Part shown: one piece after another, positions 1 through 64,000 of the stretch | Position numbering within the stretch: position 1 is the first letter of the stretch | How the letters are laid out: the number at the start of each line of letters is the position of its first letter | NCBI GenBank assembly: GCA_041666915.1 | Contig: JBAYFZ010000003.1 | Coordinates: 22,394 to 86,393 of the forward strand | From: Minisyncoccota bacterium | Lineage (GTDB): Bacteria; Patescibacteriota; Minisyncoccia; Phycocordibacterales; PALSA-1337 | Reading direction: 5' to 3' | DNA length: 64,000 nucleotides | Program-made: the position numbers and the translations under genes | The notes under the pieces: model-generated | Told to the model about the DNA's origin: nothing | The model's input: the letters and a program-made list of their open reading frames with translations, nothing else | The model's database searches: none

Positions 1-1827
1 GAAGGTATGTGCTTTATAGATCCACACGGAAAGACTGCAGATTTGTTGCTGGAGTATGTTCCAAAGGAACGTATTCGTGATGTTATATATATTGCACCAT
101 TTGATACGGATTACCCTATTTCATTTAATGTTCTTGAAAGTGTAGATCCTCAAAAGAGACACTTGGTAGCCTCTGGTCTTATGAGTACTTTCAAAAAGAT
201 TTGGGAGGATGCTTGGTCTGCCAGAATGGAATATATTTTGACCAATACTCTTTTGGCCTTACTTGAAGCACCTGGTTCTACTTTACTCGGAGTAAACAGG
301 ATGTTGTCTGATAAAGAATATCGTAAAGAGATTGTTTCGCATGTTCAAGATCCGTCGGTCAAAACATTTTGGAATAAAGAGTTTGCTAGTTATACCGAAC
401 GTCAGGCTGCAGAAGCTGTACCAGCTATTCAAAATAAAGTTGGACAATTCACTGCCAATCCCTTGATCCGAAATATGATCGGTCAGGAACATTCTTCTTT
501 TGATTTCCGTGAAGCAATGGACAAAAAGAAAATCATCATCATCAACCTTTCAAAGGGAAGAATCGGTGATGAAAATATGAAACTCTTGGGCGGACTTCTT
601 GTAACCAAGATTTATCTTGCAGCTATGTCACGTGCTGATGTTCCAGATAGGACAGCAAAGATGTTGCCAAATTTCTATCTTTTTGTTGACGAATTTCAAA
701 ACTTCGCTAATGCTTCTTTTGCAGATATTCTCTCTGAAGCTAGAAAATATAAACTCAATCTAACTATTGCTCATCAGTATATAGAACAGATGGACGAGAT
801 AGTTCGTCCAGCCGTCTTTGGTAACGTCGGAACAATGATTGCTTTTCGTGTAGGCGCCACTGATGCTGAAGCTTTGGAAAAAGAATTCGCACCAATCTTT
901 GTTCTTGAAGATTTGGTCAATCTAGGTTTTGCTCAAATATATCTCAAATTGATGATTGATGGACTTTCTTCACAGCCGTTTTCTGCCACGACTTTACCAC
1001 CTATTGCTCATCCAGAAGTTTCTTATGTAAAAGAGATCATATCTGCTTCTCGTGAACAATTTGCTAGACCTAGAGCTGAAGTTGAGCAGATAGTTATGGC
1101 TTTTCATAATCCTGTTGCAAAGCCTCCAGTTACTAAGACTGTTCCAACGGTTAAAACCTCTATACCCAGTACGATTCCAAGTCCTGTAAATAAGGAGTCG
1201 GCTACGATTAAGGTGGTGCCAAATTCAAACCCTGTAAATAAAGAAGTGGTTCCTATTAAAGCTGTAGAAAATATTCCTAAACCGCCAACTATTAATACTG
1301 TAGTTAATTCAAACGTTTCAAAGTCGCCAGTTGTTAATTCGGCGGTTAATTCAAATGTCTCTCAATCTGTTGTGTCAGCCTCAAATCCAGAGCCGGCCGT
1401 TACTTCTTCAAAGTCCATAACTAATTCAAGTGCCCCTAAATCTGTAAGTGCTCCAATTCAACAAGTGTCAAAACCTCCACAATCAAAACCTTCTCCGTCA
1501 ATGCCTTCAATAAATTCGCATCATCCTTTGGAAGATCATACAAAGCCAGTCTCCTTGCATACATTAGCGGCAAGGCATGCTCCTAGAAATGATCCCAAGG
1601 TCCCAACACCAAAGAATGTTAATAGTCTGAAAGATGCTTTGTCAGCTGCTCTAGGTAAAACTAATATTGAAAAAAAGGATTCAGTTGTTCCGCAACAAAA
1701 ACCTGTGAATGTTGGAATTGTCAAACCTGTTCCTCCAACTAATATTTCACCAGCATCAATTCCTGCAAAAGAAGTGCCAAAAGAAGTTCCAGAAGATCTA
1801 TTAAAGAAGGTCTTGAAAGATGACTAA
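1..1827 (+). CDS. Type IV secretion coupling protein-like ATPase (TraG/TraD/VirD4 family), 5'-truncated by the window edge, with a roughly 270-aa disordered P/S/V/N-rich C-terminal tail
   Basis: The ORF runs from the window start. A hydrophobic beta-strand followed by acidic residues (IIIINLSKG...YLFVDEFQNF) looks like the Walker B region of TrwB/VirD4-like coupling ATPases. The C-terminal third is low-complexity (PVAKPPVTKTVPTVK... repeated VNSNVS). Confidence 0.55.
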   Translation, partial: EGMCFIDPHGKTADLLLEYVPKERIRDVIYIAPFDTDYPISFNVLESVDPQKRHLVASGLMSTFKKIWEDAWSARMEYILTNTLLALLEAPGSTLLGVNRMLSDKEYRKEIVSHVQDPSVKTFWNKEFASYTERQAAEAVPAIQNKVGQFTANPLIRNMIGQEHSSFDFREAMDKKKIIIINLSKGRIGDENMKLLGGLLVTKIYLAAMSRADVPDRTAKMLPNFYLFVDEFQNFANASFADILSEARKYKLNLTIAHQYIEQMDEIVRPAVFGNVGTMIAFRVGATDAEALEKEFAPIFVLEDLVNLGFAQIYLKLMIDGLSSQPFSATTLPPIAHPEVSYVKEIISASREQFARPRAEVEQIVMAFHNPVAKPPVTKTVPTVKTSIPSTIPSPVNKESATIKVVPNSNPVNKEVVPIKAVENIPKPPTINTVVNSNVSKSPVVNSAVNSNVSQSVVSASNPEPAVTSSKSITNSSAPKSVSAPIQQVSKPPQSKPSPSMPSINSHHPLEDHTKPVSLHTLAARHAPRNDPKVPTPKNVNSLKDALSAALGKTNIEKKDSVVPQQKPVNVGIVKPVPPTNISPASIPAKEVPKEVPEDLLKKVLKDD

Positions 1828-1847
1828 ATTTATGGAATTATGAAGGT

Positions 1848-3053
1848 ATGAAGCCAAGGCGCATACTCATATTTTCTCTCGTATATTATCCTCGTCTTAT
1901 TGGTGGGGCAGAAGTTGCCATAAAAGAGATAACAGATAGGATTTCTCCGGAAGATGTGGAATTTGATATGGTAACTTTGCGCAAGCATTCACCAGCTTTT
2001 GAACGTATTGGTAATGTTAATATCTATCGAGTTGGTTCAAAGATATTTCCATTTTCAAAATATTTATTTATATTCCTGGCATATTTCAAAGCTTTAGAAT
2101 TACATAAGAAAAATAAATATGATGCCATCTGGTCCATCATGGCCAATTATGCTGGATTTTCTGCACTTTTCTTTAAAAAGAAAAATCCAAAAGTACCATT
2201 TATCTTAACTTTACAAGAAGGGGATTCATTTGATCATATTCGTAGAAGGGTTGGGATTTTCTATCCACTTTTCAAAATGATCTTTGAACGTGCCGACCAT
2301 ATCCAAACCATTTCAAAATATTTGGCAAATTGGGCAAAAGATATGGGCGCAAGATGTCCAGTGACCGTCGTACCAAACGCTGTTGATTATGAATTATTCT
2401 CAAAAGATATTTCTGTAGAAGAAGCTAGTCAATTAAAAAATAAACTTGGTAAAAAAGAGGATGATGTTTTTCTAATAACCACATCTAGGTTGGTGATAAA
2501 AAATGCCGTGAATGACATAATTCAAGCTCTGGAGTATCTTCCAGGTAATATAAAATTTTTGATTCTCGGCACTGGTTATGAAGAAAAAAATCTCAAGAAG
2601 CAAGTTGTTGATTTAAAATTAGAGTACCGCGTCAAATTTTTGGGATTTGTACCACATGCTGAAATGCCGAAGTATTTACATATAAGTGACGTCTTCATCA
2701 GACCATCTCTATCTGAAGGTTTTGGTAACTCTTTTATTGAAGCCATGGCTGTAGGCATTCCTGTTATAGCAACACCAGTTGGTGGTATTGTAGATTTTCT
2801 GAAAGATGGTGAAACGGGACTTTTGTGTGAAGTTAATAATCCAAGAAGTATTGCTCAGAAAGTTGATAAGATAATCAAAGATAGAGAATCAAGAGAATAT
2901 ATTGTGAGACAAGCGAAGGAGATGGTGAAGAAACATTACCAGTGGGACACTGTCGTAGAAAAGATGAAGGAGATTTTTCTATCAGTTTCTACAGTTGAAG
3001 TCTCTCGTCAAGAAATGAAAAATAAGCTTAATTCTGCTAGACTTAAATTATGA
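1848..3053 (+). CDS. Glycosyltransferase family 4 (GT-B fold, retaining)
   Basis: C-terminal EGFGNSFIEAMAVGIPVIATPVGGIVDFL matches the GT4/GT1 E-X7-E donor-binding motif. Length of 401 aa is typical. Confidence 0.8.
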   Translation: MKPRRILIFSLVYYPRLIGGAEVAIKEITDRISPEDVEFDMVTLRKHSPAFERIGNVNIYRVGSKIFPFSKYLFIFLAYFKALELHKKNKYDAIWSIMANYAGFSALFFKKKNPKVPFILTLQEGDSFDHIRRRVGIFYPLFKMIFERADHIQTISKYLANWAKDMGARCPVTVVPNAVDYELFSKDISVEEASQLKNKLGKKEDDVFLITTSRLVIKNAVNDIIQALEYLPGNIKFLILGTGYEEKNLKKQVVDLKLEYRVKFLGFVPHAEMPKYLHISDVFIRPSLSEGFGNSFIEAMAVGIPVIATPVGGIVDFLKDGETGLLCEVNNPRSIAQKVDKIIKDRESREYIVRQAKEMVKKHYQWDTVVEKMKEIFLSVSTVEVSRQEMKNKLNSARLKL

Positions 3054-4159
3054 AAATTTTAATAGCAACCGGAATATACCCACCTGATATTGGAGGGCCT
3101 GCTACATATTCACAATTGCTTCGAGAAAAATTACCGGAGAAGGGAATTCAAGTTAAAATTTTGACCTTTGGAGAAGTTCGTTATTTACCAAAAGTTATCA
3201 GACATCTAGTCTTTTTTTGTAAAGCAATGATTAGGGGTCGTGATGTAGATATAATCTTTGCACAAGATCCAGTTTCGGTCGGCTTTCCATCATGGTTGAC
3301 AACTTTCATCATGCGTAAAAAATTCTTTATACGTGTAGCTGGTGATTATGCTTGGGAACAAGCTGTACAAAGATATGGTATCAAAGATAATATTGATGAT
3401 TTTCAAAAAAAGAAATATGGTGCAAAGACAAGTTTTTTGCGAATGATCCAGAGGTTTGTCGTTGGTAGAGCGGATACAGTATTTACACCTAGTATCTATT
3501 TTAGGGATTTGGTAGCTGGATGGAATAAAAAGCAAAAAAGAGTTTTCCATATTTATAATGGAATTGATATGTTGCCGGTGACTCAAAGTAAAGAAGATGC
3601 ACGAAAAGTGCTTGCGATTCCTAGTGATACAAAAGTTTTAGTAACTATTGGAAGACTTGTACCATGGAAAGGCTTTTTCGGTCTGATAGATGTTGTCGGG
3701 GATTTGCAAAAGGTTTCTTCACAATATCGTCTGTATATTGTTGGTACTGGTCCAGATAAGGAATCTTTGAAGAAATATATCTCTGAAAGAGGTCTTGATG
3801 AAGTGGTTTTTCTCACTGGAGCAGTCCCTCGTGAGAAAGTCTTTTCATATTTGGTAGCTTCAGATGTGTTTGTGCTAAATACGTCATTTGAGAGTTTCTC
3901 ATTCCAAATAGTTGAGGCAATGCACGCTGGTACGCCAGTTATCTCTACGGATATAGGAAATATTTCTGAAATTGTTGAAAATGGTGAGGAGGGAATACTT
4001 GTTGCACCTGATGATAAAAAAGCTTTGAGTGATTCAATCTTGAAAATTGTTAATGATGAACAATTTAGATCGTCTATTATCATGCAGGCTAAAATTAAGT
4101 CAAAGATGTTTTCTATTGAAAATACCTTGAATAAGTTATACACTTTTCTCGTTGAATAA
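3050..4159 (+). CDS. Glycosyltransferase family 4
   Basis: FESFSFQIVEAMHAGTPVISTDIGNISEIVENGEEG is a GT4 signature. The start overlaps the upstream stop by 4 bp, which suggests an operon. Confidence 0.8.
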   Translation: MKILIATGIYPPDIGGPATYSQLLREKLPEKGIQVKILTFGEVRYLPKVIRHLVFFCKAMIRGRDVDIIFAQDPVSVGFPSWLTTFIMRKKFFIRVAGDYAWEQAVQRYGIKDNIDDFQKKKYGAKTSFLRMIQRFVVGRADTVFTPSIYFRDLVAGWNKKQKRVFHIYNGIDMLPVTQSKEDARKVLAIPSDTKVLVTIGRLVPWKGFFGLIDVVGDLQKVSSQYRLYIVGTGPDKESLKKYISERGLDEVVFLTGAVPREKVFSYLVASDVFVLNTSFESFSFQIVEAMHAGTPVISTDIGNISEIVENGEEGILVAPDDKKALSDSILKIVNDEQFRSSIIMQAKIKSKMFSIENTLNKLYTFLVE

Positions 4160-5249
4160 TACCGTGAATCAAAAACGATTATTAATGATTTCGACCGACA
4201 GATTAATCTTTGATGAGAAGAGCGAAGTTCGTGCGCGCCAGATTGAATACGCTAAGAATTGGGACGAAGTACACATTGTCGTCTTTAATCGATACCCCCG
4301 GGGGGTATCAGATGCGAATTTGAAAATCTCCCCTAACTGCTGGATCTATTCAACAGAATCATATTCAAAGTTTTTGTACCCATTTGACGCCATCAAGCTT
4401 GGTCGTCAGATTATTACTGAACATAAAATCAGTGAAATAACTTGCCAAGATTCTTCTCTGACAGCAATGGTCGGCGTATCTCTTAAAAAGAAGTTTAATA
4501 TTCCACTGGAGATTCAGATTCATACGGATATCGGTAGTCCATATTTTGCTCGTACTATTACCAATAAGATCCGACTTATGATGGCAAAAAAATATTTGCT
4601 GGAAGCGGATAAAATAAGGGTCGTTTCAGAGAGAATTAAAAAATATGTTGAGGTGATTCTTTCCAATAAAGATTGTTGCGGTGATTGTAGGTGCGAAACA
4701 GGTAATAGTTGTAAATGTTGCGGTGATAATTGCGCCTGCGATAAGACTTTAATAGAAGTCCGTCCGATAGTTGTAGATACGGAATTTATTAAAAATGCAC
4801 CGATTACTGTTGATTTGCATAAAAAATATCCACAATTTACAAAGATAGTCCTGATGGCTTCACGATTGGAAAAAGAAAAAAATATTGAATTGGCTATTAG
4901 GTCTTGGTCAGAAATTATTAAAATCAATCCAACAGTTGGTTTGATCATAGTCGGTAGTGGCTCCGAAGGATCTAAACTCAAAACATTAATCTCAAAGTTG
5001 GGATTAAATAAGAATATTTTTATGGAAAAATGGGTAGATAAAAATATTCTAGCTTCATATTACAAAACAGCTGATCTGTTTTTGGTCACTTCATTATTTG
5101 AAGGTTACGGTATGACTCTAGTTGAAGCCAATGCTGTCGGGTGTAAGATTGTCTCTACTGACGTAGGAATAGCAAAAGAAATGAATGCGACGATCGTAGG
5201 ATATAATACTAAGGAAGTTGCAGATGTGATTGTTTCCAAGATTAGGTAG
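4152..5249 (+). CDS. Glycosyltransferase family 4 carrying a metallothionein-like Cys-rich insertion
   Basis: EGYGMTLVEANAVGCKIVSTDVG is a GT4 motif. The insert NKDCCGDCRCETGNSCKCCGDNCACDK (12 Cys in about 27 aa) lies between the two Rossmann halves. Confidence 0.7.
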   Translation: MNNTVNQKRLLMISTDRLIFDEKSEVRARQIEYAKNWDEVHIVVFNRYPRGVSDANLKISPNCWIYSTESYSKFLYPFDAIKLGRQIITEHKISEITCQDSSLTAMVGVSLKKKFNIPLEIQIHTDIGSPYFARTITNKIRLMMAKKYLLEADKIRVVSERIKKYVEVILSNKDCCGDCRCETGNSCKCCGDNCACDKTLIEVRPIVVDTEFIKNAPITVDLHKKYPQFTKIVLMASRLEKEKNIELAIRSWSEIIKINPTVGLIIVGSGSEGSKLKTLISKLGLNKNIFMEKWVDKNILASYYKTADLFLVTSLFEGYGMTLVEANAVGCKIVSTDVGIAKEMNATIVGYNTKEVADVIVSKIR

Positions 5250-6288
5250 CAGACGAATTATGAGATTACTGATAATAACCCAAAAAGTAGATAGAGAGGA
5301 TCCAGTATTGGGTTTTTTTCATGGCTGGATAGAAGAATTTTCAAGACGCTTCAAAGCGGTCGTTGTTATTTGTTTATCAAAAGGTAAATATGAATTACCT
5401 GGAAATGTTGCTGTTTTATCACTTGGTAAGGAAAAGTGGCAAAGTAAGGCCAAGTATATTTTTTTATTGTTCTATTTTTCTTTGAGATATTCCAATCGTT
5501 ATGATGCTGTCTTTGTTCACATGAACGAAGAATATGTCGTCTTGGCTGGTTGGTTGTGGAGAATAATGGGAAAGAAGGTTTTCATGTGGCGCAATCATCC
5601 TCATGGAAATACCATGACAGACATAGCTTCAATCTTTTGTAATAAAGTTTTCTGTACATCAAAATATTCTTATACAGCAAAATACAAGAAAACGACGCTT
5701 ATGCCTGTAGGTATAGATATGAATAAATTCAAGGTTGATAATTCTAAACCTAAGATAAAAAATTCCATTCTATTTCTAGGAAGAATAGCAAAGATAAAGA
5801 ATGTTCATATTTTTGTTGAAGCTTTAGGTATGTTGAAAAAAAGCGGAATAATCTTTACGGCTGATATATATGGAGATGCTTTACCAAAAGATACTCAATA
5901 TTTTGAAGAGATAAAGTCAAAAGCAAAAGAGCTTGGTCTTAATAACATGCTTAAATTTATGAGTGGAGTACCGAACTATAAAACACCAGAAATTTATAAT
6001 AGTCATGAAATATTTGTTAACCTGACTCCTAGTGGCGCTTATGATAAGACTATATTTGAAGCAATGGCTTGTGGATGTTTGACTTTGACTACCAATGATA
6101 ATCTGAAAGAACAGGTTGATGGAAGGTTGAGTATAAAGAGTATTGAAGTATCAGAAGTTGTGAAGCAATTGGACGAAGTCTTGTCTTTAGAAGAAGAGAG
6201 TAAAAAGAAGATTATTTCCAATTGTGTTAAGTTTGCTGAAACACAGAGTTTGACGAGTCTCGCTTCCAAGATTGCAGAAACTATCTAA
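5230..6288 (+). CDS. Glycosyltransferase (GT-B, GT4-like)
   Basis: C-terminal ...VNLTPSGAYDKTIFEAMACGCLTLTTND resembles the GT4 EX7E region. It is translationally coupled to its neighbours. Confidence 0.6.
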   Translation: MFPRLGSRRIMRLLIITQKVDREDPVLGFFHGWIEEFSRRFKAVVVICLSKGKYELPGNVAVLSLGKEKWQSKAKYIFLLFYFSLRYSNRYDAVFVHMNEEYVVLAGWLWRIMGKKVFMWRNHPHGNTMTDIASIFCNKVFCTSKYSYTAKYKKTTLMPVGIDMNKFKVDNSKPKIKNSILFLGRIAKIKNVHIFVEALGMLKKSGIIFTADIYGDALPKDTQYFEEIKSKAKELGLNNMLKFMSGVPNYKTPEIYNSHEIFVNLTPSGAYDKTIFEAMACGCLTLTTNDNLKEQVDGRLSIKSIEVSEVVKQLDEVLSLEEESKKKIISNCVKFAETQSLTSLASKIAETI

Positions 6289-6307
6289 TTAACCTATTAT
6301 AATCCCC

Positions 6308-6925
6308 ATGAGTAAACTCATTCCAAGTTTTTGGTATCTCTTAAGAGAGAAGATGAAAGGACGAAATTTTATTTACGAGTTTTATTTCAAAGGTAAAAGA
6401 ACTATTGATGTTGGTTGTGGTGGCGGTCAATTTTTGGCATTTGATAAGAAATTGATACACGGTGTAGATCTGAACGAAGTTGTGGTCCAAAAACTGGCTA
6501 GCGATGGTTTTATGGTCAAAGTTGCTAGTGCCGATAAGATCCCGTATGAAGATGGGAAGTTTGAAATGGCTCATTGTCATAATGTTATAGAACATCTTAT
6601 CCCTAAGACCGCTCACGGAATGTTATGCGAATCTGCAAGAGTTCTGAAAAGGGGCGGTATGTTGGTACTTAGTTCCGAAGTTATAACCAGAAAATTTTGG
6701 GGAACTTTCGGTCACACCAGACCTTATCCTCCAAGTGCTGTTAAAAAATTGTTACGCGAAGATAGTAGGGAAGAATTTGAACCGATTTCCAGCCTTGAAT
6801 GGGTCGGAGTATTTTATTTAGGTGATTATTATTCCAACAGAGTTATGTATTTGATTTCCGCTTTTCTGGGTTATTACACACCACTTTTCAGACGGGAATA
6901 TTTTTTGGTTTTGAGAAAAAAATAA
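6308..6925 (+). CDS. Class I SAM-dependent methyltransferase (Methyltransf_11-like)
   Basis: Motif I IDVGCGGGQFL is present, with a downstream acidic residue and the motif II/III pattern (VLKRGGMLVLS). Confidence 0.7.
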   Translation: MSKLIPSFWYLLREKMKGRNFIYEFYFKGKRTIDVGCGGGQFLAFDKKLIHGVDLNEVVVQKLASDGFMVKVASADKIPYEDGKFEMAHCHNVIEHLIPKTAHGMLCESARVLKRGGMLVLSSEVITRKFWGTFGHTRPYPPSAVKKLLREDSREEFEPISSLEWVGVFYLGDYYSNRVMYLISAFLGYYTPLFRREYFLVLRKK

Positions 6926-6932
6926 GATATTT

Positions 6933-7379
6933 ATGGTTGATTGGACAATAAAAAAATATATAGAATTGAATGATAAATATCCAACGCATACGAAGTTGGT
7001 CCGCTTTTTGATTTCTGGTGGTACAGCTACTTTTGTAAATATTGCTTTGTTGTATGTTTTTACTGACGTATTTGATATATGGTATATAACATCTGCAATA
7101 ATGGCTTTCGTTATTGCTTTTGTTGTTAGTTTTACTCTTCAGAAGTTTTGGACATTCCAAGATATGTCAAAAGAGGGTATGCACCGTCAGGCTATTATAT
7201 ATTTTACGATGGCATCTTTTAACCTTTGTCTGAATGCTGGTTTATTGTATTTATGTGTTGAATATATTGGCCTTCATTATTTATCTGCTCAGATTTTGAT
7301 AAGCATTTTGATTGCAATTGAAAATTATTTCGTTTATCAGTTTTTGATTTTTAGAAGGACTATTTTGATAAAACCATGA
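6933..7379 (+). CDS. GtrA-family membrane protein (polyprenol-phosphate-sugar flippase-like)
   Basis: 148 aa with 4 predicted TM segments. The N-terminal segment LVRFLISGGTATFVNIALLYVFT is typical of GtrA (PF04138). Confidence 0.7.
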   Translation: MVDWTIKKYIELNDKYPTHTKLVRFLISGGTATFVNIALLYVFTDVFDIWYITSAIMAFVIAFVVSFTLQKFWTFQDMSKEGMHRQAIIYFTMASFNLCLNAGLLYLCVEYIGLHYLSAQILISILIAIENYFVYQFLIFRRTILIKP

Positions 7380-9082
7380 TTATTCCAGAATCAAGATTAT
7401 TTTCTTATTCAAAAGAATTGAGAGTTATTCTTATATTATTACTAACCTTTTTTGTGATAAGGATATCGGGTGTCTCCATATCTTATTATCAAGATGAATG
7501 GAAAAATGTATCCTCGGCTTCAAGTGTTGAATCGGCTGGAGCTTTCTTTGCTCATCCGCCTTTGATGCAAATGTGGTTTGTCGCTGGGTATGCGATATTT
7601 GGTGAAAATAATTTTAGACTATTTCCAATACTATTCTCTGCGATGACGCTTGTCCTTCTGTATATTGTTGTGAGGAAAAGATTTGATAATACAACAGCTT
7701 TATTGTCAGCATCTCTTTTTACGGTAGTTTTTTATAGCATCTGGGGTTCTCTAATGGTTGATGTTGATGGCCCAGTGATGCCTTTGCTGTTTTTGCTTGC
7801 AGTATATTGTTACGATGAGTCCAATCTTTCAGCGGATAATTCTAAGCGTAAATGGTTTATATTACTTCTTTTGTCATGTCTTGCTGGATTTTTGATAAAA
7901 CTTAGTTTCATTTTAGTTGTTGGAGTTTTCTTATTGGACTATGTCTGGACTAATTGGCGCAGTTTAACTTTGAAGAAATGGGTGGTCTTGGCTGGATCTC
8001 TGGGTGGTTTCGGTATAATTTATGTCGTTGCTCTTTATGTCATCCAAGCTATTTATCCTGCATTTAGTATTGATTTTATGCTTGGTCATGCCAATCAATT
8101 TGTTCCTGATATTGGAAGGGATTATACACAAATAGTTGTTCAAGGAGTAAAAGCGATTTATTATCTTTCTCCACTTTTGATTGTGCCATTACTATTTTTA
8201 TCAAAAGAGATTTTTAGAAAAACGCGCATATTTTTCATATATCTTTTGGTCGGTTTTCTATTCTATTTCGTCATCTTTGATTTCTCTAGGGGGGTGTTGG
8301 ATAAATATTTGATATTTGCGACGATACCTCTCGCTGTTATATCCGGAGCTATTTTTGCCAGTCTTTTCAAGAATTTTAAACCTTCTTTGAAGAGTCTGAA
8401 AATACCAATAATTATTTCGGTTGTTGTCGCAGTCATTCTCATTGCTATCAATTTCTTACCTCACGCTGTAATGCCTTTGTATCCAAAGACAGAGTGGTTC
8501 TCTAGAGTTTTGCATGGTCAATGGAATTTCCTTAACCCGTTCAATGGTGGTTCTGGTCCAATTGGCTTCTACGTTTCTTTCTTATTTATCGCAGTCTCGT
8601 TTATCTTTTCAGCAGTAGTGGGTTTGGTTGGTCTTATAAAGAAAGATTGGAGACAATCTTGTGCAATTATTCTTATTGCTATTGGTTTGGTTTATAACAT
8701 TGTTCTTGCAGAGGAACTGATGTTCGGAAAGATTAATGGAAATTCTACAAAATTACTCGCCACAGCGGTTTCTTTTATAACCAAAACTGATTCAATAAAG
8801 AAGGTAATGTCATACAACAGTATTGGTATTCGTGAGTTGTCTCCAACTGGGAAATGGTATATGAGGTTTTATGCCGCTCCACAATTTGAGAGTAATCATC
8901 GTAAAGTATTCGCTGACTTCAAAGGGCAATATTTGGTAGTAGATATTCCACATATAAGTGAGAGTATTTTCTATGGAAAGTTCTTGGCTAAATGTGATGT
9001 TATTTTTGAATCTAGATCAGGAAAGATAACCGCTAGAGTTTATGATTGTCTGGACAGTAAGAAGATTATTGATAGTATATAA
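7376..9082 (+). CDS. GT-C fold membrane glycosyltransferase (GT39/ArnT/PMT-like)
   Basis: 568 aa, polytopic with more than 10 TM segments. A DE motif sits in the first extracytoplasmic loop (SYYQDEW). The gene sits between GtrA and a GtrB-like GT2. Confidence 0.5.
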   Translation: MIIPESRLFSYSKELRVILILLLTFFVIRISGVSISYYQDEWKNVSSASSVESAGAFFAHPPLMQMWFVAGYAIFGENNFRLFPILFSAMTLVLLYIVVRKRFDNTTALLSASLFTVVFYSIWGSLMVDVDGPVMPLLFLLAVYCYDESNLSADNSKRKWFILLLLSCLAGFLIKLSFILVVGVFLLDYVWTNWRSLTLKKWVVLAGSLGGFGIIYVVALYVIQAIYPAFSIDFMLGHANQFVPDIGRDYTQIVVQGVKAIYYLSPLLIVPLLFLSKEIFRKTRIFFIYLLVGFLFYFVIFDFSRGVLDKYLIFATIPLAVISGAIFASLFKNFKPSLKSLKIPIIISVVVAVILIAINFLPHAVMPLYPKTEWFSRVLHGQWNFLNPFNGGSGPIGFYVSFLFIAVSFIFSAVVGLVGLIKKDWRQSCAIILIAIGLVYNIVLAEELMFGKINGNSTKLLATAVSFITKTDSIKKVMSYNSIGIRELSPTGKWYMRFYAAPQFESNHRKVFADFKGQYLVVDIPHISESIFYGKFLAKCDVIFESRSGKITARVYDCLDSKKIIDSI

Positions 9083-9087
9083 TCACT

Positions 9088-10341
9088 ATGAAGAAAGACT
9101 TTTGGAAAAGATACTATTACGATTATTTAGATTCCTTCGTTTCTTTTCTTGTACCTGTAAATGCAAAAGTTCTTCATCTAAATCAGAATGAATTTGATAC
9201 GGCAAATCTTTTCTCAAATTCTTCTAAGTATGATTATGTGGTCACTTCTGACACTCTGGGTAATATTCGTGATATAGAGTTGTTCCTAAGGGGAACCAAG
9301 AAAATGCTTACAGATGACGGAAGAGTTGTTATAACTCAATATAATGCCCTTTGGGAGCCTATTTTGAGGCTTGCTTCTGCTTTGGGGTTGAGAAAAGCCG
9401 TTATAGAACAGAACTGGCTTTCAATGTTAGATCTAAAAAACTTTGCTTATTTGGCTGGTTTTGAAGTTATAAAATCTGGTACAAAATTGATTTTACCTGT
9501 TTATATTCCGATCCTATCATTCGTTTGTAATAAATTTTTGATGAATATTTGGCCATTTTCTCATCTTGGTCTTTTTCATTATATTGTTGCAAGAAAGTCC
9601 GGATTAAAGACAGGTGATAAACCATCTATATCTATTGTTGTCCCTGCTAGGAATGAAGCTGGAACAATAGAAAAAATAGCTAGAGAATTGCCAGAATTAG
9701 GTTCGTTCACAGAAATAATTTTTATTGAGGGTAATTCAACCGATAACACTTATTCTGAAATACAAAGAGTTGTAAAGATTTTTGGTAAGACAAAGAAAAT
9801 CAAGTTTGCAAAACAAAGTGGAAAAGGAAAAGGTGATGCTGTCAGAAAAGGTTTTGATATGGCAACTGGTGATATTCTCGCTATATATGATGCTGATATG
9901 ACAGTTCCAGCTGATGAAGTCGTCAAATTCTATGAAGCTATCGTCAGTAATAAAGGGGATTTTATTAATGGGTCTCGTTTGGTCTATCCTATGCAAAAGG
10001 AATCAATGCGAGTTTTGAATTTCTTTGGAAATAAGTTTTTCAGTTTGGCTTTTAGTTGGATTTTGGGACAACCACTCAAAGATACACTTTGTGGTACAAA
10101 AGTCTTGTGGCGTAGTGATTATGAAAAAATCAAACAAGGCAGAACTTTCTTCGGTGATTTTGATCCTTTTGGTGATTTTGATCTCCTGTTTGGTGCAGCA
10201 AAATTAAATTTGAAAATTATTGATATGCCAGTTCATTATGGAGAACGTGTCTATGGCACGACCAACATAAGTCGTTGGAAACATGGATGGTTACTCTTGA
10301 AGATGACAGTTTTCGCTTCAAAAAAGATGAAATTTTTGTAG
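9088..10341 (+). CDS. GT2 glycosyltransferase (polyprenol-phosphate sugar synthase / GtrB-like) with an N-terminal methyltransferase-like domain
   Basis: C-terminal half: SIVVPARNEAGTIEKI ... IYDADMTVPADEV (the GT-A DXD motif). Confidence 0.65.
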   Translation: MKKDFWKRYYYDYLDSFVSFLVPVNAKVLHLNQNEFDTANLFSNSSKYDYVVTSDTLGNIRDIELFLRGTKKMLTDDGRVVITQYNALWEPILRLASALGLRKAVIEQNWLSMLDLKNFAYLAGFEVIKSGTKLILPVYIPILSFVCNKFLMNIWPFSHLGLFHYIVARKSGLKTGDKPSISIVVPARNEAGTIEKIARELPELGSFTEIIFIEGNSTDNTYSEIQRVVKIFGKTKKIKFAKQSGKGKGDAVRKGFDMATGDILAIYDADMTVPADEVVKFYEAIVSNKGDFINGSRLVYPMQKESMRVLNFFGNKFFSLAFSWILGQPLKDTLCGTKVLWRSDYEKIKQGRTFFGDFDPFGDFDLLFGAAKLNLKIIDMPVHYGERVYGTTNISRWKHGWLLLKMTVFASKKMKFL

Positions 10342-10349
10342 TACCCGTG

Positions 10350-11258
10350 TTATTTTTTGACAGCAAAAATATTTTTGAATGATTCACCTTTGGGGAAAGT
10401 CTGAATAAATTCTTCTATATTTGTTATTGGTTGAATATCTTTTTTATTTTCATCTATTAGAGAAAGCGAAAAGCCAAGTCCCGCTAGGTTTTCAAGATAT
10501 CTTTGAGCATTGCCACCTAGTCTGGCCATGGCTTTTGGATAGACTTCAGTGAAGATTATCAAGTTAGGGCTTTTTTGTATTGTTTCTCGCATACCTTCTA
10601 GTGCCAAGAATTCAGCTCCTTCTATGTCTATTTTTATAATATCTATCTTTGGCGAACCAAATTGTTTGAGAGAATTATCTAAAGTATCCAATTCTATTGT
10701 TAATCCTGGTTTATCTTTGTCATAGACTAGAGAATGATGACCTTTATTATTTGGATCTAGATACAATGTATTTGAACCTTTTTTGTCGGACAAACCAATT
10801 TTTTGTGCTTTTACATTTGTAAGTCTATTGACCTCAATATTTTTTTGAAGAAAAGAGTAGTTTCTATTTTCTGGTTCGTAGGCGAATATTTTGCCGTTTG
10901 ATCCAATGTGTCCGCTAGCTATTATGGTGTAGTATCCGATATTTGCACCGATATCAACTACGGTAAAACCATTTTTCAGTGATTTTCGGAATAGCTCTAT
11001 CTCGGTATCTTCAAAACTTCCTAGAGCAAGTGTTCCTGACACTGCCACATCAGTTTGATCCAGTATGATAGTACCTTCTTGGATATTTATCTGTGGGGGG
11101 ATCTTGGATAAGATGATCTTATTTAGAATTGTTTTTAGAATTGGTACAAGTGATGCTGTACGGTAGATTTTTGCTGGTATAGAGGGTGGTAATAGACCAA
11201 TGATCTTTGTTAAAACCGAAGCGTGTCTATCGGATTTGAGAGCTTGTTGTTTCGGCAT
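10350..11258 (-). CDS. FkbM-family methyltransferase
   Basis: VVDIGANIGYYTIIAS, ending ...FAVKK. This is the Methyltransf_21 pattern. Confidence 0.75.
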   Translation of the reverse strand: MPKQQALKSDRHASVLTKIIGLLPPSIPAKIYRTASLVPILKTILNKIILSKIPPQINIQEGTIILDQTDVAVSGTLALGSFEDTEIELFRKSLKNGFTVVDIGANIGYYTIIASGHIGSNGKIFAYEPENRNYSFLQKNIEVNRLTNVKAQKIGLSDKKGSNTLYLDPNNKGHHSLVYDKDKPGLTIELDTLDNSLKQFGSPKIDIIKIDIEGAEFLALEGMRETIQKSPNLIIFTEVYPKAMARLGGNAQRYLENLAGLGFSLSLIDENKKDIQPITNIEEFIQTFPKGESFKNIFAVKK

Positions 11259-11260
11259 AA

Positions 11261-13480
11261 ATGATTATAATTACACGGTTAAAGATTTATATGAAAGCCT
11301 ATAGAGATATTATCATCATACCGACCTATAACGAGAAAGACAACATAGGCAAAATAATTGAAAAAGTTAGTGGGCTTTATCCTGAGCTGGAAATATGGGT
11401 AGTTGACGATAGTTCACCTGATGGAACAGCAAAGATTGTCTCTACAATCATGAAATCCAATCCAAAGGTGAGTTTGATTGTCCGTAAAGCAAAGACTGGT
11501 CTAGGCGATGCTTATAAAGATACTTTGATCAAAATCCAAAAAATGGGTGATGTTAGGAGTGTAATAACGATGGATGCTGATGGTTCTCATAATCCTTTGA
11601 AGATAAGAGAACTTCTAGATTCGCTTCAAAAAGTTGATTTGAGTATTGGTTCTAGATATACGAGCGGCGGTGGTGGAATGAAGGGTATGGGCATGTATAG
11701 GAATTTTTTGAGTATGGGTGGCAATCTATATGCTAGGATTATTATTGGTTTTGGTATCAATGATTCTACTGCTGGTTTTGTAGCCTTCAGGAGAACTGCT
11801 TTGGACGGTATCAATATTCCTGCTATTGCTAGTGCTGGTTATTCTTATCAAATAGAATTCAAGAATACTTTACTTGAAGCTGGAAGAAGTTGGAATGAAA
11901 TTCCTATTACTTTTGTTGATCGTATAGTAGGTACATCAAAAATGTCTGGAAGGATTATCAAAGAGGGAATTTTGACCCCTTGGAGAATAGCGGCTCGTAA
12001 AACATTCAAATGGTCACATTTCAAAGAGGTTTTGAAAAAAGCTTTACTGATTTCTACTGTGCTCTGTGCTTTTATGTTTGCTCTTTTCCATTTAAAAGAG
12101 AGTCCACCTGTCTGGTATGACGAAGGCTTGTATATTCAGGATGCTGTAAACCTTGTCCAAGATGGAATCGTAGGAGTTAGGTTTTCTCCAGATATTATCC
12201 GTCATGTTTCGGAGTTTAGTGTTGGTTTTCCATTGACTTATTCTTTGGCCGGATTTTTCAATATTTTTGGAATAGATATTTTCACAGCACGTTTGCTTAT
12301 GATTTTGTTTATTTTAGGTCTTATCATTTCTAGTTATTTTCTCATAAAGAAACTATATGGCAGAAATATAGCGATAATTTCTACAATTTTATTGTCTACA
12401 TTTCCACCTTTATATGGTAATGGTAAAAGTGTATTAGGTGAGACACCAGGATTGTTGTTTTTAGTCTTAGCTTTATTGTTTGTTTATTTAGCTAGAACAA
12501 AATTTGGATCAAGGAATAAATATATCGTGTTTGCTGGTTTATTTGTTGGTTTGGCTGTAGCTACAAAACCATTCTTTCTTATATTGATTCCAGCGCTTAT
12601 TGTTGGTTTGTTTTCCAGTAGAAAAATTATGCAGATTAAGATGTCTGATCTATATCTAGGTTCAATAGCTACGTTGATACCGATAATTATTTGGCTGACA
12701 ACCCAGTTCCAATCAGGAGATTCATTCTTGAAGATTTTTTCTTTCTACGCCAACCCCTATCAAGTTTCTAGTATTATTAGCATAGTCTTTAATAGTATTA
12801 AAAGTCTATTTACCAGTGTAGGCCCGCTATATCTTATGGTGGTATTGTTTGTCTGGTTGGTATCTTTGATAATTAAGTTTAAGAGACGTTCAGAAATTTC
12901 TCCAGAGGAAATAACAGCCTTCACTTTTTCTGTTCTCTGTGTTTTGGCTTATTTGAGAATATCAGGAATCTTTAGATACCTTTATCCAGCTCAAGTGATT
13001 TCTTTGATTTTCTTTCCATCAGCTTTAGCTTACATACTAAATACATTTTCAACTTCATGGTTTGATAATACGAAAAAGAAATTTGTAACGCTTGGTTTGG
13101 CTATTGTATTTATACCACTGACATTTCTCGGTATATATCAAGTTCTCTTCAATTCTTGGGTTGCTGAAGCTTATGGATCAAATAAGACTGCTGATTGGCA
13201 AAATTACTTTGAGAAGTTACCCTCAAAAGAATCCGTTTTCTTTTACGATACTCCTGAAGTTGCGATCTTTATGAATGGTAGTAATTATTATCAATATATA
13301 GAACCAGCGCCAAGTATGAAGATTGGTACTGAAGAATTGGATGTTATACGTCAAGGTATAACCGATAAAGTAGTTATTACTACAGGTAGATTGAGCGGAC
13401 TTGATCAGAGCCTGTTTGTAAAATATAGTTTAGACAAAACCTTTTACAAATATTCTATTTTGAAAAAGATTAAGAAATAG
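11261..13480 (+). CDS. Fusion: GT2 polyprenol-phosphate-sugar synthase (DPM1-like) + C-terminal polytopic GT-C-like membrane domain
   Basis: N-terminus: IIIPTYNEKDNIGKII, VVDDSSPDGT, DADGSHNP. After about residue 250 there are 10 or more TM helices, with a PMT/ArnT-like DE motif (PPVWYDEGLYIQDA) after the first TM. Confidence 0.65.
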   Translation: MIIITRLKIYMKAYRDIIIIPTYNEKDNIGKIIEKVSGLYPELEIWVVDDSSPDGTAKIVSTIMKSNPKVSLIVRKAKTGLGDAYKDTLIKIQKMGDVRSVITMDADGSHNPLKIRELLDSLQKVDLSIGSRYTSGGGGMKGMGMYRNFLSMGGNLYARIIIGFGINDSTAGFVAFRRTALDGINIPAIASAGYSYQIEFKNTLLEAGRSWNEIPITFVDRIVGTSKMSGRIIKEGILTPWRIAARKTFKWSHFKEVLKKALLISTVLCAFMFALFHLKESPPVWYDEGLYIQDAVNLVQDGIVGVRFSPDIIRHVSEFSVGFPLTYSLAGFFNIFGIDIFTARLLMILFILGLIISSYFLIKKLYGRNIAIISTILLSTFPPLYGNGKSVLGETPGLLFLVLALLFVYLARTKFGSRNKYIVFAGLFVGLAVATKPFFLILIPALIVGLFSSRKIMQIKMSDLYLGSIATLIPIIIWLTTQFQSGDSFLKIFSFYANPYQVSSIISIVFNSIKSLFTSVGPLYLMVVLFVWLVSLIIKFKRRSEISPEEITAFTFSVLCVLAYLRISGIFRYLYPAQVISLIFFPSALAYILNTFSTSWFDNTKKKFVTLGLAIVFIPLTFLGIYQVLFNSWVAEAYGSNKTADWQNYFEKLPSKESVFFYDTPEVAIFMNGSNYYQYIEPAPSMKIGTEELDVIRQGITDKVVITTGRLSGLDQSLFVKYSLDKTFYKYSILKKIKK

Positions 13481-14132
13481 GTTTCTTTAGTTCCAATATT
13501 ACGATACCAAGAAAAAATGGTCGTAGTAGATATACACGTGCAGATGGGGTAATCTTTTTGCCTATCTTTATCAATTCTTTTTTAGAAAAGAATGTTTGAT
13601 CAGTCCATGGCCATAGCGAGCGGAATATTTTTGGACGAGTAATAGTGTACCAAGGTGTGAGATATGACCATTTATACGGAACACTGATGAGGGTGGTTCC
13701 ACCTAGTTTTGTAGCTTTCCAATGTTGCTCTGCTACGAGTAGTGGATTATCAAAATGTTCCATGAGCCCTTGGCTCCAGACTATATCAAATGTCCCCTGA
13801 AAAGGGACATCAAGACAATTCCCGTCAATGAATTTGGCATTTGTAACTCCATATTTTTTTGCGCAATCTTGCGATATTTTCAAAGCTTCTGGAGAAATAT
13901 CTAAACCTACCAAACCCTTCATTTCTTTTGCTAAAGAGATCGTCAGTGTAGAAGTACCGCAACCAAGTTCTAGAAATTCCGTTTGCCCGTTGATATGCTT
14001 TCGCAACATTTTACGAAAGAAACCGTTGTAGACAAAACGTCCGTAATCTACAAAATAAGACAGTCTGTTTTTATGTAGCCAAATATTTTGCCAAATGTCT
14101 CTATGTTCTCTAGTGTTATTTCGGTGTTCCAT
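13470..14132 (-). CDS. Class I SAM-dependent methyltransferase
   Basis: FLELGCGTSTLTISLA is motif I. The protein is 220 aa. Confidence 0.7.
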   Translation of the reverse strand: MEHRNNTREHRDIWQNIWLHKNRLSYFVDYGRFVYNGFFRKMLRKHINGQTEFLELGCGTSTLTISLAKEMKGLVGLDISPEALKISQDCAKKYGVTNAKFIDGNCLDVPFQGTFDIVWSQGLMEHFDNPLLVAEQHWKATKLGGTTLISVPYKWSYLTPWYTITRPKIFRSLWPWTDQTFFSKKELIKIGKKITPSARVYLLRPFFLGIVILELKKPIS

Positions 14133-14171
14133 AAAATTTTTATTTAATATGCTGATTATATTATCATGAAA

Positions 14172-14855
14172 TCATTTGAATCGTTGAATAAATAATACCC
14201 AAATACCGATGATACCATCGCGGTATTTTATCTTTTTACCATTCTCAATAGTTCTTGGATTATGAGATATTGGTACTTCTGCTATTTTGAAATTATTTTT
14301 GACCAAGCTAGTCGAGAATATTAGTTCGGATTCAAATCTACCCGAAACAAAGAGGTGACCAGCTTTCTTCGGAAAGAGTTTATAACAAGTCCAAAGGTCG
14401 GTCAATTTTGAACCGTAAAGTATATTGAATTGTTTTGTTATGAACCAGACTCCAACTCGTGGAATATACATACCTTTTCTTTTTTCATGGTGGATGTTTC
14501 TTGATCCATATATAATGTCGGCTTTACCTTTGTTGAGTTCGTTTATAAGTAGAGGAATTTCTTTTGGGTTATATTCTAGATCAGCGTCTTGTATCAAGAT
14601 ATAATCTCCAGAACTGTTTTCTATACCTGTTTTGACGGCGCTACCTTTTCCTTGGTTTTTTGTGTGGTAAATAATTTTCAAGCGATCCTTGTAGTCATCT
14701 AGAATCTTTCTAGTATCATCTTGCGATCCATCGTCAACTACCACGATTTCTTTTTTCCAGTTTGACGGTAATGATACCTGTAAAACTCTTTGTAGAAGTT
14801 CATGAATAGTAGCTTGCTCGTTGAAGCAAGGTATTATGATGGAAAGAGTTTTCAT
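14172..14855 (-). CDS. Glycosyltransferase family 2
   Basis: LSIIIPCFNEQATI, VVDDGSQDDT, QDADLEY. Confidence 0.75.
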   Translation of the reverse strand: MKTLSIIIPCFNEQATIHELLQRVLQVSLPSNWKKEIVVVDDGSQDDTRKILDDYKDRLKIIYHTKNQGKGSAVKTGIENSSGDYILIQDADLEYNPKEIPLLINELNKGKADIIYGSRNIHHEKRKGMYIPRVGVWFITKQFNILYGSKLTDLWTCYKLFPKKAGHLFVSGRFESELIFSTSLVKNNFKIAEVPISHNPRTIENGKKIKYRDGIIGIWVLFIQRFK

Positions 14856-14869
14856 CGTATAATTGAAGC

Positions 14870-15955
14870 ATGGCGAATGACAAAAGTAAAATATTCTTTT
14901 GGGTTTTTGTAATTGTAATTTCTGTTGTATGTTTTGTTTCTTTATTCATTTTTAAGCCGGTTGTTGCTGGTGACGGTTTTTCATATGTAGATACGATCAA
15001 GGTTATCCAAGGTGGAAATATTCCAAGTGATTTTGTTCCAAATAGGATGATAGCCAATTTTTATGGTCTTGGACTTATAATCTTGCTATCAAAAATATTT
15101 GGAAATGTTGAACTGGGTTGGATTCTTCTAAACATAACACTATTTTTTGTTTCTAGTATTATTTTTTATAAAATAATACGGACCCTCTTTGAAAGTGATA
15201 AAACAGCTTTTATTGCTTCACTTTTCTTTGCTACCAATTACGCCGTCATTTCGTTTGGTTTAGCTTATTTGATGGATATTGGAGGTTGGGCTTTCTACTT
15301 ATTATCCCTCTATTTGACCCTAAAATACGTCCAGACTGGAGATAGAAAGATGTTGTTGTATTCTGCCGTTGTTATTGGTTTCGGAGGTTTATTCAAGGAA
15401 TATGCCTTTTTGGGAGTTATACCTATTGCTATTGTATTAGCTTATGAAAATTGGCCAAAATTTATTACGATTATAAAAAAAGGATTAGTTCCAGCCTTGA
15501 TAGTCTTTGTCCCTGCAATCCCAGTTTATTTGGTTGTTTATAAAAAATTTGGTTACACCTATGCTACGTGGCTCTCTTCTAACCAAGAGCATTACGTTTA
15601 TGCTCATAAGTATATTGAATACATAAAAAGTCTTGGTTCTTTGTATAATTTTCTCGCTTTCTTGTTTATAGGTGGAATATTCTATTTTATTTATAATCGA
15701 AAGGAATTGGTGGCAGATAATAGACTTAGAGTTTTTATTATCTCTGTTTCTTTGTCTATACTCCCAGTCTTTATTTGGCCAGCTATAACTCAGAGGATAT
15801 TATTTATTACCGTTCCAGCCGCTATTGTTATCGCTTCGTTTATGTTCAAAAAATGGGAAAAATATTGGTGGGTTTTCATATTGCCACTTATTTTGTATAT
15901 TGTAGTTAACTTCAATATGAATTACGTCCTTTCCAATTTTAATCTACCGTTTTAA
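14870..15955 (+). CDS. Polytopic membrane protein (possible GT-C-like glycosyltransferase or polymerase)
   Basis: 361 aa with about 10 hydrophobic helices and no soluble domain. It lies in the glycan locus. Confidence 0.35.
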   Translation: MANDKSKIFFWVFVIVISVVCFVSLFIFKPVVAGDGFSYVDTIKVIQGGNIPSDFVPNRMIANFYGLGLIILLSKIFGNVELGWILLNITLFFVSSIIFYKIIRTLFESDKTAFIASLFFATNYAVISFGLAYLMDIGGWAFYLLSLYLTLKYVQTGDRKMLLYSAVVIGFGGLFKEYAFLGVIPIAIVLAYENWPKFITIIKKGLVPALIVFVPAIPVYLVVYKKFGYTYATWLSSNQEHYVYAHKYIEYIKSLGSLYNFLAFLFIGGIFYFIYNRKELVADNRLRVFIISVSLSILPVFIWPAITQRILFITVPAAIVIASFMFKKWEKYWWVFILPLILYIVVNFNMNYVLSNFNLPF

Positions 15956-15957
15956 AC

Positions 15958-17070
15958 ATGAAACTGATTTACCTAACTTCAAAAAGATTCCCAGCGACTA
16001 CGGCCGATCATTTTTTTGTCAAAGAGATGGCCAAAGCTTTTACGAAGATTTTGTCAAAAGATTTTTTACTTGTAGTGGCAGACAACACTTCCGATGAGCT
16101 CAAAGATATTTCTTATAAGAGTTTGGAACTCAAAGCTATAAGACGTCTTGGTATTAGATATTTTGTATGGTTGCCATATTTTATTTGGAAAGATGGTCTA
16201 AATAATATAGACACATTATTTTTTTCCAACGATGCCAATCTATTATCAATCCTCATTTTTTGGAAGAAAGTTTTTGGTTTGAAATACAAGATTGTTTCTG
16301 ATTGGCATATGTTGTTTGAAAATTGGCGAGATAGGTTTGTTTCAAAAAATAGTGCAAAAATGATTACAACCACAGATCATTTGAAAGATTTGTTGGTTGC
16401 TAGTTCTGGCGTTGATAATAAAGATGTCCTGACTGCTTATGGTGGAGTTGATCTGTTGAAGTTTGATGCTGTTACAGAGTCCGTATCTTCTTTGAGAAAT
16501 CGTCTAGGTTTACCAGTTGATGCTTTTATCGTTGGTTATATAGGCTTTTATAAGACGATGAAAATGACCAAAGGTTTGGATACTATGATAAATGCTTTAT
16601 CTTTGATTGAAGATAATAATATAAAGATGGTTTTTGTTGGTGGTAAACCAGATGAGATAGAAGAATATAAGCTTATAGCAAAGAATACTGGCGTTGCTGA
16701 CAGGATCGTCTTTGTGCCAGTTGTACCAGCCGACGGTATGCCAGCTTATGAAAAGGCCATGGATGTTTTGGTTATACCTTATCCTGACCGGCCTCATTTT
16801 AGGAAGTACGGTTTTCCTATGAAAGCTTATGAATATTTGGCTAGCAATAGACCAGTTTTATATTCAAATCTTCCTATAATGAAAGAGGTGCTTGCTGGTT
16901 GTGCTATTTCTTTTGAACCAGGATCAAGTCAAGATTTAGCCAATAAAATTCTTGAATTGAAATCAAATCCAAATAAGGGAAGTGAACTCGTAATGAATGC
17001 CTCTAAGAAAGTTGTCAGTTGTACTTGGTTGGAGCGTGCAAAAAATATCGTTGAGTTTGTGAGGGGTTAG
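15958..17070 (+). CDS. Glycosyltransferase (GT-B, GT4/GT1-like)
   Basis: Two-Rossmann-domain architecture. The C-terminal half has the KAMDVLVIPY...FRKYGFPMKAYEYLASNRPVL region. Confidence 0.6.
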   Translation: MKLIYLTSKRFPATTADHFFVKEMAKAFTKILSKDFLLVVADNTSDELKDISYKSLELKAIRRLGIRYFVWLPYFIWKDGLNNIDTLFFSNDANLLSILIFWKKVFGLKYKIVSDWHMLFENWRDRFVSKNSAKMITTTDHLKDLLVASSGVDNKDVLTAYGGVDLLKFDAVTESVSSLRNRLGLPVDAFIVGYIGFYKTMKMTKGLDTMINALSLIEDNNIKMVFVGGKPDEIEEYKLIAKNTGVADRIVFVPVVPADGMPAYEKAMDVLVIPYPDRPHFRKYGFPMKAYEYLASNRPVLYSNLPIMKEVLAGCAISFEPGSSQDLANKILELKSNPNKGSELVMNASKKVVSCTWLERAKNIVEFVRG

Positions 17071-17087
17071 AGGTGAAATCAGCCCAA

Positions 17088-18113
17088 CTACATCTTTAGT
17101 ATACTTTTTATCAGTATCTTAATGTTGTCAATTGATTTTTTATTCGTAACTAACTTATAGAGTGGTGATGTTTTAAACGCTTTCCACGTCTTCAGTCCTT
17201 GAGTGGTATTAAAACCACAAATTGTTCGCCATCTTTTGTAGACGATTTTATTTAGAGAGTCACTATTATAGATATTAGATTTTATATTTTGTGAGATTAT
17301 TTTCGATAACCAAATATCCTCTTTTTCTATAAAAGATTTAATAGTCTGATATTCTTTTGGTAGTATGGAATTATGGAGACGAATTTCTTCTTCAGATGGT
17401 TTTAGGTCAATTTTATTTAATAATCGAAGTCTAATATTTGTGGCCACATCGGATGTTTCTTTTTTGAAAATTTGCGATGTACTTTTGTCGTGAATACGGT
17501 ATTTCAATAATACTTTATCAATATTAGCAACGTGGAAAAAATTAGTGCACCTGCTCCAAAGATCATAATCTTCACCGTGATTTAGGTTTTCATTATAGGA
17601 TAGACAAAATTTATCGAATAGACTTTTCTTTATCATTACTGAAGGATGAATAAGTGATGTGTTAAATAGAAGGCTAGCCCTAATATCTTCAGGATTTGTA
17701 TAAACTTTATTTACTGTTGATTTACCGTATCCGAACGATTTACACCATGAACCGCATAGACCAACTTCGGGGTGAGAATTCATAAATTCTACCTGTTTTT
17801 CTAGACGCTTAGGTAAACTTATGTCGTCAGCATCCATTCTAGCGATATATTCTCCTTTGGCCTCTTTAATACCTAAGTTGAGTGCTTTTGGTAGATTATC
17901 ATCAGCAGTACGAAATATAAGACGTATTCTATTGTCATTGAATGAATTTATTACATCTAGGCTTTCTTTGTTTGTAGTTGCAGAGATTAAAATTAGTAGT
18001 TCAAAGTTTTTGTATGTTTGATCTAAAATACTTTGTATAGCCTGTCCGACGTATTGTTCACCGTTATGAACAGGTAAAATAACACTTATCAACTGTGGTT
18101 GTTTTTTATTCAT
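17088..18113 (-). CDS. Glycosyltransferase family 2
   Basis: ISVILPVHNGEQYV ... RMDADDISLPKRLEKQVEFM. Confidence 0.75.
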   Translation of the reverse strand: MNKKQPQLISVILPVHNGEQYVGQAIQSILDQTYKNFELLILISATTNKESLDVINSFNDNRIRLIFRTADDNLPKALNLGIKEAKGEYIARMDADDISLPKRLEKQVEFMNSHPEVGLCGSWCKSFGYGKSTVNKVYTNPEDIRASLLFNTSLIHPSVMIKKSLFDKFCLSYNENLNHGEDYDLWSRCTNFFHVANIDKVLLKYRIHDKSTSQIFKKETSDVATNIRLRLLNKIDLKPSEEEIRLHNSILPKEYQTIKSFIEKEDIWLSKIISQNIKSNIYNSDSLNKIVYKRWRTICGFNTTQGLKTWKAFKTSPLYKLVTNKKSIDNIKILIKSILKM

Positions 18114-19095
18114 TCTTAAAAATGATCTCAGATTTTTTATTGGTAAAAGAGAATGGAATATGACGCAAATCTTTCAAAGCATCTTTTAGTTTTTCTTGAT
18201 TCTTCTTTTCACAATAGAATAGGAGACAACCACCACCTCCAGCCCCTAGAAGTTTGCCGCCCAAAGCACCATTTTTAAGTCCAATCTCATAGTATTTATC
18301 AATAATACTATTTGATATTGTTGAAGCCACTGTCTTTTTTAGAAGCCAACCTTTGTGTAGTAATTCTCCGAATTTATCTATACTATCGTCTTCAAGGGCA
18401 TTTCTCATTTCATGGGCAAGTTCTGTCATCTTTCGTAGGGTTGATACAGTTTCTCCGGATTTTTTTATATTATTCTTTTGTTCGCCTAGGATATCATCGG
18501 CTGAACGAGTAATCCCGGTGTAAAAAAGTACAAGATTTTCATTTAGTTCCTTCTTTTTCTTAGGAGAAATATTTACGGGCTCCACTATGACCTTGTTATT
18601 TGGAAGAAATCTATAAAAATTAAAACCTCCATATGCTGAGGCATACTGATCCTGTTTTCCAATTGGATGTCTGAGTTTGTTTATCTCTATATCACAAGCA
18701 TAAGAAGCAAGTTCTTCGGGAGTTAGCTTTTTGTGTTTATATGCACTTAGTGCGTTGTATAAACCAACCGCAAAAGCGCTTGATGAGCCCAGTCCAGTCT
18801 TTGTTGGCACATCTCCAGAACTAGCAATTTCAAGCCCTGTGATTTTTGTATCAGTGAGGATGGTCCTGAATATATCGTTTTTTAAATCTCTTGCGTCAGT
18901 AACTTCTTCAGTTTGGGAATATTTTACTAATAATCTATCAGTGTAAAAGTTTGGATGTAAAAAAATATGGATGTATTTATCGATTGCTGTGCTGATAACA
19001 GCACCTTCCTGTTTTTCATAAAAATCTGGCATATCAGATCCACCTCCTGCGAAACTTATACGAAGTGGGGTTCTACTGATTATCATATTAATCAA
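18106..19095 (-). CDS. GHMP-family sugar kinase (HddA / fucokinase-like)
   Basis: N-terminal SRTPLRISFAGGGSDMPDFY is the hallmark of D-glycero-D-manno-heptose-7-P kinase and fucokinase. The ATP-binding loop PTKTGLGSSSAFAVG is present. Confidence 0.7.
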   Translation of the reverse strand: MINMIISRTPLRISFAGGGSDMPDFYEKQEGAVISTAIDKYIHIFLHPNFYTDRLLVKYSQTEEVTDARDLKNDIFRTILTDTKITGLEIASSGDVPTKTGLGSSSAFAVGLYNALSAYKHKKLTPEELASYACDIEINKLRHPIGKQDQYASAYGGFNFYRFLPNNKVIVEPVNISPKKKKELNENLVLFYTGITRSADDILGEQKNNIKKSGETVSTLRKMTELAHEMRNALEDDSIDKFGELLHKGWLLKKTVASTISNSIIDKYYEIGLKNGALGGKLLGAGGGGCLLFYCEKKNQEKLKDALKDLRHIPFSFTNKKSEIIFKNE

Positions 19096-19142
19096 TATTA
19101 TACTATTCTATCTTTATTTCCAAGCTTTGTTATAATACAAAA

Positions 19143-20066
19143 ATGTTAAAAAATAAGACTATTTTGGTAACCGGTGGTGCTGGATTTATAGGATCCAATA
19201 CCGTAGAACTTCTTTGTGATCAGGGGTATTCGGTTCGAGTAATTGATGATTTGTCTTTCGGGTTTAAGAAATTTTTGGACCCTAGAGCGAAATTTTATGA
19301 AGCTTCAATAGCAGATGAGAAGGTACTAGAAGAAGCTTTATTGGGAGTTGATGCGGTATTTCACTTTGCAGCATCGAGTATTATCAAATTTTCTATTGAT
19401 GACCCAGCATCTTATTTTGAAAATAATATAATCAATGGCGTTAAGTTGCTCGATTCTATGCGTAAAATTGGAGTAAAGAAAATTATCTTTTCTTCCTCAG
19501 CTTCTGTATATGGTGAGCCTGAACAAGTCCCAGTAAAAGAAGATCAGATGAAAAAGCCACTTCAACCTTATGGGGCTAGTAAGTTAGCCTTTGAAGCTGT
19601 GTTATCAGCTTATTACCATAGTTTTGGTATAGAGAGTACCTCATTGCGATATTTCAATGCTTATGGCCCAAGAGATGAGCAAATACCTGCTACGAGGGCG
19701 GTACCGATGTGGATAAAGGAAATATTGGCGAATGAGCCCATTAAAGTATATTGGAAAGGTTGTCAACTTAGAGATTACGTCTTTGTAAAAGATATTGCTC
19801 AAGCACATATAGATGTTCTTGATCTTGGTGGTTGTAACGTCTTCAATGTTGGTTCTGGTACAGGGGTAGTTATGACAGATCTATTGGAAGAAATATTCGA
19901 GATTATTGTCAAACGAAATGAGGTTATTGATTTGGGTGAACGTGTAGGCGATCCGATGAAACTTGTTGCGGATACGAGTGCAATATACAAAGCTGTTGGA
20001 TGGAGACCAAAATATTCTTTACATGATGGGCTTGTAGAAGCAATAAACTTTTATAAGAATCAATGA
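19143..20066 (+). CDS. NAD-dependent sugar epimerase (SDR extended family, GalE-like)
   Basis: VTGGAGFIGSN is the Rossmann motif. Catalytic S...YGASK is present. There is no TDE dehydratase motif. Confidence 0.8.
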   Translation: MLKNKTILVTGGAGFIGSNTVELLCDQGYSVRVIDDLSFGFKKFLDPRAKFYEASIADEKVLEEALLGVDAVFHFAASSIIKFSIDDPASYFENNIINGVKLLDSMRKIGVKKIIFSSSASVYGEPEQVPVKEDQMKKPLQPYGASKLAFEAVLSAYYHSFGIESTSLRYFNAYGPRDEQIPATRAVPMWIKEILANEPIKVYWKGCQLRDYVFVKDIAQAHIDVLDLGGCNVFNVGSGTGVVMTDLLEEIFEIIVKRNEVIDLGERVGDPMKLVADTSAIYKAVGWRPKYSLHDGLVEAINFYKNQ

Positions 20067-21271
20067 AAGCTGTAATTTTATGTGCAGGACTTGGTACTAG
20101 ACTCCGTCCTATAACAAATACGATCCCTAAAGTGATGATTCCTATAGGGGGAAAGCCATTACTTCAACATCATATAGAATGGCTGGTCGGAAATGGAATA
20201 AGAGATATAGGGATAAATTTATTTTATTTACCTGAAGTTGTGGTGGATTATTTCGGTGATGGATCAAAATTTGGTGCACGTATACATTATTCGCATCAGA
20301 AAACTTTATCTGAAACTGCGAGCGGTTTCAAAAATTTTAAAGATTTTGTTGGCAATGAAAGTTGTTTGATTGTTTATGGAGATAACATGTTTGATTTGAG
20401 TGTTTCAGATTTTTCCGATTATCATAAGAAGAAAGGAGGCCTTGCAACTATTGCACTCAAAGAATGGGAAAATCCAGGATCAAAAGGTATAGTTGGCTTG
20501 GATAAAGAAGAAAAGATCTTGTGGTTCAGAGAAAAGCCACAGCCTCATGAAATAACAACAAATGTTGGCAATGCGGGAATATACATAGTAGAACCAGAGA
20601 TTTTTTCTTTCATACCTAGTGATAGAGATTATGATTTTGGTAAGGATATTTTTCCAGCACTTTTGAATGAAGGCAAATTTATTTATGGATACCATTTACA
20701 GGGGTATCATATTGATATTGGCTCCCCAGAAGCTTTAGTGAAAGCTCGGGAAGATTACAAAATATTGTTTCCCAATAAGGCAATATTTATTGATCGTGAT
20801 GGCGTCTTGAATAGAAAACCTAGAGAACATGACTATGTAAAGAATTTCAGCGAATTTTTTTGGAATGATGGGGCTCAAGATCTGATTAAAGAATTTAAAA
20901 CTCGGGGATTTTTGGTTATTGTTATCAGTAATCAACAGGGAATTGCTAAGGGTAAGGTTTCAGAAAAGTTCATTGAGGATTTGCATAAAAAGATGAACGA
21001 AGATCTCAAAACTATCGGAACGAATATCGACGGTTTCTATTATTGCCCGCATCTTGAATCTGAAGGTTGCGTGTGCCGGAAACCTAGCCCAGGACTTTTA
21101 TTTAAGGCTGAATATGATTATAAGATTGATATGTCTAGAAGTTTTATGATTGGTGATTCCAAAAGCGATATTGAGGTGGGGGACAGGGCTGGATGTTTTA
21201 CAATTCAAATTGAGACAGATCTAATTGGTGGACGTTCTGTTCTAGATAAGATAATGCAGAGAGATAAATAG
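20063..21271 (+). CDS. Bifunctional sugar-1-phosphate nucleotidyltransferase (HddC/ManC-like) + HAD phosphatase (GmhB-like)
   Basis: N-terminus: MKAVILCAGLGTRLRPITNTIPKVMIPIGGKPLL. C-terminus: AIFIDRDGVLN ... CPHLESEGCVCRKPSPGLL (the GmhB zinc loop) ... GDSKSD. Confidence 0.7.
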   Translation: MKAVILCAGLGTRLRPITNTIPKVMIPIGGKPLLQHHIEWLVGNGIRDIGINLFYLPEVVVDYFGDGSKFGARIHYSHQKTLSETASGFKNFKDFVGNESCLIVYGDNMFDLSVSDFSDYHKKKGGLATIALKEWENPGSKGIVGLDKEEKILWFREKPQPHEITTNVGNAGIYIVEPEIFSFIPSDRDYDFGKDIFPALLNEGKFIYGYHLQGYHIDIGSPEALVKAREDYKILFPNKAIFIDRDGVLNRKPREHDYVKNFSEFFWNDGAQDLIKEFKTRGFLVIVISNQQGIAKGKVSEKFIEDLHKKMNEDLKTIGTNIDGFYYCPHLESEGCVCRKPSPGLLFKAEYDYKIDMSRSFMIGDSKSDIEVGDRAGCFTIQIETDLIGGRSVLDKIMQRDK

Positions 21272-21296
21272 TTTTTGGTTGATTTTAGACAAAGAA

Positions 21297-22070
21297 TTAT
21301 AGTTTTATCCAACTAGAAGGAATAAGACCTGTCTCTTCTTTATTTTTTTCAACAAACCATTTTTGTGGTGTTGTTACGATTTTTTGTGGGTTTGTATTTA
21401 ACCAAGCACTCCACCAACTAAATGTGCTGTTTGCTGTGATATTATGTTTGCATTGAGTCATAAGGTAGAGTTCTTCAGAATTAGAAAAACCATTTCCAGA
21501 TACGAATTTGATTGGAATATCAAAAGGTATCTTTAAGTTATTTCTTACCCAATCTATATCATCGGAAAAAACAAATACTTTTAATTTATTACTCGAGACA
21601 TCATTTGTTATACCTAGTGTGGTACGAATTTTTTCTATTGCTTTTGAGTAGTATTCTAGTGGAATTTGAAGGTAAACTTTTTGGTTCTTTGTTGCCAGGT
21701 AGTCAGTTCGTCGTATGTGGAGAGAAACTGATTCAGTATTTTTAATTTCTGAAAGATAGGGGTTTAGCTTTTCTTCGTTAATATTTTTTAGTTGGAATTC
21801 TTTTCGTATTATTTTTTCTATAGATTTAAAATACTGTTCACTTTGGAAATAGCCTATAACATGTGTATTGAAAGGATTTAATCTATCAATAAGATTTGCC
21901 ACTTTCGCGTTGATTGAGAAATTTCCTAATTCGTAAGTCCGAAAATTCTTTCGGTCGTATTCTCTCGTATCTAATAATAGTTTCGTATTATTTTTTATAC
22001 TCAAAGAACGTCCCATTGCATATTGGAACATTTGATTACCGAGACCTCCTTGTAGTTTAACGATGATCAT
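21297..22070 (-). CDS. GT11 alpha-1,2-fucosyltransferase-like
   Basis: N-terminal MIIVKLQGGLGNQMFQYA is the GT11 signature. C-terminal STFSWWSAWL. Confidence 0.75.
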   Translation of the reverse strand: MIIVKLQGGLGNQMFQYAMGRSLSIKNNTKLLLDTREYDRKNFRTYELGNFSINAKVANLIDRLNPFNTHVIGYFQSEQYFKSIEKIIRKEFQLKNINEEKLNPYLSEIKNTESVSLHIRRTDYLATKNQKVYLQIPLEYYSKAIEKIRTTLGITNDVSSNKLKVFVFSDDIDWVRNNLKIPFDIPIKFVSGNGFSNSEELYLMTQCKHNITANSTFSWWSAWLNTNPQKIVTTPQKWFVEKNKEETGLIPSSWIKL

Positions 22071-22079
22071 CTGTGGGAT

Positions 22080-22811
22080 TTAAATCTTTTGCGCTAAAAC
22101 GTGGTATCCAAAGCATAGTAATTCTTTGGAACCGATATCTTTCTTGTTGTATTTGTTGAGTAAACGCAACATAAGTTTGATCGAAAGTTTTTCAAATATA
22201 CTTACTTTAGTATTGGAATATTTACTAACAATGTTTGGTACACGACGTATCTCTTGAGCAATATATTCATAGTAGTTTCCATTAGGTATTATCTCTAATA
22301 CCTTAAAACCGTTAGCTTTGAGCACAGTCTCGTAGAAGTATTTATTGAAGCCAGTCGCAAAATGGTAAGGAGTAAAGTGAGATAGACTGCAAAATGGGGC
22401 AGTGATAATCAGTTTGCCGCCAGATTTTAGTAGGCGAGAGAATTCTTTGAAAGCTTCGTTGGGATAAGGGATATGTTCCAGAACCTCAACGCACATTACG
22501 GTGTCAAAGGATTTGTCTGGCCTTGGTATTGAACCAATGTCACTAACGATATCTAATTTGGAGTTGTCCCAGCTACCTGGTTGTAGGGCTGATTCGTTGC
22601 CTCTACCATCATACTTAGCGAAGTCCTGAGAAGTATATTTGAGATGCTGACAGAATTTTTTGTATTGCAATTCACCAGCGCCGGCATCTAGAATGGATAG
22701 GCCCTTAGGTATCTTTTCTAGCGTTGATTTGAGCCAAGTCTCGCGAACTGTTTTGTTATTGGTTCCAATGCTACCATCGGCGAATAGTTTTTTTATAATA
22801 TTGATCGTCAT
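22080..22811 (-). CDS. Class I SAM-dependent methyltransferase
   Basis: ILDAGAGELQY is motif I. Motif II/III VMCVEVLEHIPYP is present. Confidence 0.7.
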   Translation of the reverse strand: MTINIIKKLFADGSIGTNNKTVRETWLKSTLEKIPKGLSILDAGAGELQYKKFCQHLKYTSQDFAKYDGRGNESALQPGSWDNSKLDIVSDIGSIPRPDKSFDTVMCVEVLEHIPYPNEAFKEFSRLLKSGGKLIITAPFCSLSHFTPYHFATGFNKYFYETVLKANGFKVLEIIPNGNYYEYIAQEIRRVPNIVSKYSNTKVSIFEKLSIKLMLRLLNKYNKKDIGSKELLCFGYHVLAQKI

Positions 22812-22820
22812 ATCTTTAAG

Positions 22821-24464
22821 TTATTTTTTAATAAACCAAAAACAACCACAGCCGTAATTTTGAATATTTGCGATTTCTTCTGTAGCATTCTTTATAATTC
22901 CAGCATAGCTTGCATTATCAGGAATCAGGGTGAATTCTTTCAGATCGAATCCTGTAAATAATGAAACAATCTGTTTATAGGAGTAAACACGATGGGAATT
23001 GAATATAACCTTTGGTTTCCCAATAGGTATAACAAAGAGCAAGCTTCCTCCTATTGCTGTAACCCTCTTTAGCTCATCTATAGCTTTGATGTCTGCTGTG
23101 GGATCTATTGGATCACCATATCTCCCTAGTCCTATATGTTCTACTGTATGCATGCATGATATAGAAGTGATACTGTTGTTTTTTAACGGTAATGAAAGAA
23201 GATCTCCTTTTCTTGATTCTAAATCACTCAATGTTATCTTTGCTGGACGAAAGTCGTAGAATTTTACGGGTATAAAGGCTGATAGTATTGATGAAAAAGA
23301 AAGTGTTGATGATATGTCTACGTGAAATTCTGGGTTAATTTGTTTAACTATCCTAGCCGCCCAAGCAGGATGGTAAATATAGTGAGTATCAAATTTTGTG
23401 TCCGCGGTTTTGTCATTCAGTTCTGGTCGTCTATTTTTCCATGAGATTTTAAATCTATAGTCTTTTTTAGACGTAGAATATTGTCGAAATTTTACGAATT
23501 CTTTTAAGTAGATTGTATATTTATAGATCTTTTTTATTGAATTGTAGATTTTTGAAGGAATAAATCTTTTTATTTTTGATAAAAAGGAACTATCAGATAG
23601 AACTATTTTGTAGCCGGTTGTACCAACCTCGCCTGACTTGACTCGTATAGGTCTGTAAATGTAGTTTCTATATTCAAACCATTCTTTTCCACCTTTTTCA
23701 CTGGCAATGTACGCAGCATCCTCATCATTTAATAAGTGTAAATATGGCAATATCATTTTGGTTGCCATGATTGAACTTTTACCAATATCTTGAGCCTTAC
23801 GAACAAACAAGGAATTAATACCATAACGATGTAAATAATATGAATTAGGTAACACAACAAATTTTGCTCCGTTGACGAGTTGTTTGAGAGTAAAACCCCA
23901 TGCTTCCTGAACCCCTTCTCCATATTCCCAATAACCACCGATTTTCTCCCAACTTTTTTTCGTGTACATGAAGTTACCACCAGGTCCGGGATTGATTGGT
24001 CCAGCTAAGAAATCTGCTAGATTCATAACGCCTGGTTTATATGTCCACTTGTGTGTTATTTTATTTATTTTATGTTTTTGAAAATAATGGTATTCACTGA
24101 AAGAAGCCATGTCAGCGTTTTCTGAAAGCAAATAGTTTTTCATTCGTTTGATACTTCCTGGAATCAGGACATTGTCTGAATCTAGATTGAAGATAAGGGG
24201 ATTCTTCGATCTTCTAACACCTATATTGCGACTTGCGGGACACCCAACATTTTTTGGATTATCAATTTCGATTATCGTTGTAAACCTTTTTTTGAGCTTC
24301 CGAATAACGTCTCTTGTCGCATCTGTTGATGCATTGTCAACGATTATAACTTCATCACCATCTTCAAAGTTGCCATTATAAATAGATTCGACCGCTTCAG
24401 CTAAGGTGTCAATACTATTGTACGCCGGTATGACGAAGCTTACTTTTTGATTATTGTTATTCAT
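22821..24464 (-). CDS. GT2 glycosyltransferase fused to a C-terminal DUF268-like putative methyltransferase domain
   Basis: N-terminus: VSFVIPAYNSIDTL, IIVDNASTDAT. C-terminus: SISCMHTVEHIGLGRYGDPIDP ... LLFVIPIGK. Confidence 0.55.
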   Translation of the reverse strand: MNNNNQKVSFVIPAYNSIDTLAEAVESIYNGNFEDGDEVIIVDNASTDATRDVIRKLKKRFTTIIEIDNPKNVGCPASRNIGVRRSKNPLIFNLDSDNVLIPGSIKRMKNYLLSENADMASFSEYHYFQKHKINKITHKWTYKPGVMNLADFLAGPINPGPGGNFMYTKKSWEKIGGYWEYGEGVQEAWGFTLKQLVNGAKFVVLPNSYYLHRYGINSLFVRKAQDIGKSSIMATKMILPYLHLLNDEDAAYIASEKGGKEWFEYRNYIYRPIRVKSGEVGTTGYKIVLSDSSFLSKIKRFIPSKIYNSIKKIYKYTIYLKEFVKFRQYSTSKKDYRFKISWKNRRPELNDKTADTKFDTHYIYHPAWAARIVKQINPEFHVDISSTLSFSSILSAFIPVKFYDFRPAKITLSDLESRKGDLLSLPLKNNSITSISCMHTVEHIGLGRYGDPIDPTADIKAIDELKRVTAIGGSLLFVIPIGKPKVIFNSHRVYSYKQIVSLFTGFDLKEFTLIPDNASYAGIIKNATEEIANIQNYGCGCFWFIKK

Positions 24465-25395
24465 TTTTTCTGAAAACTATTAGAACCGAGTGTCCGATAA
24501 TAAATTTGGTGACAGCTGACACCCCTGTACAAGCTATGCGTCTTGAAATTGGCATTATAAATTTGGTTATAAAACCAATCCTCTTCCTTAGTTTGGTTTC
24601 AATATTTTTATATGCAAGTTTCATTGCATATCCGGAGTGGTATTCTTGTAGGGGCTCTAGGTGAACAGATTCTACGTACATATCAAAATATTTTTGTAAT
24701 TTTATTAGAGAATTTATATCCCATAGGCCCATATGGTGAGGTGGCATATTCAGACTTATTTTATTAGATTGGAAAATAATACTATCGTTGTTGGGGACGC
24801 TTATTATCATTAGTCCTCCAGGTTTCAAGACTGACAGGGAAGATTGAATAAAATTTTTGACCTCAGGTACATGTTCTAGAACTTGGAAAGAACATACCAT
24901 ATCGTATTTATTTGGATTATTTAGAGAGAATTTTTCGATGGAGTCGGTTTTTACTGAGATACCAGAGTTTGTACATGTTCTTGCTGCATCAGAATTCATT
25001 TCTAAGCCTTCAACAATAGCACCTTTATCTTTTAAGGTCTGAAGAAAACTTCCTCGGGCACATCCGATCTCAAGTACCTTATTTCCTTTATTGACATAGT
25101 TTGATGCAATTATATGTTCCCACTTATTATTCATGTAGTACCATGGGAATTTTTCAATTTCTTGATAGAATTTATCATCACCGGCTGTATTGAATGGGGA
25201 ATAGAAACGGTACCCGGTATCGATACACTTGAAGATAGAGATATTTTCAATTGATTTAAAAAAGCTCTTGACGTCTATGTTTAAACCGTTCTTATATTCA
25301 TCGATTATTAGAGAGATTGGGATTTCTTTTTCTAGAATAACGTTATTTGAACCTGTTATTGGGCTTTTTGGTGTCATGGTATTTAATGTTATCAT
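24457..25395 (-). CDS. Class I SAM-dependent methyltransferase
   Basis: VLEIGCARGSFLQTL, then MVCSFQVLEHVPE. Confidence 0.7.
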   Translation of the reverse strand: MITLNTMTPKSPITGSNNVILEKEIPISLIIDEYKNGLNIDVKSFFKSIENISIFKCIDTGYRFYSPFNTAGDDKFYQEIEKFPWYYMNNKWEHIIASNYVNKGNKVLEIGCARGSFLQTLKDKGAIVEGLEMNSDAARTCTNSGISVKTDSIEKFSLNNPNKYDMVCSFQVLEHVPEVKNFIQSSLSVLKPGGLMIISVPNNDSIIFQSNKISLNMPPHHMGLWDINSLIKLQKYFDMYVESVHLEPLQEYHSGYAMKLAYKNIETKLRKRIGFITKFIMPISRRIACTGVSAVTKFIIGHSVLIVFRKNE

Positions 25396-26270
25396 ATTTT
25401 ATTCATAATATATTTCGTAGTCTTCTTTATTGGCTCTGGAATTACTCTTAATAATTTTTGTATTAGAAATCCGATATTATTACCGTTAAACATCTTACGA
25501 TGTGTCATGAGATCGGCAGACAAATTAATTCTAATTACTTTTGGATGAATCAGAGGAAATATAATAGGGTAAGTGGGTAGATTTGAATATTCTGTTATTG
25601 TTGGTGTGTGTGTTGCTTCATTACCAAATCCAATATTAGAAACAAGATTAACATTAGGAAGTATTGATAAACCATTATTTTTGTTTACGGATATTAACCA
25701 TTGTTTATCCCAACTAGAGTAACGTTTTTCTGGTGAGATGCAATTGAAATCATAATAATTCCATGCACGCTTCCAAGTCGCCCATCCCCAGATATGAGTA
25801 TATTCGGAGAAATAATATGATGAATTTCCACGTTTTTTACCATATTGAAAATTATTACCACTTATGTGCATAATTTTATTGTTATTTTTGTAGTATTCTA
25901 ATAATTCCTGACAATAATAATAAAATGATTCATTGGGGAGACAATCATCTTCCAAGATTATTCCATATTCAACATTGTCAAAAAACCAATTAATGGCTGT
26001 TGATACCCCATGACCACAACCGAGATTTTTTTCTTGGAATAATGTTTTTACTTTACATGGCCAGTCTATTTGCTTGGTTATATTACGAGCATCAGAACAT
26101 AGTTGTTTGTCTTCAGATTTATTATTTCTTGGACCATCTCCAGCAATAAATAATCTTTCTGGTTTAACTTTGCGGATCGATTCGAAGACCTTTGCTGTCG
26201 TTTGTGGTCTATTAAAGATAATAAATAGGACAGGTATATCCAGTGATTTTTTTATAGTTTGTTTGTCCAT
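25392..26270 (-). CDS. GT-A fold glycosyltransferase (GNT-I / HlpA-like family)
   Basis: VLFIIFNRPQTT...LFIAGDGPR...NLGCGHGVSTAINWFF...GIILEDDCLP. Confidence 0.5.
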   Translation of the reverse strand: MDKQTIKKSLDIPVLFIIFNRPQTTAKVFESIRKVKPERLFIAGDGPRNNKSEDKQLCSDARNITKQIDWPCKVKTLFQEKNLGCGHGVSTAINWFFDNVEYGIILEDDCLPNESFYYYCQELLEYYKNNNKIMHISGNNFQYGKKRGNSSYYFSEYTHIWGWATWKRAWNYYDFNCISPEKRYSSWDKQWLISVNKNNGLSILPNVNLVSNIGFGNEATHTPTITEYSNLPTYPIIFPLIHPKVIRINLSADLMTHRKMFNGNNIGFLIQKLLRVIPEPIKKTTKYIMNKI

Positions 26271-26317
26271 GTTCTTTTATATAAATAGTTGGTGTTAGAT
26301 AAGTTTTTCGGTTCAGT

Positions 26318-27379
26318 CTAACGTCCGGCGTCAACTTTTACAGTTGAAGCTAGCTTGCTATATCTTTTTTTGAATAATTTTGAAGATATTCTAGAAATTA
26401 TACTTGCACCCCTTGTGATTTCCGGTTTTATTGTTACCCTAACTTTACTAGAATGAGCGTTGTCTCTATTTAATGTATTCATCACCTCACATAATCTAGG
26501 AAAAATCTGATATCTATCTAATATCTGTTTTTTTGCTTCAGATATTTCTTTATGGAATTTTCTGTAATAATCATTTTGAATAGCATTTTCAATAGCCAAT
26601 ATTGCTTCAAAAGGTTTATTTATATCTATCTTTACTATTGTATTTGGAGAAAAATAATCATCGATATTTGGGCAGCCAAAATAGAATGGATAAGATTCAG
26701 CTAATAATGAGTCCGCGAGTTTTTCAGTCCAATAATTTTTATATACGTTATTTTCAATAACTACGTGATATCTGTAAGGAGCGATTCCGTCCCATTTGTC
26801 TGATATCATGTTGATACCGGAACCTAACACATCGAGTTTTTCTTTGAAATGATCTTTTAAAATTTTTATGAATTTTAATCTTTTTCGGTGTCCTCGGGTC
26901 GTAGTTTTACTCGATGATATCACTGATATTAATTTTGTCTTGGATATATCGGTAAGCCGTTTCAATTCATCGTAACTCTTTGTGAAAGGACCAAGTTTAT
27001 TGTTTTTTAAATCAAAATGAGCACCAATATACCACGGTAAGAGCTGGAATTTAAAAATATTTTTATTATCTAATCCTTCTTGAGTAGTGATGATGGTATT
27101 AAACTGCTTGGTGAAGTCTTTGTTGTATTTTTTTATACTTGGAGGTTCACCTGTAATAAGTATTGTATTTTCCGGATAGCACTTTATTGTTTGTTCTCTT
27201 GGTATTCCATCAATGATTACCCACCAGTCAAATTCTTCTGTATTGTCGTCTGTATAAAATTGGTAATTTCCCCAAATCCCCTTTGATTCTGGAGTCTGTC
27301 TCAAGAATGACCAACCATGAGAGTTTGATGATATTTTGACTTTGATTCTTTCGTTCATATTATTATGATTTGTACCCAA
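26318..27379 (-). CDS. GT10-like alpha-1,3/4-fucosyltransferase (candidate)
   Basis: C-terminal YRYHVVIENNVYKNYWTEKLADSLLAESYPFYFG resembles the GT10 F-x-L-x-FENS-x4-Y-x-TEK motif. Confidence 0.45.
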   Translation of the reverse strand: MGTNHNNMNERIKVKISSNSHGWSFLRQTPESKGIWGNYQFYTDDNTEEFDWWVIIDGIPREQTIKCYPENTILITGEPPSIKKYNKDFTKQFNTIITTQEGLDNKNIFKFQLLPWYIGAHFDLKNNKLGPFTKSYDELKRLTDISKTKLISVISSSKTTTRGHRKRLKFIKILKDHFKEKLDVLGSGINMISDKWDGIAPYRYHVVIENNVYKNYWTEKLADSLLAESYPFYFGCPNIDDYFSPNTIVKIDINKPFEAILAIENAIQNDYYRKFHKEISEAKKQILDRYQIFPRLCEVMNTLNRDNAHSSKVRVTIKPEITRGASIISRISSKLFKKRYSKLASTVKVDAGR

Positions 27380-28091
27380 TCAATCTTTTTATAGACCTCT
27401 TGATTTTCTTCATTATTACTTCGTATTTATTTTTTAGTGGTTCTTTGTATGTATTGAAAATAGATTTTTTTAATATGAAAATATCATCGATTTTGATTCT
27501 AGTTAGTTTCTTGTATCCTTTATTAGACAAAAAATTATTTAGACGTTTATCTTCAAATGGATTTTCAACAGAGATACATTCAATATGGAAGCGACCAAAA
27601 TCAATTGATTGTAATATTTCTAGTTCGCCACCTTCAGTATCTAAACTGAAGTAGTCTATATGGGAAAGCCTGAATTTTTCTAGGACATCGTTGATTGTCA
27701 TTGTTTGAACATCTATTGTGGTAGTTGTAACTCCACGTTCTGATGCTTCTTTTTGTAGCCTGTCAAGGTATCGTTTATCAAAGGTTTCAACTAATCCAGA
27801 AATCTGACCCATATCTCCAGGCGCTTCAATAAATTTTTTTGTAGTAGCTTTATTCGAAGAGATAGCTATGTTTGTTGTCTGACAGTGGCGGTTTTTTACA
27901 AGTTTTTCGTAGGCGGACTTTCTTGGTTCTATACATAAACCTGACCAACCCCTTTCGCGTTCAAAGAAAAGAGTATTGCTACCAACCACTCCGTCATCTG
28001 CACCCATCTCCAGAAATACTCCATTTTTGAATTGTTTGAATACATTTTCATCGAGAAATTTATCCTGATTGTATTGGCTATAGTATCTCAT
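27363..28091 (-). CDS. FkbM-family methyltransferase
   Basis: FLEMGADDGVVGSNTL ... IDYFSLDTEGGE. Confidence 0.7.
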   Translation of the reverse strand: MRYYSQYNQDKFLDENVFKQFKNGVFLEMGADDGVVGSNTLFFERERGWSGLCIEPRKSAYEKLVKNRHCQTTNIAISSNKATTKKFIEAPGDMGQISGLVETFDKRYLDRLQKEASERGVTTTTIDVQTMTINDVLEKFRLSHIDYFSLDTEGGELEILQSIDFGRFHIECISVENPFEDKRLNNFLSNKGYKKLTRIKIDDIFILKKSIFNTYKEPLKNKYEVIMKKIKRSIKRLIGYKS

Positions 28092-28093
28092 GG

Positions 28094-28840
28094 TTATTTT
28101 ATTAGTTCTGTTCTGATAAAAATTGCATCCCCAGAGATTAATACATTATCTTTGTCATAGTATAGATTGAAATTTTTATAAAAATGGTAATCATATTGAG
28201 CTAAGAATTTCTCTATGTCTTTGAATAATGGTTGGTTTTTGTAAATAGCTACAAATTCAACTTCAGAGTATATAAGATCAATAGCTTTTTTTGAAAGCAT
28301 CTCTTTTGCACCTTCAAGGACCAACATTTCTCCACCCTGAACATCTATTTTGAGAATGTTTATATGATTCAAATTATTCTTATCACAAAAATTGTCGAGA
28401 GTATTTGTAATAATCTGAATTTGTGATTTTGATTTCAAATTTTCTTTACCGCTGTATTTATCGTCGAAAGGTAAGAGGGAATTGGTATAGTGACATTCGT
28501 TAGAATAAAAAGATGCTGTTCCGGTGTGATTTGAAAGGGCGATATTGTTTCGTAGTGTCATTTTGTCGCCGTCAGTATTGTTTGAATATATTTTAAAAAC
28601 ATCCTTGAATGGTTCGAAACCAAATATTTTACTTTTTGGAAATAGTTTACGATATTTTTGTGTTGTCTGACCTACATTTGCTCCGACGTCAAAAATAATT
28701 TTAGTATTGGTATCTCGTAATAATTTTTTTTGTTCAATGAAATCTGAAGTCATTATTATTTTCCTTAGGCTTAAATCAAGACCAAGAAATTTTCTTGCCA
28801 TAGATTTTATTAATTTCTTTGTATCTTGTATCAGTTTCAT
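28094..28840 (-). CDS. FkbM-family methyltransferase
   Basis: IFDVGANVGQTTQKY ... ILKIDVQGGE. Confidence 0.7.
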   Translation of the reverse strand: MKLIQDTKKLIKSMARKFLGLDLSLRKIIMTSDFIEQKKLLRDTNTKIIFDVGANVGQTTQKYRKLFPKSKIFGFEPFKDVFKIYSNNTDGDKMTLRNNIALSNHTGTASFYSNECHYTNSLLPFDDKYSGKENLKSKSQIQIITNTLDNFCDKNNLNHINILKIDVQGGEMLVLEGAKEMLSKKAIDLIYSEVEFVAIYKNQPLFKDIEKFLAQYDYHFYKNFNLYYDKDNVLISGDAIFIRTELIK

Positions 28841-28844
28841 TATG

Positions 28845-29705
28845 TTAGATTGTTATCCACGATTTCAATATTAGATGTTTGGTATATTCCGCATTCATGA
28901 CTGGGTCGATAAACCATTTTTTTGGATTGATTACGATTTTGTTAGGGTTGGCATTCAACCATGCACCCCACCAACTAAATGTACTATTGCCAATAATGTT
29001 GTGTTTACATCTACTCATTATCGACAGCTCTTCATAGTCAGTTATTTCTTTTCTAGATACAAAAGTTACTGGATTAATAAAATTTAGATTTTCTTTTGCC
29101 CACTTAATATCGTCAGAAAAAACAAAATAATGCGGGTTACTCGTATTTTTAGAGATATAATCAACAGCTTTTTCGTAGTAATCAACTGAAGTTGTTGGTT
29201 TTTCAAATTTCACATTTCCCAACATGATGTCACCCCTTCTAATGTGGATAGAAACAGAGTTGGTATTTGTTATGGCGTTAATCTCGTCTTTGTATTTGAG
29301 ATCTATAGACTGTTTTAATTTGAATTCTTCCCTGAGAATGTCTTCTATTCCTTCAAAATATTTTGGACTTTGAAAAATTCCACGTATGTACATATTTTTT
29401 CTCTTAATACCGATAAGGTTTTTATCAAAAGCCCAGTTTTTTTCCCAGACAAATCTTCTCCTGTAATAGGGTATTAATCGTTCGAGGTAGTATAGAAAAT
29501 CTTTATTTTTTAGTTTTTTGCATTCACTCTCGGTTGCGACAACATCTTTGATATTAAAGAATCTAATTTTAAGAGCGTCCATTACGTTGACGTAACTCCT
29601 AAGATCGAGCTTGATTTCTGTGTGACTGTCATGTGCAAATTTTCGTGCAGCAGCGTACTGAAACAATTGATTTCCTAATTGACCTTTGAAAGCAGTGATA
29701 ATCAT
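28845..29705 (-). CDS. GT11 alpha-1,2-fucosyltransferase-like (paralog of 21297-22070)
   Basis: MIITAFKGQLGNQLFQYA ... STFSWWGAWL. Confidence 0.75.
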   Translation of the reverse strand: MIITAFKGQLGNQLFQYAAARKFAHDSHTEIKLDLRSYVNVMDALKIRFFNIKDVVATESECKKLKNKDFLYYLERLIPYYRRRFVWEKNWAFDKNLIGIKRKNMYIRGIFQSPKYFEGIEDILREEFKLKQSIDLKYKDEINAITNTNSVSIHIRRGDIMLGNVKFEKPTTSVDYYEKAVDYISKNTSNPHYFVFSDDIKWAKENLNFINPVTFVSRKEITDYEELSIMSRCKHNIIGNSTFSWWGAWLNANPNKIVINPKKWFIDPVMNAEYTKHLILKSWITI

Positions 29706-29717
29706 GATGATGTTTAA

Positions 29718-30506
29718 TTATTTAGCGTATACGTCCCCGTAATAAATTGGTTGATTGTTTGCATGTTTTTTTTCTATTTCAGATAACAAGTGTTCAGCAT
29801 TAAGCCAATACAGTGATGCCATTTTAGAGTCTGCTGCAATTACAAAATTGAATTCCGTAAAACCTATTGACTGTAATTTAGATACACATCGCTCGGTGTG
29901 CTGTTTGTCGTCAGTGTGGAATTCAAAATTTATAAGCGGGATTTTTTTTGATAAACCTGATAGTACTTCATACTCAAATCCCTCAACGTCTATTTTGCAA
30001 AAATATGGTATGCCATATTTGGAGATAAGTTTGTCTAACGTTGTTATCTTAACTTTTTCGGTTTTCTCGAATGTGTGATATTTTGTTCCTTGTTGCCATG
30101 TCTTGATAAAACTAGAAAACCCTGGATATTTCGTAGAAATGTTGATTTCAGCCTCACCATCTTCTTTGCCAATACCACATCGCTCAACCGCCACATTTTT
30201 ATTATTTGTATATTTTATTCTGAGGCGGTTGGCCAAATCAGATTGTGGTTCTACTGCAATAACCTTGCATCCTAATTTTAAAAATAGATTAGTTTTGTCA
30301 CCAATATTGGCTCCGATATCAAAAATAAGTTTATTTTTGCCGATGTATTTGTTGTAAAATATAAGTTGCTTCCTATCCGATTCCAAGTCTTTTAATGATT
30401 TGATTACCGTCAAGTTTATAAATTTACCAGTCAGATATTGTCTTAGTATTTTTATACTTTCTGAATATGGTCGTTCAAATAATATTTTTTTAATTTTATT
30501 TTTCAT
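29718..30506 (-). CDS. FkbM-family methyltransferase
   Basis: IFDIGANIGDKTNLF ... CKIDVEGFE. Confidence 0.7.
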   Translation of the reverse strand: MKNKIKKILFERPYSESIKILRQYLTGKFINLTVIKSLKDLESDRKQLIFYNKYIGKNKLIFDIGANIGDKTNLFLKLGCKVIAVEPQSDLANRLRIKYTNNKNVAVERCGIGKEDGEAEINISTKYPGFSSFIKTWQQGTKYHTFEKTEKVKITTLDKLISKYGIPYFCKIDVEGFEYEVLSGLSKKIPLINFEFHTDDKQHTERCVSKLQSIGFTEFNFVIAADSKMASLYWLNAEHLLSEIEKKHANNQPIYYGDVYAK

Positions 30507-31776
30507 TTTGTGTGATTGGTTGAGTCTCGTATTTTAAAATAGTGGCTATTTTACCCCAATGATTATCTCCGAATATTGCTTGTCTTGGATTGTTTTTATT
30601 TGTAATTTCAAAATTGATGTCTTTGACTATATCTACACCACTCTTACCCTCATTGAAATGTTTGAAGCTTATTACTACAGAAATATTGCCAATTTGAAAT
30701 AGGGAACTCGGTATTTCAACTCGAGTTTTATATTTTCCTACTTCATAATCGCGATGTTTTCCATTGGCATCTCCTTCTGTAGATACTAATATCAAATCAC
30801 CATGATAATAGAAGTGAAGTACAATAAGTTTATTTTCTAATTTTTTTCTAACATCTAATTCTATCTCTATAAAAAACTTTTCTCCAACGGGTATTTGAGT
30901 CTGAGATTGATTGTCTTTGTCTAATATAACCACTCTTGTGATCTGTCCCTCGGGATTATTGTTGATAGGATATTCTGTAATAGAATCAAGAGTTCTTTCT
31001 GATTGTAGATAGTAGTTGATAACTTCTGAGGTTTTGCCAAATTTAATAAGCTCACCTTTTTTAAGTAAAACAGTTTTGGTACACAATCTTTCAATCGCAT
31101 CTAAATTATGGCTCACGAAAATGATCGTCCTTCCATCCTGATGCGTTACCTCCTCTATCTTACCCAAACATTTCTTTTGGAATTCGGCGTCACCAACGGC
31201 CAAGACTTCGTCAATGATCAAAATATCTGGTTCCATGTGGGCGGCAACGGAGAAGGCGAGGCGAACGTACATGCCACTGGAGTAATATTTTACGGGTGTA
31301 TCCAAGAATTTTTCAATGCCAGCAAATCCGACGATTTGATCAAATTTCTTGGCTATTTCTTTTTGGGTCATACCTAGAATGGCACCGTTGAGAAAAATAT
31401 TCTCGCGGCCGGTAAGTTCTGGATGGAAACCGGTTCCAACTTCTAGGAGACTACCGACTTTACCACGAAGGATTATTTCTCCTTCGGTTGGTGGGGTGAT
31501 TTGAGAAAGAATTTTCAAAAGAGTTGATTTGCCGGCACCATTTTTACCGATGATACCTATAACCTCGCCTTTATTTACGGTGAAGTTAACATCTTTGAGT
31601 GCCCAGAAATCTTCTTTCTTTTCTAAACCAGCAACTGATTTGGCTTTTGTTTTTAGATAAGAAAGAGGTTGCTTGATTATATTCATCATGACGTCACGCA
31701 AAGCAATATAACCACCACGCTCATGGTTTATCTTATATTTTTTACTTATATTTCTTACTTCAATGATAGGTTCCAT
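30496..31776 (-). CDS. wzt: Polysaccharide ABC exporter ATP-binding protein (Wzt/TagH type) with a C-terminal carbohydrate-binding domain
   Basis: Walker A GIIGKNGAGKSTLLKIL, the ABC signature YSSGMYVRLAF, Walker B ILIIDEVLAVGD. There is an extra beta-rich domain of about 150 aa, as in Wzt_C. Confidence 0.8.
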   Translation of the reverse strand: MEPIIEVRNISKKYKINHERGGYIALRDVMMNIIKQPLSYLKTKAKSVAGLEKKEDFWALKDVNFTVNKGEVIGIIGKNGAGKSTLLKILSQITPPTEGEIILRGKVGSLLEVGTGFHPELTGRENIFLNGAILGMTQKEIAKKFDQIVGFAGIEKFLDTPVKYYSSGMYVRLAFSVAAHMEPDILIIDEVLAVGDAEFQKKCLGKIEEVTHQDGRTIIFVSHNLDAIERLCTKTVLLKKGELIKFGKTSEVINYYLQSERTLDSITEYPINNNPEGQITRVVILDKDNQSQTQIPVGEKFFIEIELDVRKKLENKLIVLHFYYHGDLILVSTEGDANGKHRDYEVGKYKTRVEIPSSLFQIGNISVVISFKHFNEGKSGVDIVKDINFEITNKNNPRQAIFGDNHWGKIATILKYETQPITQNEK

Positions 31777-31784
31777 ATATTTTT

Positions 31785-32633
31785 TTAAACAATATCTGCG
31801 AAATATCTTTCAACTTTCTTGAAAACATAAATTCCTACGAATAAAAGTATTACACAAGCAATGAATGAAATACCCAATAACATCCAGTTGATGGGTGCTG
31901 TACCGAGTAAGGCTGCACGAGCATTTTGGATGACTCCCATCATTGGGTTTAGAGCTAAAATTGTTGAATATTTGCCAGCAATACTAGCGGGGTAAATAAC
32001 TGGCGTTACAAACATAAGAATTTGGATGAAAAAGGGAAGGGCGTATCTAACGTCGCGGTATTTGACGTTGATAGCGGCTAGGAATAGTCCGCCACCAACT
32101 GATGCCATGAAAGTGATAATAAGTAGTAGTGGAACAATGAAAAGACCGGCTAGATGAGGAACGTACCCATAGTAGAACATCAGGCCAATCAATATTACTG
32201 AAGCAATAATAAAATCAACCAGCTTTGTCATAACTGAAGAAATGGGGAGGATGAGTCTTGGAAAATAAACTTTGGTGATGATGGCTTGATTGGTTACTAA
32301 AGTAGTACTTGTTTCGGAAAGAGCACCGGAGAAGAATTGCCAAAATAGAAGTCCGACATAAACGAATATAGGGTAGGGTACTCCGTCAGAAGGGATTTTT
32401 GCTAGTCCACCGAAGAAGACTGAAAAGATAACCATTGTTACGAATGGTTGGAAAATAGCCCAAGCAACACCGATAGCAGTTTGTTTGTATCGGACTTTGA
32501 GATCTCTCCAAGTAAAGAAATAAAGTAATTCACGATACTGCCACAGCTCTTTTAGATCAGAGAAATGGAATAATTTTTTTGGTCTTATGACTGTAATTGA
32601 AGAATTCGTTGTCATGGTTTTAGATTTTACCAT
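31785..32633 (-). CDS. wzm: Polysaccharide ABC exporter permease (ABC-2, Wzm type)
   Basis: 282 aa with 6 TM segments and an N-terminal ...LKELWQYRELLYFFTWRDLKVRYKQT motif. It sits immediately upstream of wzt with a start/stop overlap. Confidence 0.75.
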   Translation of the reverse strand: MVKSKTMTTNSSITVIRPKKLFHFSDLKELWQYRELLYFFTWRDLKVRYKQTAIGVAWAIFQPFVTMVIFSVFFGGLAKIPSDGVPYPIFVYVGLLFWQFFSGALSETSTTLVTNQAIITKVYFPRLILPISSVMTKLVDFIIASVILIGLMFYYGYVPHLAGLFIVPLLLIITFMASVGGGLFLAAINVKYRDVRYALPFFIQILMFVTPVIYPASIAGKYSTILALNPMMGVIQNARAALLGTAPINWMLLGISFIACVILLFVGIYVFKKVERYFADIV

Positions 32634-32875
32634 TTGTTTATCTTATTAACGACTTTCTTTTTTAGTGAAAGATAAGACTTCACAGCTTCTTGTTCTATTT
32701 CGGGGGAGAGGACACGTAGGATTTCTTTGCCAAGGATGCGGTACTGTCCACCAACTTTATTGGCACGGAGCAAACCTTTTTTTAGAAGGCGTTTGACCGT
32801 ACTTTCACTGATCCTCAAAATGTCTTGAGTCTCAGAGGTTGTATATACACTGTTTGGTTTGATTTCTTCTGCCAT
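32627..32875 (-). CDS. Small HTH DNA-binding protein (Xis/HTH_17-type, MerR superfamily)
   Basis: 82 aa. ...TSETQDILRISESTVKRLLKKGLLRANKVGGQYRI fits the HTH_17 pattern. It overlaps the wzm start by 7 bp and is the first gene of the minus-strand operon. Confidence 0.55.
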   Translation of the reverse strand: MAEEIKPNSVYTTSETQDILRISESTVKRLLKKGLLRANKVGGQYRILGKEILRVLSPEIEQEAVKSYLSLKKKVVNKINKW

Positions 32876-32883
32876 AAGGTCAT

Positions 32884-33110
32884 TTTAGCTGAAGTGTCAA
32901 ATGGTGTCAAATAGGGTCAAAGACACATCAGAACATTCCTTTTGAAAGCCGAGAATCTGTCTGAGCGCAGTTTTAGTTTCTTAGTAAAATGCGAATGTCC
33001 TTGGAATTACGAGAGGACGATTAGTCCTCCGTAATTCCTGAGCAGTTTACTTAGAAAGTAAACGGAGCGAGTCTCGCAGGCTTTCAAAAGGAATGTTCTG
33101 ACGTGTCTTT
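32884..33110. promoter_or_regulatory. Three direct GTCAAA-type repeats followed by a 202-bp nested palindromic element bounded by 32-bp inverted repeats (31/32 match); a MITE-like element or a structured leader/operator
   Basis: Direct repeats TGTCAAAT(G/A)G at 32884-32914. Inverted arms are 32909-32940 and 33079-33110. Inside are a perfect hairpin at 33003-33038 (ggaattacgagagga...tcctccgtaattcc) and a second hairpin at 33045-33063. The element lies in the divergent region between the HTH gene and the ligase-like gene. Confidence 0.5.
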
Positions 33111-33139
33111 GGGGGTTCAACATTGAAATCCGTACTGGT

Positions 33140-35401
33140 ATGATGTACGATACCCTTACTTTTACTAATATCAATTTACTCAAAAATATGCCCCTCAAGA
33201 AAATAGTTCATGGTATAACGGTCGCTTCTTTATTCCTTTTGCCGCTTTTTGCTCTATTTCCAATACCTCATACTCCGTTTGAAGTATCTAACCTTTTCTT
33301 TTTCCCATTCATTACCGGTAAAGCTTTCTATTTCAGATTGATGGTTGAGGTCGCTTTCGCAGGATGGCTTATCTTAACTTTTATTGATGCAAAATATAGA
33401 CCAAAATTAACACCACTTACTATTGGTGTAACTTTGTTTACCGTTATCGCTTTTCTTGCGGATATTCTCGGGGTCAATCCTCTTCGCAGTCTTTGGTCAA
33501 ACTTTGAACGTATGGAAGGTTGGATAACAATAGTTCATTTGTGGGCATTGTTCATGGTAACTACAAATGTCTTTGGTTCTGGAGAAGAAGGTAAGAGAAT
33601 GTGGCATCGTTGGTTGAATATGTCTCTTGCTGTTGCTTTGGTCACTGCCTTTTATGGATTGGCTCAATATTTTGGTTGGGCAGAGATTCACCAAGGTAGT
33701 ACACGTTTGGACGCTTCTCTTGGTAACTCAGCATATATGGCAGTTTATATGCTGATCCATGCTTTCATCGCTGCTTATATGTATTTTGTTGCTAAGGCAA
33801 AAAAGATTGTCAATGCTGATTTTTTGAAATGGTTTTATCCTATAATTTCTTTATTGTTTGCTTTCCTTGTATTCCAAACACAGACTCGCGGTACTATTCT
33901 AGGACTCATCGGAGGAATTCTCTTGGCTCTTGGTCTATATGCTTTGCTCGCCAAAAATGAATCAAGTAAATCTCGCGGTATTGCGGTAGGAGTTATAGCT
34001 GTCATCATCTTGATCGGTGTTATCTTCTGGACGAATCGCAATTCTTCTTTTGTTCAAAATAGTCAATTGCTCAATCGTATGGCTAGTATTTCTTGGTCAG
34101 AAGCCAAGGGTCAAGCTCGTAATTACATTTGGCCATTAGCTATAAAAGGTGCAATGGAAAGACCAATTCTCGGTTGGGGACAAGAAAACTTCAACTATAT
34201 ATTCAATGCCAATTACAATCCGGCAATGTACACCCAGGAACAATGGTTTGACCGTGCTCACAGTGTGTTCATAGATTGGTTGGTTGCAGGTGGTTTTGTA
34301 GGTGTTATTGCATATCTTGCATTGTATGTACTATTACTTATGGCAGTCTGGAAATCTTCCATGACCATTGCAGAAAAGAGTGTTCTTACAGGACTTACGG
34401 CTGGATATTTTATCCACAATATCTTCGTCTTTGATAACTTGGCTAGTTACGTTCTATTCTTTACTGTTTTAGGTTTTGCCAATTCACAAACTAGAAGTGA
34501 ACATCGTACATTATTTGGTAAAAATACAGTTAGCAAAGATGCTGTTGAATATGTAGTCGCTCCGATAGTTATAGTTTGTCTGGTTGGTGTATTGTATTTC
34601 TTCCAATATCGTTTGGTACAAGCCAATACACGTCTTATTACTGCTCTGGTTTCTTGTTCAGGAAGCGGTCAGCCAGATGCGACTTTGTATGAGAAAGCTT
34701 TGGATGTAAATGTTTACGGTGCCAACCAAGAGATTCGCGAGCAGATACTTAGTTGTGCTGGTAGAGTTATTCCTTCTCAACAACTTGCAGGTCCTATCCG
34801 ACAAGCTTTCTTTTCTACAGCAATGAATGAGATCCAAGCTCAGATAAAAGCTACTCCTAAAGATACTCGTATTTATACTTTAGGTGGTTCATTCTTGAAT
34901 AGTATAGGACAATTCAATGAAGCTTTACCTCTTCTTGAAAAAGCTCATGAATTATCACCAGCAAAGCAATCAATCTCCTTTGAGTTGGCAACTGATTATT
35001 TGAATCTTGAAAAAGCCGATAAAGCTGTCATCTTACTAAAGCAGGTTTATGAAACCACTCCAGATTTTTATCAAGCAAAATCTTCTTATGCTACAGCCTT
35101 GGTTCTTTCTGGAAAAGAGACAGAGGCTAGAAAGATATTTAGCGATGATTTGGGAATCTTCAACACCGCTCAGATGGCAAAGGCTTTTGTGATGCTCAAA
35201 CAATATTCCAAAGCTATTACAATATATAGAGGTTTGATAAAGGCTAATCCAAAAGATGTAGATCTCCGTGCTCAATTGGCCCAGATACAATATATGGCAG
35301 GTCAGATTTATGAAGCAGTTGCAACTTTGCGTGATATAGAAAAGAGTAATCCAGAATTGAAAGCTCAAATTGACGCTACTATAAAGCAGATACAAAAATA
35401 G
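33140..35401 (+). CDS. O-antigen ligase/polymerase-like membrane protein (Wzy_C-type) with C-terminal TPR repeats
   Basis: An N-terminal domain of about 470 aa has more than 10 TM helices and a large periplasmic loop. The C-terminal 250 aa are TPR-like (YEKALDVN..., AKSSYATALVLSGKETEARKIF...). Confidence 0.6.
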   Translation: MMYDTLTFTNINLLKNMPLKKIVHGITVASLFLLPLFALFPIPHTPFEVSNLFFFPFITGKAFYFRLMVEVAFAGWLILTFIDAKYRPKLTPLTIGVTLFTVIAFLADILGVNPLRSLWSNFERMEGWITIVHLWALFMVTTNVFGSGEEGKRMWHRWLNMSLAVALVTAFYGLAQYFGWAEIHQGSTRLDASLGNSAYMAVYMLIHAFIAAYMYFVAKAKKIVNADFLKWFYPIISLLFAFLVFQTQTRGTILGLIGGILLALGLYALLAKNESSKSRGIAVGVIAVIILIGVIFWTNRNSSFVQNSQLLNRMASISWSEAKGQARNYIWPLAIKGAMERPILGWGQENFNYIFNANYNPAMYTQEQWFDRAHSVFIDWLVAGGFVGVIAYLALYVLLLMAVWKSSMTIAEKSVLTGLTAGYFIHNIFVFDNLASYVLFFTVLGFANSQTRSEHRTLFGKNTVSKDAVEYVVAPIVIVCLVGVLYFFQYRLVQANTRLITALVSCSGSGQPDATLYEKALDVNVYGANQEIREQILSCAGRVIPSQQLAGPIRQAFFSTAMNEIQAQIKATPKDTRIYTLGGSFLNSIGQFNEALPLLEKAHELSPAKQSISFELATDYLNLEKADKAVILLKQVYETTPDFYQAKSSYATALVLSGKETEARKIFSDDLGIFNTAQMAKAFVMLKQYSKAITIYRGLIKANPKDVDLRAQLAQIQYMAGQIYEAVATLRDIEKSNPELKAQIDATIKQIQK

Positions 35402-35537
35402 GGGAAAAGGGTGCCCGCACTTCGAAGTTCCGTCAGGAACGAAGAAGTGGGGATAACTTGTTGAAAACTCTAAAATAGTGTGGTAGTATACCAATGTGTG
35501 AAGTACGGTGTGAGATCTCCTATATAAATGTTTCGCA

Positions 35538-35563
35538 AAGTCCCGCCTCGGCGGGCTTTTGCG
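35538..35563 (+). terminator. Candidate rho-independent terminator
   Basis: GC stem cccgcc-tc-ggcggg followed by cttttgcg, about 135 nt downstream of the 33140-35401 stop. Confidence 0.35.
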
Positions 35564-35581
35564 TTGTGGAGAGGTGGGGTT

Positions 35582-35621
35582 TTTACGGAAGCGAGGCTTC
35601 CGGAGGTGTAACCTCCGTAAA
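35582..35621. repeat. REP-like palindrome (composite: outer TTTACGGA...TCCGTAAA enclosing the 23-bp REP core)
   Basis: tttacggaagcgaggcttccggaggtgtaacctccgtaaa. The core recurs at least 7 more times in the window. Confidence 0.7.
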
Positions 35622-35772
35622 TTTTGCGTTCGCAGTAGCTTTTAAGTTATAATACTTGAGGATTGTACCAAGTGACGGCGACGGTTGTACTCACATAATT
35701 CTAAACATTTTATTTGGAGCTCGCACCCGTCGCCATCATTGGGCGCAAAATTAGTGCACAACTTAAATATTC

Positions 35773-36822
35773 ATGACTATTCAGGAAAACATTCCGCTTG
35801 CACAGTATACAACGTTCAAAATTGGCGGATTAGCTAGATATTTTTGTGTGGTTACAAATGAGACAGAACTTATTGAAGCTGTAAAATTTGCTAAAAGTAA
35901 AAAGTTGCACGTATTTATTTTGGGTGGAGGTTCAAATTTGTTGATTTCAGATGAAGGTTTTCGTGGTTTGGTTATAAAGATAGAAAATCGTGGCATTTCT
36001 TACGTAAATAATATGGTTACAGCATTTGCTGGTGAGATCTGGGATGAATTTGTTGCAAATACAGTCAGTCGTGGTTTTGGCGGTTTAGAAAATCTTTCTG
36101 CTATCCCTGGGACTGTAGGTGCTACCGCTGTACAAAATATTGGAGCTTATGGCTCGGATGTTTCCAGTGTTATTGAATCGGTTAGGGTTTTTGATACTAG
36201 TAATTTGGAATTTGTAGTTTTTTCAAATTCTGATTGCGGTTTTGATTATAGAGATAGTATATTCAAACATCAGAAAGGTCGCTTCATCGTAGTTAGTGTT
36301 ACTTTCAAACTTGAAAAGAATAAGAAAGTAGATATTGGCTACAAGGATTTGGCGGAATATTTTTCTAAAAAAGGCTTTGGTGTAGATAGTTCCGATGTGG
36401 GCAACTCTGGTGCGGATGAAAAAATCCCTTCAATTTTAGAAGTTCGTAATGCGGTTATTGAAATACGTGGTAATAAATTGCCTGATTGGAAAATGTGGGG
36501 GACAGCAGGTTCATTTTTCAAAAATCCGATAATTAAAACTAAACAATATGACGATTTGAAAAAGAAATTTCCAGATTTGCCAGGTTTTGTAGAACCAAAT
36601 GGAATGATTAAGATCCCTCTTGGTTGGATTTTGGATAAGATATGTAATTTTAAGGGACAATTTTTTGGTCACGTTGGTGTCTATGAAAAACAAGCTTTGG
36701 TTATTGTGACCAGGCCTGGTGCAAGTTCTACTGAAGTCGTAGAACTTACTAAAAAAATGCAAGATAAAGTCAAAGAAAAAACTGGTTTGATAATAGAAGC
36801 AGAGGTTGAGTGGGTCAATTGA
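35773..36822 (+). CDS. murB: UDP-N-acetylenolpyruvoylglucosamine reductase
   Basis: N-terminal ...LAQYTTFKIGGLARYFCVV...FILGGGSNLL is the FAD-binding MurB signature. The C-terminal MurB domain is present. Confidence 0.85.
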   Translation: MTIQENIPLAQYTTFKIGGLARYFCVVTNETELIEAVKFAKSKKLHVFILGGGSNLLISDEGFRGLVIKIENRGISYVNNMVTAFAGEIWDEFVANTVSRGFGGLENLSAIPGTVGATAVQNIGAYGSDVSSVIESVRVFDTSNLEFVVFSNSDCGFDYRDSIFKHQKGRFIVVSVTFKLEKNKKVDIGYKDLAEYFSKKGFGVDSSDVGNSGADEKIPSILEVRNAVIEIRGNKLPDWKMWGTAGSFFKNPIIKTKQYDDLKKKFPDLPGFVEPNGMIKIPLGWILDKICNFKGQFFGHVGVYEKQALVIVTRPGASSTEVVELTKKMQDKVKEKTGLIIEAEVEWVN

Positions 36823-36826
36823 TTTT

Positions 36827-37211
36827 GTGTCATTCCCGCGAAGGCGGGAATCCAGGATATTACCAAAACATAACGAATAATATGAATAAGGTATATTATG
36901 TTTATATATTAACAAATGATAAGAATGGTACTTTATATATAGGTGTTACTAATGATCTTAGAAGAAGATTGCATGAACACAAGAATAACCTAGTAAAAGG
37001 ATTTACAGAGAAATATAGTATTCACAAATTAGTTTGGTACGAGTGTACTAATAGTATTGATTCTGCAATACAAAGAGAGAAACAGCTTAAAAAGTGGAAT
37101 CGTAGATGGAAGATTAGATTGATTGAAGAAACTAATCCAATTTGGAAAGATTTATCCAGTAATGATCTATAGTGGTAATATCCTGGATTCCCGCCTTCGC
37201 GGGAATGACAC
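36827..37211. mobile_element. Small GIY-YIG element bounded by perfect 38-bp terminal inverted repeats
   Basis: Left: gtgtcattcccgcgaaggcgggaatccaggatattacc (36827-36864). Right: ggtaatatcctggattcccgccttcgcgggaatgacac (37174-37211). These are exact reverse complements, and each arm is itself a hairpin (ttcccgc/gcgggaa). The element is inserted between the murB stop and secA. Confidence 0.65.
36882..37172 (+). CDS. GIY-YIG nuclease family protein
   Basis: MNKVYYVYILTNDKNGTLYIGVTNDLRRRLHEHKNN...KKWNRRWK has the GIY-YIG core (YVYIL...YIGVT...R...E...N). The track ORF starting at 36810 reads through the left repeat; the internal ATG at 36882 is the more likely start. Confidence 0.75.
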   Translation: MNKVYYVYILTNDKNGTLYIGVTNDLRRRLHEHKNNLVKGFTEKYSIHKLVWYECTNSIDSAIQREKQLKKWNRRWKIRLIEETNPIWKDLSSNDL

Positions 37212-37276
37212 AAGAGGCAGTAATGTAACAAAAAGAAAGCACACAAGGCTCGCCTCACCTCAATAAATGTGATAAA

Positions 37277-39988
37277 GTGGCTCTACGCATGTCATTTTTG
37301 GATAAATTAAGAGGTGGTTCTCATACGAAGGCCTTGAAAGGGTTTCAGCCTATCGTAAAAGAGATAAATCAGCTTGAAGCAAAGATTCAGGCTCTTTCTG
37401 ATGAAGAATTGAAAAGAAAGACAGTTGAATTTAAAAAAAGACTTGAAATAGTTGATCCTAAATCTGGCGAAACCTTGAAATTTACCGACCCTGCAGAAGA
37501 AAAGAAAATTTTGAATGCGAAATTAAATGAGATTTTGCCCGAAGCTTTTGCAGTGATTCGTGAAGCATCTCGCCGTACTTTGGGTCAGAGACATTTTGAT
37601 GTTCAACTTCTGGGAGGTATGGTTTTGAATTCTGGAGGTATTGCAGAGATGCGAACTGGTGAAGGTAAGACTTTGGTGGCCACATTACCAGCGTATTTGA
37701 ATGCTCTGACTGGTAAAGGTGTACATATTGTTACAGTCAACGATTATCTCTCTAGACGTGATGCCGTTTGGATGGGTCAGATTTATTCTTTCTTGGGTCT
37801 TTCTGTAGGTGTTATAAACCACGAAGCATCTTTTTTGTATGATGCTACTGCTGTCACACCTAGTGGTGATATCCTGGATTCCCGCCGAAGTTTATCCTCG
37901 AAGGGGACGGTAAATGACAACAAGAGCCAGGAGGTCACACCTCCAGATTCGCTTCCAGATTCACTAGATAAAGAACGCGATTCACTCGGTGCTTTCAAAG
38001 TTGTTCATGAATTTCTACGACCAGTTTCTAGGCACGAAGCCTACATGGCTGACATTACTTATGGTACTAATAATGAATTCGGTTTTGATTATTTGCGTGA
38101 CAATCTAGAATATTCTAGAGATAGGTTGCGTCAGAGAACTTTCAATTACGCTATTGTTGATGAGATTGACTCTATTCTTATAGATGAAGCTAGGACACCT
38201 CTCATTATCTCTGCACCAACTCGTGATGCCGAAAGTACTTACAAACAATTTGCCCAGCTTGTTACTTCATTCAAAAAAGATGAGGACTACACGGTTGAGG
38301 AGAAACATCGTTCAATCTCTCTTACTCCAGCTGGTATTACCAAAGCTGAAAAGGCTCTGGGTATAGAAAATATTTATACAGAAAAGGGTATCAAGTCAGT
38401 CCATCATTTGGAAACTGCTATCAAGGCCGTAGCTTTGTATAACAATAACAAAGAGTATGTGGTCAAAGATAACCAGATCTTGATCGTTGATGAATTTACA
38501 GGACGTATTCAACCAGGAAGACGTTGGTCTGATGGTTTGCATCAGGCTATAGAAGCCAAAGAAGGTGTTTCTATTCAACAAGAGTCTAGGACTTATGCAT
38601 CTATTACATTCCAGAACTTTTTCCGTATGTATCCGAAGTTGTCGGGTATGACAGGTACAGCCGTCACTTCATCTGAAGAATTTTTCAAAGTTTATGGTTT
38701 GGAAGTTACAACGGTGCCTACGAACGTTCCTGCTGTTCGTAAAGATGAGAATGATCAGATCTTCCGCACGGAGATCGGTAAATACAAAGCTATTTCTCGC
38801 AAAGTAAAAGAGCTTCATGCCAAGGGTCAACCTGTTCTTATTGGTACAGTCTCTATTGAAAAAAATGAAGTTTTGTCACAGTTTTTGAAAGCGGAGGGTG
38901 TTCCTCATGAAATTTTGAATGCCAAGAATCATGAACGTGAAGGAGAGATTATCGCTCAGGCTGGCAAAAAGGGTGCTGTGACTATTGCCACAAACATGGC
39001 TGGTCGCGGAGTTGATATCAAACTTGGTGGTAATCCAAATACTCCAGAATCTTATGCAGAGATAAAACAAAACGGTGGTCTTTTTGTCCTTGGTACAGAG
39101 AGACATGAAGCACGTCGCATTGATAATCAACTTCGAGGCCGTTCGGGTCGTCAGGGTGATCCGGGTGAGACGCAATTCTTCGTTTCTCTTGAAGATACTC
39201 TCATGCGTGTCTTTGCTTCGGATATGTTGAAGTCAATGATGGGTAAGCTCGGCATGCCAGAAGATGAGGCTATTGAACATAAGATCATTTCTAGGTCTTT
39301 GGAATCTGCTCAAGAAAAGATTGAGGGATTCAATTTTGATTCTAGAAAACATGTTTTGGAATTTGATGACATCATAAATCACCAGAGAACTGCTATCTAT
39401 GGTAGACGTCGCAAATTGCTTATGGGTACAGTTGATGATGTTGAAGCGGAGTTAGGTCAGATTATTGGGGGAGAGAACTCTGATGTTACGGGAATAATTC
39501 AAAAGAAAATTGCAGAATTTGGTCGCGAACCTTTCTTGATGGCTGTTCGTATAATTTTATTACAGACGATTGATATGTATTGGGTGGAACACCTAGAGGT
39601 AATGGATTACACGCGTTCAAGTGTAAATCTACGCGCTTACGGTCAACGTGATCCTCTGGTTGAATACAAGAAGGAAGGTCTCAGACTATTCAAAGAAATG
39701 CAGGGCGCTATGAGGGAGCAAGTTATTAAAATCATTCCTCATGTAGTCCCAGTCAATGATGGTAATCCTATTGTCAGCAGTAATTCAAGCAATTCAAATG
39801 GCGCTTCAAAACCTGTTGGTATTCAAGCTGATCTGAAGGAGGTTCATGAAAATGCTCAGATTATTGGTGCAGGTGATGGCTCAAGTAGTTCAAATTCTAT
39901 TAAAAAAGAACCTGAAGTAGGTCGCAACGATCCTTGTCCTTGCGGAAGTGGTAAGAAATACAAGAAATGTCATGGGGCGGGGAAGTAA
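37277..39988 (+). CDS. secA: Preprotein translocase ATPase SecA
   Basis: [59 protein letters not shown], and the C-terminal zinc finger [14 protein letters not shown]. It has an in-frame insertion of about 55 aa after LGLSVGVI. Confidence 0.9.
37861..37886. repeat. 26-nt copy (25/26) of the outer end of the GIY-YIG element's right inverted repeat plus its preceding 'tagtggt', embedded in-frame in secA
   Basis: tagtggtgatatcctggattcccgcc at 37861-37886 versus tagtggtaatatcctggattcccgcc at 37171-37196. Confidence 0.6.
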
Positions 39989-40464
39989 TTTTTCAAATGA
40001 AAAAACAACTAACACTTTGCATAGTTCATCAACATCCAAAAGTCCTTCTTGGAATGAAGAAGAAAGGCTTTGGAGCTGGTAGATGGAATGGTTTTGGTGG
40101 TAAGGTTGAAAAAGGAGAGACTATAGAGGATGCTGCGGTGAGGGAACTACATGAAGAAGCGGGTATCAAAGCTGTCAATCTTGAAAAAGTTGGAATTTTG
40201 GATTTTGAATTTCAGGGCAACCCCGAGATTTTGGAAGTCCATATATTTAAGACCGATGATTTTCGTGGTAGACCAACCGAGAGTGATGAGATGAAACCGC
40301 AATGGTTTTTCGTAGAGGAGATTCCGTTCAAAGAAATGTGGCCAGATGACGTCTATTGGATACCACTATTTTTGAAGAGAAAGAAATTTAAAGGGAAGTT
40401 TCTCTTTGGTGAAGCAGATAAAATACTAGACAAAGATTTGACCGTGGTTGACTATTTGGAGTGA
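39967..40464 (+). CDS. NUDIX hydrolase (MutT-like)
   Basis: Nudix box [24 protein letters not shown]. Confidence 0.8.
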
Positions 40465-40522
40465 TTTTCTGGTCGCCTCCGCCCTTCGACAAGCTCAGGG
40501 CTTTGGCGAACCGAAGGAATAA

Positions 40523-40756
40523 TTATTTACCACCAAAGACTTTTTGTAATTCCTCCTTATGTTTTTCTACAGTCTCCATGACAGCTGTAGTCTGATCTTT
40601 TCCGTTTTTGACTTTACTTTGCACTTCCTCAGCTATTTTTTTGAAGAAATCGGGATTTTTTTCTAATAATTCAAAAATTTTATCCTGTTCTGCTTGAGGA
40701 ACATCCTTCATCTTTGATTTGAGTAATTGCTTGAATAAGAAGTTTTGTATGGCCAT
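40523..40756 (-). CDS. Small hypothetical alpha-helical K/E-rich protein
   Basis: 77-aa ORF in an otherwise empty gap. No recognisable domain. Confidence 0.3.
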   Translation of the reverse strand: MAIQNFLFKQLLKSKMKDVPQAEQDKIFELLEKNPDFFKKIAEEVQSKVKNGKDQTTAVMETVEKHKEELQKVFGGK

Positions 40757-40766
40757 AATGATGTGG

Positions 40767-40832
40767 TTTACGGAAGCGAGGCTTCCAGAAGTTGTTGAAA
40801 TATAGCATATTTCCGGATGTCAGGCATCTGGT
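40767..40832. repeat. Partial REP-composite (left half tttacggaagcgaggcttcc, identical to 35582-35601) plus a second hairpin family TTCCGGATGTCAGRCATC that is also at 43888-43908
   Basis: Exact 20-nt match to the element at 35582. ccggatgtcaggcatctgg versus ccggatgtcagacatcag. Confidence 0.5.
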
Positions 40833-40866
40833 TCCCAAAACCTTTATGGTGTGTTAATCTATAGTC

Positions 40867-41943
40867 ATGATTTCAAGAGTCTCCGCATACTTCTTTTTTG
40901 TCTTATTACTCTGTGCTGTTGTAGCGTCAGTCTTTATTTTCTTGCCATTTTTGACACCGATCATTTTGGGTATAGCTGCTTCGGTTATTGCTTACCCAGT
41001 CTATCGTTGGTTCAGTAAACTTTTTGGAGTTGGTAAAGTTGGTGCTGGAGCAGCTAGGACAAATTTGGCTGCTTTTCTTACCGTCCTTATTCTTGTTGTC
41101 GTTGTCGTTGTACCAGTATTCTTTTTGATCAGTAGAATGTACGTTGAAGTCCAATCTCTTTACACAGCTTTAACAGATGAATCAGAACGCTCGGTTATTA
41201 TCAATAGTCTAAATTCATTGTCCCAGTCATTATCAAATAGACTTTTCAATGTTTTCCCAGCTTATTCTTTTGATTCGCTGAACATTACAGAGTATATGAA
41301 AGGCTTTTTGATCTGGATATTTGGCAATCTGGATAAGATTTTCACTGGTGTAGCGACGGTTGCAATCTATTTGTTCGTCTTCTTATTATCAATGTTCTAT
41401 TTCCTTAGAGATGGAGCAATGATCAAGAGAAAATTTGTCTCATGGAGTCCCTTGCTTGATAATTATGATGAGTATATTACCATAACTTTGAAGAAAGCCA
41501 TTCTGTCGGTTTTCGGAGGTACTGTCGTCGTTGCTTTGATTCAAGGAATACTGACTGGATTTGGCTTCTGGATTTTCGGTGTGCCGGCTCCAGCGGTTTG
41601 GGGTGCCGTGGCATCTATCGCAGCCTTTATTCCTGGAATAGGTACAAGTCTGGTTATTGTCCCTGGAATATTGTACTTGGTATTAACTGGTAATTATCCT
41701 TATGCGGTAGGGTTAACTATTTGGGGAACAGTCGCGGTAGGCCTTATTGATAATATTCTTGGTCCTCATTTGATCAATAAAGGAGTACACATTCATCCAT
41801 TCCTTATTCTTATTTCAGTCTTGGGTGGATTGTCAGTTTTTGGACCAGTCGGATTTGTTCTAGGACCTCTCATACTTTCATTACTCTTTGCATTACTAGA
41901 GATATATAGAACATCATTTACTAACATCAAGGATGGAGAGTAG
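40867..41943 (+). CDS. AI-2E family transporter (PerM/UPF0118 membrane protein)
   Basis: 358 aa, about 8 TM segments, the characteristic length and topology. C-terminal ...GPLILSLLFALLE. Confidence 0.7.
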   Translation: MISRVSAYFFFVLLLCAVVASVFIFLPFLTPIILGIAASVIAYPVYRWFSKLFGVGKVGAGAARTNLAAFLTVLILVVVVVVPVFFLISRMYVEVQSLYTALTDESERSVIINSLNSLSQSLSNRLFNVFPAYSFDSLNITEYMKGFLIWIFGNLDKIFTGVATVAIYLFVFLLSMFYFLRDGAMIKRKFVSWSPLLDNYDEYITITLKKAILSVFGGTVVVALIQGILTGFGFWIFGVPAPAVWGAVASIAAFIPGIGTSLVIVPGILYLVLTGNYPYAVGLTIWGTVAVGLIDNILGPHLINKGVHIHPFLILISVLGGLSVFGPVGFVLGPLILSLLFALLEIYRTSFTNIKDGE

Positions 41944-41995
41944 AGCTAAGAGTTAAGAGGTAAGAGCTAAGATTAATCACAAATTACATCGGCTT

Positions 41996-42043
41996 CTTTA
42001 CCTCTTACCTCTTACCTCTTACCTCTTACCTCTTACCTCTACC
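41996..42043. repeat. Heptanucleotide microsatellite (CCTCTTA)x6 immediately upstream of the obg start
   Basis: cctcttacctcttacctcttacctcttacctcttacctcta. The purine-rich complement (gttaagaggtaagag) lies at 41951-41967, so a stem-loop is possible. Confidence 0.8.
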
Positions 42044-42046
42044 ATC

Positions 42047-43036
42047 ATGGCTCTCATTGACGAAATACAATTTCATGCAAAAGCAGGCAACGGCGGTAAC
42101 GGCGTTGTTCGTTGGCGTCATGAGAAGAATAAAGAATTTGCTGGCGCAGGAGGTGGTAACGGTGGACCTGGTGGGGATGTCTACGTACGGACTGTTCGCG
42201 ATATAAATATCTTAGCTAGACATAAAACTACAAAATTATTCCAAGCTAGAAATGGTGACGATGGACAAAATTTTAATATGCAAGGTAAGGCTGGAGATGA
42301 TTGTTATATAGATTTACCGATCGGTTCAGTGATTGTAAATCTGCAGACTGGACGTACAATTGAGCTATTCAATGAAGGGGAAGAACAGAAGATTCTACAC
42401 GGTGGTCGTGGCGGTCTTGGTAATGAGTACTTCAAGGCTTCTACAAATATTAGACCTGAGCAATCAACTGACGGTGTCTATGGTGAAGAGGCTGACTTTA
42501 CGGTTGAATTGAACCTCATCGCTGACGCGGGGCTTATTGGTCTTCCTAATGCAGGTAAATCTAGTCTGCTGAACGCACTCACGGAGGCACGCGCGAAGGT
42601 TGGTAGTTATCAATTTACAACTCTGGATCCTAACCTAGGAGCTTTACCAGGAGGTTATATTCTCGCTGATTTGCCAGGACTTATAGAAGGTGCGGCTGAA
42701 GGTAAAGGTCTCGGTCATAAGTTCTTGAAGCATGTAAAGAGAACAAAAATGTTGCTCCATCTTGTTTCTTTGGAGAATGAAAATGTTATAGAAGTTTATC
42801 AAGGTATTAGAAAAGAATTGGAGAGATTTGGTGAGGGTTTGGATCAAAAAGAAGAAATAATAATTCTTACGAAGACGGATCTTGTAGGTCCAGAAAAGAT
42901 AGAAGAAGCGAGAAAGAGTCTTTCCGGAGGTGTAACCTCCGGAAATAAGACGCCGACTATTCTCACTGTTAGTATTTTAGATGATGGATCTATTAAAGAT
43001 TTGTCGGATAAATTGACTAAGAAGTTGGCGGAGTAG
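42047..43036 (+). CDS. obg: GTPase Obg/CgtA
   Basis: N-terminal glycine-rich Obg fold (GGNGGPGGDVYV). G1 GLPNAGKSSLLNAL, G3 DLPGLIEGA, G4 TKTD. Confidence 0.9.
   Translation: MALIDEIQFHAKAGNGGNGVVRWRHEKNKEFAGAGGGNGGPGGDVYVRTVRDINILARHKTTKLFQARNGDDGQNFNMQGKAGDDCYIDLPIGSVIVNLQTGRTIELFNEGEEQKILHGGRGGLGNEYFKASTNIRPEQSTDGVYGEEADFTVELNLIADAGLIGLPNAGKSSLLNALTEARAKVGSYQFTTLDPNLGALPGGYILADLPGLIEGAAEGKGLGHKFLKHVKRTKMLLHLVSLENENVIEVYQGIRKELERFGEGLDQKEEIIILTKTDLVGPEKIEEARKSLSGGVTSGNKTPTILTVSILDDGSIKDLSDKLTKKLAE
42922..42944. repeat. REP copy inside the obg coding sequence (encodes SGGVTSGN)
   Basis: ttccggaggtgtaacctccggaa, a perfect 10-bp-arm palindrome. Confidence 0.8.
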
Positions 43037-43628
43037 GGAAGTTTCTTCCGGAGGTGTAACCTCCGGAAAACAGTATTGGTGTTTGTTTACGAATCTCACC
43101 TAAATAATCTTTGAAGCTAGAGTACTCATAATTTTTAGAATAGGCCATTGCTTCCATGGCATGTTCCTTCTGAGCTTCTTTTGACATTTCTGGTTCCTTG
43201 ATCCCGTAAGGATTTAGATGGACATAATTGATTAGCTTATCAAGATAATCTTTTTCGTACACACCTTTTTCTTTGAACGATCCTTGCCAGATAGTTCCAG
43301 AATGATCGTATTTTTTGTTGTAATAACCAGAATAGCCAGTGCAGAATTTATGCATGAATTTAGTAATGTTTTCTGGAGGTGAAGCCTCCGGAAGTTTTAA
43401 GACGATATGGAAATGATTAGGCATTAAACAATAAGCGACAATATCAACAAGCGTACCTTTACGTTCAATTGAAAATATATCTTTTTCTCCGAAACCTTTG
43501 AGTTCAAAAGATTCGGTATTATTAGCTATATAGAGTAGTTTCAACATACGCCAATAGTCGCTGGCGTCATTAAAAATGACTGCTTTATGAGCTCCTCGGT
43601 TGTAGATATGATAGTAAATTTCTTTCAT
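43017..43628 (-). CDS. REP-associated tyrosine transposase (RAYT; IS200/IS605-like Y1 HuH transposase)
   Basis: HuH motif MPNHFHIVLKLPE. Catalytic Tyr region DYLDKLINYVHLNPYG and a downstream YSSF, as in E. coli RAYT (YIYINPVKHG...WPWSSF). It is flanked on both sides by REP palindromes. Confidence 0.75.
   Translation of the reverse strand: MKEIYYHIYNRGAHKAVIFNDASDYWRMLKLLYIANNTESFELKGFGEKDIFSIERKGTLVDIVAYCLMPNHFHIVLKLPEASPPENITKFMHKFCTGYSGYYNKKYDHSGTIWQGSFKEKGVYEKDYLDKLINYVHLNPYGIKEPEMSKEAQKEHAMEAMAYSKNYEYSSFKDYLGEIRKQTPILFSGGYTSGRNFPTPPTS
43046..43068. repeat. REP copy (terminator-like hairpin between convergent obg and RAYT)
   Basis: ttccggaggtgtaacctccggaa, 9 nt after the obg stop. Confidence 0.8.
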
Positions 43629-43632
43629 ATTT

Positions 43633-43654
43633 TTCCGGAGGTGTAACCTCCGAA
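43633..43654. repeat. REP copy immediately 5' of the RAYT start
   Basis: ttccggaggtgtaacctccgaa. Confidence 0.75.
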
Positions 43655-43742
43655 ATTGTATATTATCAGGACGAGTTAAAATCCTGATAAAGAAAGGTTA
43701 AAGAAATGATAAAAAAGTTATGAAGAAACAATGAAGATTTCC

Positions 43743-43765
43743 TCCGGAGGTGTAACCTCCGGAGT
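43743..43765. repeat. REP copy
   Basis: ctccggaggtgtaacctccggag. Confidence 0.75.
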
Positions 43766-43817
43766 CAGCCGAGATTTCGGAAAAACAGAGACATGTCTCT
43801 CGAAAGGGTAGGGAATT

Positions 43818-43842
43818 AAAACACCGCTAGTTGGCGGTGTTT
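43818..43842 (-). terminator. Candidate bidirectional rho-independent terminator downstream of gatB
   Basis: aaacaccgc-tagtt-ggcggtgttt. The minus-strand reading is followed by ttaatt; the plus-strand reading is followed by tattat. Confidence 0.4.
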
Positions 43843-43914
43843 ATTATAGTTTATTAATGTTTAAATATTTTATATGGCTCTAATTCGTTCCGGATGTCAG
43901 ACATCAGAAAAGTG

Positions 43915-45498
43915 TTAACCAATCTTTTCTATGAGTAACTTCTTCAGTATTTCAGGGTTGGCTGAACCTTTTGTGGCTTTCATCGCTTGACCTATGAGGA
44001 ATTGGAGTGAAGCAGTTTTACCGTTTTTGTATTCAGCTATTACAGAAGGGTTGGTAGAGATGATGTTTGCGATGACTGGATCAAGTGCACCAAGATCACT
44101 CTTTTGGATAAGGTTATTTTTTTCAGCGAATGCACGCAATTGACCAGCTTCAACATGAGTCGATTTGCTATCAGTTCCACCTACGAGTAATATCAAAAGA
44201 TCTTTTGCTCCACGTGAAGAAAGGTCACCACTTACGATGAGTTCAATGAGTTCAGCGAAGGTGTCTGATCCGATTGGTCCGAGAATGCCCGAAGATTTTG
44301 CATCAGATCCGATTGAACCTTTTTTATCTGCTGAATTATTTTTTTCGGTGTTTGTATTTGAACTGACATTTTCTGTTGAATCGGTCGTGCCAGTTGAATC
44401 ATTTGTACCAGAGACTTTTTTGAGTAGTCCCAAGTAATCAGTGAGGAGATAGTTGACAGCAAGTTTGATCTTCTTTGCATCACCTTTGAATGTGGAAATG
44501 ACTGATTCAAAATATTTTGCAACTTCTGGTTGTTCTATGAATACCGCAACTTCTTTGTCAGTCATGCCAAAAGAATTTTTGAAGCGATCTCGTTTTGTCC
44601 ATGGCAACTCTGGCAAATCTTTTTCTATAACATTTTTAGAAAATTCCGGCATCTCAGAAATTTTCAACTTTGGAATATCTGGTTCAGGGAAGTAGCGATA
44701 GTCATGAGAACTTTCTTTTTTTCGTTGAGAATAAGTTTCTCCGGCGGAGTCATCCCAACCTCGAGTCTCTTGCACGACAACTTCACCAGCTTCAAGGAGA
44801 GAAGTCTGACGTAGAAGTTCACACTCAATAGCTTTTTCTACAGAACGAAATGAATTTAAATTTTTGACTTCAGTCTTCGTTCCAAATTTTCCTTTGGTAG
44901 TGTCAGCGGGGGAGGCGATAGAAATATTTGCTTCAACACGCATTTCTCCTTTTTCCATATTTGCTTCACCAGCTCCAAGGTAACGTAAAAGTAGTTGCAA
45001 CTCTTTTGCGAAACGTACAGCAGTGACGGCATCATGGATGACAGGTTTTGTAACGAGCTCCATGAGCGGTACTCCAGATCTATTAAAATTTACTAAACTT
45101 TTTTCGTGTGAGTCGTGAGTGGACTGGGCAGTGTCTTCTTCAAGATGGATTCTCTCTAGTTCAATGCCAGCAAGATTTCCTCCAGAGACGAGAGGGTATT
45201 TGTATTGAGAGATCTGGTAACCTTTTGGTATATCAGGATAAAAATAATTTTTGCGATCCCATTCTGTAAAATCGGCAATAGTTCCACCTATGGCTGTACC
45301 TACGCGGATAACATGTTTGATTGCTTCTTTGTTGAGGACTGGAAGAGTACCTGGGTGAGCTAGACAGATAGGGCAGACATTTTGGTTAGGTTTTTCTTCA
45401 TCTGGATTGTTCCTACAAGAACAGAACATCTTTGAATTAGTACGAAGCTCGGCGTGTATTTCCAAGCCAATAGTTGGTATATATTTATTGTTTTCCAT
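43915..45498 (-). CDS. gatB: Asp-tRNA(Asn)/Glu-tRNA(Gln) amidotransferase subunit B
   Basis: MENNKYIPTIGLEIHAELRTNSKMFCSC..., VCPICLAHPGTLPVLNKEA, and a C-terminal GatB/YqeY domain. A low-complexity S/T/N/D-rich insert of about 50 aa sits before the tail domain. Confidence 0.9.
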   Translation of the reverse strand: MENNKYIPTIGLEIHAELRTNSKMFCSCRNNPDEEKPNQNVCPICLAHPGTLPVLNKEAIKHVIRVGTAIGGTIADFTEWDRKNYFYPDIPKGYQISQYKYPLVSGGNLAGIELERIHLEEDTAQSTHDSHEKSLVNFNRSGVPLMELVTKPVIHDAVTAVRFAKELQLLLRYLGAGEANMEKGEMRVEANISIASPADTTKGKFGTKTEVKNLNSFRSVEKAIECELLRQTSLLEAGEVVVQETRGWDDSAGETYSQRKKESSHDYRYFPEPDIPKLKISEMPEFSKNVIEKDLPELPWTKRDRFKNSFGMTDKEVAVFIEQPEVAKYFESVISTFKGDAKKIKLAVNYLLTDYLGLLKKVSGTNDSTGTTDSTENVSSNTNTEKNNSADKKGSIGSDAKSSGILGPIGSDTFAELIELIVSGDLSSRGAKDLLILLVGGTDSKSTHVEAGQLRAFAEKNNLIQKSDLGALDPVIANIISTNPSVIAEYKNGKTASLQFLIGQAMKATKGSANPEILKKLLIEKIG

Positions 45499-45516
45499 AT
45501 ACCGTATAGATTAACA

Positions 45517-45768
45517 TTAATCTGTCAGATGTTGAACCATGAGTTTACGGACCTGCTTTTTCGTAGGCTTCTTCATTCCACGACTGACTTCTATTTCTAT
45601 AAGTAGTTTCTCTATATCAGATACTTTATAAACGCGGTAATTGTTGATAGGGTGACGTCCTGCTGAGAATTTACCGCTATTGTCCCAATTGCGTAATGTG
45701 AGAGGGGTAACACCCAATATCTCGGCTGCTTTCTGTATAGTTATAAGTTTTGTTTGAAGAATATCCAT
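45517..45768 (-). CDS. Small MerR-type HTH DNA-binding protein
   Basis: 83 aa. ITIQKAAEILGVTPLTLRNWDNSGKF...NYRVYKVSDIEKL fits the MerR N-terminal HTH. It is divergent from the surface-locus operon. Confidence 0.55.
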   Translation of the reverse strand: MDILQTKLITIQKAAEILGVTPLTLRNWDNSGKFSAGRHPINNYRVYKVSDIEKLLIEIEVSRGMKKPTKKQVRKLMVQHLTD

Positions 45769-46224
45769 AAAATTAAAGGTTAATAAACATTGATAATAGT
45801 TATTAAATATATATAAATTGAATAAAATGTAATCTAAAATTATGCAAATTCTGTCTAAATCGTATTAATGTTTATAAAGGGTAAAATAAGATAGAAAATT
45901 TTAATAAAAATTCATGATCAACTTTTAGCTTTACGTTTATAAGTTTAACATATTTATTAAGGTGCAACTCTTAAAAATGTGCATAAAGCCCTATAAACGA
46001 TTTTAAAGCCAAGTTTTGAATTGAAATTATTGTCTACTTGTAAAACCATCATATTTATTTATATCACACCTTATAATATTAGCCGTATATTTATTGTGTG
46101 AGTACTATTTATATACTAAGTTTATCCCTTCCTGATTAAAACAGGTCTCTACACGATCTAGTCGCCCGACTCTTTTAAGTATTGATATATCTTTCCCTAT
46201 AAATGAAATTACAGCCTCTGAGAT

Positions 46225-46247
46225 TTACGGAGGTTACACCTCCGGAA
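46225..46247. repeat. REP copy in inverted orientation, within the AT-rich 45769-46350 control region
   Basis: ttacggaggttacacctccggaa (loop tta/cac, the reverse of gtgtaac). Confidence 0.7.
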
Positions 46248-46350
46248 AAATTACTACATACCTTTTTTTATTTCTGTTTTATAATTTGTTGTCCACAGTT
46301 TTCCTGAATATTTTCGTTAAAGATTACGATATAATGATTAGCGAACCAAT

Positions 46351-47526
46351 ATGAAAGATAGCTTTATTATTGAAGGTAAAAAATACATCTCGTCTAGACG
46401 AGCTTCCGAAATCTCGGACTATGCTTCTGATTACATCGGACAACTTTGTCGAGCAGGAAAGTTGGATTGCAAAATGGTCGGACGTGCATGGTTCATTACC
46501 GAAGAGTCTCTCAGTCTACACAAAACAAATGTTCTCCAAGATGAAGTTGTCAGAAACAGGATTGAAAATCTCCGTGGAAAGAAAAATAGGAACTTGGTTG
46601 TAAGCTCAGAAGCAATTAAGACTTCCGCTTCTACACAGACTCAGACTTCAACCAATGTTGTAACAGTTACAAACTCCTCAATAGTTGTTAGTTCAAATCC
46701 TGTAATATCAAATCAACAAGCTCCTGTTGTTTCGGGGTCTACTCCTGCACAATCCAAAGTTTCTGGTTCATCATTTGTTTACACTTCTGATGAAAGGCCA
46801 TTGTTACCAGTATTGAAGAAGCCTGTTACACCAGTTGCGAATGTTTCTAAGAATAAAAAAATACTTTCATTCTTATCAAAGAATGAAAGTAAATCAGCTG
46901 TTACAAAAAATAGATCAGCTAGTGAGATCGCTGGAAAAGTTACAAAGTCTCTCAAGAAGTTAACTACAGTAGGAAAACCTATCATCTCATATCCAGAACT
47001 TACTCGTTCAATAATTTTGAGACGTGCACTTGCTTCAGCTCTAGTAATCATGTTCTTTATCGGTATGGGTACGATGACTTTCAATATTTTCAATAGTGAA
47101 GAAGTCTCGGTCGCAACCAATGCTTCTAGTTCTCCTAGTGTTGCATCGGGATCGGCCAGAGCAAATGTTTACGATGTGATAATGGTTGCTACTTCTTTTG
47201 TTAAAAATGGATTTGGCAATATTGCATCTTTGTTTACAAAAACATCAAAACTCACTCTCAACGATACATCTCCGCCAGATGGTTTTGGTGGTAGTCAAGG
47301 ACTATCACCAAATGGTTTAGCAGTCACATCATCAAGTGGTTCGGATAGTGTAGATGAAGCGGTTAAACAAAAGATTAAGGGTTCGTTTTCAGATGAAGTT
47401 GAAGTTAGTCCAGATGAGAGTGGTACAGCAGGTGTGATCACTCCAGTGTTTAGAGAGTCAAAAGGAAAAGATTTTATTTATGTAATGGTTCCGGTAGATG
47501 GTAAGGGGGCAAGCGTGACACCGTAA
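46351..47526 (+). CDS. Membrane-tethered protein: N-terminal Xis/HTH_17-like DNA-binding domain, S/T-rich linker, single TM, extracytoplasmic C-terminal domain
   Basis: N-terminus: KKYISSRRASEISDYASDYIGQLCRAGKLDCKMVGRAWFITEESL, which is an HTH_17 pattern. TM: ILRRALASALVIMFFIGMGTMTF at about aa 215-237. No known domain after the TM. Confidence 0.45.
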   Translation: MKDSFIIEGKKYISSRRASEISDYASDYIGQLCRAGKLDCKMVGRAWFITEESLSLHKTNVLQDEVVRNRIENLRGKKNRNLVVSSEAIKTSASTQTQTSTNVVTVTNSSIVVSSNPVISNQQAPVVSGSTPAQSKVSGSSFVYTSDERPLLPVLKKPVTPVANVSKNKKILSFLSKNESKSAVTKNRSASEIAGKVTKSLKKLTTVGKPIISYPELTRSIILRRALASALVIMFFIGMGTMTFNIFNSEEVSVATNASSSPSVASGSARANVYDVIMVATSFVKNGFGNIASLFTKTSKLTLNDTSPPDGFGGSQGLSPNGLAVTSSSGSDSVDEAVKQKIKGSFSDEVEVSPDESGTAGVITPVFRESKGKDFIYVMVPVDGKGASVTP

Positions 47527-47579
47527 AGTTTATCAAAAGACATAATGAGCCCTCTATTATAAAGATTTAAGGTAAAAAT

Positions 47580-48257
47580 ATGAAAAAAAATATTATCAGT
47601 GCAATATTGGAAATAGGAATAGGATTCTTTGCAATCTTCTGGATATTCCTATTTTTAGAACCAGCGATATTACAGGGTGCCCAGAACACCTTCACTATCG
47701 CGCAAACAGTCTCCAAAGAGATTTCCTTCACGACACCAGGGTCCAATGTAACCCTTTCTCCTTCTTTGGGAGGTTTGACTGGGGGTACAGCAACAGGCGA
47801 AACGCAGATAGTGGTGACTACTAACAGTAGTCTTGGGTACATGATGACTATCATGGCTAGTTCATCGGTAGGTATGATCGGTAATGCTAGTTCATCCAAT
47901 TCTATTCCAGCTTATGTAACAGCTACAGCAGGTGTTCCAGATTTTAGTTTTACTGTTCCAGCCAATAAGGCATATTTTGGTTATTCAGTTGAAGCGTCTA
48001 CGACTGCTGACCTAGCAACTTCTTTCAAAGACGCTGCTAGTGCTTGTGATTCTGCTGGTGGAAGTGATACTGCTGACAAATGTTGGATAGCAGCAACTTC
48101 AACAGCGTATACGGTAGTCAATAGAACTTGGCAGACGCCAGCTTCTGGAGCAACAACTACTTTGAAATTTAGAGTTACTATCAATGCCAATCCAAGTCCA
48201 GTTATCCCAGATGATACTTATGTTGCTACAACGACACTTACAGCGACTGCAAATTAA
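47580..48257 (+). CDS. Secreted/anchored beta-rich protein of unknown function (paralog of 49363-50178; WxL-like candidate)
   Basis: N-terminal hydrophobic signal/anchor MKKNIISAILEIGIGFFAIFWIFLF. Shares blocks with the downstream paralog (VTLSPSLGGLTGGTATGETQIVVTTNSS... / ...TTTLKFRVTINAN...TYVATTTLTATAN). Confidence 0.45.
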   Translation: MKKNIISAILEIGIGFFAIFWIFLFLEPAILQGAQNTFTIAQTVSKEISFTTPGSNVTLSPSLGGLTGGTATGETQIVVTTNSSLGYMMTIMASSSVGMIGNASSSNSIPAYVTATAGVPDFSFTVPANKAYFGYSVEASTTADLATSFKDAASACDSAGGSDTADKCWIAATSTAYTVVNRTWQTPASGATTTLKFRVTINANPSPVIPDDTYVATTTLTATAN

Positions 48258-48261
48258 AAAT

Positions 48262-49311
48262 ATGAAAAAAATCACGATTATAAACAAATTGAATACTGTC
48301 AATCTGAATAAGGTGCTAGCGATCCTTGCAATATTTGTAGTCGTAGTCGGTGTCTCCAATATGGTGTTGGCAAAAGTAGAAACATCCACCACGACAAGTC
48401 CTGTTACAGAAAAAGCAGTAGTCTCTTTTGAAACTTTGCCAGAAAATACAGTATTCAATGATTTTGTTGTTGGTCCAGGAAAAGTCCAGATAGATATTGC
48501 TCCTGGAGAATCAAAAACTTTTGAACTTACTATTGCGAACAGATTAGGTACAGAGAAAACTTTTTCAATCGTAGAAGAAGATTTCGTCGGCTCAAATGAT
48601 CCAGACAAAACTGTTGTCTTGTTGGGTAATGACCGTGGCCCATATTCGCTCAAGGATTATTTGAAGATAGGTACAAGTTCAATAGACATTCCTCATGCTG
48701 TAAAGTCTCGCGTCTTGATAACTGTATCTGTTCCTAAGAATGCTCAGCCAGGTGGTCTATATGGAAGTGTTGTCATCGGTACCGTGAGTAAGGCTGGTGA
48801 CAATTCTAGTTCAACCGGAGTCAATACAACTAATCCAATAATCACTCGTATAGGTACTTTGGTTTTTGTGAGAGTTGCTGGTGCAGTCAAAGAAAGTGGT
48901 GAGCTTACAGGTTTTATATTAGCTGGCAATCACAAGTTTATTTCTGGAGGAGAGCCTGTAGTCTTTGATCTTTTGTACAAGAATTCAGGAAATATTCACC
49001 TCAATCCAAGTGGAACAATAACTATAAACAATCTGCTTGGTTCAAATGTTGGAAATATAAAAGTTGAACCATGGTTTGCTATGCCAAATTCACTTCGCTT
49101 TCGTGAGGTTGAATGGAAAGCACCTTTTCTCTTTGGAAGATACACAGCTCATGCGGTCATAGAGAGAGGTTACGGTGACCTCAAAGATGAGATGAGTGTC
49201 ACATTCTGGATCGTGCCGTGGAAGATGATGTTGATGGTGATAGCGGGTCTGGTGGTTTTTATAGGATTAGTGAGATGGATATTCAAGAAGTTCAAGATAA
49301 CGAGAAAGTAG
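48262..49311 (+). CDS. Cell-surface protein with N-terminal signal peptide, two beta-sandwich-like regions and a C-terminal TM anchor plus basic tail (DUF916/DUF3324-like architecture)
   Basis: Signal AILAIFVVVVGVSNMVLA. APGESKTFELTIANR looks like a CARDB/DUF916-like strand. C-terminal WKMMLMVIAGLVVFIGLVRWIFKKFKITRK. The track ORF at 48184 overlaps the upstream gene; the ATG at 48262 follows its stop. Confidence 0.4.
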   Translation: MKKITIINKLNTVNLNKVLAILAIFVVVVGVSNMVLAKVETSTTTSPVTEKAVVSFETLPENTVFNDFVVGPGKVQIDIAPGESKTFELTIANRLGTEKTFSIVEEDFVGSNDPDKTVVLLGNDRGPYSLKDYLKIGTSSIDIPHAVKSRVLITVSVPKNAQPGGLYGSVVIGTVSKAGDNSSSTGVNTTNPIITRIGTLVFVRVAGAVKESGELTGFILAGNHKFISGGEPVVFDLLYKNSGNIHLNPSGTITINNLLGSNVGNIKVEPWFAMPNSLRFREVEWKAPFLFGRYTAHAVIERGYGDLKDEMSVTFWIVPWKMMLMVIAGLVVFIGLVRWIFKKFKITRK

Positions 49312-49362
49312 AAGGAAGAGGTAAGAGTTAAGAGGTAGGAGGTAAGAGTTAAGAAAGAAGCA

Positions 49363-50178
49363 ATGAACAAAAATTTCATTAAAAACTTAAGGAAAAATTC
49401 TTGTGATGTCGGATATCACAGCAAGTTTACCGTCTTAATCGTTACTGCCTTTTTTGTAGTTTCAATCTTTGGTCTATTGAATGTTGTCAACGCAGAGGTT
49501 ATGTCTAGCACAAATTACAAACTTGAAAATGACAGTATCAATTTTGGTGGAGGACGTGCCACTTCTACTTCTTATGTCATTGAAGATACTGCCGGAGAAA
49601 TTGCAACAGGTATGTCGTCTAGTACCAATTACATTATGAAAGCTGGTTATCAACAGACTCAAGATATCTACACAGTTTCAGTCACGCAATCTTCAAATGT
49701 AACAATGTCTCCTTCATTCGGAGGTGTTACCGGAGGTACAGCCAATGGACAGACATCCTTTACTGTAACTACCGACAATCCTGCTGGTTATTCAGCGACG
49801 ATCGCAGCAACTATGTCTCCAGCACTTAGGACATCGGCAGATAGTTTTACGGATTATGTTCCAGCTGGTGCGGTCCCTGATTTTACTTTTACGAACGCTT
49901 CAACAAATTCTTCTTTTGCCTTTACTCCAGAGAGTACTGATTTGGATGTTGATTATGAAGATTCTGGTGGAGTTTGTGGGGTTGCAGGAAGTGATACTGC
50001 AGATGCTTGTTGGAATGGTTTATCAACGACAGGAAAGACGATACTAAATAGAACTTCATCAAACAATCCATCTGGTACAGCGTCAACGATAAAGTTTAGA
50101 GCGGAATCAGGGAGTAATCATATACAAGTAGACGGAGTTTATATGGCAACGACAACGATTACGGTAGTGGCATTGTGA
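49363..50178 (+). CDS. Secreted beta-rich protein, paralog of 47580-48257
   Basis: Signal peptide TVLIVTAFFVVSIFGLLNVVNA. VTMSPSFGGVTGGTANGQTSFTVTTDNPAGYSATIAATMS. C-terminal ...TIKFRAESGSNHIQVDGVYMATTTITVVAL. Confidence 0.45.
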   Translation: MNKNFIKNLRKNSCDVGYHSKFTVLIVTAFFVVSIFGLLNVVNAEVMSSTNYKLENDSINFGGGRATSTSYVIEDTAGEIATGMSSSTNYIMKAGYQQTQDIYTVSVTQSSNVTMSPSFGGVTGGTANGQTSFTVTTDNPAGYSATIAATMSPALRTSADSFTDYVPAGAVPDFTFTNASTNSSFAFTPESTDLDVDYEDSGGVCGVAGSDTADACWNGLSTTGKTILNRTSSNNPSGTASTIKFRAESGSNHIQVDGVYMATTTITVVAL

Positions 50179-50234
50179 GGGTAAGGGATTAGAGGATAGA
50201 GAATTAGGGATTAGAAAAAGGGGGCAAAGAAGCA

Positions 50235-53200
50235 ATGAATAAAAATTTTATTAAAAACTTAGGAAAAAATATCATCAAGGTTGCACCTCGATGTTTTGTT
50301 ATCTTTACTTTAATTATTTCTTTCATTGTTTCTCCTTTGTCAGTTTTTGCCGTTCAGTCTACATTTACAACTTCTCTAACTACTACTGGAGTTGCTACAA
50401 CACCACCGGCAATACCTTCCAATCTTTTGGCTACCGCAGTCTCTGATACACAGATTGATCTTTCTTGGACAGCTTCGGTTCCGACATTCTACACAGTTAC
50501 TGGTTATAGGATTTTCCGTGATTCTGTATTTTTGGCCACAACTAGTTCAGTGGTTTATTCCGATACAGGTTTGACTCCAGAGACAGCTTATTCATATACA
50601 GTAGAAGCTTTTGATTCAATTATTCAATTGTCTGGACAGTCTGCCACTTCTACAGCTACAACTACAGCAACACCAGTTGTTCCTCCTGTAACTCCTCCAG
50701 TAACACCACCTTCTTCTGGTGGAGGAAGTTCGGGATCTTCAGTGATCAATATCACTGATATTAAGGTCGTCGCTGGAACAAATAATGCAAATATTTCATT
50801 TAAGACCAATGTATCAGCTCAGACGAAAGTCCAGTGGGGATTCTCAAATGATTTTGAAATCGGTTCCCTTCAAAATATTTTTTATGGAAAAGAACATTCT
50901 CAAATGATAAATGGTCTTGTTGAAGGTTTAACATATTTTGTCAGGATTACAGCTACCAATAGTCAAGGTATATCTACATATAGAGATATTTCTTTCAAGA
51001 CTGATCTTGCTGTAGTAGAACTTGGTCCTTTGCCAAACCCATCAAATTTCTTGGCACAAGCTACAGACAAAAATATCAATCTTACTTGGGACAATCCTAT
51101 AGATGAGAGATTCAATAATGTCAGAATAGTTCGTACAGAAGGATTTTTCCCAATAGATCAATTTGACGGTACTCCTATATATGAGGGTGATGGTCAATCT
51201 TTTGTAGATAAGAGTGCAAAAATCGGTACTACGTATTACTATGCTATTTTTGCAAAGGGTATAGATGGAGAATATTCTTCAGGTGCTTTGGCTCAAGCTC
51301 GCATCGCTCCAGCTGGAGAGATAGTAGTCTCGCCAACTTCAACAGATCCATTTATAAATATTCCAGAGTCAACAAATGTGGATCCGATGATCAAAAAGAT
51401 TACTTTGTCTGATTTTGAATTTATTCAAGAAGGGAAAAATCTTTCAGTTATCGGTAGTACGGTTGCTATAAAAGGTGGCGAAAATCTAACTATTCGTCTT
51501 GCATACAACAAAGTTCCTGAAATTTTGAAGACAGTTGCTTTCACCTTGCAAGATCCATCAGATAAAACAAAAGTCTTCCCATTTTTGTTACGTATCAATG
51601 CTGACAAGACTTACTATGAAGCGACTATTGGTGCTTTGGGTAAATCTGGTCGTTATGGAATGTCAGTAGTTATTTTGGATTATGAAAATAAAGGTTTGAA
51701 ACGTTTGAATGGAACTCTTGCTGCGCTTGCTTTCAATGCAATGCCTTTTGATTTCGGTAATAATTTTGATTTCTTGGGCATATTGTTGTTGCTCTTGGTA
51801 ATCATCCTTGTTATTTTGGCTATCGCATTGCTTCGTAAGTGGATCAATTATTCTCCAGAACATCAGACTGTAGACAAACCAAAAACTTCTGGAGTTACTA
51901 TTTCCAGAGATGTTTTCAATGCTATTTCAAAGATTTCAATATTTGTCTTGGTTGTTACGGCTTCATTCGGAATTCAACAAGCATTTGCTACTACTTTCAA
52001 TCCAGAGATAAATTATCAAGGTAAATTGACCGATAGTGTTGGTTCAAATGTTGCCAATGGTTCATATAGTATTCGTTTCAAACTTTATACGACCTTGTCT
52101 GGAGGTTCACCTATTTGGACTGAGACATGGTGTAACACTTCAACTTGTGATGGTTTGGGTACAGGTGCGGATAGTAGAATAACTTTGACTAGTGGATTAT
52201 TTAGCACCATGCTTGGAAGTACGACTGCTTTAGATGGCATTGATTTCAATCAGCCTCTATATCTCGGTGTTGAGATCGGAGGTTCTGGAGCAACGGCTTC
52301 ATGGGATGGGGAAATGTCACCTCGTAAGATTCTCGGAGCTGTCCCTTCCGCATTTTATTCCGCAACTTCTACGGTGGCTCTTTCTGCAAATTCTGCTGAC
52401 ACCTTATCTGGATTGAATTCTTCACAATTCCTTCGCTCTGATATACAAAATGCTACTTCATCATCTTCAACTTTCTTCAGTGTCTTACAATCTGGTGCTG
52501 GTAAGATTGCAGAATTTTTTGGGAGCGCAGCACAAAGTGTCTTTTCAATTTTATCAAATGGTAATGTCGGAGTCGGAACAACTACTCCATCATCTAGGTT
52601 TAATGTTTATGGTGACGTATCTTTCCAAACTCCATCAAATTCAGCCACAGCTTTTCAGATACTAAACTCGGCCACCAGTTCGGTTTTCTCTGTAGCTACT
52701 ACAGGCTTTGGTACTACTACTTTAGCTGGTCTAACTATTTCTGGTTCAGCTACTTCTACCTCTAACGTAGGTTGGAATATCTCCACGGGATGTTTTGCAG
52801 TCAACGGTGTCTGTTTGAGTGGTGCAGATGGTACGGCCAGTTCCACTCTATTATCTGATACCAACACATGGACAGGTTTGAATGTCTTTGGTTATGCAAG
52901 TACCACTCAGATCAGTTCAACAGGAAATGCTTATCTTGCTACGACTGGTGGGAATGTTGGTATCGGCACCACTTCGCCATTCGCAAAATTTGCAATCAAT
53001 CCAATTGCTGGTGATGGGGCGTCATTCGTCATTGGTTCTTCTACTAGAACAGATTTTATAGTTACAAATGAAGGAATGATTGGGGTTGGAAGCACGAGCC
53101 CTTCTGCAATTTTCAGTATCTTAGGACGAAACGGCAAGACACAAGGTACGGCGGAAACTAGGATTGCACCAACAGCTCTCTATGTTCAAGGAGGAACCGG

Positions 53201-56200
53201 TGGTGGAGGATCTTCGATCCCTGGGGGTAAAGGAGCGGATATTATCCTTATCGCTGGTAATGGAGCAAGTTCTGCTTTAGGAGATGGTAACGGAGGTAGT
53301 TTAACATTTACGGCCGGTAATGGTGGTGCTACTGATGGGAGTGGTGTTGGTGGAAATGTAACAATAAATCCAGGTCTAACTGGAGGTGGAGGTAATGGTA
53401 AAATTGTCTTAGCTGATTTGCGAGGTAATGTTGGAGTTGGTACCACTTCACCATTCAGTAAACTTTCAGTTTCTACTCCTGCTCAACAAAGCGGATCATT
53501 ACCACTCTTTACAGTTGCTTCTACAACGAGTGCCTCGCTACTTACGGTTCTTGGGAATGGCAATGTGGGGATTGGTACGGCGGTGCCTACAAGTGTTTTA
53601 GATGTTAATGGAAATATAAATGCTACAACCATGATAGCCGGTACTCATCTACTTGTTCAGAATACAGGAATATATTATGACTCGGTTTCCAATGGAGCGT
53701 ATTCTTTTGCAAATTCTGGTGTTGATCTTGCTCTCAAAACAGCCTCTGTCGGCACAGTTATGACGATTAAAGATGCCGGCCTCGTAGGCATCGGCACCTC
53801 TACCCCATATTCCAAACTCTCCGTCTGGGGTTCTTCAACAGGAACAAACAGAATGTTTGAATTAACCAACAGTGCTTCAACAACACTAATGAGTATGTTG
53901 GAAAATGGTACAGGTTATTTCTTGGGTAATATCGGAATTGGCACCACCACTCCAGGTACTATTCTTTCTCTTGGAAATACCGGTGATAGCACCATCAATC
54001 TTTCAGTTACAGCCACTTCAACCTTTGGTACAGGAATAAATCTACGAACAGGTTGCTTCGCTGTAAACGGAACTTGTGTCGGTGGTGCAGATGGTACTTC
54101 AAGTTCTACTCTATTATCAGACACTAACACTTGGACAGGTTTGAATGTCTTTGGGTACGCAAGTACCACGCAGATATCTTCAACAGGTTCCGCCTATTTC
54201 GCAACAACTGGTGGGAATGTTGGAGTTGGTACAACTTCACCTTTCAGTAAACTTTCAGTTTCTACTTCTGCACAACAGAGTGGAACATTACCACTCTTTA
54301 CAGTTGCTTCTACAACGAGTGCTTCATTATTTACAGTTTTGGGAAATGGGAATGTGGGGATTGGGACTTCTACTGTTTCAGAAAAACTTTTTGTGGAAGG
54401 CAACATTGCTCCTTCAATGACTAACCTATATACCGCTGGTAGCTACACTCTAAATTCCGCTGTTGCTTCCGTAGCTAATATTACAGCTTCAGGAATCGCT
54501 AATTCAGATCTACTTGGTGTTAGTTCCGCTTCTGCTGGAGATGTGAATGGTGATGGTATTAACGATGTTATTATCGGTGCAACTGCTGCTGATGGTGCAG
54601 GTACCGATCGTGGTCAAGCTTACATCTTCTTTGGTTCAACCACTCCTAGGACAACATTTGCTCCTGCTTCTGCCGACGTTATCCTTTCTGGTTCAGAAGA
54701 TTCTGGTAGTTTTGGTACTAGTGTCGCCTCTGCTGGAGATGTAAACGGTGATGGATATGGCGATGTGATAGTCGGAGCTACTAATGTTGCTGGCGGAGGT
54801 TCATATCGTGGTCAAACATATATCTTTTATGGAGGCCCAAATTTCACAGGTGCAATAATTGCTTCTTCTGCAAATGTAATTATTTCCGGAGCGGCTGATT
54901 ATGATAGTAATGGTCAAGTTGTAGCTTCTGCAGGAGATGTAAACGGTGATGGATATGGCGATGTGATCATGACTGCATTGTCTGCTGATGATGGAGGTTT
55001 TGATCGTGGTCAAGCCTATATCTTTTATGGTAAGCCAAACCTTGCAAGTACATATACTACAGCAAATGCTGATGTTATTATTTCAGGAAATACCGATGGT
55101 GTTCAGATGGGTAATAGCGTAGCTTCTGTTGGAGATGTGAACGGTGATGGATATGGCGATGTGATCATTGGTGCACAATCTGCAGATGTTGGAGGTAATA
55201 ATCGCGGTCAAGCCTATATCTTTTATGGTAAGCCAAACCTTGCAAGTGCTTATTCAGCTTCTTCTGCGAATGTTATTGTCACTGGAATGGTAGATATGGG
55301 CTTTATGGGTATCAGTTCTGCTTCTGCTGGAGATGTGAACGGTGATGGATATTCTGACTTTATCATTGGGGCAAGTAGTGCAGCTGGTGGAGGTACTTCT
55401 CGCGGTCAAGCCTATGTCTTCTACGGTAAATCAAATTTAGCAAGTACATATTCTGCATCTTCCGCTAATGTAACTATTTCCGGAATCGCCAATAGTGATG
55501 CTCTTGGTTACAGTGTTGCCTCCGCTGGAGATGTGAATGGTGACGGATATGGAGATATTATAGTTGGAGCAGTTGGTGCCGCTGGTGGAGGTACATCTCG
55601 CGGTCAAGCATATATTTTCTACGGTAAGTCTGATCTTTCAAGTACTTATACAGCTTCATCTGCAGACGTTGCTTTTTCAGGAATTGCCACTAGTGATGCT
55701 TTTGGTTCCAGTGTTACTTCTGCTGGAGATATAAATAATGATGGGTACTCTGATGTTATGGTTGGAGCATATGGTGCCGCTGGCGGAGGTACATCTCGCG
55801 GTCAAACATATATCTTTACCCCAACCGGCAATCGTTTCAAATCTATTTATGCACAAAGTGGTAGCTTTACAAAGGGAATACAACTAGGTGGTGGAATGTC
55901 AACGTTGAATGCTTACGGTCTTTCAAGCCTAAGTCAATTTTCATTAAACACGGCAGATTGGTCAATCAGTAAATCAGGAACTTCTTCCATGCAGAGTTTG
56001 ATAGTTTCTGGAAATGTTGGTATCGGTACAACTTCGCCATTCTCAACTCTTTCTGTTTCTACTCCTGTACAGCAGAGTGGATTGTTATCGCTCTTCACGG
56101 TTGCTTCTACTACGGGCGCTTCTCTATTTTCTGTCTTAGGCAATGGAAATATCGGCATCGGCACGACCACTCCGGGCACACTTTTATCTCTTGGAAACAC

Positions 56201-59200
56201 CGGCAACAGTACCATTAATATTTCGGCTACTGCCACTTCAACCTTTGGTACGGGAATAGATTTAAGAACAGGTTGTTTCGCCATTAACGGCGTCTGTTTG
56301 AGCGGTGCAGACGGTACAGCAAGTTCTACACTTTTGTCTGATACTAATACTTGGACAGGTTTGAATGTCTTTGGTTACGCAAGTACCACGCAGATCAGTT
56401 CAACAGGAAATGCTTACTTTGCAACGACTGGAGGAAAGGTAGGAGTTGGAACAACTTCGCCATTCTCAACCCTTTCTGTTTCTACTCCTGCACAACAGAG
56501 CGGGTCATTACCACTTCTTACAGTAGCTTCTACGACTGGTGCGACGCTATTAACTGTTTTGGGAAATGGGAATGTGGGGATTGGAACAATGAATCCAGCG
56601 TATCCATTAGATGTTAATGGAAGTGTGAACGCAGCCTCTTATAGAACAAGTAATGTGATTTCTCTTATATTAGCAAATTCTGCTATAAATATAGGAGATA
56701 CTTATGGAAGTACTTATCCTCTTGTAGTTAATGCTGGTGGTTCAGAAAGGATGAGAGTCTCGACTGGTGGCAACGTCGGCATCGGCACCACCTCTCCATA
56801 TTCCAAACTCTCCGTCTGGGGTGCTTCAACAGGAACAAACAGAATGTTTGAATTAACCAACAGTGCTTCAACAACACTCATGAGTATGTTGGAAAATGGC
56901 ACAGGCTATTTCTTGGGTAATATTGGAATTGGAACAACTTCACCATACGCGAAACTTTCAGTGGTTGGTCCGGTAGTGGCTGAATATTTCTATGCAACCT
57001 CCACAACAGCAACTTCAACATTTGCTGGTGGGCTTGATGTAGGAAATGGTGGACTTGTTTATGAGGCTTCTACAGGTATCACTTCAGCTTCTTCATTCCA
57101 AATGGGTAACTTAAGTTTTGATCTCAATGCAGGTGCTGTATCTTGGATAGATCTTCCAATAGATAGTAGTGCCCCAGCAAATACACCACAGAGTTACACT
57201 GCCAACTTGAACGGTTTGCCAATGCTCACTATCGGAGGTCTTTCTGATGGTGCTGGGAATATTATAAATGCTGGTATCGGAATCGGTACAACTACCTCAT
57301 ATTCCAAACTCTCCGTCTGGGGTTCTTCAACAGGAACAAACAGAATGTTTGAATTAACCAACAGTGCTTCAACAACACTCATGAGTATGTTGGAAAATGG
57401 CACAGGATATTTCTTGGGTAATATTGGAATTGGAACAACCACCCCAGGTACACTCCTTTCTCTTGGAAATACCGGCAACAGTACCATTAATATTTCAGCT
57501 ACTGCCACTTCAACATTTGGTACAGGAATAAATCTAAGAACAGGTTGCTTCGCCGTCAACGGAATTTGTGTCGGTGGTGCAGATGGTACAGCAAGTTCTA
57601 CTCTACTATCAGACACCAACACATGGACAGGTTTGAATGTCTTTGGGTATGCCTCTTCAACACAATTCACAACAACGGCTGATACATATCTTGCGACATT
57701 GGGAGGCAATGTTGGCATTGGTACGACAAGTCCTGTCAGTAAGTTTTCAGTTGATGGGACTTCTAGCTTTAGTGGCTACACTATCATTGGTGGAACATCA
57801 CTTATAGATAATTCAGTTCCTCTTAATGTCATAGCTGATGGTTATTTTGGTACAGCAGGTAAGATAGCAAACTTTATTTCCAATCAAGATTATGGACATG
57901 TGGGTATATTCAAAGATGATAATTCTCGCGGATTGTTCCTCGGTTACGGTACTGGTAATTTGCTAGCAGGTAATGATAATGATGCTTTTATACAGATTGG
58001 AGCCGCATCAAGTAGTCGTGGTTACCTCCATTTGGTTGATGGTGTAGGTGCTGGTTCTGATGGTCAATTCGGTCTAATGAGTCCTTATGTTCTCATTGGA
58101 GCTTCTACTGCAAATGGAAGTGGCTCAGTCTTACAAGTTGAAGGCTTGTCTACTCTTGTTGGTAATGTTGGTGTTGGAACGACTTCACCTTTGGCAAGAT
58201 TGGATGTTGCCGGAGTCTTGGGTTCTCAAGCAGATTTATTCAATGTTTCTTCAACGACAGCAACAGATATAGTCTCAAGTCTATTTAAAGTTTCTGCAAA
58301 TGGTAATGTTACTATCGGTTATTTGAATGGTTCTCTCCAAGCTGTCAACGGAGTAGTTTCTGCAACTTCAACACTTTCAATTGCTTATGGAGGTACAGGT
58401 ACATCTACATCTCCAACATATGGAAAATTACTTATGGGTGATGGTACTGGAAAATATGACTTAGTTGCAACTTCAACATTGGGAATTTTGGGTGCTAGTG
58501 CTATTGCATTGGGTACACCTGGTCAGATACCTTATTACTCTGCAAATTTGCAAGCAGTTTCTGCAACTTCTTCTATATTTATAAATCAGACAAATAGTTT
58601 TATTGGTATCGGTACAACTACTCCTACCTCAGCTTTGTCAGTCTTCAACGCTTCCGCTCCTCAATTCCAGCTCGCATATAACACGAGTAATTACATGAAT
58701 GTCGGGGTTTCTTCTACTGGTGGAGTTACAATGGCAGTCAATGGTTCTCTCGGAGGCTTTGCTATCACAAATCCTCAACCGACCGTTGTTGGTAGTGGTA
58801 CAGGTACAAATGCTCCTCTAGGTTTCTCTGTAGCCGGTGGTATCGGAGGAAATTCAAATGATACAAATATTGGTGTTGGTGGTATCGGTGGCGGTTTGCA
58901 ACTTACAGCTGGTGTTGGAGGTTCCGCAGGACTTTCTACTTTCTCAGAGACAGGTGGTGCTGGAGGTGCAGTATCTATGCTTGCTGGTGCTGGAGGTGCA
59001 ACGGCTTCTCCTAGTATTGATTTTATGTCTAGAGTTGCAGGTAACGGAGGTCTCATGACTTTGGCTGGTGGTGCTGGAGGTAATGCTTCAAATGGTGGTC
59101 TAGCAAGTTCTAATACTGCTGGTAATGGTGGAGCTTTCACTTTGAAAGGTGGTGCTGGAGGTAATGCTAGTGGTGCTACAACCAATAATGGTGGTGCTGG

Positions 59201-62200
59201 AGGGAGTCTATATATATCAGGTGGTGCTGGAGGTACAGGTTCTACTGCAAATGGTACTGCTGGTAATCTTTATCTCGGTTATGATTCTTCAAGCGCTCTT
59301 GGTAATGTTTATTTCGGCAATCAGGGTGCCTCGTACATTACAAGTACAGGGAATTTTGGAGTTGGTACCACTTCTCCTTTCAGTAAACTTTCAGTTTCTA
59401 CTTCTGCTCAACAGGATGGATCAACGCCACTCTTTACAGTAGCTTCTACTACAAGTGCTTCGTTATTTACAGTTTTGGGAAATGGGAATGTTGGGATTGG
59501 GACAAATAATCCAACAAAGCTTTTTATTGTCGCGTCTGGAGCAAACACAGTTATGAGTATGAATTCTTCGGGTCTATTGAATATAGCAACTTATCTTCAA
59601 CTTAATGGTGGAACCGCTGTTTCTTATAGTGGTACACAGTTACAGTTGGGTACTGGTTTTACTACGCAATATTTACCAGGCAACGTCGGCATCGGCACCA
59701 CCACTCCATTAGCCAAACTTAACATCTACGGCGACGTGGTTTTCCAGACTCCAACCAATTCAGCCACGGCTTTCCAGATACTGAACGCGGCTACCAGCTC
59801 GGTCTTCTCTGTAGCTACCACCGGCTTTGGCACTACTACTTTGGCTGGTCTAAATATCTCCGGTTCAGCTACTTCTACTTCTAACGTAGGTTGGAATATT
59901 ACATCCGGTTGTTTTGCCATTAACGGCGTCTGCGTAGGAGGTGGTGCAGGCGCAGGTGATGGTACAGCAAGTTCTACTCTTTTGTCTGATAATAATACTT
60001 GGACAGGTTCTAATATATTCAATAGTAATGTTGGAATTGGTACCACCTCACCATTCTCAACTCTTTCTGTTTCTACTTCTGCACAACAAAATGGAGCATC
60101 ACCACTCTTTACAGTAGCTTCTACGACTGGTGCGACGTTATTAACTGTTTTGGGAAATGGGTATGTTGGAATTGGTAAATCTAATCCAACGGTTGCTTTG
60201 GATGTGACAGGGGGAATATCTGCTAGTGGAAATATTGCTGCTGGTGGAGCCTTATATGCGGGTGGTGTTTACGGCTTGATATGGAATGGTCGTAGTAGTA
60301 TTTATTCAACTGCTGATGGTCAATTTTCTTTCTATAATAACGCTGGAACATCTTTTTCAAGAATTAATCTTGGAGGAACCACTTCAGCTTTTCCTGCAAT
60401 TGGGGCTTCTGGATCTAATCTTATAGTCCAGTCTGCTGATGGAACACTTGGCACTAATTTAGGAGTAGGCACCTCCTCCCCATACTCCAAACTCTCCGTC
60501 TGGGGTTCTTCAACAGGAACAAACAGAATGTTTGAGCTAACCAACAGTGCCTCAACAACACTTATGAGTATGTTGGAAAATGGTACAGGCTATTTCTTGG
60601 GTAATGTTGGAATTGGTACAACTTCTCCTTATGCAAAACTTTCAGTAGTTGGTCCAGTAGTGGCTGAATACTTCCATGCAACTTCTACAACAGCAACCTC
60701 AACATTTGCTGGTGGTTTTGATGTAGGTAGTGGTGGACTTACTTACGAACAGGGTTCAGGTATTACTTATATCAGTTCTCTACAGACTTCTAATTTCAAT
60801 TTTGAAACAAATGCAGGTATGGTCTCATGGGTAGATCTTCCTACAGATTCCAATGCTCCAAGCGGTACAGTCCAGAGTTATTCAGCAGGTCTAAACGGAA
60901 GTTCAACACTTACTATATATGGTATATCAGATGGTGCTGGTAATCTTCAATCTGATTGGCCGAGAGTATCTATCGGAGGTACATCTGCAGGTACGACTAC
61001 ACCTAGTTCAAAATTGACAGTTTTTGGTAATGGTACTGGAACAGGAGGAATATTTGAGCTTGTAGATAGTGCCTCAACAACACTTATGAAAGTTTTGAAT
61101 AATGGAAGTGTCGGTATCGGCACAACCTCTCCAGGTACTCTTCTTTCTCTCGGAAACACTGGAAACAATACAATCAACATCTCAGCTACTGCCACTTCAA
61201 CCTTTGGCACAGGAATAAACCTAAGAACAGGATGTTTTGCTGTTAATGATGTTTGTATAGGTGGCGGTGGTGGTGCAGGCGACGGCACATCAAGTTCTAC
61301 TCTACTATCTGATTACAACACATGGACAGGTTTGAATGTCTTCGGATATGCAAGTACCACACAGATCAGTTCAACTGGAAATGCTTACTTTGCTACAACA
61401 GGTGGAAAGGTAGGAGTTGGAACAACTTCACCATTCTCAACTCTTTCAGTTTCTACTTCTGCACAACAAGATGGAGCATTACCACTCTTTACAGTGGCTT
61501 CTACTACTGGAGCTTCGTTACTTACAGTTTTGGGAAATGGGTATGTTGGTATCGGAACAGCAAGCCCAACAAATGTTCTTGATGTCAGTGGAACATTCAA
61601 ATCTAGTGGCCAATCAATAGTCGCTGACGCCTTCCGTTTCTATACAGGCAACAGTGATGCTGGTACCTCATACAGTGATTTTAGAACAAATCCTGCAACC
61701 GGTAATGCAATACTTAGCGCAAAGTCTGGAGCTGTCTATTTCAACTACGATCACGGCAATCAAGGAGTCATCTTTTCAAACGGATCTCAAGCTACGGTAG
61801 CTACTATAAATAGTACTGGACACGCAGTGTTCTATGGTACGGGTGATAACTCATTTGCAGGAGAATTGGGCGTTGGTACAACCACTCCATATTCCAGACT
61901 TTCAGTTTGGGGGGCTTCAACAGGAACAAATAGGATGTTTGAATTAACAAACAGTGCTTCAACAACACTCATGAGTGTATTGGAAAATGGTACAGGTTAT
62001 TTCTCAGGAAATATTGGAATAGGAACAACCACCCCAGGTTCTATCCTTTCTTTGGGTGATACTGGCAGTAACACCATCAACATCTCAGCCACAGCCACTT
62101 CAACATTTGGCACAGGTATAAACCTAAGAACAGGATGTTTTGCTGTTAATGATGTTTGTATAGGTGGCGGTGGTGGTGCAGGCGACGGCACATCAAGTTC

Positions 62201-64000
62201 TACTCTATTATCTGATTACAATACATGGACAGGCTTGAATGTCTTCGGATATGCAAGTACCACACAGATCAGTTCAACAGGAAATGCTTACTTTGCTACA
62301 ACTGGTGGCAATGTCGGTATCGGTAGCACTTCACCATTTGCAAAACTTTCTATTCACGCCGGAGCAACTGATACTTATAACTCCACCTTGTTTGCAATCG
62401 CTTCTTCTACCAGTGCTTATGCCACAACCACTCTCTTTAGTGTCTTAGCAAACGGCAGTATAAGCATGGGTACTTCTACAGCAACGACTACTATCGCTGG
62501 TGGATTTAATGTTGGAAATGGTGGTCTTATCTACGAAGCTTACACAGGTATTACTTCAGCTTCTTCACTCCAAACAGGAAACTTCAATTTTGAAACAAAT
62601 GCCGGTGCTGTATCATGGGCAGAACTTGTCATAGATTCTGGCGCTCCTGCAAATACACCACAGAGTTATACTGCTCATTTGAATAGTGCGCCAATGCTTA
62701 CTATCGGAGGTCTTTCTGATGGTGGAGGTAATATTACAAATGCCGGAGTAGGTATCGGTACGACTTCTCCTTGGGGTAGTTTTGCAATCTCACCATTTAC
62801 AACCACATACCCAGCTTTCAATATTGGTACGACAACAGCAACATTCACTGGTTCATACTTTATGGTTAGCGGTACTGGAAATGTGGGAATTGCTACATCT
62901 TCACCATACGCAAAACTTTCTATCCAAGGAGCAACTTCTGGTACTACACCTTTGTTTGCAATTTCTACTTCAACCAATGCCTCACCATCTCTACAAATTG
63001 ATCAGAATGGACTTTTGACAATGAATACACCCGGAGCAACTTCTACTATCACTGGTAACTTACAGGTCATAGGCGGTTTCCGTGCAGACAATACCTATAC
63101 TGGTGATCTATTCTTCGCAAACAACTTCAGCTTCACTGAAGCACAACCTATCAATTCAACCACTACTCAGGCTTTGTATTTAAAGAGTCAAAAAGGCGAG
63201 AGAGTTTTGTCTATTGACGATCTAGGAAATGTAAATATTTCTGGAGACATTTGTTCAAATAATGTCACTTGTGTCAGTCAGTCATTGAGTAAATTGTCTG
63301 GAGATATGAGTTCTTTGGCTTCAAGTACAGCTGATATGCAAGCGGGTATTGATGGTCAGATCAAGACAACCTCTTCGTCAGTACAAAGTCTAGCCGACGC
63401 TATCGTAGCTTTGGATTTGAAAGTTGATGCAATATTAGCTTCAAGTACTTTGAATATGGAACTTCTCGTAGCTTCAACTAGCGCTACTGTTGCTTCAAAC
63501 TTGGCTTCAAGTACAGAATTTGTTACTGCTGTCTCTTCTTCAACAGCTTCTGTTTTGACTTCAAATCCTTCATTTGTTGCCGTTGTCGCAGAGGCGGTCA
63601 AAAATATTATTTCTTCAGCAGGTGATTGGGTCGTAGACAGATTTACGGCCAAGGTCGCTTATATCAATCGTGTTGAAGCAGGAACAGTCGCTATCTCCAA
63701 AGGTATGGAAATCGTAGATCAGGCTTCTGGTGCAGTATGGTGTGTAACTATCAAGAATGGTGATTGGAATAAGATTCAAGGTACATGTGCTAGTGTTCCT
63801 CTTCCAGAAGTTGCAACTTCAACAATACCAGTAGTTCCAGAGAATCCTGCGATAGTCACTCCAAATCCAGTAGTAATTCCAGTAGAACCTGTAGTTAATC
63901 CTATTCAAGCAAGTTCAACTCCTCCTGTTGTTGCAACGAGTACACCTCCAGTTTCTGAACCAATCCCAACTCCAGATCCAACACCATCTCCAATTACAGA
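50235..64000 (+). CDS. Giant repetitive fibrous surface protein (more than 4,580 aa in the window, 3' end beyond the window). It has a signal peptide, 2 FN3-like domains, an internal TM hairpin, seven FG-GAP repeats and many tail-fibre-like GNVGIGTTSP beta-helix repeats
   Basis: Frame 0 from the ATG at 50235 was read by hand up to about 57.4 kb with no stop; continuity to the window end is inferred from the recurring in-frame repeat blocks. N-terminal signal CFVIFTLIISFIVSPLSVFA. FN3-like LLATAVSDTQIDLSWTA...YSYTVEAFD. TM GILLLLLVIILVILAIALL, then a second hydrophobic segment ISIFVLVVTASFGIQQAFA. Seven FG-GAP repeats SAGDVNGDGYGDVIVGA...RGQAYIFYG (54.5-55.8 kb). More than 20 repeats of ...PFSKLSVST.AQQ.G.LPLFTVASTT.ASL.TVLGNGNVGIGT. 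Confidence 0.7.
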   Translation, partial: MNKNFIKNLGKNIIKVAPRCFVIFTLIISFIVSPLSVFAVQSTFTTSLTTTGVATTPPAIPSNLLATAVSDTQIDLSWTASVPTFYTVTGYRIFRDSVFLATTSSVVYSDTGLTPETAYSYTVEAFDSIIQLSGQSATSTATTTATPVVPPVTPPVTPPSSGGGSSGSSVINITDIKVVAGTNNANISFKTNVSAQTKVQWGFSNDFEIGSLQNIFYGKEHSQMINGLVEGLTYFVRITATNSQGISTYRDISFKTDLAVVELGPLPNPSNFLAQATDKNINLTWDNPIDERFNNVRIVRTEGFFPIDQFDGTPIYEGDGQSFVDKSAKIGTTYYYAIFAKGIDGEYSSGALAQARIAPAGEIVVSPTSTDPFINIPESTNVDPMIKKITLSDFEFIQEGKNLSVIGSTVAIKGGENLTIRLAYNKVPEILKTVAFTLQDPSDKTKVFPFLLRINADKTYYEATIGALGKSGRYGMSVVILDYENKGLKRLNGTLAALAFNAMPFDFGNNFDFLGILLLLLVIILVILAIALLRKWINYSPEHQTVDKPKTSGVTISRDVFNAISKISIFVLVVTASFGIQQAFATTFNPEINYQGKLTDSVGSNVANGSYSIRFKLYTTLSGGSPIWTETWCNTSTCDGLGTGADSRITLTSGLFSTMLGSTTALDGIDFNQPLYLGVEIGGSGATASWDGEMSPRKILGAVPSAFYSATSTVALSANSADTLSGLNSSQFLRSDIQNATSSSSTFFSVLQSGAGKIAEFFGSAAQSVFSILSNGNVGVGTTTPSSRFNVYGDVSFQTPSNSATAFQILNSATSSVFSVATTGFGTTTLAGLTISGSATSTSNVGWNISTGCFAVNGVCLSGADGTASSTLLSDTNTWTGLNVFGYASTTQISSTGNAYLATTGGNVGIGTTSPFAKFAINPIAGDGASFVIGSSTRTDFIVTNEGMIGVGSTSPSAIFSILGRNGKTQGTAETRIAPTALYVQGGTGGGGSSIPGGKGADIILIAGNGASSALGDGNGGSLTFTAGNGGATDGSGVGGNVTINPGLTGGGGNGKIVLADLRGNVGVGTTSPFSKLSVSTPAQQSGSLPLFTVASTTSASLLTVLGNGNVGIGTAVPTSVLDVNGNINATTMIAGTHLLVQNTGIYYDSVSNGAYSFANSGVDLALKTASVGTVMTIKDAGLVGIGTSTPYSKLSVWGSSTGTNRMFELTNSASTTLMSMLENGTGYFLGNIGIGTTTPGTILSLGNTGDSTINLSVTATSTFGTGINLRTGCFAVNGTCVGGADGTSSSTLLSDTNTWTGLNVFGYASTTQISSTGSAYFATTGGNVGVGTTSPFSKLSVSTSAQQSGTLPLFTVASTTSASLFTVLGNGNVGIGTSTVSEKLFVEGNIAPSMTNLYTAGSYTLNSAVASVANITASGIANSDLLGVSSASAGDVNGDGINDVIIGATAADGAGTDRGQAYIFFGSTTPRTTFAPASADVILSGSEDSGSFGTSVASAGDVNGDGYGDVIVGATNVAGGGSYRGQTYIFYGGPNFTGAIIASSANVIISGAADYDSNGQVVASAGDVNGDGYGDVIMTALSADDGGFDRGQAYIFYGKPNLASTYTTANADVIISGNTDGVQMGNSVASVGDVNGDGYGDVIIGAQSADVGGNNRGQAYIFYGKPNLASAYSASSANVIVTGMVDMGFMGISSASAGDVNGDGYSDFIIGASSAAGGGTSRGQAYVFYGKSNLASTYSASSANVTISGIANSDALGYSVASAGDVNGDGYGDIIVGAVGAAGGGTSRGQAYIFYGKSDLSSTYTASSADVAFSGIATSDAFGSSVTSAGDINNDGYSDVMVGAYGAAGGGTSRGQTYIFTPTGNRFKSIYAQSGSFTKGIQLGGGMSTLNAYGLSSLSQFSLNTADWSISKSGTSSMQSLIVSGNVGIGTTSPFSTLSVSTPVQQSGLLSLFTVASTTGASLFSVLGNGNIGIGTTTPGTLLSLGNTGNSTINISATATSTFGTGIDLRTGCFAINGVCLSGADGTASSTLLSDTNTWTGLNVFGYASTTQISSTGNAYFATTGGKVGVGTTSPFSTLSVSTPAQQSGSLPLLTVASTTGATLLTVLGNGNVGIGTMNPAYPLDVNGSVNAASYRTSNVISLILANSAINIGDTYGSTYPLVVNAGGSERMRVSTGGNVGIGTTSPYSKLSVWGASTGTNRMFELTNSASTTLMSMLENGTGYFLGNIGIGTTSPYAKLSVVGPVVAEYFYATSTTATSTFAGGLDVGNGGLVYEASTGITSASSFQMGNLSFDLNAGAVSWIDLPIDSSAPANTPQSYTANLNGLPMLTIGGLSDGAGNIINAGIGIGTTTSYSKLSVWGSSTGTNRMFELTNSASTTLMSMLENGTGYFLGNIGIGTTTPGTLLSLGNTGNSTINISATATSTFGTGINLRTGCFAVNGICVGGADGTASSTLLSDTNTWTGLNVFGYASSTQFTTTADTYLATLGGNVGIGTTSPVSKFSVDGTSSFSGYTIIGGTSLIDNSVPLNVIADGYFGTAGKIANFISNQDYGHVGIFKDDNSRGLFLGYGTGNLLAGNDNDAFIQIGAASSSRGYLHLVDGVGAGSDGQFGLMSPYVLIGASTANGSGSVLQVEGLSTLVGNVGVGTTSPLARLDVAGVLGSQADLFNVSSTTATDIVSSLFKVSANGNVTIGYLNGSLQAVNGVVSATSTLSIAYGGTGTSTSPTYGKLLMGDGTGKYDLVATSTLGILGASAIALGTPGQIPYYSANLQAVSATSSIFINQTNSFIGIGTTTPTSALSVFNASAPQFQLAYNTSNYMNVGVSSTGGVTMAVNGSLGGFAITNPQPTVVGSGTGTNAPLGFSVAGGIGGNSNDTNIGVGGIGGGLQLTAGVGGSAGLSTFSETGGAGGAVSMLAGAGGATASPSIDFMSRVAGNGGLMTLAGGAGGNASNGGLASSNTAGNGGAFTLKGGAGGNASGATTNNGGAGGSLYISGGAGGTGSTANGTAGNLYLGYDSSSALGNVYFGNQGASYITSTGNFGVGTTSPFSKLSVSTSAQQDGSTPLFTVASTTSASLFTVLGNGNVGIGTNNPTKLFIVASGANTVMSMNSSGLLNIATYLQLNGGTAVSYSGTQLQLGTGFTTQYLPGNVGIGTTTPLAKLNIYGDVVFQTPTNSATAFQILNAATSSVFSVATTGFGTTTLAGLNISGSATSTSNVGWNITSGCFAINGVCVGGGAGAGDGTASSTLLSDNNTWTGSNIFNSNVGIGTTSPFSTLSVSTSAQQNGASPLFTVASTTGATLLTVLGNGYVGIGKSNPTVALDVTGGISASGNIAAGGALYAGGVYGLIWNGRSSIYSTADGQFSFYNNAGTSFSRINLGGTTSAFPAIGASGSNLIVQSADGTLGTNLGVGTSSPYSKLSVWGSSTGTNRMFELTNSASTTLMSMLENGTGYFLGNVGIGTTSPYAKLSVVGPVVAEYFHATSTTATSTFAGGFDVGSGGLTYEQGSGITYISSLQTSNFNFETNAGMVSWVDLPTDSNAPSGTVQSYSAGLNGSSTLTIYGISDGAGNLQSDWPRVSIGGTSAGTTTPSSKLTVFGNGTGTGGIFELVDSASTTLMKVLNNGSVGIGTTSPGTLLSLGNTGNNTINISATATSTFGTGINLRTGCFAVNDVCIGGGGGAGDGTSSSTLLSDYNTWTGLNVFGYASTTQISSTGNAYFATTGGKVGVGTTSPFSTLSVSTSAQQDGALPLFTVASTTGASLLTVLGNGYVGIGTASPTNVLDVSGTFKSSGQSIVADAFRFYTGNSDAGTSYSDFRTNPATGNAILSAKSGAVYFNYDHGNQGVIFSNGSQATVATINSTGHAVFYGTGDNSFAGELGVGTTTPYSRLSVWGASTGTNRMFELTNSASTTLMSVLENGTGYFSGNIGIGTTTPGSILSLGDTGSNTINISATATSTFGTGINLRTGCFAVNDVCIGGGGGAGDGTSSSTLLSDYNTWTGLNVFGYASTTQISSTGNAYFATTGGNVGIGSTSPFAKLSIHAGATDTYNSTLFAIASSTSAYATTTLFSVLANGSISMGTSTATTTIAGGFNVGNGGLIYEAYTGITSASSLQTGNFNFETNAGAVSWAELVIDSGAPANTPQSYTAHLNSAPMLTIGGLSDGGGNITNAGVGIGTTSPWGSFAISPFTTTYPAFNIGTTTATFTGSYFMVSGTGNVGIATSSPYAKLSIQGATSGTTPLFAISTSTNASPSLQIDQNGLLTMNTPGATSTITGNLQVIGGFRADNTYTGDLFFANNFSFTEAQPINSTTTQALYLKSQKGERVLSIDDLGNVNISGDICSNNVTCVSQSLSKLSGDMSSLASSTADMQAGIDGQIKTTSSSVQSLADAIVALDLKVDAILASSTLNMELLVASTSATVASNLASSTEFVTAVSSSTASVLTSNPSFVAVVAEAVKNIISSAGDWVVDRFTAKVAYINRVEAGTVAISKGMEIVDQASGAVWCVTIKNGDWNKIQGTCASVPLPEVATSTIPVVPENPAIVTPNPVVIPVEPVVNPIQASSTPPVVATSTPPVSEPIPTPDPTPSPIT

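Follow-up and report, generated by a model that had tools for sequence, protein, structure and literature searches.

A REP palindrome in frame within a G-domain loop of Obg in a Paceibacterota genome: probably a tolerated passenger beside a RAYT-like gene

How does a perfect palindrome come to lie within the reading frame of a conserved GTPase gene, and does it do anything for the gene that carries it? The question is raised by obg in a 64,000-nucleotide stretch of DNA that we analysed as a whole (the window; G+C 37%). A preliminary description had reported a perfect 23-bp REP translated in frame within this gene. A pattern scan of the 64-kb window located TTCCGGAGGTGTAACCTCCGGAA (23 nt) with no mismatches at 42922-42944, within obg, and again at 43046-43068. 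With its flanks, the obg palindrome reads TTTCC...GGAAA over 25 nt (42921-42945), giving an 11-bp stem and a 3-nt loop; at either length, 23 or 25 nt, a stem of 10-11 bp and a loop of 3 nt make it a short stem-loop of the REP type. Folding predictions gave -20.3 kcal/mol for the RNA hairpin, with a z of -5.1, and -13 kcal/mol for the DNA form; the RNA energy stayed between -20 and -21 kcal/mol whichever strand was folded. Across the palindrome the gene is translated as ...ARKSLSGGVTSGNKTPTIL..., with the codons TCC GGA GGT GTA ACC TCC GGA specifying S293-G-G-V-T-S-G299. The frame in use yields Ser, Gly, Val and Thr, and one of the six frames, read from the sequence, contains a stop. The obg stop codon (TAG) occupies 43034-43036 and the second palindrome starts at 43046, so that 9 nt separate them, and the placement of a second REP just past the gene was also right.

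42047..43036, plus strand: obg, 329 aa, Obg fold and GTPase domain, without a C-terminal domain
42921..42945, plus strand: REP copy in obg, exact match, encoding S293-G-G-V-T-S-G299 with six added codons
43046..43068, plus strand: REP copy identical to that in obg, 9 nt past the obg stop; its minus-strand reading is the RAYT tail SGGYTSG

The identity of the host gene is clear from its profile matches (Pfam GTP1_OBG, 1.6e-40, and MMR_HSR1, 1.2e-24; NCBIfam Obg_CgtA, 332 bits against a cutoff of 280), and the product is 100% identical to the NCBI entry 'GTPase ObgE [Candidatus Paceibacterota bacterium]'. The protein forms a cluster with one member, and the allele is known from one contig. Measured against orthologues with a short loop, the insert is GGVTSG, six codons or a net gain of 18 nt; relative to REP-free orthologues the added length is a multiple of three, a point that the preliminary description had left to comparison with relatives. 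In a 44-sequence alignment (73-83% identity), a gap of six residues faces GGVTSG in 38 of the 43 other orthologues, and the short loop is the modal length at this site, found in 106 of 120 Obg orthologues.

The insert falls in a loop of the G domain, between the helix after G4 (T275-K-T-D278) and the strand before G5 (V308-S-I-L-D-D). An alignment with E. coli ObgE covers the helix ...KAIAEAL and ends at this loop. An AF2 model of the window Obg, which was of moderate quality (mean pLDDT 66.6) and served secondary-structure placement only, has a helix at 282-295, a loop at 296-303 and a strand at 304-307. Alignment and model both place the REP insert in a predicted surface loop of the G domain, rather than in a C-terminal extension. 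The 'variable C-terminal extension' to which the palindrome had been assigned has to be given up, as the insert lies between G4 and G5 and the C-terminal domain is absent; the window Obg terminates directly after the last G-domain helix.

We then followed the palindrome across the window. At three or fewer mismatches we counted seven distinct copies, compared with 0.00 expected (100 shuffles), at 35598, 42922, 43046, 43371, 43633, 43742 and 46225 (the last on the minus strand), which bears out the reading of the palindrome as a repeated, REP-type element. Two further, decayed copies (37926 and 43888) were found at 6 mismatches. The copies cluster around a gene that the preliminary description did not mention, a RAYT-like gene that converges on obg, overlaps its 3' end and is flanked by the same palindrome.

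43017..43628, minus strand: gene for a RAYT-like Y1/HUH transposase (203 aa), which runs towards obg and shares the last 20 nt of obg
43371..43393, plus strand: degenerate REP in the RAYT gene just past the HUH motif, 3 mismatches; minus-strand reading LPEASPPEN
43633..43655, plus strand: REP copy 4 nt 5' of the RAYT start codon, 1 mismatch
43656..43741, minus strand: conserved RAYT leader between two REPs, from an alignment of five RAYT upstream regions with differing REPs
43742..43764, plus strand: distal REP 5' of the RAYT leader, 86 nt beyond the 43633 copy, 2 mismatches with a perfect 19-nt core
43888..43910, plus strand: relic hairpin TTCCGGATGTCAGACATCAGAAA just beyond the gatB stop, 6 mismatches
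35598..35620, plus strand: dispersed intergenic REP between the ORFs 33140-35401 and 35773-36822, 1 mismatch
46225..46247, minus strand: dispersed intergenic REP in opposite orientation, upstream of the ORF 46351-47526, 1 mismatch
37926..37948, minus strand: decayed REP-like palindrome in secA, plus-strand reading QEVTPPD, 6 mismatches

About 1 kb around the RAYT gene holds six of the nine copies, where by our arithmetic ~0.14 would be expected if they were spread evenly; away from this neighbourhood the density falls to about 3 copies in 63 kb. Five of the nine are intergenic and four lie in coding sequence, in a region that is ~94% coding, which agrees with the predominantly extragenic placement of REPs. 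The genic copies fall in length-variable segments. An alignment of seven copies with their flanks contained no GTAG or CGTC tag, only T-rich 5' and A-rich 3' flanks. The secA palindrome, which had been put forward as the companion in-gene case, is indeed REP-like; however, it is a decayed copy with 17 of 23 bases, read as QEVTPPD, in a segment of SecA that varies in length, and it forms a weak hairpin (-9.9 kcal/mol, z -1.9). An Rfam search of 33-48 kb at the gathering threshold and a tRNA search across the window returned no matches.

The RAYT-like product matches Pfam Y1_Tnp with 33.4 bits (cutoff 23). Its best NCBIfam match is REP_Tyr_transpos (NF047646; E 1.6e-12), at 47.5 bits and under the equivalog cutoff of 80. 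A PDB sequence search with the protein gave insignificant matches only, among them 4er8 (E. coli TnpA-REP, E 0.55). The protein has 2465 homologues, several of which are labelled 'REP element-mobilizing transposase RayT' by JGI. In an alignment of 24 homologues, the HUH motif (H72-F-H74) and Y135-V-H-L-N-P fall on invariant columns, with H72, H74, Y135, N139 and P140 conserved. By these sequence features, the window RAYT belongs to a related but divergent clade of REP-associated tyrosine transposases. Two segments of the protein vary: the loop just past the HUH motif, and the tail past the conserved ...RxQxxIL, which is REP-encoded in homologues.

The window RAYT gene is flanked on both sides by the REP of its genome (43046, 43633 and 43742), and a REP-flanked RAYT, each with a different REP, also occurs in four related loci (L013, L015, L016 and L018). 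The position of the REP just 5' of the RAYT start is kept in L016 and L018, and perfect REPs of L015 and L016 occupy the same RAYT-internal position as the window copy at 43371. In the window all flanking REPs share one orientation, with the GTA loop on the plus strand; L013 carries inverted doublets and L015 one inverted 5' copy. A consensus scan placed a promoter-like site in the RAYT leader at 43690-43662, on consensus matches only. The RAYT-like gene is present once in the 64 kb, and another contig, of 461 kb, holds two homologues. Identity to the window RAYT is 54% for L013, 61% for L015 and 76% for L016, which is not congruent with the Obg identities (81% and 74%).

We compared the obg loci of relatives, given here with the identity of their Obg to that of the window.

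L011/L012: Obg 83%; no RAYT in the locus fetched, where obg is followed by gatB; no REP, short loop
L014: Obg 81%; RAYT adjoins obg; GTCGATGTCGGACATCGAC, the repeat of this genome, fills the same loop (+4 codons) and recurs right past the stop
L015: Obg 74%; RAYT adjoins obg; the same loop holds TTTTCCGAGAGGTCGGACCTCTCGGAAAA, +4 codons
L013: Obg 81%; RAYT adjoins obg; a second Obg loop, following LLHLxSLE, holds AGCGATATCCGATATCGCT, +2 codons, AISDIA
L017: Obg 75%; RAYT 19 kb off on the same contig; GAGGCCTCGCCTCGAGGCGAGGCCTC dimer in the second Obg loop, +7 codons

Between them, two Obg loops hold five different in-frame REPs, and each is the RAYT-flanking repeat of its own genome. L015 has further copies of TTTTCCGAGAGGTCGGACCTCTCGGAAAA: a second one makes up an Obg C-terminal extension, a third lies in the RAYT gene and a fourth at the RAYT 5' end. 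L013 has six additional copies of AGCGATATCCGATATCGCT around its RAYT. In L017, GAGGCCTCGCCTCGAGGCGAGGCCTC flanks the RAYT and is also found inside the genes for hydrogenase and pyruvate:ferredoxin oxidoreductase (POR), and inside others. Loci with neither a RAYT beside obg nor a REP in obg have the modal loop. Some other long loops also exist: P0036 has +8, P0102 (L020) has +9 with no clear palindrome, and P0028 (L019) has +7 in the second loop, where we found only an imperfect palindrome with 11-bp arms and no second copy in 4.4 kb. On the evidence of these last two, not every long Obg loop is demonstrably REP-derived. Net gains of 18, 12 and 12 nt compare with palindromes of 25, 19 and 29 nt, which does not make a clear case for plain insertion into the modal allele. 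An Obg distance tree, quickly built by neighbour-joining and lacking support values, had P0002, which is free of both REP and RAYT, as the sister of the window sequence; L014 and L015 lay elsewhere among many short-loop sequences, a placement that favours independent hits.

Taken together, these comparisons suggest that the obg palindrome is a lineage-specific REP copy whose cognate RAYT lies downstream, and that it is probably a tolerated passenger, selfish or neutral. From the comparison between species, we infer that the window REP is mobile. Mobilisation of hairpins by single-stranded DNA chemistry is established for E. coli TnpA-REP and for IS200/IS605 enzymes, and the RAYT, acting on a single-stranded hairpin, would likewise seed REP copies, many of which would land within genes in a genome that is ~94% coding. 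In an indispensable gene, the survivors would be those that keep the frame, carry no stop, encode small flexible residues and sit in permissive surface loops. If only such in-frame, stop-free, loop-compatible copies survive, the obg copy would need no function of its own. The genic share of four in nine, small for DNA that is 94% coding, fits selection removing most genic hits. Since the obg copy is identical to its neighbour, it is probably young or recently homogenised. The presence of three different REPs in one loop could, instead, reflect targeting or function.

An alternative history would have a single ancestral insertion in the Obg loop that was later overwritten along with the REP population of each lineage and lost in most descendants. 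The overwriting might involve either replacement mediated by the RAYT or gene conversion, with the copy ~100 nt downstream as donor. This account concerns how the insertion arose and is compatible with the palindrome being a passenger. It would explain why the window, L014 and L015 share one loop with three different REPs, each identical to the neighbouring copy in its genome, and why the RAYT occupies the same obg-gatB gap in four lineages. The shortfall of the net gains against the palindromes also fits replacement better than fresh insertion. Two possible traces of turnover point the same way: the L013 loop, which is longer by two codons and has E-V...R-T in common with L014, resembles a decayed remnant, and in the relic hairpin at 43888-43910, which resembles the window REP and, as judged by eye, the L014 REP too, one may see a form intermediate between the two. 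However, with P0002 as the sister of the window, and L014 and L015 in other branches of the unsupported tree, an old insertion would need many precise losses. Moreover, RAYT identities (54%, 61%, 76%) and Obg identities (81%, 74%) do not run in parallel, which speaks against a locus that was simply inherited vertically. We consider a single old insertion possible, although on the unlikely side.

It is improbable that the hairpin was co-opted, either to form the 3' end or terminator of RAYT transcripts that converge on obg and so limit antisense transcription into obg, or to modulate obg mRNA translation or stability. The hairpin is stable on either strand, a REP in obg lies downstream of the RAYT stop at all four loci with an adjoining RAYT, and the minus-strand hairpin followed by GACTCTTTCT, 72 nt past the RAYT stop, was flagged as terminator-like on consensus matches only. 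The T tract is weak, however, and, as read from the sequences, it is missing after the L014 and L015 hairpins; we rejected a terminator role as the main explanation for this reason. In addition, the obg of L017 contains a REP even with the RAYT 19 kb off, and the same REPs lie within many unrelated genes. Confusion in the metagenome-assembled contig, with the repeat inducing a mis-join, is very improbable: the window allele is indeed on one contig only, but the repeat is merely 23 nt, both flanks of the insert align in frame to Obg orthologues, and in-frame REPs in obg occur in four independent assemblies from other samples. Hardly conceivable is a chance palindrome, or a selected peptide SGGVTSG that is palindromic by accident. 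Gly/Ser loops are common, and nothing else speaks for it. The preliminary description had tied chance resemblance to relatives encoding the same residues in non-palindromic DNA, yet the residues are absent from the short loop of 106 of 120 orthologues. Moreover, non-coding DNA of the window holds the identical 23-mer again, where none is expected, and relatives have different peptides at this place, encoded by their own REPs. We take a chance or peptide-selected origin as refuted on these three grounds.

How the lineage-specific passenger relates to described elements can be considered next. REP/REPIN-RAYT systems were reportedly described by Nunvar in 2010, by Bertels and Rainey in 2011 and by Ton-Hoang in 2012. 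As in those systems, a short G+C-rich hairpin repeat flanks a single Y1/HUH gene with intact HUH and Tyr motifs, the copies lie mostly just outside genes, and the repeat is specific to the RAYT of each lineage. The hairpin, its placement on both sides of the gene and the catalytic motifs in the predicted protein speak for membership of the REP/RAYT kind. However, the absence of the GTAG or CGTC tag that marks two REP super-families (Di Nocera 2013) and a score below the NCBIfam equivalog cutoff lie outside the described families (for which see also Bertels 2017, PMC5581495). Further differences are the host, which is a member of the CPR (Paceibacterota), the divergence of the RAYT, the single orientation of the flanking copies in the window, the low density away from the RAYT and the occurrence of a REP within the coding region of the RAYT.

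In-frame REPs in genes for known proteins have been reported from Opitutus terrae, Rickettsia conorii, Thauera and others, and were argued, on lines that we follow here, to be neutral and to lie in linkers or loops, with inactivating insertions purged from the population (Di Nocera et al. 2013, PMC3733652). Those intragenic REPs carry GTAG or CGTC tags, and many lie in replication and repair genes, whereas here the gene is obg and the repeat untagged; in addition, the same two Obg loops here carry different REPs in several lineages. The likeness to IS200/IS605 elements lies in the Y1/HUH transposase (Pfam Y1_Tnp), in terminal hairpins that sit on the same strand at either end, and in a conserved leader 5' of the gene. 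Unlike those elements, the window has one gene copy in 64 kb, with no sign of gene duplication, and hairpins that also stand alone, far from the gene. RPEs are roughly 100-150 bp in size, RPE-1 being more than 100 bp, and we know of no adjacent cognate transposase for RPE-1. The window REP has no sequence relationship to RPEs; it behaves analogously and is not a member. In PMC3733652 and PMC3184786, which cite Ogata et al. (2000), RPEs are selfish palindromic DNA in frame in protein genes of a reduced, host-dependent bacterium, with function apparently intact, and RPE-1 is given as up to 146 bp. At 23-25 nt the window element adds six codons, while the longer RPE-1 encodes tens of residues.

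Neither intragenic REPs nor RPEs are new in themselves, and what is new here is the CPR lineage: our literature search found no report of RAYT/REP systems or of in-frame REPs in CPR/Patescibacteria. Selfish palindromes within genes for proteins, recognised before in Rickettsia and in a small number of REP-rich bacteria, are thereby extended to ultra-small, gene-dense CPR genomes. The loops of a conserved GTPase, empty in some lineages and holding a RAYT-specific hairpin in others, amount to a remarkably clean natural experiment. With them, comparative genomics could address how REP populations turn over along with their RAYT, and how far mobile hairpins, as opposed to adaptation, account for the short in-frame 'loop decoration' seen in CPR proteins. 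On the practical side, inserts of this type make the proteins of CPR genomes look more divergent than they are and can lead alignments astray. The part most worth pursuing is the occupation of the same loops by different REPs, together with the REP inside the RAYT gene. A bolder and distinctly doubtful reading would have Paceibacterota RAYT/REP systems go beyond scattering copies between genes: they would repeatedly write their current hairpin into a small set of loops in core proteins (two in Obg, others in SecA and, past the HUH motif, in the RAYT itself) and renew it there as the REP sequence changes. If so, loops of orthologous proteins would track the REP 'master sequence' of each genome, and the RAYT-internal REP would either serve autoregulation or preserve a protected master of the sequence.

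Finally, we searched sequence collections for the exact REP. The genome collection returned three single matches, in unrelated high-GC or other taxa, which we attribute to chance, and no additional contig of the window organism. The metagenome collection returned seven contigs, of which only L008 and L010 are similar in G+C to the window organism. The copies in these two contigs are intergenic, and two of those in L010 face each other in inverted orientation with a spacing of 71 nt.

A RAYT gene, encoding a RAYT-like Y1/HUH transposase, lies convergent with obg and carries a copy of the short hairpin palindrome, the REP, within its own coding sequence. We observed a REP at this place in the RAYT genes of two other loci as well, L015, where RAYT is adjacent to obg, and L016, each of which has its own REP. 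These copies and two further features around RAYT are as follows:

Window 43371-43393: REP inside the RAYT coding sequence, immediately past the HUH motif
L015 11304-11326: REP at the same place in RAYT
L016 8040-8064: REP at the same place in RAYT
Window 43656-43741, minus strand: RAYT leader of ~80 nt, conserved upstream of the RAYT genes in L013, L015, L016 and L018
Window 43888-43910: relic hairpin TTCCGGATGTCAGACATCAGAAA, adjoining the gatB stop

The intra-RAYT REP is perfect in L015 and L016 and degenerate in the window. In L015, the post-HUH loop with the REP in it is exactly as long as the shortest loops of RAYT homologues, at 13 residues, which is also the commonest length among the homologues compared. 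In 5 of 103 RAYT homologues, this loop and the C-terminal tail of the same protein have at least six residues in common, such as QDVSHPE, REVRPLG and SMSDID. The REP within RAYT could be autoregulatory, could be a protected master copy, or could merely occupy one more permissive loop.

The RAYT leader includes TTTATCATTTCTTTAACCTTTCTTTATCAGGATTTTA, CTTTTTTTATCA as a recurring motif, and a small hairpin; it is conserved among RAYT genes with entirely different REPs. It also holds a promoter-like site (43690-43662, minus strand), the sole one in a scan of 42600-44000. The relic hairpin has the outer arms of the window REP and the core (GATGTCnGACATC) of the REP of L014, another relative with RAYT adjacent to obg; this combination hints that the REP types of these lineages are related through stepwise compensatory change.

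The L016 locus (5765-8405) holds the closest homologue of the window RAYT (76-77% identity). This RAYT is not adjacent to obg; its neighbours are the genes for a reverse transcriptase (RVT_1) and bAvd, which form a diversity-generating-retroelement-like pair, and the reverse transcriptase gene contains one copy of the L016 REP (TTTCGGGAGGTGTCACCTCCCGAAA).

Intragenic REPs are common in the genome of L017 and L018, where the REP (GAGGCCTCGCCTCGAGGCGAGGCCTC and variants; L018 1-6588) lies inside these called genes:

NiFe hydrogenase large subunit
Pyruvate:ferredoxin oxidoreductase (two clusters)
TPP enzyme
CoA ligase

The secA palindrome in the window (37926-37948), which matches 17 of the REP's 23 bases, is a decayed copy; its translation, QEVTPPD, falls in a part of the protein that varies in length. 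In L015 SecA (5733-8681), a segment of ~27 residues (SPRVPEVNPPPGAMSGLGEDLTQGQ...) is present twice, at separate places in the protein.

Between murB and secA lies a small GIY-YIG nuclease gene (36826-37212; Pfam 3.5e-17), bracketed by inverted repeats of ~40 nt (TGTGTCATTCCCGCGAAGGCGGGAATCCAGGATATTACC on one side, its complement on the other). L010, a metagenome contig with the window's REP, has several copies of this repeat. Gene and repeats together look like a separate small mobile element.

At 41942-42040, between the AI-2E transporter gene stop and the obg start, two heptamer arrays, (AGAGNTA) x4.4 and the complementary (TTACCTC) x6, fold into one long hairpin (-38.7 kcal/mol, z -5.7), and just 5 nt (42042-42046) separate it from the obg ATG. 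Further downstream, a single reading frame (50208-63998), open for at least 4597 codons, continues past the window end. Within 54795-55785, GGAGGT recurs every 198 nt, a period that suggests a giant protein with 66-residue tandem repeats.

Follow-up and report, generated by a model that had tools for sequence, protein, structure and literature searches.

A conserved surface cassette of Paceibacteria, related to Pam pili and Gram-positive WxL complexes, most likely builds a membrane-anchored strand-swap fiber

[quoted passage not shown] A WxL cluster is made up of at least one WxLIP and at least two WxL proteins encoded adjacently (Hassan et al. 2023, PMC10599100). The WxLIP comprises DUF916 (PGBD), DUF3324 (HBD), and a TM helix, and its hairpin is reported to become a complementing strand (PMC10599100).

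The cassette analyzed here lies between positions 45517 and 64000 of the window, the whole 64,000-nt stretch of DNA under study. We judge it reasonably probable that the product of this locus is a donor-strand fiber on the surface of a monoderm CPR bacterium, assembled with a chaperone but without an usher, and placed beside, and here fused with, a giant adhesin. Nearly all of the cassette proteins are annotated as hypothetical, with a few ORF4 relatives named DUF916, and our literature search found nothing on DUF916 in CPR.

Every gene described in the original prediction was found where it had been placed, and a synteny search revealed the gene order to be strongly conserved in the approximately 60 loci with enough flanking DNA. 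The locus comparison took the best 80 loci, and order was counted in 61 loci whose upstream sequence was long enough; ORF4 lies ahead of ORF5 in 57 of these, ORF6 follows ORF5 immediately in 58, and ORF3 is present in 41, being absent from about a third. ORF4 is also missing nearby in 4 of the 61. The core ORF3-ORF4-ORF5-ORF6 is kept even where the giant genes sit elsewhere, and dozens of genomes at species level have the gene order adjoining obg and gatB. Relatives of ORF5 are encoded in 225 species genomes; at 50% identity, the relatives fall into 1,771 protein clusters. Chance cannot plausibly account for such a gene arrangement. That surface proteins without relation to one another, or the remains of a mobile or phage element, happen to lie side by side is a very improbable explanation; it could draw on the matches of the giant protein to phage tail-fiber PHROGs and on an IS200-like gene 2 kb upstream of the locus, but it is effectively refuted by the order conserved beside obg and gatB. 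Other phage genes are absent, real fusions join neighbors (ORF4-ORF5 and ORF6-ORF7), and the locus does not stand out from the remainder of the window in GC content. The small proteins matched no well-characterized unrelated family.

At the upstream end, the divergent small MerR-type HTH gene that had been predicted is present as ORF1 (45517..45768, minus strand), encoding an 83-aa presumed regulator with Pfam matches to MerR (1.9e-8), MerR_1 (7.9e-8), and HTH_17 (6e-7) and with a counterpart at the same position in 43/61 related loci. The AT-rich region of about 580 bp that was expected next to it proved to be a divergent intergenic region of 582 bp (45769..46350) with 25.8% GC versus 37.3% for the whole window, presumably containing a promoter/operator. 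Regulatory RNA, repeats, and promoters were sought in this spacer and none were detected: promoter-like sites occurred at or below shuffle expectation, and Rfam gave zero matches anywhere in the 64,000-nt window, spacer included. ORF2 (46351..47526, plus strand) encodes a 391-aa membrane-bound protein with, in order, a conserved HTH-like cytoplasmic N terminus, a Ser/Thr-rich linker with a TM segment, and a small extracellular C-terminal motif (GVITPVFK...LYVLVPV), both ends being conserved in an alignment of 54 relatives. The single TM segment attributed to this protein was recovered (aa 219 to 248), but its assignment to HTH_17 was not, as neither Pfam nor NCBIfam detected such a domain and no Pfam HTH model matched at an E value of ≤1. 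The conserved N terminus has a weak profile match to the HTH protein AM32 (E = 0.007), and a search for similarity between ORF2 and ORF1 found none. From their position, the MerR-type ORF1 and the membrane-bound, HTH-like ORF2 may control expression of the cassette.

ORF4 (48262..49311, plus strand) encodes a 349-aa protein in which the predicted signal peptide, C-terminal TM anchor, and basic tail are all present, together with two beta-sandwich domains, and we propose it as a membrane-anchored chaperone. A protein of a Candidatus Paceibacterota MAG (P0121) is 100% identical to it. The first beta-sandwich domain is DUF916/WxLIP_PGBD-like: as had been suspected of this partner protein, Pfam PF06030 was matched at E < 0.01 in 30 of 32 members of the ORF4 family, the ORF4 of the window alone falling under the cutoff (18.8 versus 27.3 bits). 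The family profile matched EfmWxLIP1 (9i25_C/9i1y) at an E value of 2.5e-8, and hhalign of the family against Firmicute WxLIPs gave a probability of 95.8% (E = 8e-9), with the alignment ending after the first domain. ORF4 and its relatives have no match to PF11797 (DUF3324); the AlphaFold2 (AF2) model contains a second beta-sandwich and a TM helix at aa 321 to 344. Foldseek placed WxLIP 9i25_C first (3.4e-12) and RbmA next, followed by the chaperones CfaA, CsuC, EcpB, Caf1M, and PapD, so that ORF4 also resembles RbmA, a fold assigned in the Pam pilus to the anchor and not to the chaperone. The most conserved stretch of ORF4, aa 105 to 135 (EEDF.GS.DP.QTVVLLGDDRGPYSLKDY), contains a loop at aa 110 to 128 with a pLDDT of <50 in the monomer model, in agreement with what is reported for the complementing hairpin of WxLIP (PMC10599100). 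The DUF916/WxLIP homology of ORF4 is genuine; the protein combines a two-domain, PapD-like fold with a TM helix at its C terminus, and at the sequence level its homology is to WxLIP only.

Instead of the three secreted beta-rich proteins plus a partner that had been proposed, the locus encodes two small secreted beta-rich proteins, ORF3 and ORF5, and the anchored ORF4. ORF3 (47580..48257, plus strand) is a 225-aa single-domain pilin-like protein, a candidate donor and acceptor subunit, in which the pilin domain comes after a mature N-terminal strand, AQNTFTIAQTV (consensus xEDQFT[IV]xQ). ORF5 (49363..50178, plus strand) is a 271-aa protein proposed to be the distal, acceptor-only subunit; its signal peptide is followed by approximately 55 aa with three S-S-x-N-Y motifs, an almost invariant region, and by a chaperone-usher-pilin-like Ig domain (aa ~101 to 271) with two invariant Cys residues. 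The two were expected to be paralogous, and ORF5 is 40% identical to ORF3 (E = 6e-35). ORF5 is the modeled protein of the pair, and ORF3 shares its pilin domain by sequence, with a profile-profile E value of 6e-50. Hit lists for the ORF5 model are dominated by chaperone-usher pilins, the closest being CsuA/B, CupE, CfaB, FimG, and PapK; as modeled, ORF5 folds like a chaperone-usher pilin. No sequence relatives of the pilin family were found in the PDB.

ORF5 also matched the NCBIfam model PamT (NF058579) at 44.2 bits (E = 1.5e-11) over aa 24 to 150, the N-terminal half only and far under the equivalog cutoff of 240 bits, and the same model was matched by 33/33 ORF5 relatives (best, 3.3e-14). 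This indicates that ORF5 is probably a distant PamT homologue and not an equivalog. The view that the system might be undescribed has to be narrowed in light of this match and of an architecture that parallels the CPR Pam pilus. ORF3, ORF4, and ORF6 had no match at an E value of ≤1 to Pam-named NCBIfam models, of which PamT is the only one known in the library, and the relatives of ORF3 and ORF6 were unmatched as well. No two-domain pilin of the PamA/PamB kind occurs among the locus genes, all of which are accounted for; ORF3 and ORF5 each have a single Ig-like domain.

The absence of evident WxL motifs from the small proteins was borne out. Pfam PF13731 gave no match in 33 members, and hhalign gave a probability of <1% for ORF3/ORF5 against WxL alignments that we assembled both from clusters carried on plasmids and from 62 homologues in databases. 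A likeness to WxL can be seen by eye in three short motifs (S.[LI][DN]FG, DN..G[YW].., and Y.TT.T[WV].L) but is lost in profile comparison. The resemblance to a WxL locus noted earlier therefore holds for ORF4, as a WxLIP (DUF916) homologue, and for the overall logic, but not for the small proteins, which are not WxL domains.

In one respect the ORF5-like module is comparable to a WxL domain: it is found in both small and large proteins and is always C terminal, ending ≤4 aa from the C terminus in 142/142 full matches. It is sometimes fused to lectin domains, giant proteins, or the chaperone; the nonchaperone examples carry Laminin_G_3, fn3, or a 2,187-aa repeat protein. An ORF4-like part is fused to the module in 16 cluster representatives; read-through in gene calling was considered as the source of such chaperone-pilin fusions and was rejected for one of them, P0161, the DNA of which has no in-frame stop in two assemblies. 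Self-assembling fibers like those of TasA or of archaeal bundling pili, in which donor-strand complementation would proceed without a chaperone and ORF4 would act like RbmA, in a matrix or as an anchor, are quite improbable given that the hit lists for ORF5 are filled mainly by chaperone-usher pilins. ORF4 is homologous in sequence to DUF916 and matches many chaperones of the PapD family in structure, and the adjacency and fusions of ORF4 and ORF5 argue for a direct partnership. Neither a SipW-type peptidase nor a TapA-like gene was found in the scanned set of 7 locus proteins and 11 more window ORFs.

Downstream of ORF5, a frame on the plus strand runs from 50235 to the window end, with 4588 codons and zero stops. 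The giant adhesin of more than 4,580 aa that had been predicted is thus real as an open frame, but two genes are joined in frame within it, an FN3 anchor gene and a giant fiber gene, which are apart in approximately 60/80 relatives. The ORF6 part (50235..51854; aa 1 to 540 of the fused frame), which corresponds to a separate gene of approximately 510 to 560 aa in those relatives, is a proposed membrane anchor or terminator with PamR-like architecture. From the N terminus, it has a signal peptide, the short beta-strand VQSTFTTSLTT, a linker rich in Pro, some three domains resembling FN3 (fn3 matches), and one more conserved domain, which we provisionally call Ig-like; the TM helix that follows spans aa 507 to 540. 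The possibility that ORF6 is a second DUF916-like protein was rejected by hhalign. The fusion junction (51855..51989, plus strand), called from a hydrophobicity scan and the sequence, comprises a short basic cytoplasmic loop and an internal signal-peptide-like segment at aa 560 to 578 (...QQAFA|TTF). In the relatives, the second gene begins at this point with its own signal peptide, and internal signal-peptide cleavage is predicted in the fused anchor-fiber protein, after ...QQAFA at aa 585.

The ORF7 part (51990..64000, plus strand) is a giant tail-fiber-like repeat protein of >4,000 aa that continues past the window and is a proposed adhesin. It contains 25 motifs of the NVGIGT type and 7 LLSDxNTWTG modules; seven consecutive FG-GAP repeats (Pfam, 6e-46), with Ca motifs at aa 1435 to 1837 (nt ~54,540 to 55,750), probably form a beta-propeller. 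ORF7 matched the PHROG tail-fiber families 9942 (7e-18) and 18345 and, weakly, the Bdellovibrio fiber Bd2133.

A mature N-terminal amphipathic strand is common to ORF3 and ORF6, and in approximately 60 ORF6 relatives it is conserved ahead of the Pro-rich linker. The similarity of the ORF3 and ORF6 strands was higher within genomes (21.3) than between them (17.3), and the observed within-genome mean was reached in 0 of 5,000 to 10,000 pairing shuffles, a test that is inflated by shared genome ancestry, with its direction unaffected. Controls against the N termini of ORF4 and ORF5 scored 8.7 to 9.6 and showed no excess within genomes. This strand bears on whether the cassette encodes a static WxL-type surface complex and not a pilus, with ORF4 as a permanent membrane anchor holding one ORF3 or ORF5 by strand complementation, in the way proposed for WxLIP and WxL, and with ORF6 and the giant protein as independent surface proteins that are only coregulated. 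The solved entry 9i25 is indeed a WxLIP bound to a long WxL, ORF4 has sequence-level homology only to WxLIP, the locus is without two-domain major pilins, ORF3 is missing from many loci, and the chaperone-pilin fusions would fit a permanent 1:1 pairing. We nevertheless regard such a complex as unlikely. It gives no account of a strand that is shared by ORF3 and the FN3 anchor, covaries within genomes, and is lacking in ORF4 and ORF5, or of the position of ORF6 directly after ORF5 in nearly all of the loci. Moreover, the small proteins are not WxL domains, and ORF5 has a chaperone-usher pilin fold in its model and is kin to PamT, for which a place in the Pam pilus has been proposed.

In the donor-strand fiber that we favor, all structural proteins carry signal peptides and would be exported by Sec, and the C-terminal helix of ORF4 would keep it in the membrane. 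The DUF916-like domain of ORF4 would then complete the incomplete Ig-like fold of ORF3 and ORF5 by means of its conserved loop, as suggested by the WxLIP homology and PapD-like fold of ORF4, and the next subunit would replace the chaperone strand with its own N-terminal strand. We infer the order of subunits from the parts that each protein carries. ORF5, with an acceptor domain but without an N-terminal strand, would be the distal subunit; in relatives it bears lectin or giant adhesin heads. ORF3, with strand and domain, could extend the fiber, and ORF6, whose TM-anchored FN3 stalk offers a strand only, would terminate it and tie it to the membrane. The giant tail-fiber-like protein with its FG-GAP region may serve as a long-range adhesin beside the anchor, to which in this genome it would be covalently joined through a TM hairpin. 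As no two-domain major pilin of the PamA/PamB type is encoded at the locus, the fiber need not be a long filament.

Paceibacteria rank with the most abundant of the bacteria that have not been cultured. The cassette is conserved across this ultrasmall CPR lineage and is related to Pam pili and Gram-positive WxL complexes, and it most likely builds a membrane-anchored strand-swap fiber. The principle of the Pam pilus would thereby extend to a further class of CPR bacteria, pared down there to a form built on single-domain pilins. ORF4 provides the first sequence-level bridge that we found from CPR pilus-type chaperones to the DUF916/WxLIP proteins that occur in Gram-positive bacteria, both pathogenic and commensal. 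The result is a concrete, testable model of a conserved surface organelle that specifies the complementing ORF4 loop, the donated N-terminal strands, and the distal subunit. It is possible, if doubtful, that the WxL clusters of Firmicutes, the Pam pili of Saccharimonadia, and the Paceibacteria cassette are branches of one ancient monoderm machinery, in which a DUF916-type anchored chaperone hands C-terminal pilin modules, whether bare, with lectin heads, or with adhesins of >2,000 aa, to a membrane-anchored FN3 stalk via an N-terminal donor strand. If so, this would be a general means to fasten adhesins to cells without sortase substrates and an outer membrane, and the cassette would be a core host-attachment organelle of Paceibacteria.

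CPR bacteria are monoderm, and no usher family was matched among the locus proteins. The classical chaperone-usher pili (Pap/Fim, CFA/I, and archaic Csu/CupE) share with the cassette, as modeled, the Ig-like pilin fold (ORF5) and the PapD-like chaperone fold (ORF4), as well as, for the subunit roles proposed here, an acceptor-only tip, often with a lectin head, a donor-plus-acceptor subunit, and a terminator; no sequence similarity of the cassette to chaperone-usher proteins was found. They differ in having an outer membrane, an usher, and a soluble chaperone, whereas the putative chaperone of the cassette is membrane anchored and its terminator would be the membrane anchor.

The Firmicute WxL clusters are similar to the cassette in their order of small protein, anchored partner, and large surface protein. 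Their WxLIP is related to ORF4 by sequence and fold, with a signal peptide, two Ig-like domains, a TM helix, and a conserved first-domain loop that is of low confidence when modeled alone, and the WxL domain, like the ORF5-like module, is always C terminal in small and large proteins. In contrast to the cassette, which has none, these clusters require two PF13731 WxL proteins with two W-x-L motifs.

The Pam pilus likewise belongs to a monoderm CPR host and lacks an usher. Its PamC/PamD proteins are, like ORF4, PapD-like chaperones held by a C-terminal TM helix, a match of fold and architecture only. PamT, a single-domain tip pilin, is distant sequence kin of ORF5, and PamR, an anchor of FnIII type that bears an additional strand at its N terminus and a TM helix at its C terminus, matches ORF6 in architecture only. 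A tail-fiber-like protein is conserved in both neighborhoods. The Pam system differs in its two-domain pilins PamA/PamB/PamE, none of which is found at the cassette locus, where the single-domain ORF3 is the only polymerizable candidate, and in its genomic context, which is ATP synthase rather than obg-gatB. The cassette is further distinguished by two HTH genes, by an anchor fused to the giant fiber, and by a host of the class Paceibacteria.

The cassette is real and strongly conserved, and the window is DNA of a CPR bacterium. A hypothetical protein from a Candidatus Paceibacterota MAG matches ORF4 at 100% identity. Coordinates, Pfam matches and a frame scan located every gene named in the original prediction. 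ORF1 (45517-45768, minus strand) is a divergent 83-aa MerR-type helix-turn-helix (HTH) gene (Pfam MerR, 1.9e-8), separated by a 582-bp spacer of 25.8% GC from ORF2 (46351-47526), which encodes a protein with one transmembrane (TM) segment. These are followed by ORF3 (47580-48257), ORF4 (48262-49311; signal peptide, C-terminal TM helix, and basic tail), ORF5 (49363-50178), a paralogue of ORF3 with 40% identity (E = 6e-35), and an open frame of 4588 codons, comprising ORF6 and ORF7, from 50235 to the window end. The HTH domain previously assigned to ORF2 was not borne out by the family search, which detected no HTH family; a profile search with the conserved N terminus gave a weak match to the HTH protein AM32 (E = 0.007). 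The C-terminal ~60 aa of ORF2 carry a conserved extracellular motif, sFSDEv.V.PD..GT.GVITPVFK...G.D.LYVLVPV, resembling two β-strands, which could, as pure speculation, link the assembly of the fibre with the HTH-like domain in the cytoplasm.

The cassette is surrounded by housekeeping genes (SecA, MurB, Obg, and GatB) and glycan-synthesis genes. An IS200-like Y1 transposase gene (43017-43628, minus strand; Pfam Y1_Tnp, 5.6e-8) shares 20 nt with the 3' end of obg and is missing at that position in relatives, where gatB directly follows obg. GatB (43915-45498, minus strand) is 527 aa in the window versus 472 to 504 aa in relatives, the extra length being a Ser/Thr/Asn-rich low-complexity insertion (SGTNDSTGTTDSTENVSSNTNTEKNNSADKKGSIGSDAKSSG). 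The window starts with a TraG/VirD4-like type IV secretion coupling protein (7-1827, plus strand; TraG-D_C and T4SS-DNA_transf). A large glycan-synthesis cluster at ~10000-35400 contains GT2 enzymes, PMT_2, a Wzt-like ABC ATPase (30496-31776, minus strand), and a Wzy_C+TPR protein (33140-35401), with a drop in GC to 0.30-0.33 at 25-31 kb. No Rfam family reached its gathering score in the whole 64 kb, and hence no tRNA or riboswitch was found.

At E <= 0.001, database relatives numbered 346 for ORF5 and 811 for ORF4. With one genome scanned per species, ORF5 relatives turned up in 225 genomes, whose record titles are mostly of Parcubacteria/Paceibacteria-type CPR (e.g., Taylor-, Nomura-, Kaiser-, and Zambryskibacteria); many bear no label beyond "uncultured Candidatus Saccharibacteria," and the labels of two short contigs are from outside the CPR. 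Across the 80 loci compared, the order Obg, GatB, MerR (minus strand), ORF2, ORF3, ORF4, ORF5, next gene, giant gene is recurrent. In the 61 loci whose upstream DNA was long enough, ORF4 lies upstream of ORF5 in 57 and a gene in the ORF6 position follows ORF5 in 58, while ORF3 was found in 41 and MerR plus ORF2 were detectable in 43; a few loci are missing both ORF3 and ORF4. In a more distant clade, GAPDH comes after ORF3-ORF4-ORF5-ORF6, and the giant genes are located upstream. The four-gene core thus stays together even when the giant genes are elsewhere, which makes it an independent module.

The window ORF4 alone matched PF06030 (WxLIP_PGBD, formerly DUF916) weakly and under the cut-off (E = 0.0017); family-level evidence for DUF916 homology is much stronger. 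PF06030 was matched at E < 0.01 by 30 of 32 ORF4 relatives, the family profile matched the solved Enterococcus faecium WxLIP1 (9i25_C and 9i1y_A; E = 2.5e-8), and hhalign against five Firmicute WxLIPs from plasmids gave 95.8% probability over the DUF916 domain (E = 8e-9). The AF2 model (mean pLDDT, 80) comprises a signal helix, two β-sandwiches, and a TM helix. Its closest structure is WxLIP (3.4e-12) and its second is RbmA, followed by the chaperone-usher chaperones CfaA, CsuC, EcpB, Caf1M, PapD, CupB2, YadV, and DraB. Conservation within the family peaks at EEDF.GS.DP.QTVVLLGDDRGPYSLKDY (aa ~105-135), a stretch that includes a loop (aa 110-128) with pLDDT < 50 in the monomer model. In WxLIP, a comparable unstructured hairpin turns into a strand that completes the WxL β-sandwich (Hassan et al., PMC10599100), and by analogy the ORF4 loop may likewise serve as a complementing strand.

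ORF3 and ORF5 share a domain (profile-profile E = 6e-50), and a nearly invariant ~55-aa region with three S-S-x-N-Y motifs is present in ORF5 only. ORF5 and all 33 of its relatives matched NCBIfam NF058579, "CPR-type pilus protein PamT" (ORF5, 1.5e-11; best relative, 3.3e-14), all far under the 240-bit equivalog cut-off and, for ORF5, spanning only aa 24-150. The identification of either protein as a WxL domain was rejected: neither ORF3, ORF5, nor the 33 ORF5 relatives matched PF13731, and profile-profile comparison with alignments of 8 and 62 sequences gave <1% probability. The WxL analogy originally drawn for the locus was perceptive but incomplete.

When 1.84 billion cluster representatives were searched with a profile of the ORF5-like module, 1,771 proteins matched at E <= 1e-3, of which 253 reached E <= 1e-30. 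In all 142 profile-complete matches among the 150 best, the module ends <=4 residues from the protein C terminus. Of 48 representatives of >=330 aa, 32 carry other parts and 16 have an ORF4-like part in front; judged by sequence, the latter are chaperone-pilin fusions. These putative fusions (proteins P0141, P0161, P0199, P0334, and others; related loci L090/L091, 4001-5740) are about 520 to 610 aa long and share a TM-plus-signal-peptide hairpin design with the ORF6-ORF7 fusion; for one (1 of 16 checked), the DNA of two independent assemblies contains no in-frame stop. Carriers with other parts (P0369, P0442, P0348, and P0324) include a 2,187-aa repeat protein and a 1,205-aa Laminin_G_3 + fn3 protein, each with the module at its C terminus, as well as a 472-aa protein in which a Laminin_G_3 domain is inserted within the S-S-x-N-Y region. 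Two-domain tip adhesins such as FimH show the same pattern in their pilin domain, as do "large WxL" proteins in their WxL domain, which is always C-terminal; the ORF5-like module appears to be a C-terminal attachment module.

The giant adhesin of the original prediction is a long open frame, as described, but consists of two fused genes rather than one. Its first ~510 to 560 codons are a separate gene, ORF6, in ~60 of 80 relatives, where the product combines a signal peptide, FN3-like domains, and, at its C terminus, a TM helix with a basic tail, and where ORF7 begins just downstream with its own signal peptide. In the window and close relatives, no stop codon separates the two (in-frame fusion; junction, 51855-51989). 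Within the fused frame, a TM segment (aa 507-540) leads through a short basic loop to a signal-peptide-like segment (aa 560-578) ending in ...QQAFA, directly before TTFNPEINYQGKL. This predicted hairpin would hold both parts outside the cell, and cleavage by signal peptidase could separate them. ORF7 contains 25 NVGIGT-type motifs, seven LLSDxNTWTG modules, and seven FG-GAP repeats, a probable β-propeller; it matched phage tail-fibre PHROGs (7e-18) and, weakly, the Bdellovibrio fibre Bd2133. The ORF7 C terminus in relatives is acidic or Pro-rich low complexity, with no TM segment or sortase signal. A small conserved family of 170 to 210 aa, with an N-terminal TM segment and the C terminus ...ATWKF[EIF], adjoins giant fibre genes in relatives (loci L020, 15933-16481; L023, 14990-15613; L081, 4316-4837 and 6305-6856).

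Directly past their signal peptides, ORF3 and ORF6 share a short amphipathic strand with the consensus xEDQF[T][IV]xQ, which in the window reads AQNTFTIAQTV in ORF3 and VQSTFTTSLTT in ORF6. In ORF6, a Pro-rich linker comes next, and then the first FN3 domain. Scored as the best ungapped BLOSUM62 match, the ORF3 strand and ORF6 N terminus averaged 21.3 within genomes (e.g., DQFTVKQ/DQFTVKQ and DQFEIHQ/DTFEVHQ) and 17.3 between genomes. None of 5,000 to 10,000 pairing shuffles reached the within-genome mean, a significance inflated by the genomes' shared ancestry, which leaves the direction unaffected. The same test against ORF5 or ORF4 N termini gave 8.7 to 9.6 and no within-genome excess. Because the two strands co-vary within genomes, we interpret both as probably fitting one common partner.

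The observed homologies, folds, architectures, co-varying strand, fusions, and synteny are consistent with the published model of the Pam pilus, the CPR pilus system of Candidatus Mycosynbacter amalyticus. In that model, the chaperones PamC/D, anchored by a C-terminal TM helix, stand in for the usher, PamT is the tip, and the filament is terminated and anchored by PamR, which is of FnIII type and has both a TM helix and an additional strand at its N terminus; the neighbourhood includes a conserved tail-fibre-like protein (bioRxiv 10.64898/2026.03.03.709456). We infer strand complementation, a subunit order, and a polymer length for the cassette, in which ORF4 would be the chaperone, ORF5 the distal subunit and an acceptor only, ORF3 a donor as well as acceptor subunit, and ORF6 the anchoring terminator. 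ORF7 would be a long adhesin kept beside the anchor and, in the window genome, fused to it. ORF1 and ORF2 presumably regulate the system, which may serve in host attachment.

The Pam preprint reports the highest prevalence in the Saccharimonadia and Microgenomatia and does not mention WxL, DUF916, or Paceibacteria (bioRxiv 10.64898/2026.03.03.709456); a full-text literature search for DUF916 combined with CPR terms found nothing. The locus falls outside the WxL cluster family, the Firmicute surface-protein loci, because their definition requires two WxL proteins and it has none. It is not a full Pam operon, since PamA/B/E-type two-domain pilins are missing and the PamT match is far below cut-off, nor a classical chaperone-usher system, as both usher and outer membrane are missing. 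By analogy, the cassette would work most like Pam, and the sequence relationships of ORF4 point to a chaperone lineage common to ORF4 and WxLIP.

Follow-up and report, generated by a model that had tools for sequence, protein, structure and literature searches.

A membrane-spanning winged-helix protein heads a giant-fibre and Pam-like pilus locus in ultrasmall bacteria

The first gene of a surface operon in the 64,000-nucleotide stretch of DNA analysed here (the window) encodes a 391-aa protein, the HTH-TM protein, with two conserved modules, an N-terminal winged helix (N-module) and an extracellular C-module, that are parted by variable, largely disordered sequence. As a tentative best explanation, we propose that this bitopic N-in/C-out protein joins the winged helix to a giant fibre or Pam-like pilus and is a membrane-bound one-component regulator with a new external module. 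CPR/Patescibacteria are thought to be host-attached, and the regulation and anchoring of their attachment organelles are almost wholly obscure; in the HTH-TM family, a DNA-binding-type domain is tied, physically or genetically, to the giant fibres of the surface and to a Pam-like pilus locus.

The ORF called in an earlier note on this DNA was borne out by an identical deposited protein, a 'hypothetical protein' of Candidatus Paceibacterota, and by 214 homologs (E<=0.01). Relatives are encoded in 466 species genomes, and the family comprises 4047 cluster representatives (E<=1e-10). The family is large and apparently CPR-specific, occurring in ultrasmall (CPR/Paceibacteria-type) bacteria. Literature searches returned no description of it, and a sequence search of the PDB with the family profile returned a low-complexity artefact only. 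In family alignments, mean column identity was 25-29% over the whole protein and 73% in the N-module. Invariant residues were taken from alignments of 25 and 77 sequences, and features were counted among 77 family members.

The same note had proposed an N-terminal HTH, a long S/T/V-rich linker, a single TM helix and about 150 extracytoplasmic residues, and each of these elements was recovered. In the AF2 model, the N-module forms a winged helix (pLDDT 89-97; DSSP order b-b-a-a-b-b-a) with the two helices and following beta-hairpin wing of the Xis/BldC-type fold. Searching the PDB with Foldseek, we found Pukovnik Xis as the best fold match (TMt 0.7, rmsd 1.7) and BldC, RacA and the RdfS excisionase as further matches, with weak E-values (>=0.07); comparisons with 4j2n, 6ama and 8dgl gave TMt 0.5-0.73 and rmsd 1.6-2.2, also at weak E-values (>=0.07). 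The top matches were DNA-binding domains throughout. Moreover, Pfam HTH_17 (PF12728) was matched by 22 of the 77 family members (best E 9.2e-15), and the window protein itself had no Pfam HTH match, even at E<=1. Invariant in both alignments are I13, S14, R17, Y24, D27, Y28, G30, Q31, L32, R34, G44 and W47. One subfamily bears tandem N-modules, which fits a DNA-binding unit acting as a multimer. Membership of the MerR family was rejected: neither the 391-aa protein nor the 77 relatives matched MerR or MerR_1 in Pfam, hhalign gave 22% probability against the MerR-like neighbour, and the wing and one helix are followed by a disordered linker instead of the coiled-coil dimerisation helix and effector domain typical of MerR proteins.

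The linker of ~150 aa is modelled with pLDDT <50 except around a conserved linear motif, where it reaches ~72. This motif, YTSDERPLLPVLKK (pattern Y..D.RPLLP.L.K), is present in 54-59 of the 77 family members and is visible in several fused giant proteins. A hydrophobic segment follows in 77/77 members and is the only one in 60; K/R residues are richer N-terminal to it than after it in 68/77, which indicates an N-in/C-out orientation. Because >210 aa separate the TM helix from the N terminus, it is not a signal peptide. The C-module makes up the last ~65 aa of the ~150-aa extracellular tail and has the consensus ...SFSDEVxVxPDxSGTAGVITPVFxxxxGKDFIYVMVPV. It matched neither Pfam nor NCBIfam; modelled alone it reached pLDDT 57 (AF2), and Foldseek gave no meaningful PDB fold match. 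With a profile search, we recovered no other architecture, but only short Patescibacteria proteins of the same family, most of them fragments. Judged by these searches, the C-module appears to be new and without a known relative.

Table 1. Features of the HTH-TM gene and its surroundings (positions in the window)
Feature	Position	Strand	Basis
Divergent small MerR-type HTH protein, 83 aa	45517..45768	-	Pfam MerR E 1.9e-8, MerR_1, HTH_17
ACATTGATA (45787) and TATTAATGT (45863), inverted sites adjoining MerR-like gene start	45787..45871	.	Enrichment, inverted repeat I1
TTGTCCACA box, 62 nt before ATG, ~-53..-45 of inferred start site	46289..46297	+	Motif conservation; DnaA-box identity
TATAAT -10 element, 15 nt before ATG	46330..46335	+	Spacing conserved across loci
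HTH-TM protein gene, first gene of operon	46351..47526	+	ORF, 391 aa; homologs
N-module, aa 1-65, cytoplasmic winged helix of Xis/BldC/MerR class	46351..46545	+	AF2, Foldseek, HTH_17 in relatives
Linker, aa 66-213, cytoplasmic, largely disordered, rich in S, V, K, T	46546..46989	+	AF2 pLDDT, composition
Linear motif YTSDERPLLPVLKK, aa 144-157	46780-46821	+	Conserved within linker
Single TM helix, aa 214-247, core ~aa 224-246, N-in/C-out	46990..47091	+	AF2, hydrophobicity, K/R bias
C-module, aa 322-387, conserved extracellular a/b module	47314..47511	+	Invariant/near-invariant columns
Secreted 225-aa protein, pilin-like by position and composition	47580..48257	+	ORF
350-aa protein, signal peptide and C-terminal TM, candidate membrane-anchored pilus chaperone	48259..49311	+	WxLIP_PGBD E 1.7e-3 (weak)
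PamT-like pilin, 271 aa	49363..50178	+	NCBIfam NF058579 CPR_pilus_PamT E 1.5e-11, below curated cut-off
Giant secreted protein, >4588 aa, extends beyond window	50235..64000	+	Open frame, signal peptide, fn3, FG-GAP repeats

The placement of the gene at the head of a surface locus, as the earlier note had it, is confirmed by synteny. The order GatB, divergent small MerR-like gene, AT-rich spacer, HTH-TM gene, 0-4 Pam-pilus-like genes and giant secreted protein is kept in 8/8 looked-up loci and in ~65/72 genome loci, and the MerR-like gene lies upstream in the same proportions. In the window, the giant protein contains FG-GAP repeats (Pfam E 1.4e-45) and an fn3 domain. The secreted 225-aa protein matched no Pfam or NCBIfam family; genes of the same size recur in loci L004, L005, L007 and L008. 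In 8 loci, the giant gene starts -3..+10 nt from the stop codon of the HTH-TM gene, and in 12 loci in other genomes a long ectodomain of the giant type is joined directly to the HTH-linker-TM head in one polypeptide; ectodomain segments in 10 of these 12 fused or long versions are shared with giants of split loci. A protein-database search seeded with the head of a fused protein retrieved no giant proteins, so that the evidence for fusion rests on the 12 genome loci.

Claims about the two small HTH proteins encoded in the window fared less well. They had been described as paralogs of the HTH-TM protein; BLASTP gave no alignment and the N-module HMM no match, and hhalign gave 22% probability for the MerR-like protein, so that paralogy was rejected; the three proteins have a common fold class and belong to separate families. 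The third HTH gene (32627..32875) does head an ABC-2/ABC exporter operon, as had been stated, but on the minus strand, the plus-strand reading having stop codons. Likewise, the suggestion that GTCAAA repeats are an operator shared by both loci did not hold: the triple repeat (32896, 32906 and 32916, i.e. 32896-32921) lies upstream of the third HTH gene only and is absent from 45769-46350, and the window-wide GTCAAA count equals the shuffled expectation. Finally, the 582-nt spacer upstream of the HTH-TM gene showed no sign of hiding an RNA or a small gene: it had no Rfam match (gathering or E<=1), no tRNA and no ORF of 35 aa or longer, and the spacers of relatives did not align outside the motifs.

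The spacer does contain a universally conserved promoter element. TT[AG]TCCACA (<=1 mismatch) was found upstream of 81/81 non-redundant family genes vs 8/465 control genes, always within 130 nt of the start codon and in most cases at ~60 nt. The variant in the window is TTGTCCACA, and relatives have TTATCCACA or TTGTCCACA. The box also precedes fused genes that lack a MerR-like neighbour, as well as some split genes of this kind, and 17 loci have a second, distal box; the members with tandem N-modules have no second box to match the extra module. Across loci, box and TATAAT are 39-43 nt apart, and TATAAT lies 14-16 nt before the ATG. The HTH-TM gene promoter has no Shine-Dalgarno sequence and no -35 consensus; the former, together with TATAAT at 15 nt from the ATG, implies an mRNA with a short leader. 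The box is centred near -48 of this promoter, for which the start of transcription is predicted near 46342, and the geometry, i.e. a box 39-43 nt before TATAAT and no -35, would suit an activator site. The box-bearing dsDNA that is a candidate N-module target is TTGTCCACAG.

The box is identical to a high-affinity DnaA box, TTATCCACA being that of E. coli and B. subtilis and TTGTCCACA that of M. tuberculosis and S. coelicolor (PMC4285127 Table 1). Because it is letter for letter canonical, with the two known variants, DnaA is an obvious alternative binder; and because the sole universally conserved promoter element is a perfect DnaA box, DnaA rather than the HTH-TM protein may control the operon. 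We consider an oriC at the locus unlikely, since the boxes number only one or two and the GC skew is positive on both sides, with no change of sign. Neither a dnaA gene nor an oriC was found in the window sequence. For the MerR-like protein, distinct ACMTTDAT sites were found, which are 18-fold enriched in the spacer and lie within ~100 nt of the MerR-like start across loci; ACATTGATA/TATTAATGT are likely its own operator. As these sites are confined to its own promoter, the box is not obviously its operator.

How might the parts work together? In the proposed regulator, the C-module would dock non-covalently onto the fibre or pilus encoded downstream and so rebuild the fused architecture. In cells as small as these, the HTH, on its flexible tether of ~150 aa, would reach the nucleoid and bind DNA in a sequence-specific way; the best candidate site is the conserved box in the promoter of its own gene. 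Transcription of the operon would thereby receive feedback from the surface apparatus, according to its state or abundance. The regulatory role is plausible; docking by the C-module is purely conjectural, because this module is poorly modelled and without a known fold. We consider it improbable that the coupling runs from outside to DNA in a wider sense, with a giant host-contacting ectodomain, fused or docked via the C-module, joined across the membrane to a winged helix recognising DnaA boxes, so that attachment or mechanical load on the fibre changes HTH action. The HTH would then act at DnaA boxes in its own promoter and possibly in oriC, either tethered or freed by proteolysis in a Notch-like manner. 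In this way, an obligate epibiont would couple contact with its host both to the expression of its attachment apparatus and to the initiation of replication.

The fusion of the head to an ectodomain fits a coupling or anchor at least as well as a sensor or regulator responding to a diffusible signal. HTH domains of membrane scaffolds can bind proteins rather than DNA, as in RodZ. Therefore, an alternative, which we regard as somewhat less likely than the regulator, is that the HTH-TM protein is a structural anchor or assembly factor, i.e. the base, in the membrane, from which the giant fibre or Pam-like pilus extends, with a PamR-like role. Here, the C-module would hold the fibre, possibly by beta-strand complementation, and its low-confidence fold would agree with a domain that needs a strand from a partner to be complete; the HTH and Y..D.RPLLP.L.K would serve localisation or coupling to secretion by binding a cytoplasmic protein, as the RodZ HTH binds MreB, and conservation of the linker motif suggests such a protein partner. 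The 12 fused loci and the close spacing to the giant gene, which is consistent with translational coupling, also favour an anchor, and the Pam model already has a pilus-terminating membrane anchor. Transcription of the operon would be left to DnaA, via the box that equals its site, and/or to the MerR-like neighbour. However, the N-module has only DNA-binding proteins among its closest structural relatives, its conservation goes far beyond what an anchor needs, and a box accompanies every N-module gene, including those away from the canonical locus, which is a classical signature of autoregulation.

Two further explanations keep the protein at the membrane for other ends. It is unlikely that it is a chromosome-to-envelope tether (RacA-/FtsK-gamma-like) whose winged helix binds DnaA-box-like sites including oriC, thereby placing the origin or nucleoid at the attachment organelle, or competing with DnaA, and linking host attachment to replication. 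In favour of a tether, RacA ranks with the best fold matches, the sole conserved candidate site is a DnaA box, and the distal box in 17 loci would provide a second site; yet each locus has one or two boxes only, the unchanged sign of the GC skew speaks against an oriC at the locus, recognition of the box by the N-module is a supposition, and the fixed distance from box to -10 points to a promoter function. Least probable is a sequestration device (RsgI/anti-sigma-like), in which the head would bind the MerR-like regulator, hold it at the membrane and free it when the external module senses the state of the fibre. A divergent MerR-like gene is nearly always the neighbour and the two proteins are of the same fold class, but fused and some split genes without an adjacent MerR-like gene still have the box, and the HTH fold is not known from anti-regulators.

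The work newly defines a previously unannotated family with thousands of sequence clusters in 466 species genomes, together with a promoter element that is conserved throughout the family and has the sequence of the DnaA box. The HTH-TM protein may link the attachment apparatus to the DNA of the cell. If the HTH acts on the box, the family would form a novel class among membrane-bound one-component regulators and be a candidate sensor of host contact; if DnaA does, the giant adhesin operon would be under cell-cycle control.

Among known systems, DnaA-regulated promoters are comparable, the locus having a single box, a candidate site, at a fixed promoter-proximal position that is specific to HTH-TM family genes; oriC, by contrast, has a cluster of boxes, which is lacking here. 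BldC, phage Xis and RdfS are the best structural matches to aa 1-60 (TMt ~0.7, rmsd 1.6-2.2), and some family members match HTH_17. However, those proteins are small and soluble and form head-to-tail polymers on direct repeats, whereas the HTH-TM domain is membrane-tethered and the family has its own invariant signature, Y-x-x-D-Y-I-G-Q-L-C-R, the window protein being Pfam-negative. RodZ has the same plan of cytoplasmic HTH, linker, single TM helix and external domain, and its HTH is a protein-binding module of an envelope scaffold; its HTH is XRE-type (HTH_25) and its external domain DUF4115, and we rejected RodZ membership, as Pfam searches detected neither in the 391-aa protein or the 77 relatives.

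The downstream genes resemble the Pam donor-strand set, with a PamT-like pilin, a chaperone-like protein with a C-terminal TM helix, whose architecture (the 350-aa protein) is that described for PamC/PamD, and a tail-fibre-like or giant protein. Pam pilins occur mainly in Saccharimonadia and Microgenomatia, and the paper on the Pam pilus has no HTH or TM-HTH component, its text being without HTH, helix-turn-helix or MerR (bioRxiv 10.64898/2026.03.03.709456); here, the host is Paceibacteria-type and the PamT match is below the cut-off. The 391-aa protein itself had no NCBIfam match and no homology to PamA/B/C/D/E/R/T, and we rejected its identity as a Pam component, only the neighbour encoded at 49363..50178 being PamT-like.

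Finally, the earlier note had compared the protein to ToxR/CadC, and the topology stands: ToxR, TcpP and CadC have the same bitopic N-in/C-out plan of N-terminal winged helix, flexible linker, one TM helix and external domain, and their genes likewise head the locus that they possibly control. Membership does not stand, and the likeness is one of analogy only: the DNA-binding domain of ToxR, TcpP and CadC is OmpR/PhoB-type (Trans_reg_C) whereas that of the HTH-TM protein is Xis/BldC/MerR-type (HTH_17 class), and Trans_reg_C (PF00486) matched neither the 391-aa protein (E<=1) nor the 77 relatives (E<=0.01). Moreover, the HTH-TM protein has an unrelated, new external module and a much longer linker, and it differs in its genetic coupling, and sometimes fusion, to a giant surface protein.

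The first gene of the giant-fibre operon encodes a protein identical to a database entry named 'hypothetical protein' from Candidatus Paceibacterota, with 214 homologs at E<=0.01, most of which span its full length. The protein itself matched no HTH family in Pfam, even at E<=1, while HTH_17 (PF12728) was matched by 22 of 77 aligned relatives with a best E-value of 9.2e-15. In the AlphaFold2 model based on the 77-sequence alignment, aa 1-65 adopt a b-b-a-a-b-b-a fold of the winged-helix type (pLDDT 89-97), aa 66-213 are largely disordered, one long helix spans aa 214-247 and another aa 273-295, and an a/b module of moderate confidence is present at the C terminus (aa 322-381). The best PDB folds identified by Foldseek were mycobacteriophage Pukovnik Xis, BldC, RacA and the RdfS excisionase, with target-normalised TM-scores mostly of 0.5-0.73 and an rmsd of 1.6-2.2 A for Xis, BldC and RdfS; the E-values were weak, as is to be expected when the domain has 50 residues and the query 391. 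A hydrophobic segment was present in all 77 relatives, as the only one in 60, and K/R residues were enriched N-terminal to it in 68/77, a bias that indicates a cytoplasmic HTH and ~150 C-terminal residues outside the cell. With >210 residues between it and the N-terminus, the TM helix is no signal peptide. Thus, the anatomy claimed in the earlier note, i.e. an HTH, a linker, a single TM helix and ~150 external residues, is correct.

Family alignments revealed two strongly conserved modules with variable sequence between them. The N-module (aa 1-65; consensus MKDSxIxEGKKYISxRRASxISxYxSDYIGQLCRAGKLDCxMVGRSWFVTEESLxxHK) had a mean column identity of 73% vs 25-29% for the whole protein, and is present as two tandem copies in one subfamily. 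The C-module (aa 322-387; consensus NGIxVxPSxGSxxxDEAxKQKIxxSFSDEVxVxPDxSGTAGVITPVFKxxxGKDFVYVLVPVK) had no match in Pfam or NCBIfam, neither of which has a family covering the protein; all proteins returned by a profile search with it were short, the majority of them fragments, and none had a different architecture, and when modelled alone it reached a pLDDT of 57 and had no fold match. Within the otherwise disordered cytoplasmic linker, 54-59 of 77 members retain the motif Y..D.RPLLP.L.K (aa 144-157 of the window protein), which suggests some cytoplasmic binding partner. Of 1.84 billion cluster representatives, the N-module profile matched 6975 at E<=1e-3 and, under the stricter threshold of E<=1e-10, 4047. 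A relative is encoded in 466 species-representative genomes, all of which have CPR/Patescibacteria titles (among them Taylor-, Nomura- and Wolfebacteria, Paceibacterota and generically labelled MAGs). Among loci L010-L088 from other genomes, many MAGs with this Paceibacteria-type locus bear the title 'uncultured Candidatus Saccharibacteria bacterium' (TPA assemblies), which looks like a generic label rather than a real Saccharimonadia assignment and makes the taxonomic range of the family provisional. Source databases label family members as hypothetical or 'HTH domain-containing', and we found no description of the family in the literature, the Pam pilus preprint included.

Every look-up of distant homologs returned the same gene order: AI-2E transporter, Obg, GatB, the divergent MerR-like gene, an AT-rich spacer (117-1003 nt, median 414; 27% GC) and the HTH-linker-TM gene, followed by 0-4 small genes without Pfam match and a giant gene (2224 to >6236 aa) carrying Peptidase_S74 (a tail-spike intramolecular chaperone), LVIVD repeats or fn3. 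The MerR-like gene is directly upstream in ~65/72 genome loci. In the window, three genes separate the HTH-linker-TM gene from the giant gene, and their sizes are repeated in L004, L005, L007 and L008. The window GatB exceeds those of related loci (478-494 aa) by ~40-50 aa, and an S/T/N/D-rich stretch of low complexity within it (…GTNDSTGTTDSTENVSSNTNTEKNNSADKKGSIGSDAKSSG…) is probably the source of the extra length; an IS200-like transposase gene is located just upstream of gatB.

Features of the window, in order of position
Feature	Position	Strand	Description
Third HTH gene	32627..32875	-	HTH_17/excisionase-type, good match; heads ABC-2 permease/ABC ATPase pair
GTCAAA direct repeats	32894-32921 (32896, 32906, 32916)		three copies, exact 10-nt spacing
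Inverted repeat	32918-32950, 33079-33111		33-nt arms, 97% complementary
Y1 transposase	43017-43628	-	Pfam Y1_Tnp, E 5.6e-8
GatB	43915-45498	-	527 aa
Divergent MerR-like gene	45517..45768	-	MerR/HTH_17-type (Pfam), 83 aa
Promoter region of MerR-like gene	45769-45900	-	likely -10 (TGTTATAATGT, minus strand) bracketed by inverted ACMTTDAT/ATHAAKGT sites
ACMTTDAT/ATHAAKGT sites	45787, 45863
GC-rich hairpin	46224-46248		TTTACGGAGGT-TAC-ACCTCCGGAAA
Box	46289-46297	coding strand	TTGTCCACA
HTH-linker-TM gene	46351..47526	+	391 aa
Linker motif	46780-46821		Y..D.RPLLP.L.K
Secreted protein	47580..48257		225 aa
Chaperone-like protein	48259..49311		350 aa; signal peptide, C-terminal TM, weak WxLIP_PGBD match
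PamT-like protein	49363..50178		271 aa; NCBIfam 'CPR-type pilus protein PamT', E 1.5e-11, far below cut-off (44 vs 240 bits)
Giant secreted protein	50235-64000		>4588 aa, open past window end; signal peptide, fn3, >=6 FG-GAP repeats

One long ORF of 573 to >1523 aa begins with the N-module, the PLLP motif, the TM helix and the juxtamembrane helix at 12 loci; most of these ORFs are open past the end of the fetched DNA, and the one in L076 is closed (1245 aa). The Y..D.RPLLP.L.K motif was seen in several of these fused proteins, and the C-module is absent from them. Ten of the 12 fused ectodomains share segments with giant proteins encoded downstream of separate HTH-linker-TM genes (e.g. 66% identity over 176 aa and 50% over 135 aa). 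In eight loci with separate genes, the giant gene starts -3 to +10 nt from the stop codon of its partner. The protein thus resembles a membrane-and-cytoplasm head that has been split off from a giant surface protein, to which the C-module would be the likely docking piece.

K-mer enrichment over 66 non-redundant spacers identified a 9-mer box, TT[AG]TCCACA, with 65 copies in 33.6 kb of spacer, whereas the flanks, 553 kb in all, had 4. Its position in 45 loci is on the coding strand <=80 nt from the start codon, mostly at -59 to -63. Allowing <=1 mismatch within <=130 nt upstream, the box was present at 81/81 non-redundant family genes (65 separate, 12 fused or long and 4 truncated), including fused genes without a MerR-like neighbour, vs 8/465 other ORFs, only one of which had a strict match. 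From the start of the box it is 39-43 nt to a TATAAT, and from the end of the TATAAT another 14-16 nt to the ATG. A T-tract lies 3' of the box, and the promoter has no -35 consensus; these distances would centre the box near -48 of a short-leader promoter, an activator-type position. Unlike the giant gene, the HTH-linker-TM gene has no Shine-Dalgarno sequence. The 9-mer exactly matches both high-affinity DnaA-box variants, TTATCCACA of E. coli and B. subtilis and TTGTCCACA of M. tuberculosis and S. coelicolor (PMC4285127). That this is oriC is unlikely, as the locus has one or two boxes only, GC skew does not change sign and no dnaA is nearby. A GC-rich hairpin lies ~40 nt upstream of the window box; at other loci, a similar ATCTCGG-N3-4-CCGAGAT precedes the box, and the stretch from box to -10 often contains a CCGAGAT half-site.

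A second, distal box in 17 loci, where it reads TTATCCACA, mostly adjoins the MerR-like promoter amid ACMTTDAT/ATHAAKGT sites, which are 18-fold enriched and all within ~100 nt beside the MerR-like start codon. The inverted sites, which bracket the likely -10 of the MerR-like gene, were noted in the window and at L001, L002, L026, L027, L036, L037, L051, L054, L055, L057, L058, L060, L071 and L077; they are probably the MerR-like protein's own operator.

The earlier note regarded the divergent soluble HTH protein and the third HTH protein as paralogs. The former is MerR-type, neither aligned with the N-terminus of the HTH-linker-TM protein in BLASTP or matched the family HMM, and hhalign of the N-module against MerR-like neighbours gave 22% probability. 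Close paralogy is therefore out, and what the three proteins share is a fold class. The third HTH gene does head an exporter pair and is on the minus strand. GTCAAA, proposed as a shared operator, is absent from the 582-nt spacer and occurs window-wide at chance level; the triple repeat precedes the third HTH gene, at a distance of 20-45 nt, and no other gene, and plausibly is a head-to-tail operator of this Xis/BldC-like protein. An inverted repeat adjoins it between two divergent operons.

What does the protein do? Tentatively, we favour a membrane-tethered transcriptional regulator, in which the external module or fused ectodomain would make HTH activity depend on the state that the surface apparatus is in. 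Given the ~150-aa tether and the very small cell size, the HTH could reach the nucleoid, and the protein might be an autoregulator acting through the upstream 9-mer; such a pairing of a DNA-binding-type domain with a constant 9-mer ahead of its gene is what classically marks autoregulation. The lack of a second box in members with tandem HTHs slightly disfavours a one-module-per-box model.

Somewhat less probable is that the protein is an anchor or scaffold, a structural membrane base whose HTH binds a protein, as does that of RodZ, or binds DNA without a regulatory role, with DnaA and/or the MerR-like protein controlling transcription. This would fit the HTH-TM-giant fusions, the conserved linear motif in the linker, the exact identity of the box to DnaA boxes and a gene spacing close enough for translational coupling. 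That the protein, like its fold match RacA, acts as a tether, here to DnaA boxes or the chromosome, is improbable, and sequestration of the MerR-like protein very improbable.

The three genes preceding the giant gene resemble the newly reported Pam donor-strand pilus operon, although the genome here is Paceibacteria-type. In Ca. [quoted passage not shown] As to the regulator reading, the ToxR/CadC likeness proposed in the earlier note holds for topology but not for the family-defining OmpR-type winged helix, which is missing. ToxR and CadC couple an external state to the activity of a membrane-tethered DNA-binding domain. Overall, the protein is most aptly viewed as a candidate membrane-bound one-component DNA-binding protein, set apart by a DNA-binding domain of a different class, a new external module, a conserved and unusual coupling to giant surface proteins and a DnaA-box promoter element.

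Follow-up and report, generated by a model that had tools for sequence, protein, structure and literature searches.

A single reading frame in the window (the whole stretch of 64,000 nucleotides of DNA analysed here) joins a membrane-anchored module to a fibre of more than 4,000 residues, and the transmembrane (TM) hairpin between them is, on the evidence of related loci, the seam of a natural and inherited gene fusion and not an assembly error. We consider it probable that this frame arose by in-frame fusion of two adjacent genes that belong to a Pam-like pilus/fibre operon in a Paceibacteria-type lineage of the CPR and are normally coupled in translation, and that its product is most likely cleaved by signal peptidase I (SPase I). 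Gene A would have encoded a type-I membrane protein composed of a signal peptide, a conserved and putatively strand-forming N-terminal extension, an array of four FN3/Ig domains, a TM segment and a short basic cytoplasmic tail; the product of gene B would have been a giant protein resembling tail fibres, with a Sec signal peptide of its own. In the lineage of the window, A would have lost its stop codon and B its start codon, so that the tail of A and the n-region of the signal peptide of B became a loop of 33 residues and the signal peptide itself became internal.

The frame from nt 50208 to 64000 contains no stop codon, and its earliest ATG, at 50235, is preceded by AAAAAGGGGG. The open reading frame (13.9 kb) is intact and runs past the end of the window; in public data, exactly this sequence is called as a single protein of 4,642 residues (MFA6554524.1, here also P0241), identical to the window protein over 4,588 aa. 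Its parts are the following:

50235..64000, + strand: fused anchor-fibre gene, without in-frame stop; full length 4,642 aa, with the final 54 codons outside the window
50235..50351, + strand: signal peptide at the N-terminus of the anchor module (aa 1-39), a hydrophobic segment ending in ..SVFA/VQ
50352..50396, + strand: conserved N-terminal extension with an alternating pattern (column conservation: F44 92%, L48, T49, V50, D54 87%)
50397..51734, + strand: four FN3/Ig-like beta-sandwich domains (aa ~61-142, 173-255, 270-356 and 394-498; AlphaFold2 pLDDT >90)
51771..51833, + strand: TM1, FLGILLLLLVIILVILAIALL (aa 513-533), stop-transfer anchor of the N-terminal module (N-module); mean hydropathy 3.6, AlphaFold2 helix 513-537
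51834..51932, + strand: loop RKWINYSPEHQTVDKPKTSGVTISRDVFNAISK (aa 534-566), predicted to be cytoplasmic; 33 aa, with 6 K/R versus 3 D/E
51933..51989, + strand: h- and c-regions of the internal signal peptide, ISIFVLVVTASFGIQQAFA (aa 567-585), aligning with the signal peptides at the N-termini of stand-alone fibres
51990..52514, + strand: conserved N-terminal domain of the mature fibre (TTFNPEINYQGKL...), matched by 8,273 cluster representatives at E<=1e-3
52515..64000, + strand: repetitive tail-fibre-like shaft and C-terminal regions, with FG-GAP repeats and a PHROG 9942 match

A hydropathy scan of the 4,588 in-window residues (Kyte-Doolittle, 19-aa window, mean >1.8) detected three strongly hydrophobic segments only, namely the N-terminal signal peptide, TM1 and the second segment of the hairpin. 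The preliminary description had placed this hairpin about 510 residues from the N-terminus, and the sequences quoted there were found exactly; its reading of an uninterrupted frame and of more than 4,000 residues of fibre is borne out by the translation, in which at least 4,003 residues follow the hairpin within the window, while its polar stretch of 32 residues is in fact the 33-residue loop, which starts with RKW. The predicted SPase I site, AFA/TT, falls between nt 51989 and 51990, where the mature fibre would begin. In the AlphaFold2 model, helices 513-537 and 558-577 are separated by a disordered loop, the second helix and the N-domain of the fibre being of low confidence (pLDDT 40-55, shallow alignment). 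The succession of TM segment, loop and signal peptide is far above chance, as it recurs in 33 of the 84 non-redundant loci related to this one. A lipoprotein or type IV pilin-type signal at the junction was excluded by inspection (no Cys at +1, no G/F-x-x-x-E). Since no tRNAs were found in the window and no compositional break at the junction, nothing there points to the insertion of a mobile element.

The N-module belongs to a family with 699 homologs (best matches 52-58% identical) and a common layout of signal peptide, FN3/Ig array and C-terminal TM segment, to which TM1 corresponds in position and by comparison. Among the best 120 of the 699 homologs of aa 1-760, nearly all have 500-600 residues and consist of the N-module only. 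The family motifs VRIVRS..FFP, YYYAIFA, KVPEILKT, FLLRVN and LDYxNQGLK are present in the window, and the Ala at position 39 is found in 77% of the homologs; the window departs from the family at its end, which normally lies 5-65 aa after the TM segment, in that the frame continues for >4,000 aa, as in 33 of the 84 loci. Where two FN3-like domains and an Ig-like region had been described ahead of the hairpin, the AlphaFold2 model and Foldseek instead reveal four beta-sandwich domains, with a Pfam fn3 match at aa 61-129. The best Foldseek matches of the aa 1-760 model are generic tandem FNIII arrays, so that a likeness to RbmA or PamR is not discriminated by this search; in NCBIfam, the N-module matched only the FN3 region of CbhB and no Pam anchor model. 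From sequence and model, the N-module may be called PamR-like in architecture alone. Residues 35-51 are disordered in the monomer model (pLDDT <50), and the N-terminal extension is a candidate donor strand by analogy with PamR.

As regards the fibre, the best 150 of the 8,273 matches to its N-domain have the domain start at aa ~8-80 in most cases and at aa 428-594 in 13. The shaft contains 7 FG-GAP repeats (aa ~1430-1870, nt ~54522-55844; Pfam FG-GAP E 1.3e-45) and GNVGIGTTSP-type repeats that match PHROG 9942 'tail fiber protein' (E 4e-10). These last repeats are shared with phage tail fibres, whereas the window gene is chromosomal, has Sec signal peptides and FG-GAP repeats, and lies in a pilus-type operon with no phage context in the window. 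The C-terminus, taken from P0241, comprises a coiled-coil-like region, a small globular domain and a Pro/Thr/Ala-rich tail, and lacks a C-terminal TM segment or LPXTG motif. If the fibre were cleaved off, nothing in its sequence would account for attachment to the cell; an uncleaved hairpin would.

Related loci were surveyed with a profile of the conserved Ig-like part, built on a 12-sequence alignment and scanned against genome contigs of GTDB species representatives and other loci. With fused or split state assigned by tblastn, the 84 non-redundant Patescibacteria loci divide into 51 split into two genes and 33 fused. The first gene of the split loci (~520-590 aa) encodes a signal peptide, an FN3/Ig array, a TM segment and a short basic tail, and ends 45-125 aa past the conserved Ig-like domain, shortly beyond TM1; their fibre gene has its own beginning of the type Met-signal peptide-AxA/xFNxQINYQGKL, with a mature N-terminus matching that of fused fibres. 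This fibre gene lies downstream in 46 of the 49 split loci having enough downstream sequence and is directly the next gene in 40, where its start is located -23 to +103 nt relative to the anchor stop, with commonest overlaps of 4, 8, 11 and 14 nt; given such short overlaps and gaps, an indel of 1-2 nt is enough to fuse or split the genes. A fusion of two formerly separate genes, one of three possibilities raised in the preliminary description, is thereby upheld. A stop codon in orthologs had been expected there to mean two genes and an assembly error; it does occur in many of them (51/84), but the assembly error does not follow, as the nearest relatives of the window are all fused (L008, L009, L011-L014, L088, P0242, P0244 and P0246). 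Members of this clade share a conserved TM1 and mature N-terminus, while their loops and h-regions have diverged with indels, the loop sequence showing no conservation even there. At least 10 changes between the fused and split states are counted on a neighbour-joining tree, which is rough. On these comparative grounds, the fusion origin, its inheritance and its recurrence are established, as is the conservation of the cleavage motif described below. The syntenic locus of L001-L003 has separate anchor, LamG and fibre genes, with signal peptides ending in AHA/AVSDSGLVGYW for LamG and AEA/AVFNPQINYQGKL for the fibre. Frameshifts are present in some related contigs (L007, and a 20-nt duplication in L005/L006).

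The internal signal peptide, which sits 566 aa into the frame of the window and is N-terminal in the 51 split orthologs, has the h-region ISIFVLVVTASFG and the c-region IQQAFA, with K566 (and R558) ahead of the hydrophobic core. A comparison of 43 fused junctions with 145 stand-alone fibres found the -3/-1 small-residue motif in 43/43 fused junctions, a result partly built in by the cleavage-site rule, which seeks small residues and was the same for both sets. Ala occupies -1 in 93% (40/43) of fused junctions versus 85% of stand-alone fibres, and -3 in 72% (31/43) versus 54%; the site lies 5 residues ahead of INYQGKL in 72% versus 75%, and the median length of the h- and c-regions is 23 versus 24 residues (Mann-Whitney p 0.44), with 19 in the window. 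By these measures, no statistical difference separates the internal signal peptides from those that stand-alone fibres carry at their N-terminus. Of 33 fused junctions, 32 have a loop of net positive charge, with 2-5 K/R among the first six residues after TM1. In the clade of the window, -3/-1 is A/V-x-A/S in all 11 members despite diverged neighbours, and this retention of the motif while loops and hydrophobic cores diverged suggests that a Sec 'polyprotein' is cleaved by SPase I, processing being the most likely fate of the fused product. In young fusions the motif could persist briefly by inheritance alone.

Based on the established Sec and positive-inside rules and on conservation, the precursor is expected to have both large parts outside and the loop in the cytoplasm. 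The N-terminal signal peptide would export the FN3 array until TM1 stops transfer; the basic loop would then be kept in the cytoplasm, and the former signal peptide would re-insert in N-in/C-out orientation and restart translocation, now of the >4,000-aa fibre. SPase I would most likely cut after AFA585, leaving the anchor held by the two-helix hairpin and releasing a fibre with the mature N-terminus x-F-N-x-E-INYQGKL, as in two-gene species; the free end predicted in this way would appear as the semi-tryptic peptide TTFNPEINYQGK. In functional terms, the fusion would be equivalent to the two-gene arrangement, its product being a Sec-processed polyprotein, and as a 'Rosetta stone' it would point to anchor and fibre as physical partners.

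The genes upstream of the fusion are given below, with the occurrence of homologs in those 73 related loci whose upstream sequence exceeds 4.5 kb:

46351..47526, + strand: conserved first gene of the cluster, 391 aa, one internal hydrophobic segment; upstream, co-directional homolog in 72/73 loci
47580..48257, + strand: secreted pilin-like protein of 225 aa with N-terminal signal peptide; homolog in 48/73 loci
48220..49311, + strand: membrane-anchored chaperone-like protein with two-Ig-domain PapD/WxLIP fold and C-terminal TM helix; 350 aa from the ATG at 48259, 363 aa in the public call
49363..50178, + strand: PamT-like pilin of 271 aa (NCBIfam NF058579 CPR_pilus_PamT); homolog in 73/73 loci

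The 391-aa protein has no Pfam or NCBIfam match. The 225-aa protein, without match in NCBIfam, has motifs in common with the 271-aa protein (SPSLGGLTGG.., SDTADxCW and a C-terminal YxATTTxT). The match of the latter to NF058579 (E 1.5e-11, 44 bits against an equivalog cut-off of 240, aa 24-150 only) indicates a homologous domain and not an equivalog, and no Pam model other than PamT was matched in NCBIfam at E<=10. The family profile of the chaperone matches EfmWxLIP1 in the PDB (9i25/9i1y, E 8.5e-9); its AlphaFold2 model (pLDDT 86, C-terminal helix 321-344) retrieves with Foldseek WxLIP (E 4e-13) and then the chaperone-usher chaperones CfaA, CsuC, DraB, Caf1M, FimC and PapD. Seams like that of the window recur in this operon type: in 8 of 120 chaperone homologs, the chaperone and its TM segment are followed by a basic loop of 5-8 aa, an AxA-ending signal peptide and a PamT-like pilin (confirmed by two assemblies), and in P0037 the anchor is fused to a LamG protein. 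The chaperone-pilin seam argues for cleavage of such internal signal peptides, because a pilin must leave its chaperone for assembly.

An alternative that keeps the fusion would leave the former signal peptide uncleaved, giving one chain of ~480 kDa anchored in its middle by a helical hairpin, with both large parts outside and the fibre tethered beside the FN3 stalk. It would provide an anchor for a fibre that has no other (neither C-terminal TM segment nor LPXTG, only a Pro-rich tail), the h- and c-regions are fairly long (19 aa here, median 23) and come near the length of a signal anchor, and tethering of the fibre could be what selects for recurrent fusion. We nevertheless judge it unlikely: the -3/-1 motif and its fixed spacing to the mature N-terminus are kept throughout the 43 junctions at frequencies at or above those of stand-alone fibres, the motif persists amid diverged neighbouring residues in the clade of the window, an identical seam joins chaperones to pilins that need release, and stand-alone fibres would also have to carry uncleaved signal anchors despite their near-universal AxA.

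The fibre might be produced mainly by independent initiation in the loop, from a relic start ATT at nt 51900 with GGAG 5 nt upstream, the fused frame being largely irrelevant; this ATT (Ile556) aligns with a Met of L008 (MNRPNNLPVGK followed by the h-region), and a Met occupies the expected start of the signal peptide in L008, L027, L030, L031, P0244 and P0037. ATT is, however, a very weak initiator, the loop of the window has no ATG, GTG or TTG, and most members of the clade (L009, L011-L014, L088, P0242 and P0246) have no Met there; as no start is conserved in the clade, internal initiation was dropped as the main route and is held to be highly improbable. Least credible, to a degree that makes it nearly negligible, is an assembly or sequencing artefact, or a recent pseudogene, in which an indel error has joined two genes. 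One such error could mimic fusion, many orthologs being two genes only a few nucleotides apart, and frameshifts like those of L007 and L005/L006 do occur in related contigs. Yet three assemblies of this genome, separately and differently produced, are base-for-base identical across the junction (contig k141_1372067 of ENA ERZ27249449 and Logan SRR6484324 have 0 mismatches to the window over 15.3 kb and 8.9 kb, respectively); the close relatives, from unrelated studies, are all fused, with loops that are homologous but diverged; and the loop of the window, within its intact 13.9-kb frame, retains no relic stop or start. The fused relatives and the identical assemblies together mark this as a genuine gene fusion and not an assembly error. 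The fusion seam is real biology, although a variant of known membrane-protein logic. The architecture of this 4,642-aa 'hypothetical protein' from an uncultivated CPR bacterium is now settled, and annotators can take from it that a giant gene in such genomes may have arisen by natural fusion and contain an internal export signal, and need not be a mis-assembly.

Polyproteins in which a TM anchor precedes an internal signal peptide are textbook for viruses and, to our knowledge, rarely described in bacteria. The cytochrome b-c1 precursor FbcH of Bradyrhizobium japonicum was reportedly found by Thony-Meyer et al., about 1991, to be split at an internal signal peptide. It resembles the present case in combining a bacterial membrane protein with an exported protein, encoded downstream, whose signal peptide is retained, and is processed into two functional partners; it differs in being respiratory and in having a first part that is polytopic and a second that is small, whereas the second part in the window is a surface fibre of >4,000 aa and the fusion is polymorphic among relatives. 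Literature searches turned up only viral and eukaryotic cases for bacterial internal signal peptides, and nothing relevant for giant patescibacterial surface proteins. In bunyavirus Gn/Gc and in the structural region of flavi- and pestiviruses, an internal signal peptide comes after a TM anchor and is cut by the signal peptidase of the host. In the window, too, an ectodomain with its TM anchor stands first, then a short loop predicted to be cytoplasmic and a signal peptide with a small-x-small site, and finally the next ectodomain; likewise, a single translation product would give two exported, cooperating proteins, cleavage being inferred here. The window case is distinguished by its bacterial-chromosomal location, its origin in repeated fusion of adjacent genes, the two-gene state in sister lineages and a predicted processing by the SPase I of the cell itself. 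Viral envelope-glycoprotein polyproteins with internal signal peptides are treated in a review (PMC7926653).

The Pam pilus operon of CPR bacteria, as described in a preprint (bioRxiv 10.64898/2026.03.03.709456), encodes the anchor PamR (two FnIII domains, a C-terminal TM segment and an N-terminal strand), the membrane-anchored chaperones PamC/D, the tip pilin PamT and a co-localised tail-fibre-like protein. Compared with that account, the window likewise has small secreted pilin-like proteins, one of which matches the PamT model, a PapD-fold chaperone with C-terminal TM helix, and an FNIII-array protein with C-terminal TM segment and a conserved N-terminal extension, a candidate strand, adjoining a tail-fibre-like giant. 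It differs in its weak PamT match (44 versus 240 bits) and in the lack of sequence matches to the other Pam models, in an anchor of four beta-sandwich domains instead of two, and in lineage, being Paceibacteria-type whereas the preprint deals mainly with Saccharimonadia and Microgenomatia; in the sections consulted, it contains no mention of anchor-fibre or chaperone-pilin fusions. The WxL gene clusters of Firmicutes include a WxL-interacting protein (WxLIP) with DUF916/DUF3324 and a TM segment (PMC10599100; PDB 9i25, 9i1y). The 350-aa protein of the window is its homolog in sequence and fold, including the C-terminal TM helix, and similarly lies in a gene cluster for surface proteins both small and large, but no WxL domains were detected, and the partners are Pam-like pilins and a fibre.

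The fusion ties the unexplained tail-fibre-like protein found beside Pam operons to a membrane-anchored FNIII protein and yields a testable hypothesis on how very long surface fibres are mounted by episymbiotic Patescibacteria; sister species alternate between fused and split states at two or three junctions within a single operon, which provides a natural experiment on topology and on the specificity of signal peptidase. A bolder proposal, which we regard as doubtful, would be that Pam-like operons routinely encode polyproteins cut by SPase I (anchor-fibre, anchor-LamG and chaperone-pilin) and that the fibre is a pilus component that uses its freshly freed N-terminal strand to dock, through strand complementation, with either the PamR-like anchor or a pilin. 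Docking of this kind would explain both the need to keep cleavage and the coupling or fusion of anchor and fibre genes. The invariant N-terminal strand proposed for the fibre, x-F-N-x-E-I-N-Y-Q-G-K-L, has alternating hydrophobic residues and one Gly.

The anchor and fibre parts of the giant protein lie in one uninterrupted reading frame, as the preliminary description had claimed, since translation of the window gives no stop codon in the frame of nt 50208-64000. The earliest ATG of this ORF (nt 50235) is preceded by a purine-rich, ribosome-binding-like sequence. Strongly hydrophobic segments are limited to three in the 4,588 in-window residues, namely the N-terminal signal peptide and the two segments of the internal hairpin (TM1 and a signal-like segment), which is thus present as first described.

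Segments of the giant protein and genes upstream of it
46351-47526 (+), 391-aa protein
47580-48257 (+), 225-aa pilin-like protein
48220-49311 (+), 350-aa chaperone-like protein
49363-50178 (+), 271-aa PamT-like pilin
aa 1-39, N-terminal signal peptide of the giant protein
51771-51833, aa 513-533, TM1, FLGILLLLLVIILVILAIALL
51834-51932, aa 534-566, polar and net-basic loop, 33 aa
51933-51989, aa 567-585, second hydrophobic segment, ISIFVLVVTASFGIQQAFA
from 51990, fibre start, TTFNPEINYQGKL

The polar loop is real but measures 33 aa, not the 32 first reported. Likewise, the FN3/Ig-type nature of the region before TM1 holds, but not its count of two FN3-like domains plus an Ig-like region: Pfam detects one FN3 domain and seven FG-GAP repeats in the giant protein, while an AlphaFold2 model of aa 1-760 confidently displays four beta-sandwich domains, followed by a helix (513-537), a disordered loop and a helix (558-577). 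Foldseek matches of this N-module are tandem FNIII arrays.

The fused junction is not an artefact. The exact giant protein exists in public data as a single product of 4,642 aa (MFA6554524.1, ‘hypothetical protein WCS89_03370’, Candidatus Paceibacterota), and the locus recurs in two further assemblies, as a 112-kb MEGAHIT contig at ENA and, in Logan, as a contig of run SRR6484324. Each spans the junction, with 0 mismatches to the window over 15.3 and 8.9 kb, respectively, which disposes of an assembly error as the origin of the fusion. Taxonomy follows the name that NCBI gives to the record containing the window (Candidatus Paceibacterota); ‘Saccharibacteria’ in some TPA MAG titles is probably wrong.

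Whether orthologs are one gene or two has a double answer, since both states exist. A homology search with aa 1-760 retrieved 699 proteins; in the best 120, lengths of 500-600 aa strongly predominate, and coverage is confined to the first 60-70% of the query. Among 98 aligned homologs, 91 end 5-65 aa past TM1 with a basic tail, and seven carry a second hydrophobic segment followed by the fibre domain or a LamG protein. Contigs of the best matches are syntenic with the window: GatB and a MerR-like gene in opposite orientation are followed by four small genes and the FN3-TM gene, and then by a LamG gene that has a separate signal peptide (AHA↓AVSDSGLVGYW) and a giant fibre gene that likewise has one (AEA↓AVFNPQINYQGKL). 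Scanning GTDB, with each species represented by one genome, brought in 80 more loci, and classification anchored by tblastn assigned 33 of 84 non-redundant loci as fused like the window and 51 as split; several public loci end at contig ends within the repetitive fibre. A fibre gene lies downstream in 46 of the 49 split loci with enough sequence, and is the very next gene in 40, starting -23 to +103 nt from the anchor stop, with overlaps of typically 4, 8, 11 or 14 nt. Its product begins with Met-signal peptide-AxA↓x-F/I-N-x-Q/E-INYQGKL. Such spacing implies tight coupling, and a 1-2-nt indel in unconstrained sequence suffices to fuse or separate the genes. These data bear out the proposal that two formerly separate genes have fused.

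The second segment is, judged from its sequence, a signal peptide by all features but position. In 33 distinct fused junctions, the loop spans 4-77 aa (median 16), is net positive in 32, and has two to five Lys/Arg within the six residues following TM1. When 43 fused junctions were compared with the N-terminal signal peptides of 145 stand-alone fibres, using for both sets the same cleavage-site rule, which is biased to small residues, median h+c lengths were 23 and 24 (Mann-Whitney p 0.44), with Ala at -1 in 93% versus 85%, Ala at -3 in 72% versus 54%, and the site five residues before INYQGKL in 72% versus 75%. The fibre N-terminal domain family comprises 8,273 representatives (E<=1e-3); among the best 150, the domain directly follows an N-terminal signal peptide in most and lies at aa 428-594 in 13, and in the matches examined it was seen only behind a signal-peptide-like segment.

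Fused and split loci are interleaved in a quick, rough neighbour-joining tree built on a 205-aa region of the conserved domain, on which parsimony counts at least 10 changes. The close relatives of the window are all fused (L008, L009, L011-L014, L088, P0242, P0244 and P0246; where measured, their conserved domain is 73-79% identical). Conservation in this clade extends over TM1 and the N-terminus of the mature fibre; loop homology is recognisable only at the start (RKW-x-x-Y-S/H-P-E), the remainder having diverged with indels, and the hydrophobic core of the second segment is almost completely different between members; positions -3/-1 nevertheless read A/V-x-A/S in 11/11. The ATT at nt 51900 stands opposite an ATG (Met) of L008 in the alignment and is probably a relic of the fibre start codon; no start codon is conserved at this position across the clade.

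In Sec-dependent insertion, a long hydrophobic helix stops transfer, the positive-inside rule applies, and a following signal sequence inserts N-in/C-out; signal peptidase I works on the outer side of the membrane, where c-region geometry is all it requires. The FN3 array of the precursor would accordingly be exported first and anchored by TM1, the basic loop would stay in the cytoplasm, and the former fibre signal peptide would restart export, now of the fibre. Signal peptidase I is therefore expected to cut after AFA585, an outcome we consider probable, since the cleavage motif persists in the window clade despite divergence, and since a seam of the same build (TM, short basic loop, signal peptide) connects a chaperone to a PamT-like pilin, whose assembly requires release from the chaperone. 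The main rival, an uncleaved hairpin tethering the fibre, would fit a fibre devoid of any other anchor, which ends in a Pro/Thr/Ala-rich tail with neither TM nor LPXTG, but we regard it as unlikely beside cleavage.

That chaperone-pilin seam (TM, short basic loop, internal signal peptide with AxA) occurs as in-frame fusions in 8 of 120 chaperone homologs (P0141, P0142, P0153, P0160, P0161, P0169, P0199 and P0201; L088 8001-9740, L089 6195-7934), P0161 reading ...IVKKLFKKKSVIVTILFGIISLTSLQQANA↓QEVMTSTNYKLESD. It is backed by two assemblies, and the L088 genome carries both this and the anchor-fibre fusion; the window counterparts (48220-49311 and 49363-50178) are separate genes. In P0037, the anchor is fused in the same TM-signal peptide manner to a LamG protein in place of the fibre.

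The bacterial cytochrome b/c1 precursor FbcH follows the same logic of a TM anchor with an internal cleavable signal peptide. The arrangement is textbook in viral glycoprotein polyproteins (e.g. PMC7926653). Literature searches on internal signal peptides yielded no description for bacterial surface fibres or pilus operons. New here is that the arrangement sits in a CPR surface protein of 4,642 aa, that it occurs in about 40% of related loci and in the whole window clade, and that fusion has been gained and lost repeatedly and recurs at several junctions of one operon.

The four upstream genes keep their order in most related loci (73/73, 72/73, 48/73 and 47/73). The 271-aa protein matches NCBIfam CPR_pilus_PamT (E 1.5e-11), well under the equivalog cut-off. 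The 350-aa protein is homologous to the WxL-interacting protein (DUF916) of Enterococcus faecium (PDB 9i25/9i1y; E 8.5e-9 with the family profile), and its confident model (pLDDT 86) shows the two domains of the chaperone-usher chaperone fold, followed by a TM helix at the C-terminus, which suggests that Firmicute WxL clusters and CPR Pam-type pili have an assembly component in common. The preprint on the Pam pilus of CPR bacteria (2026, bioRxiv 10.64898/2026.03.03.709456) describes membrane-anchored PapD-like chaperones, the type to which the window chaperone conforms in fold and anchoring; a PamR anchor/terminator that has FnIII domains, a TM helix at its C-terminus and an additional strand at its N-terminus; as well as a tail-fibre-like protein consistently co-localised with the operon. 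The N-module resembles PamR in architecture, and its N-terminal extension is a candidate for the additional strand; this extension is conserved and alternating, with F44 in 92% of homologs, and disordered in the monomer model. By analogy, the N-module may be PamR-like in mode of action, rather than a proven family member. The fusion would then link the so far unexplained tail-fibre-like protein to the anchor.

The genes of the 271-aa pilin and the giant protein have near-identical translation starts (49354-49398 and 50226-50270), AAGAAGCA ATG AAY AAA AAT TTY ATT AAA AAC TTA (MNKNFIKNL(R/G)KN), after which similarity falls; local duplication, gene conversion or a common regulatory/initiation element could account for this. 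An unusually long, very AT-rich intergenic region of 582 nt (45769-46350), between the divergent MerR-like gene and the cluster's first gene, is probably the control region of the pilus/fibre operon.

In a sister clade of the window group, a gene between those of anchor and fibre encodes a LamG/Laminin_G_3 protein of ~700 aa that has a separate signal peptide (L001 11809-13935, L003 11740-13776); no LamG gene lies between the two parts in the window. Another clade (P0041, P0094, P0104; L023-L043 group) has anchors that lack the two N-terminal FN3 domains and begin with a motif region, SSxNYxLxSDSxNFGG...AGYQQ, that belongs to the PamT-like pilin; they are, in sequence terms, a further domain fusion within the operon. 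Anchor and fibre are also fused in L005 (~11690-11730) and L006 (~4500-4540; ortholog P0047), where a perfect 20-nt tandem duplication (AGCTGATGGACAGTATCCAA x2), identical in both assemblies, shifts the frame 28 aa past the predicted cleavage site; the first ORF stops after it, and the remaining 2,402 aa of fibre lie in another frame. The gene may be a pseudogene, or duplication slippage may switch it on and off. Frameshifts also split the fibre of the fused ortholog L007 (ena ERZ25039472 contig_44134, 11782-16224) into several ORFs, a pattern more suggestive of an error in long-read assembly than of biology.

Elsewhere in the window, an IS200-like Y1 transposase (43017-43628, minus strand) separates obg from gatB, which adjoin without it in L001 and L088; L007 carries a Y1 transposase at another place in the locus. 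A GIY-YIG endonuclease ORF (36810-37172) lies directly upstream of secA (37277-39988), and the DEAD domain match of SecA extends over aa 13-469 for a 290-position profile, indicating a large insertion in the motor domain.
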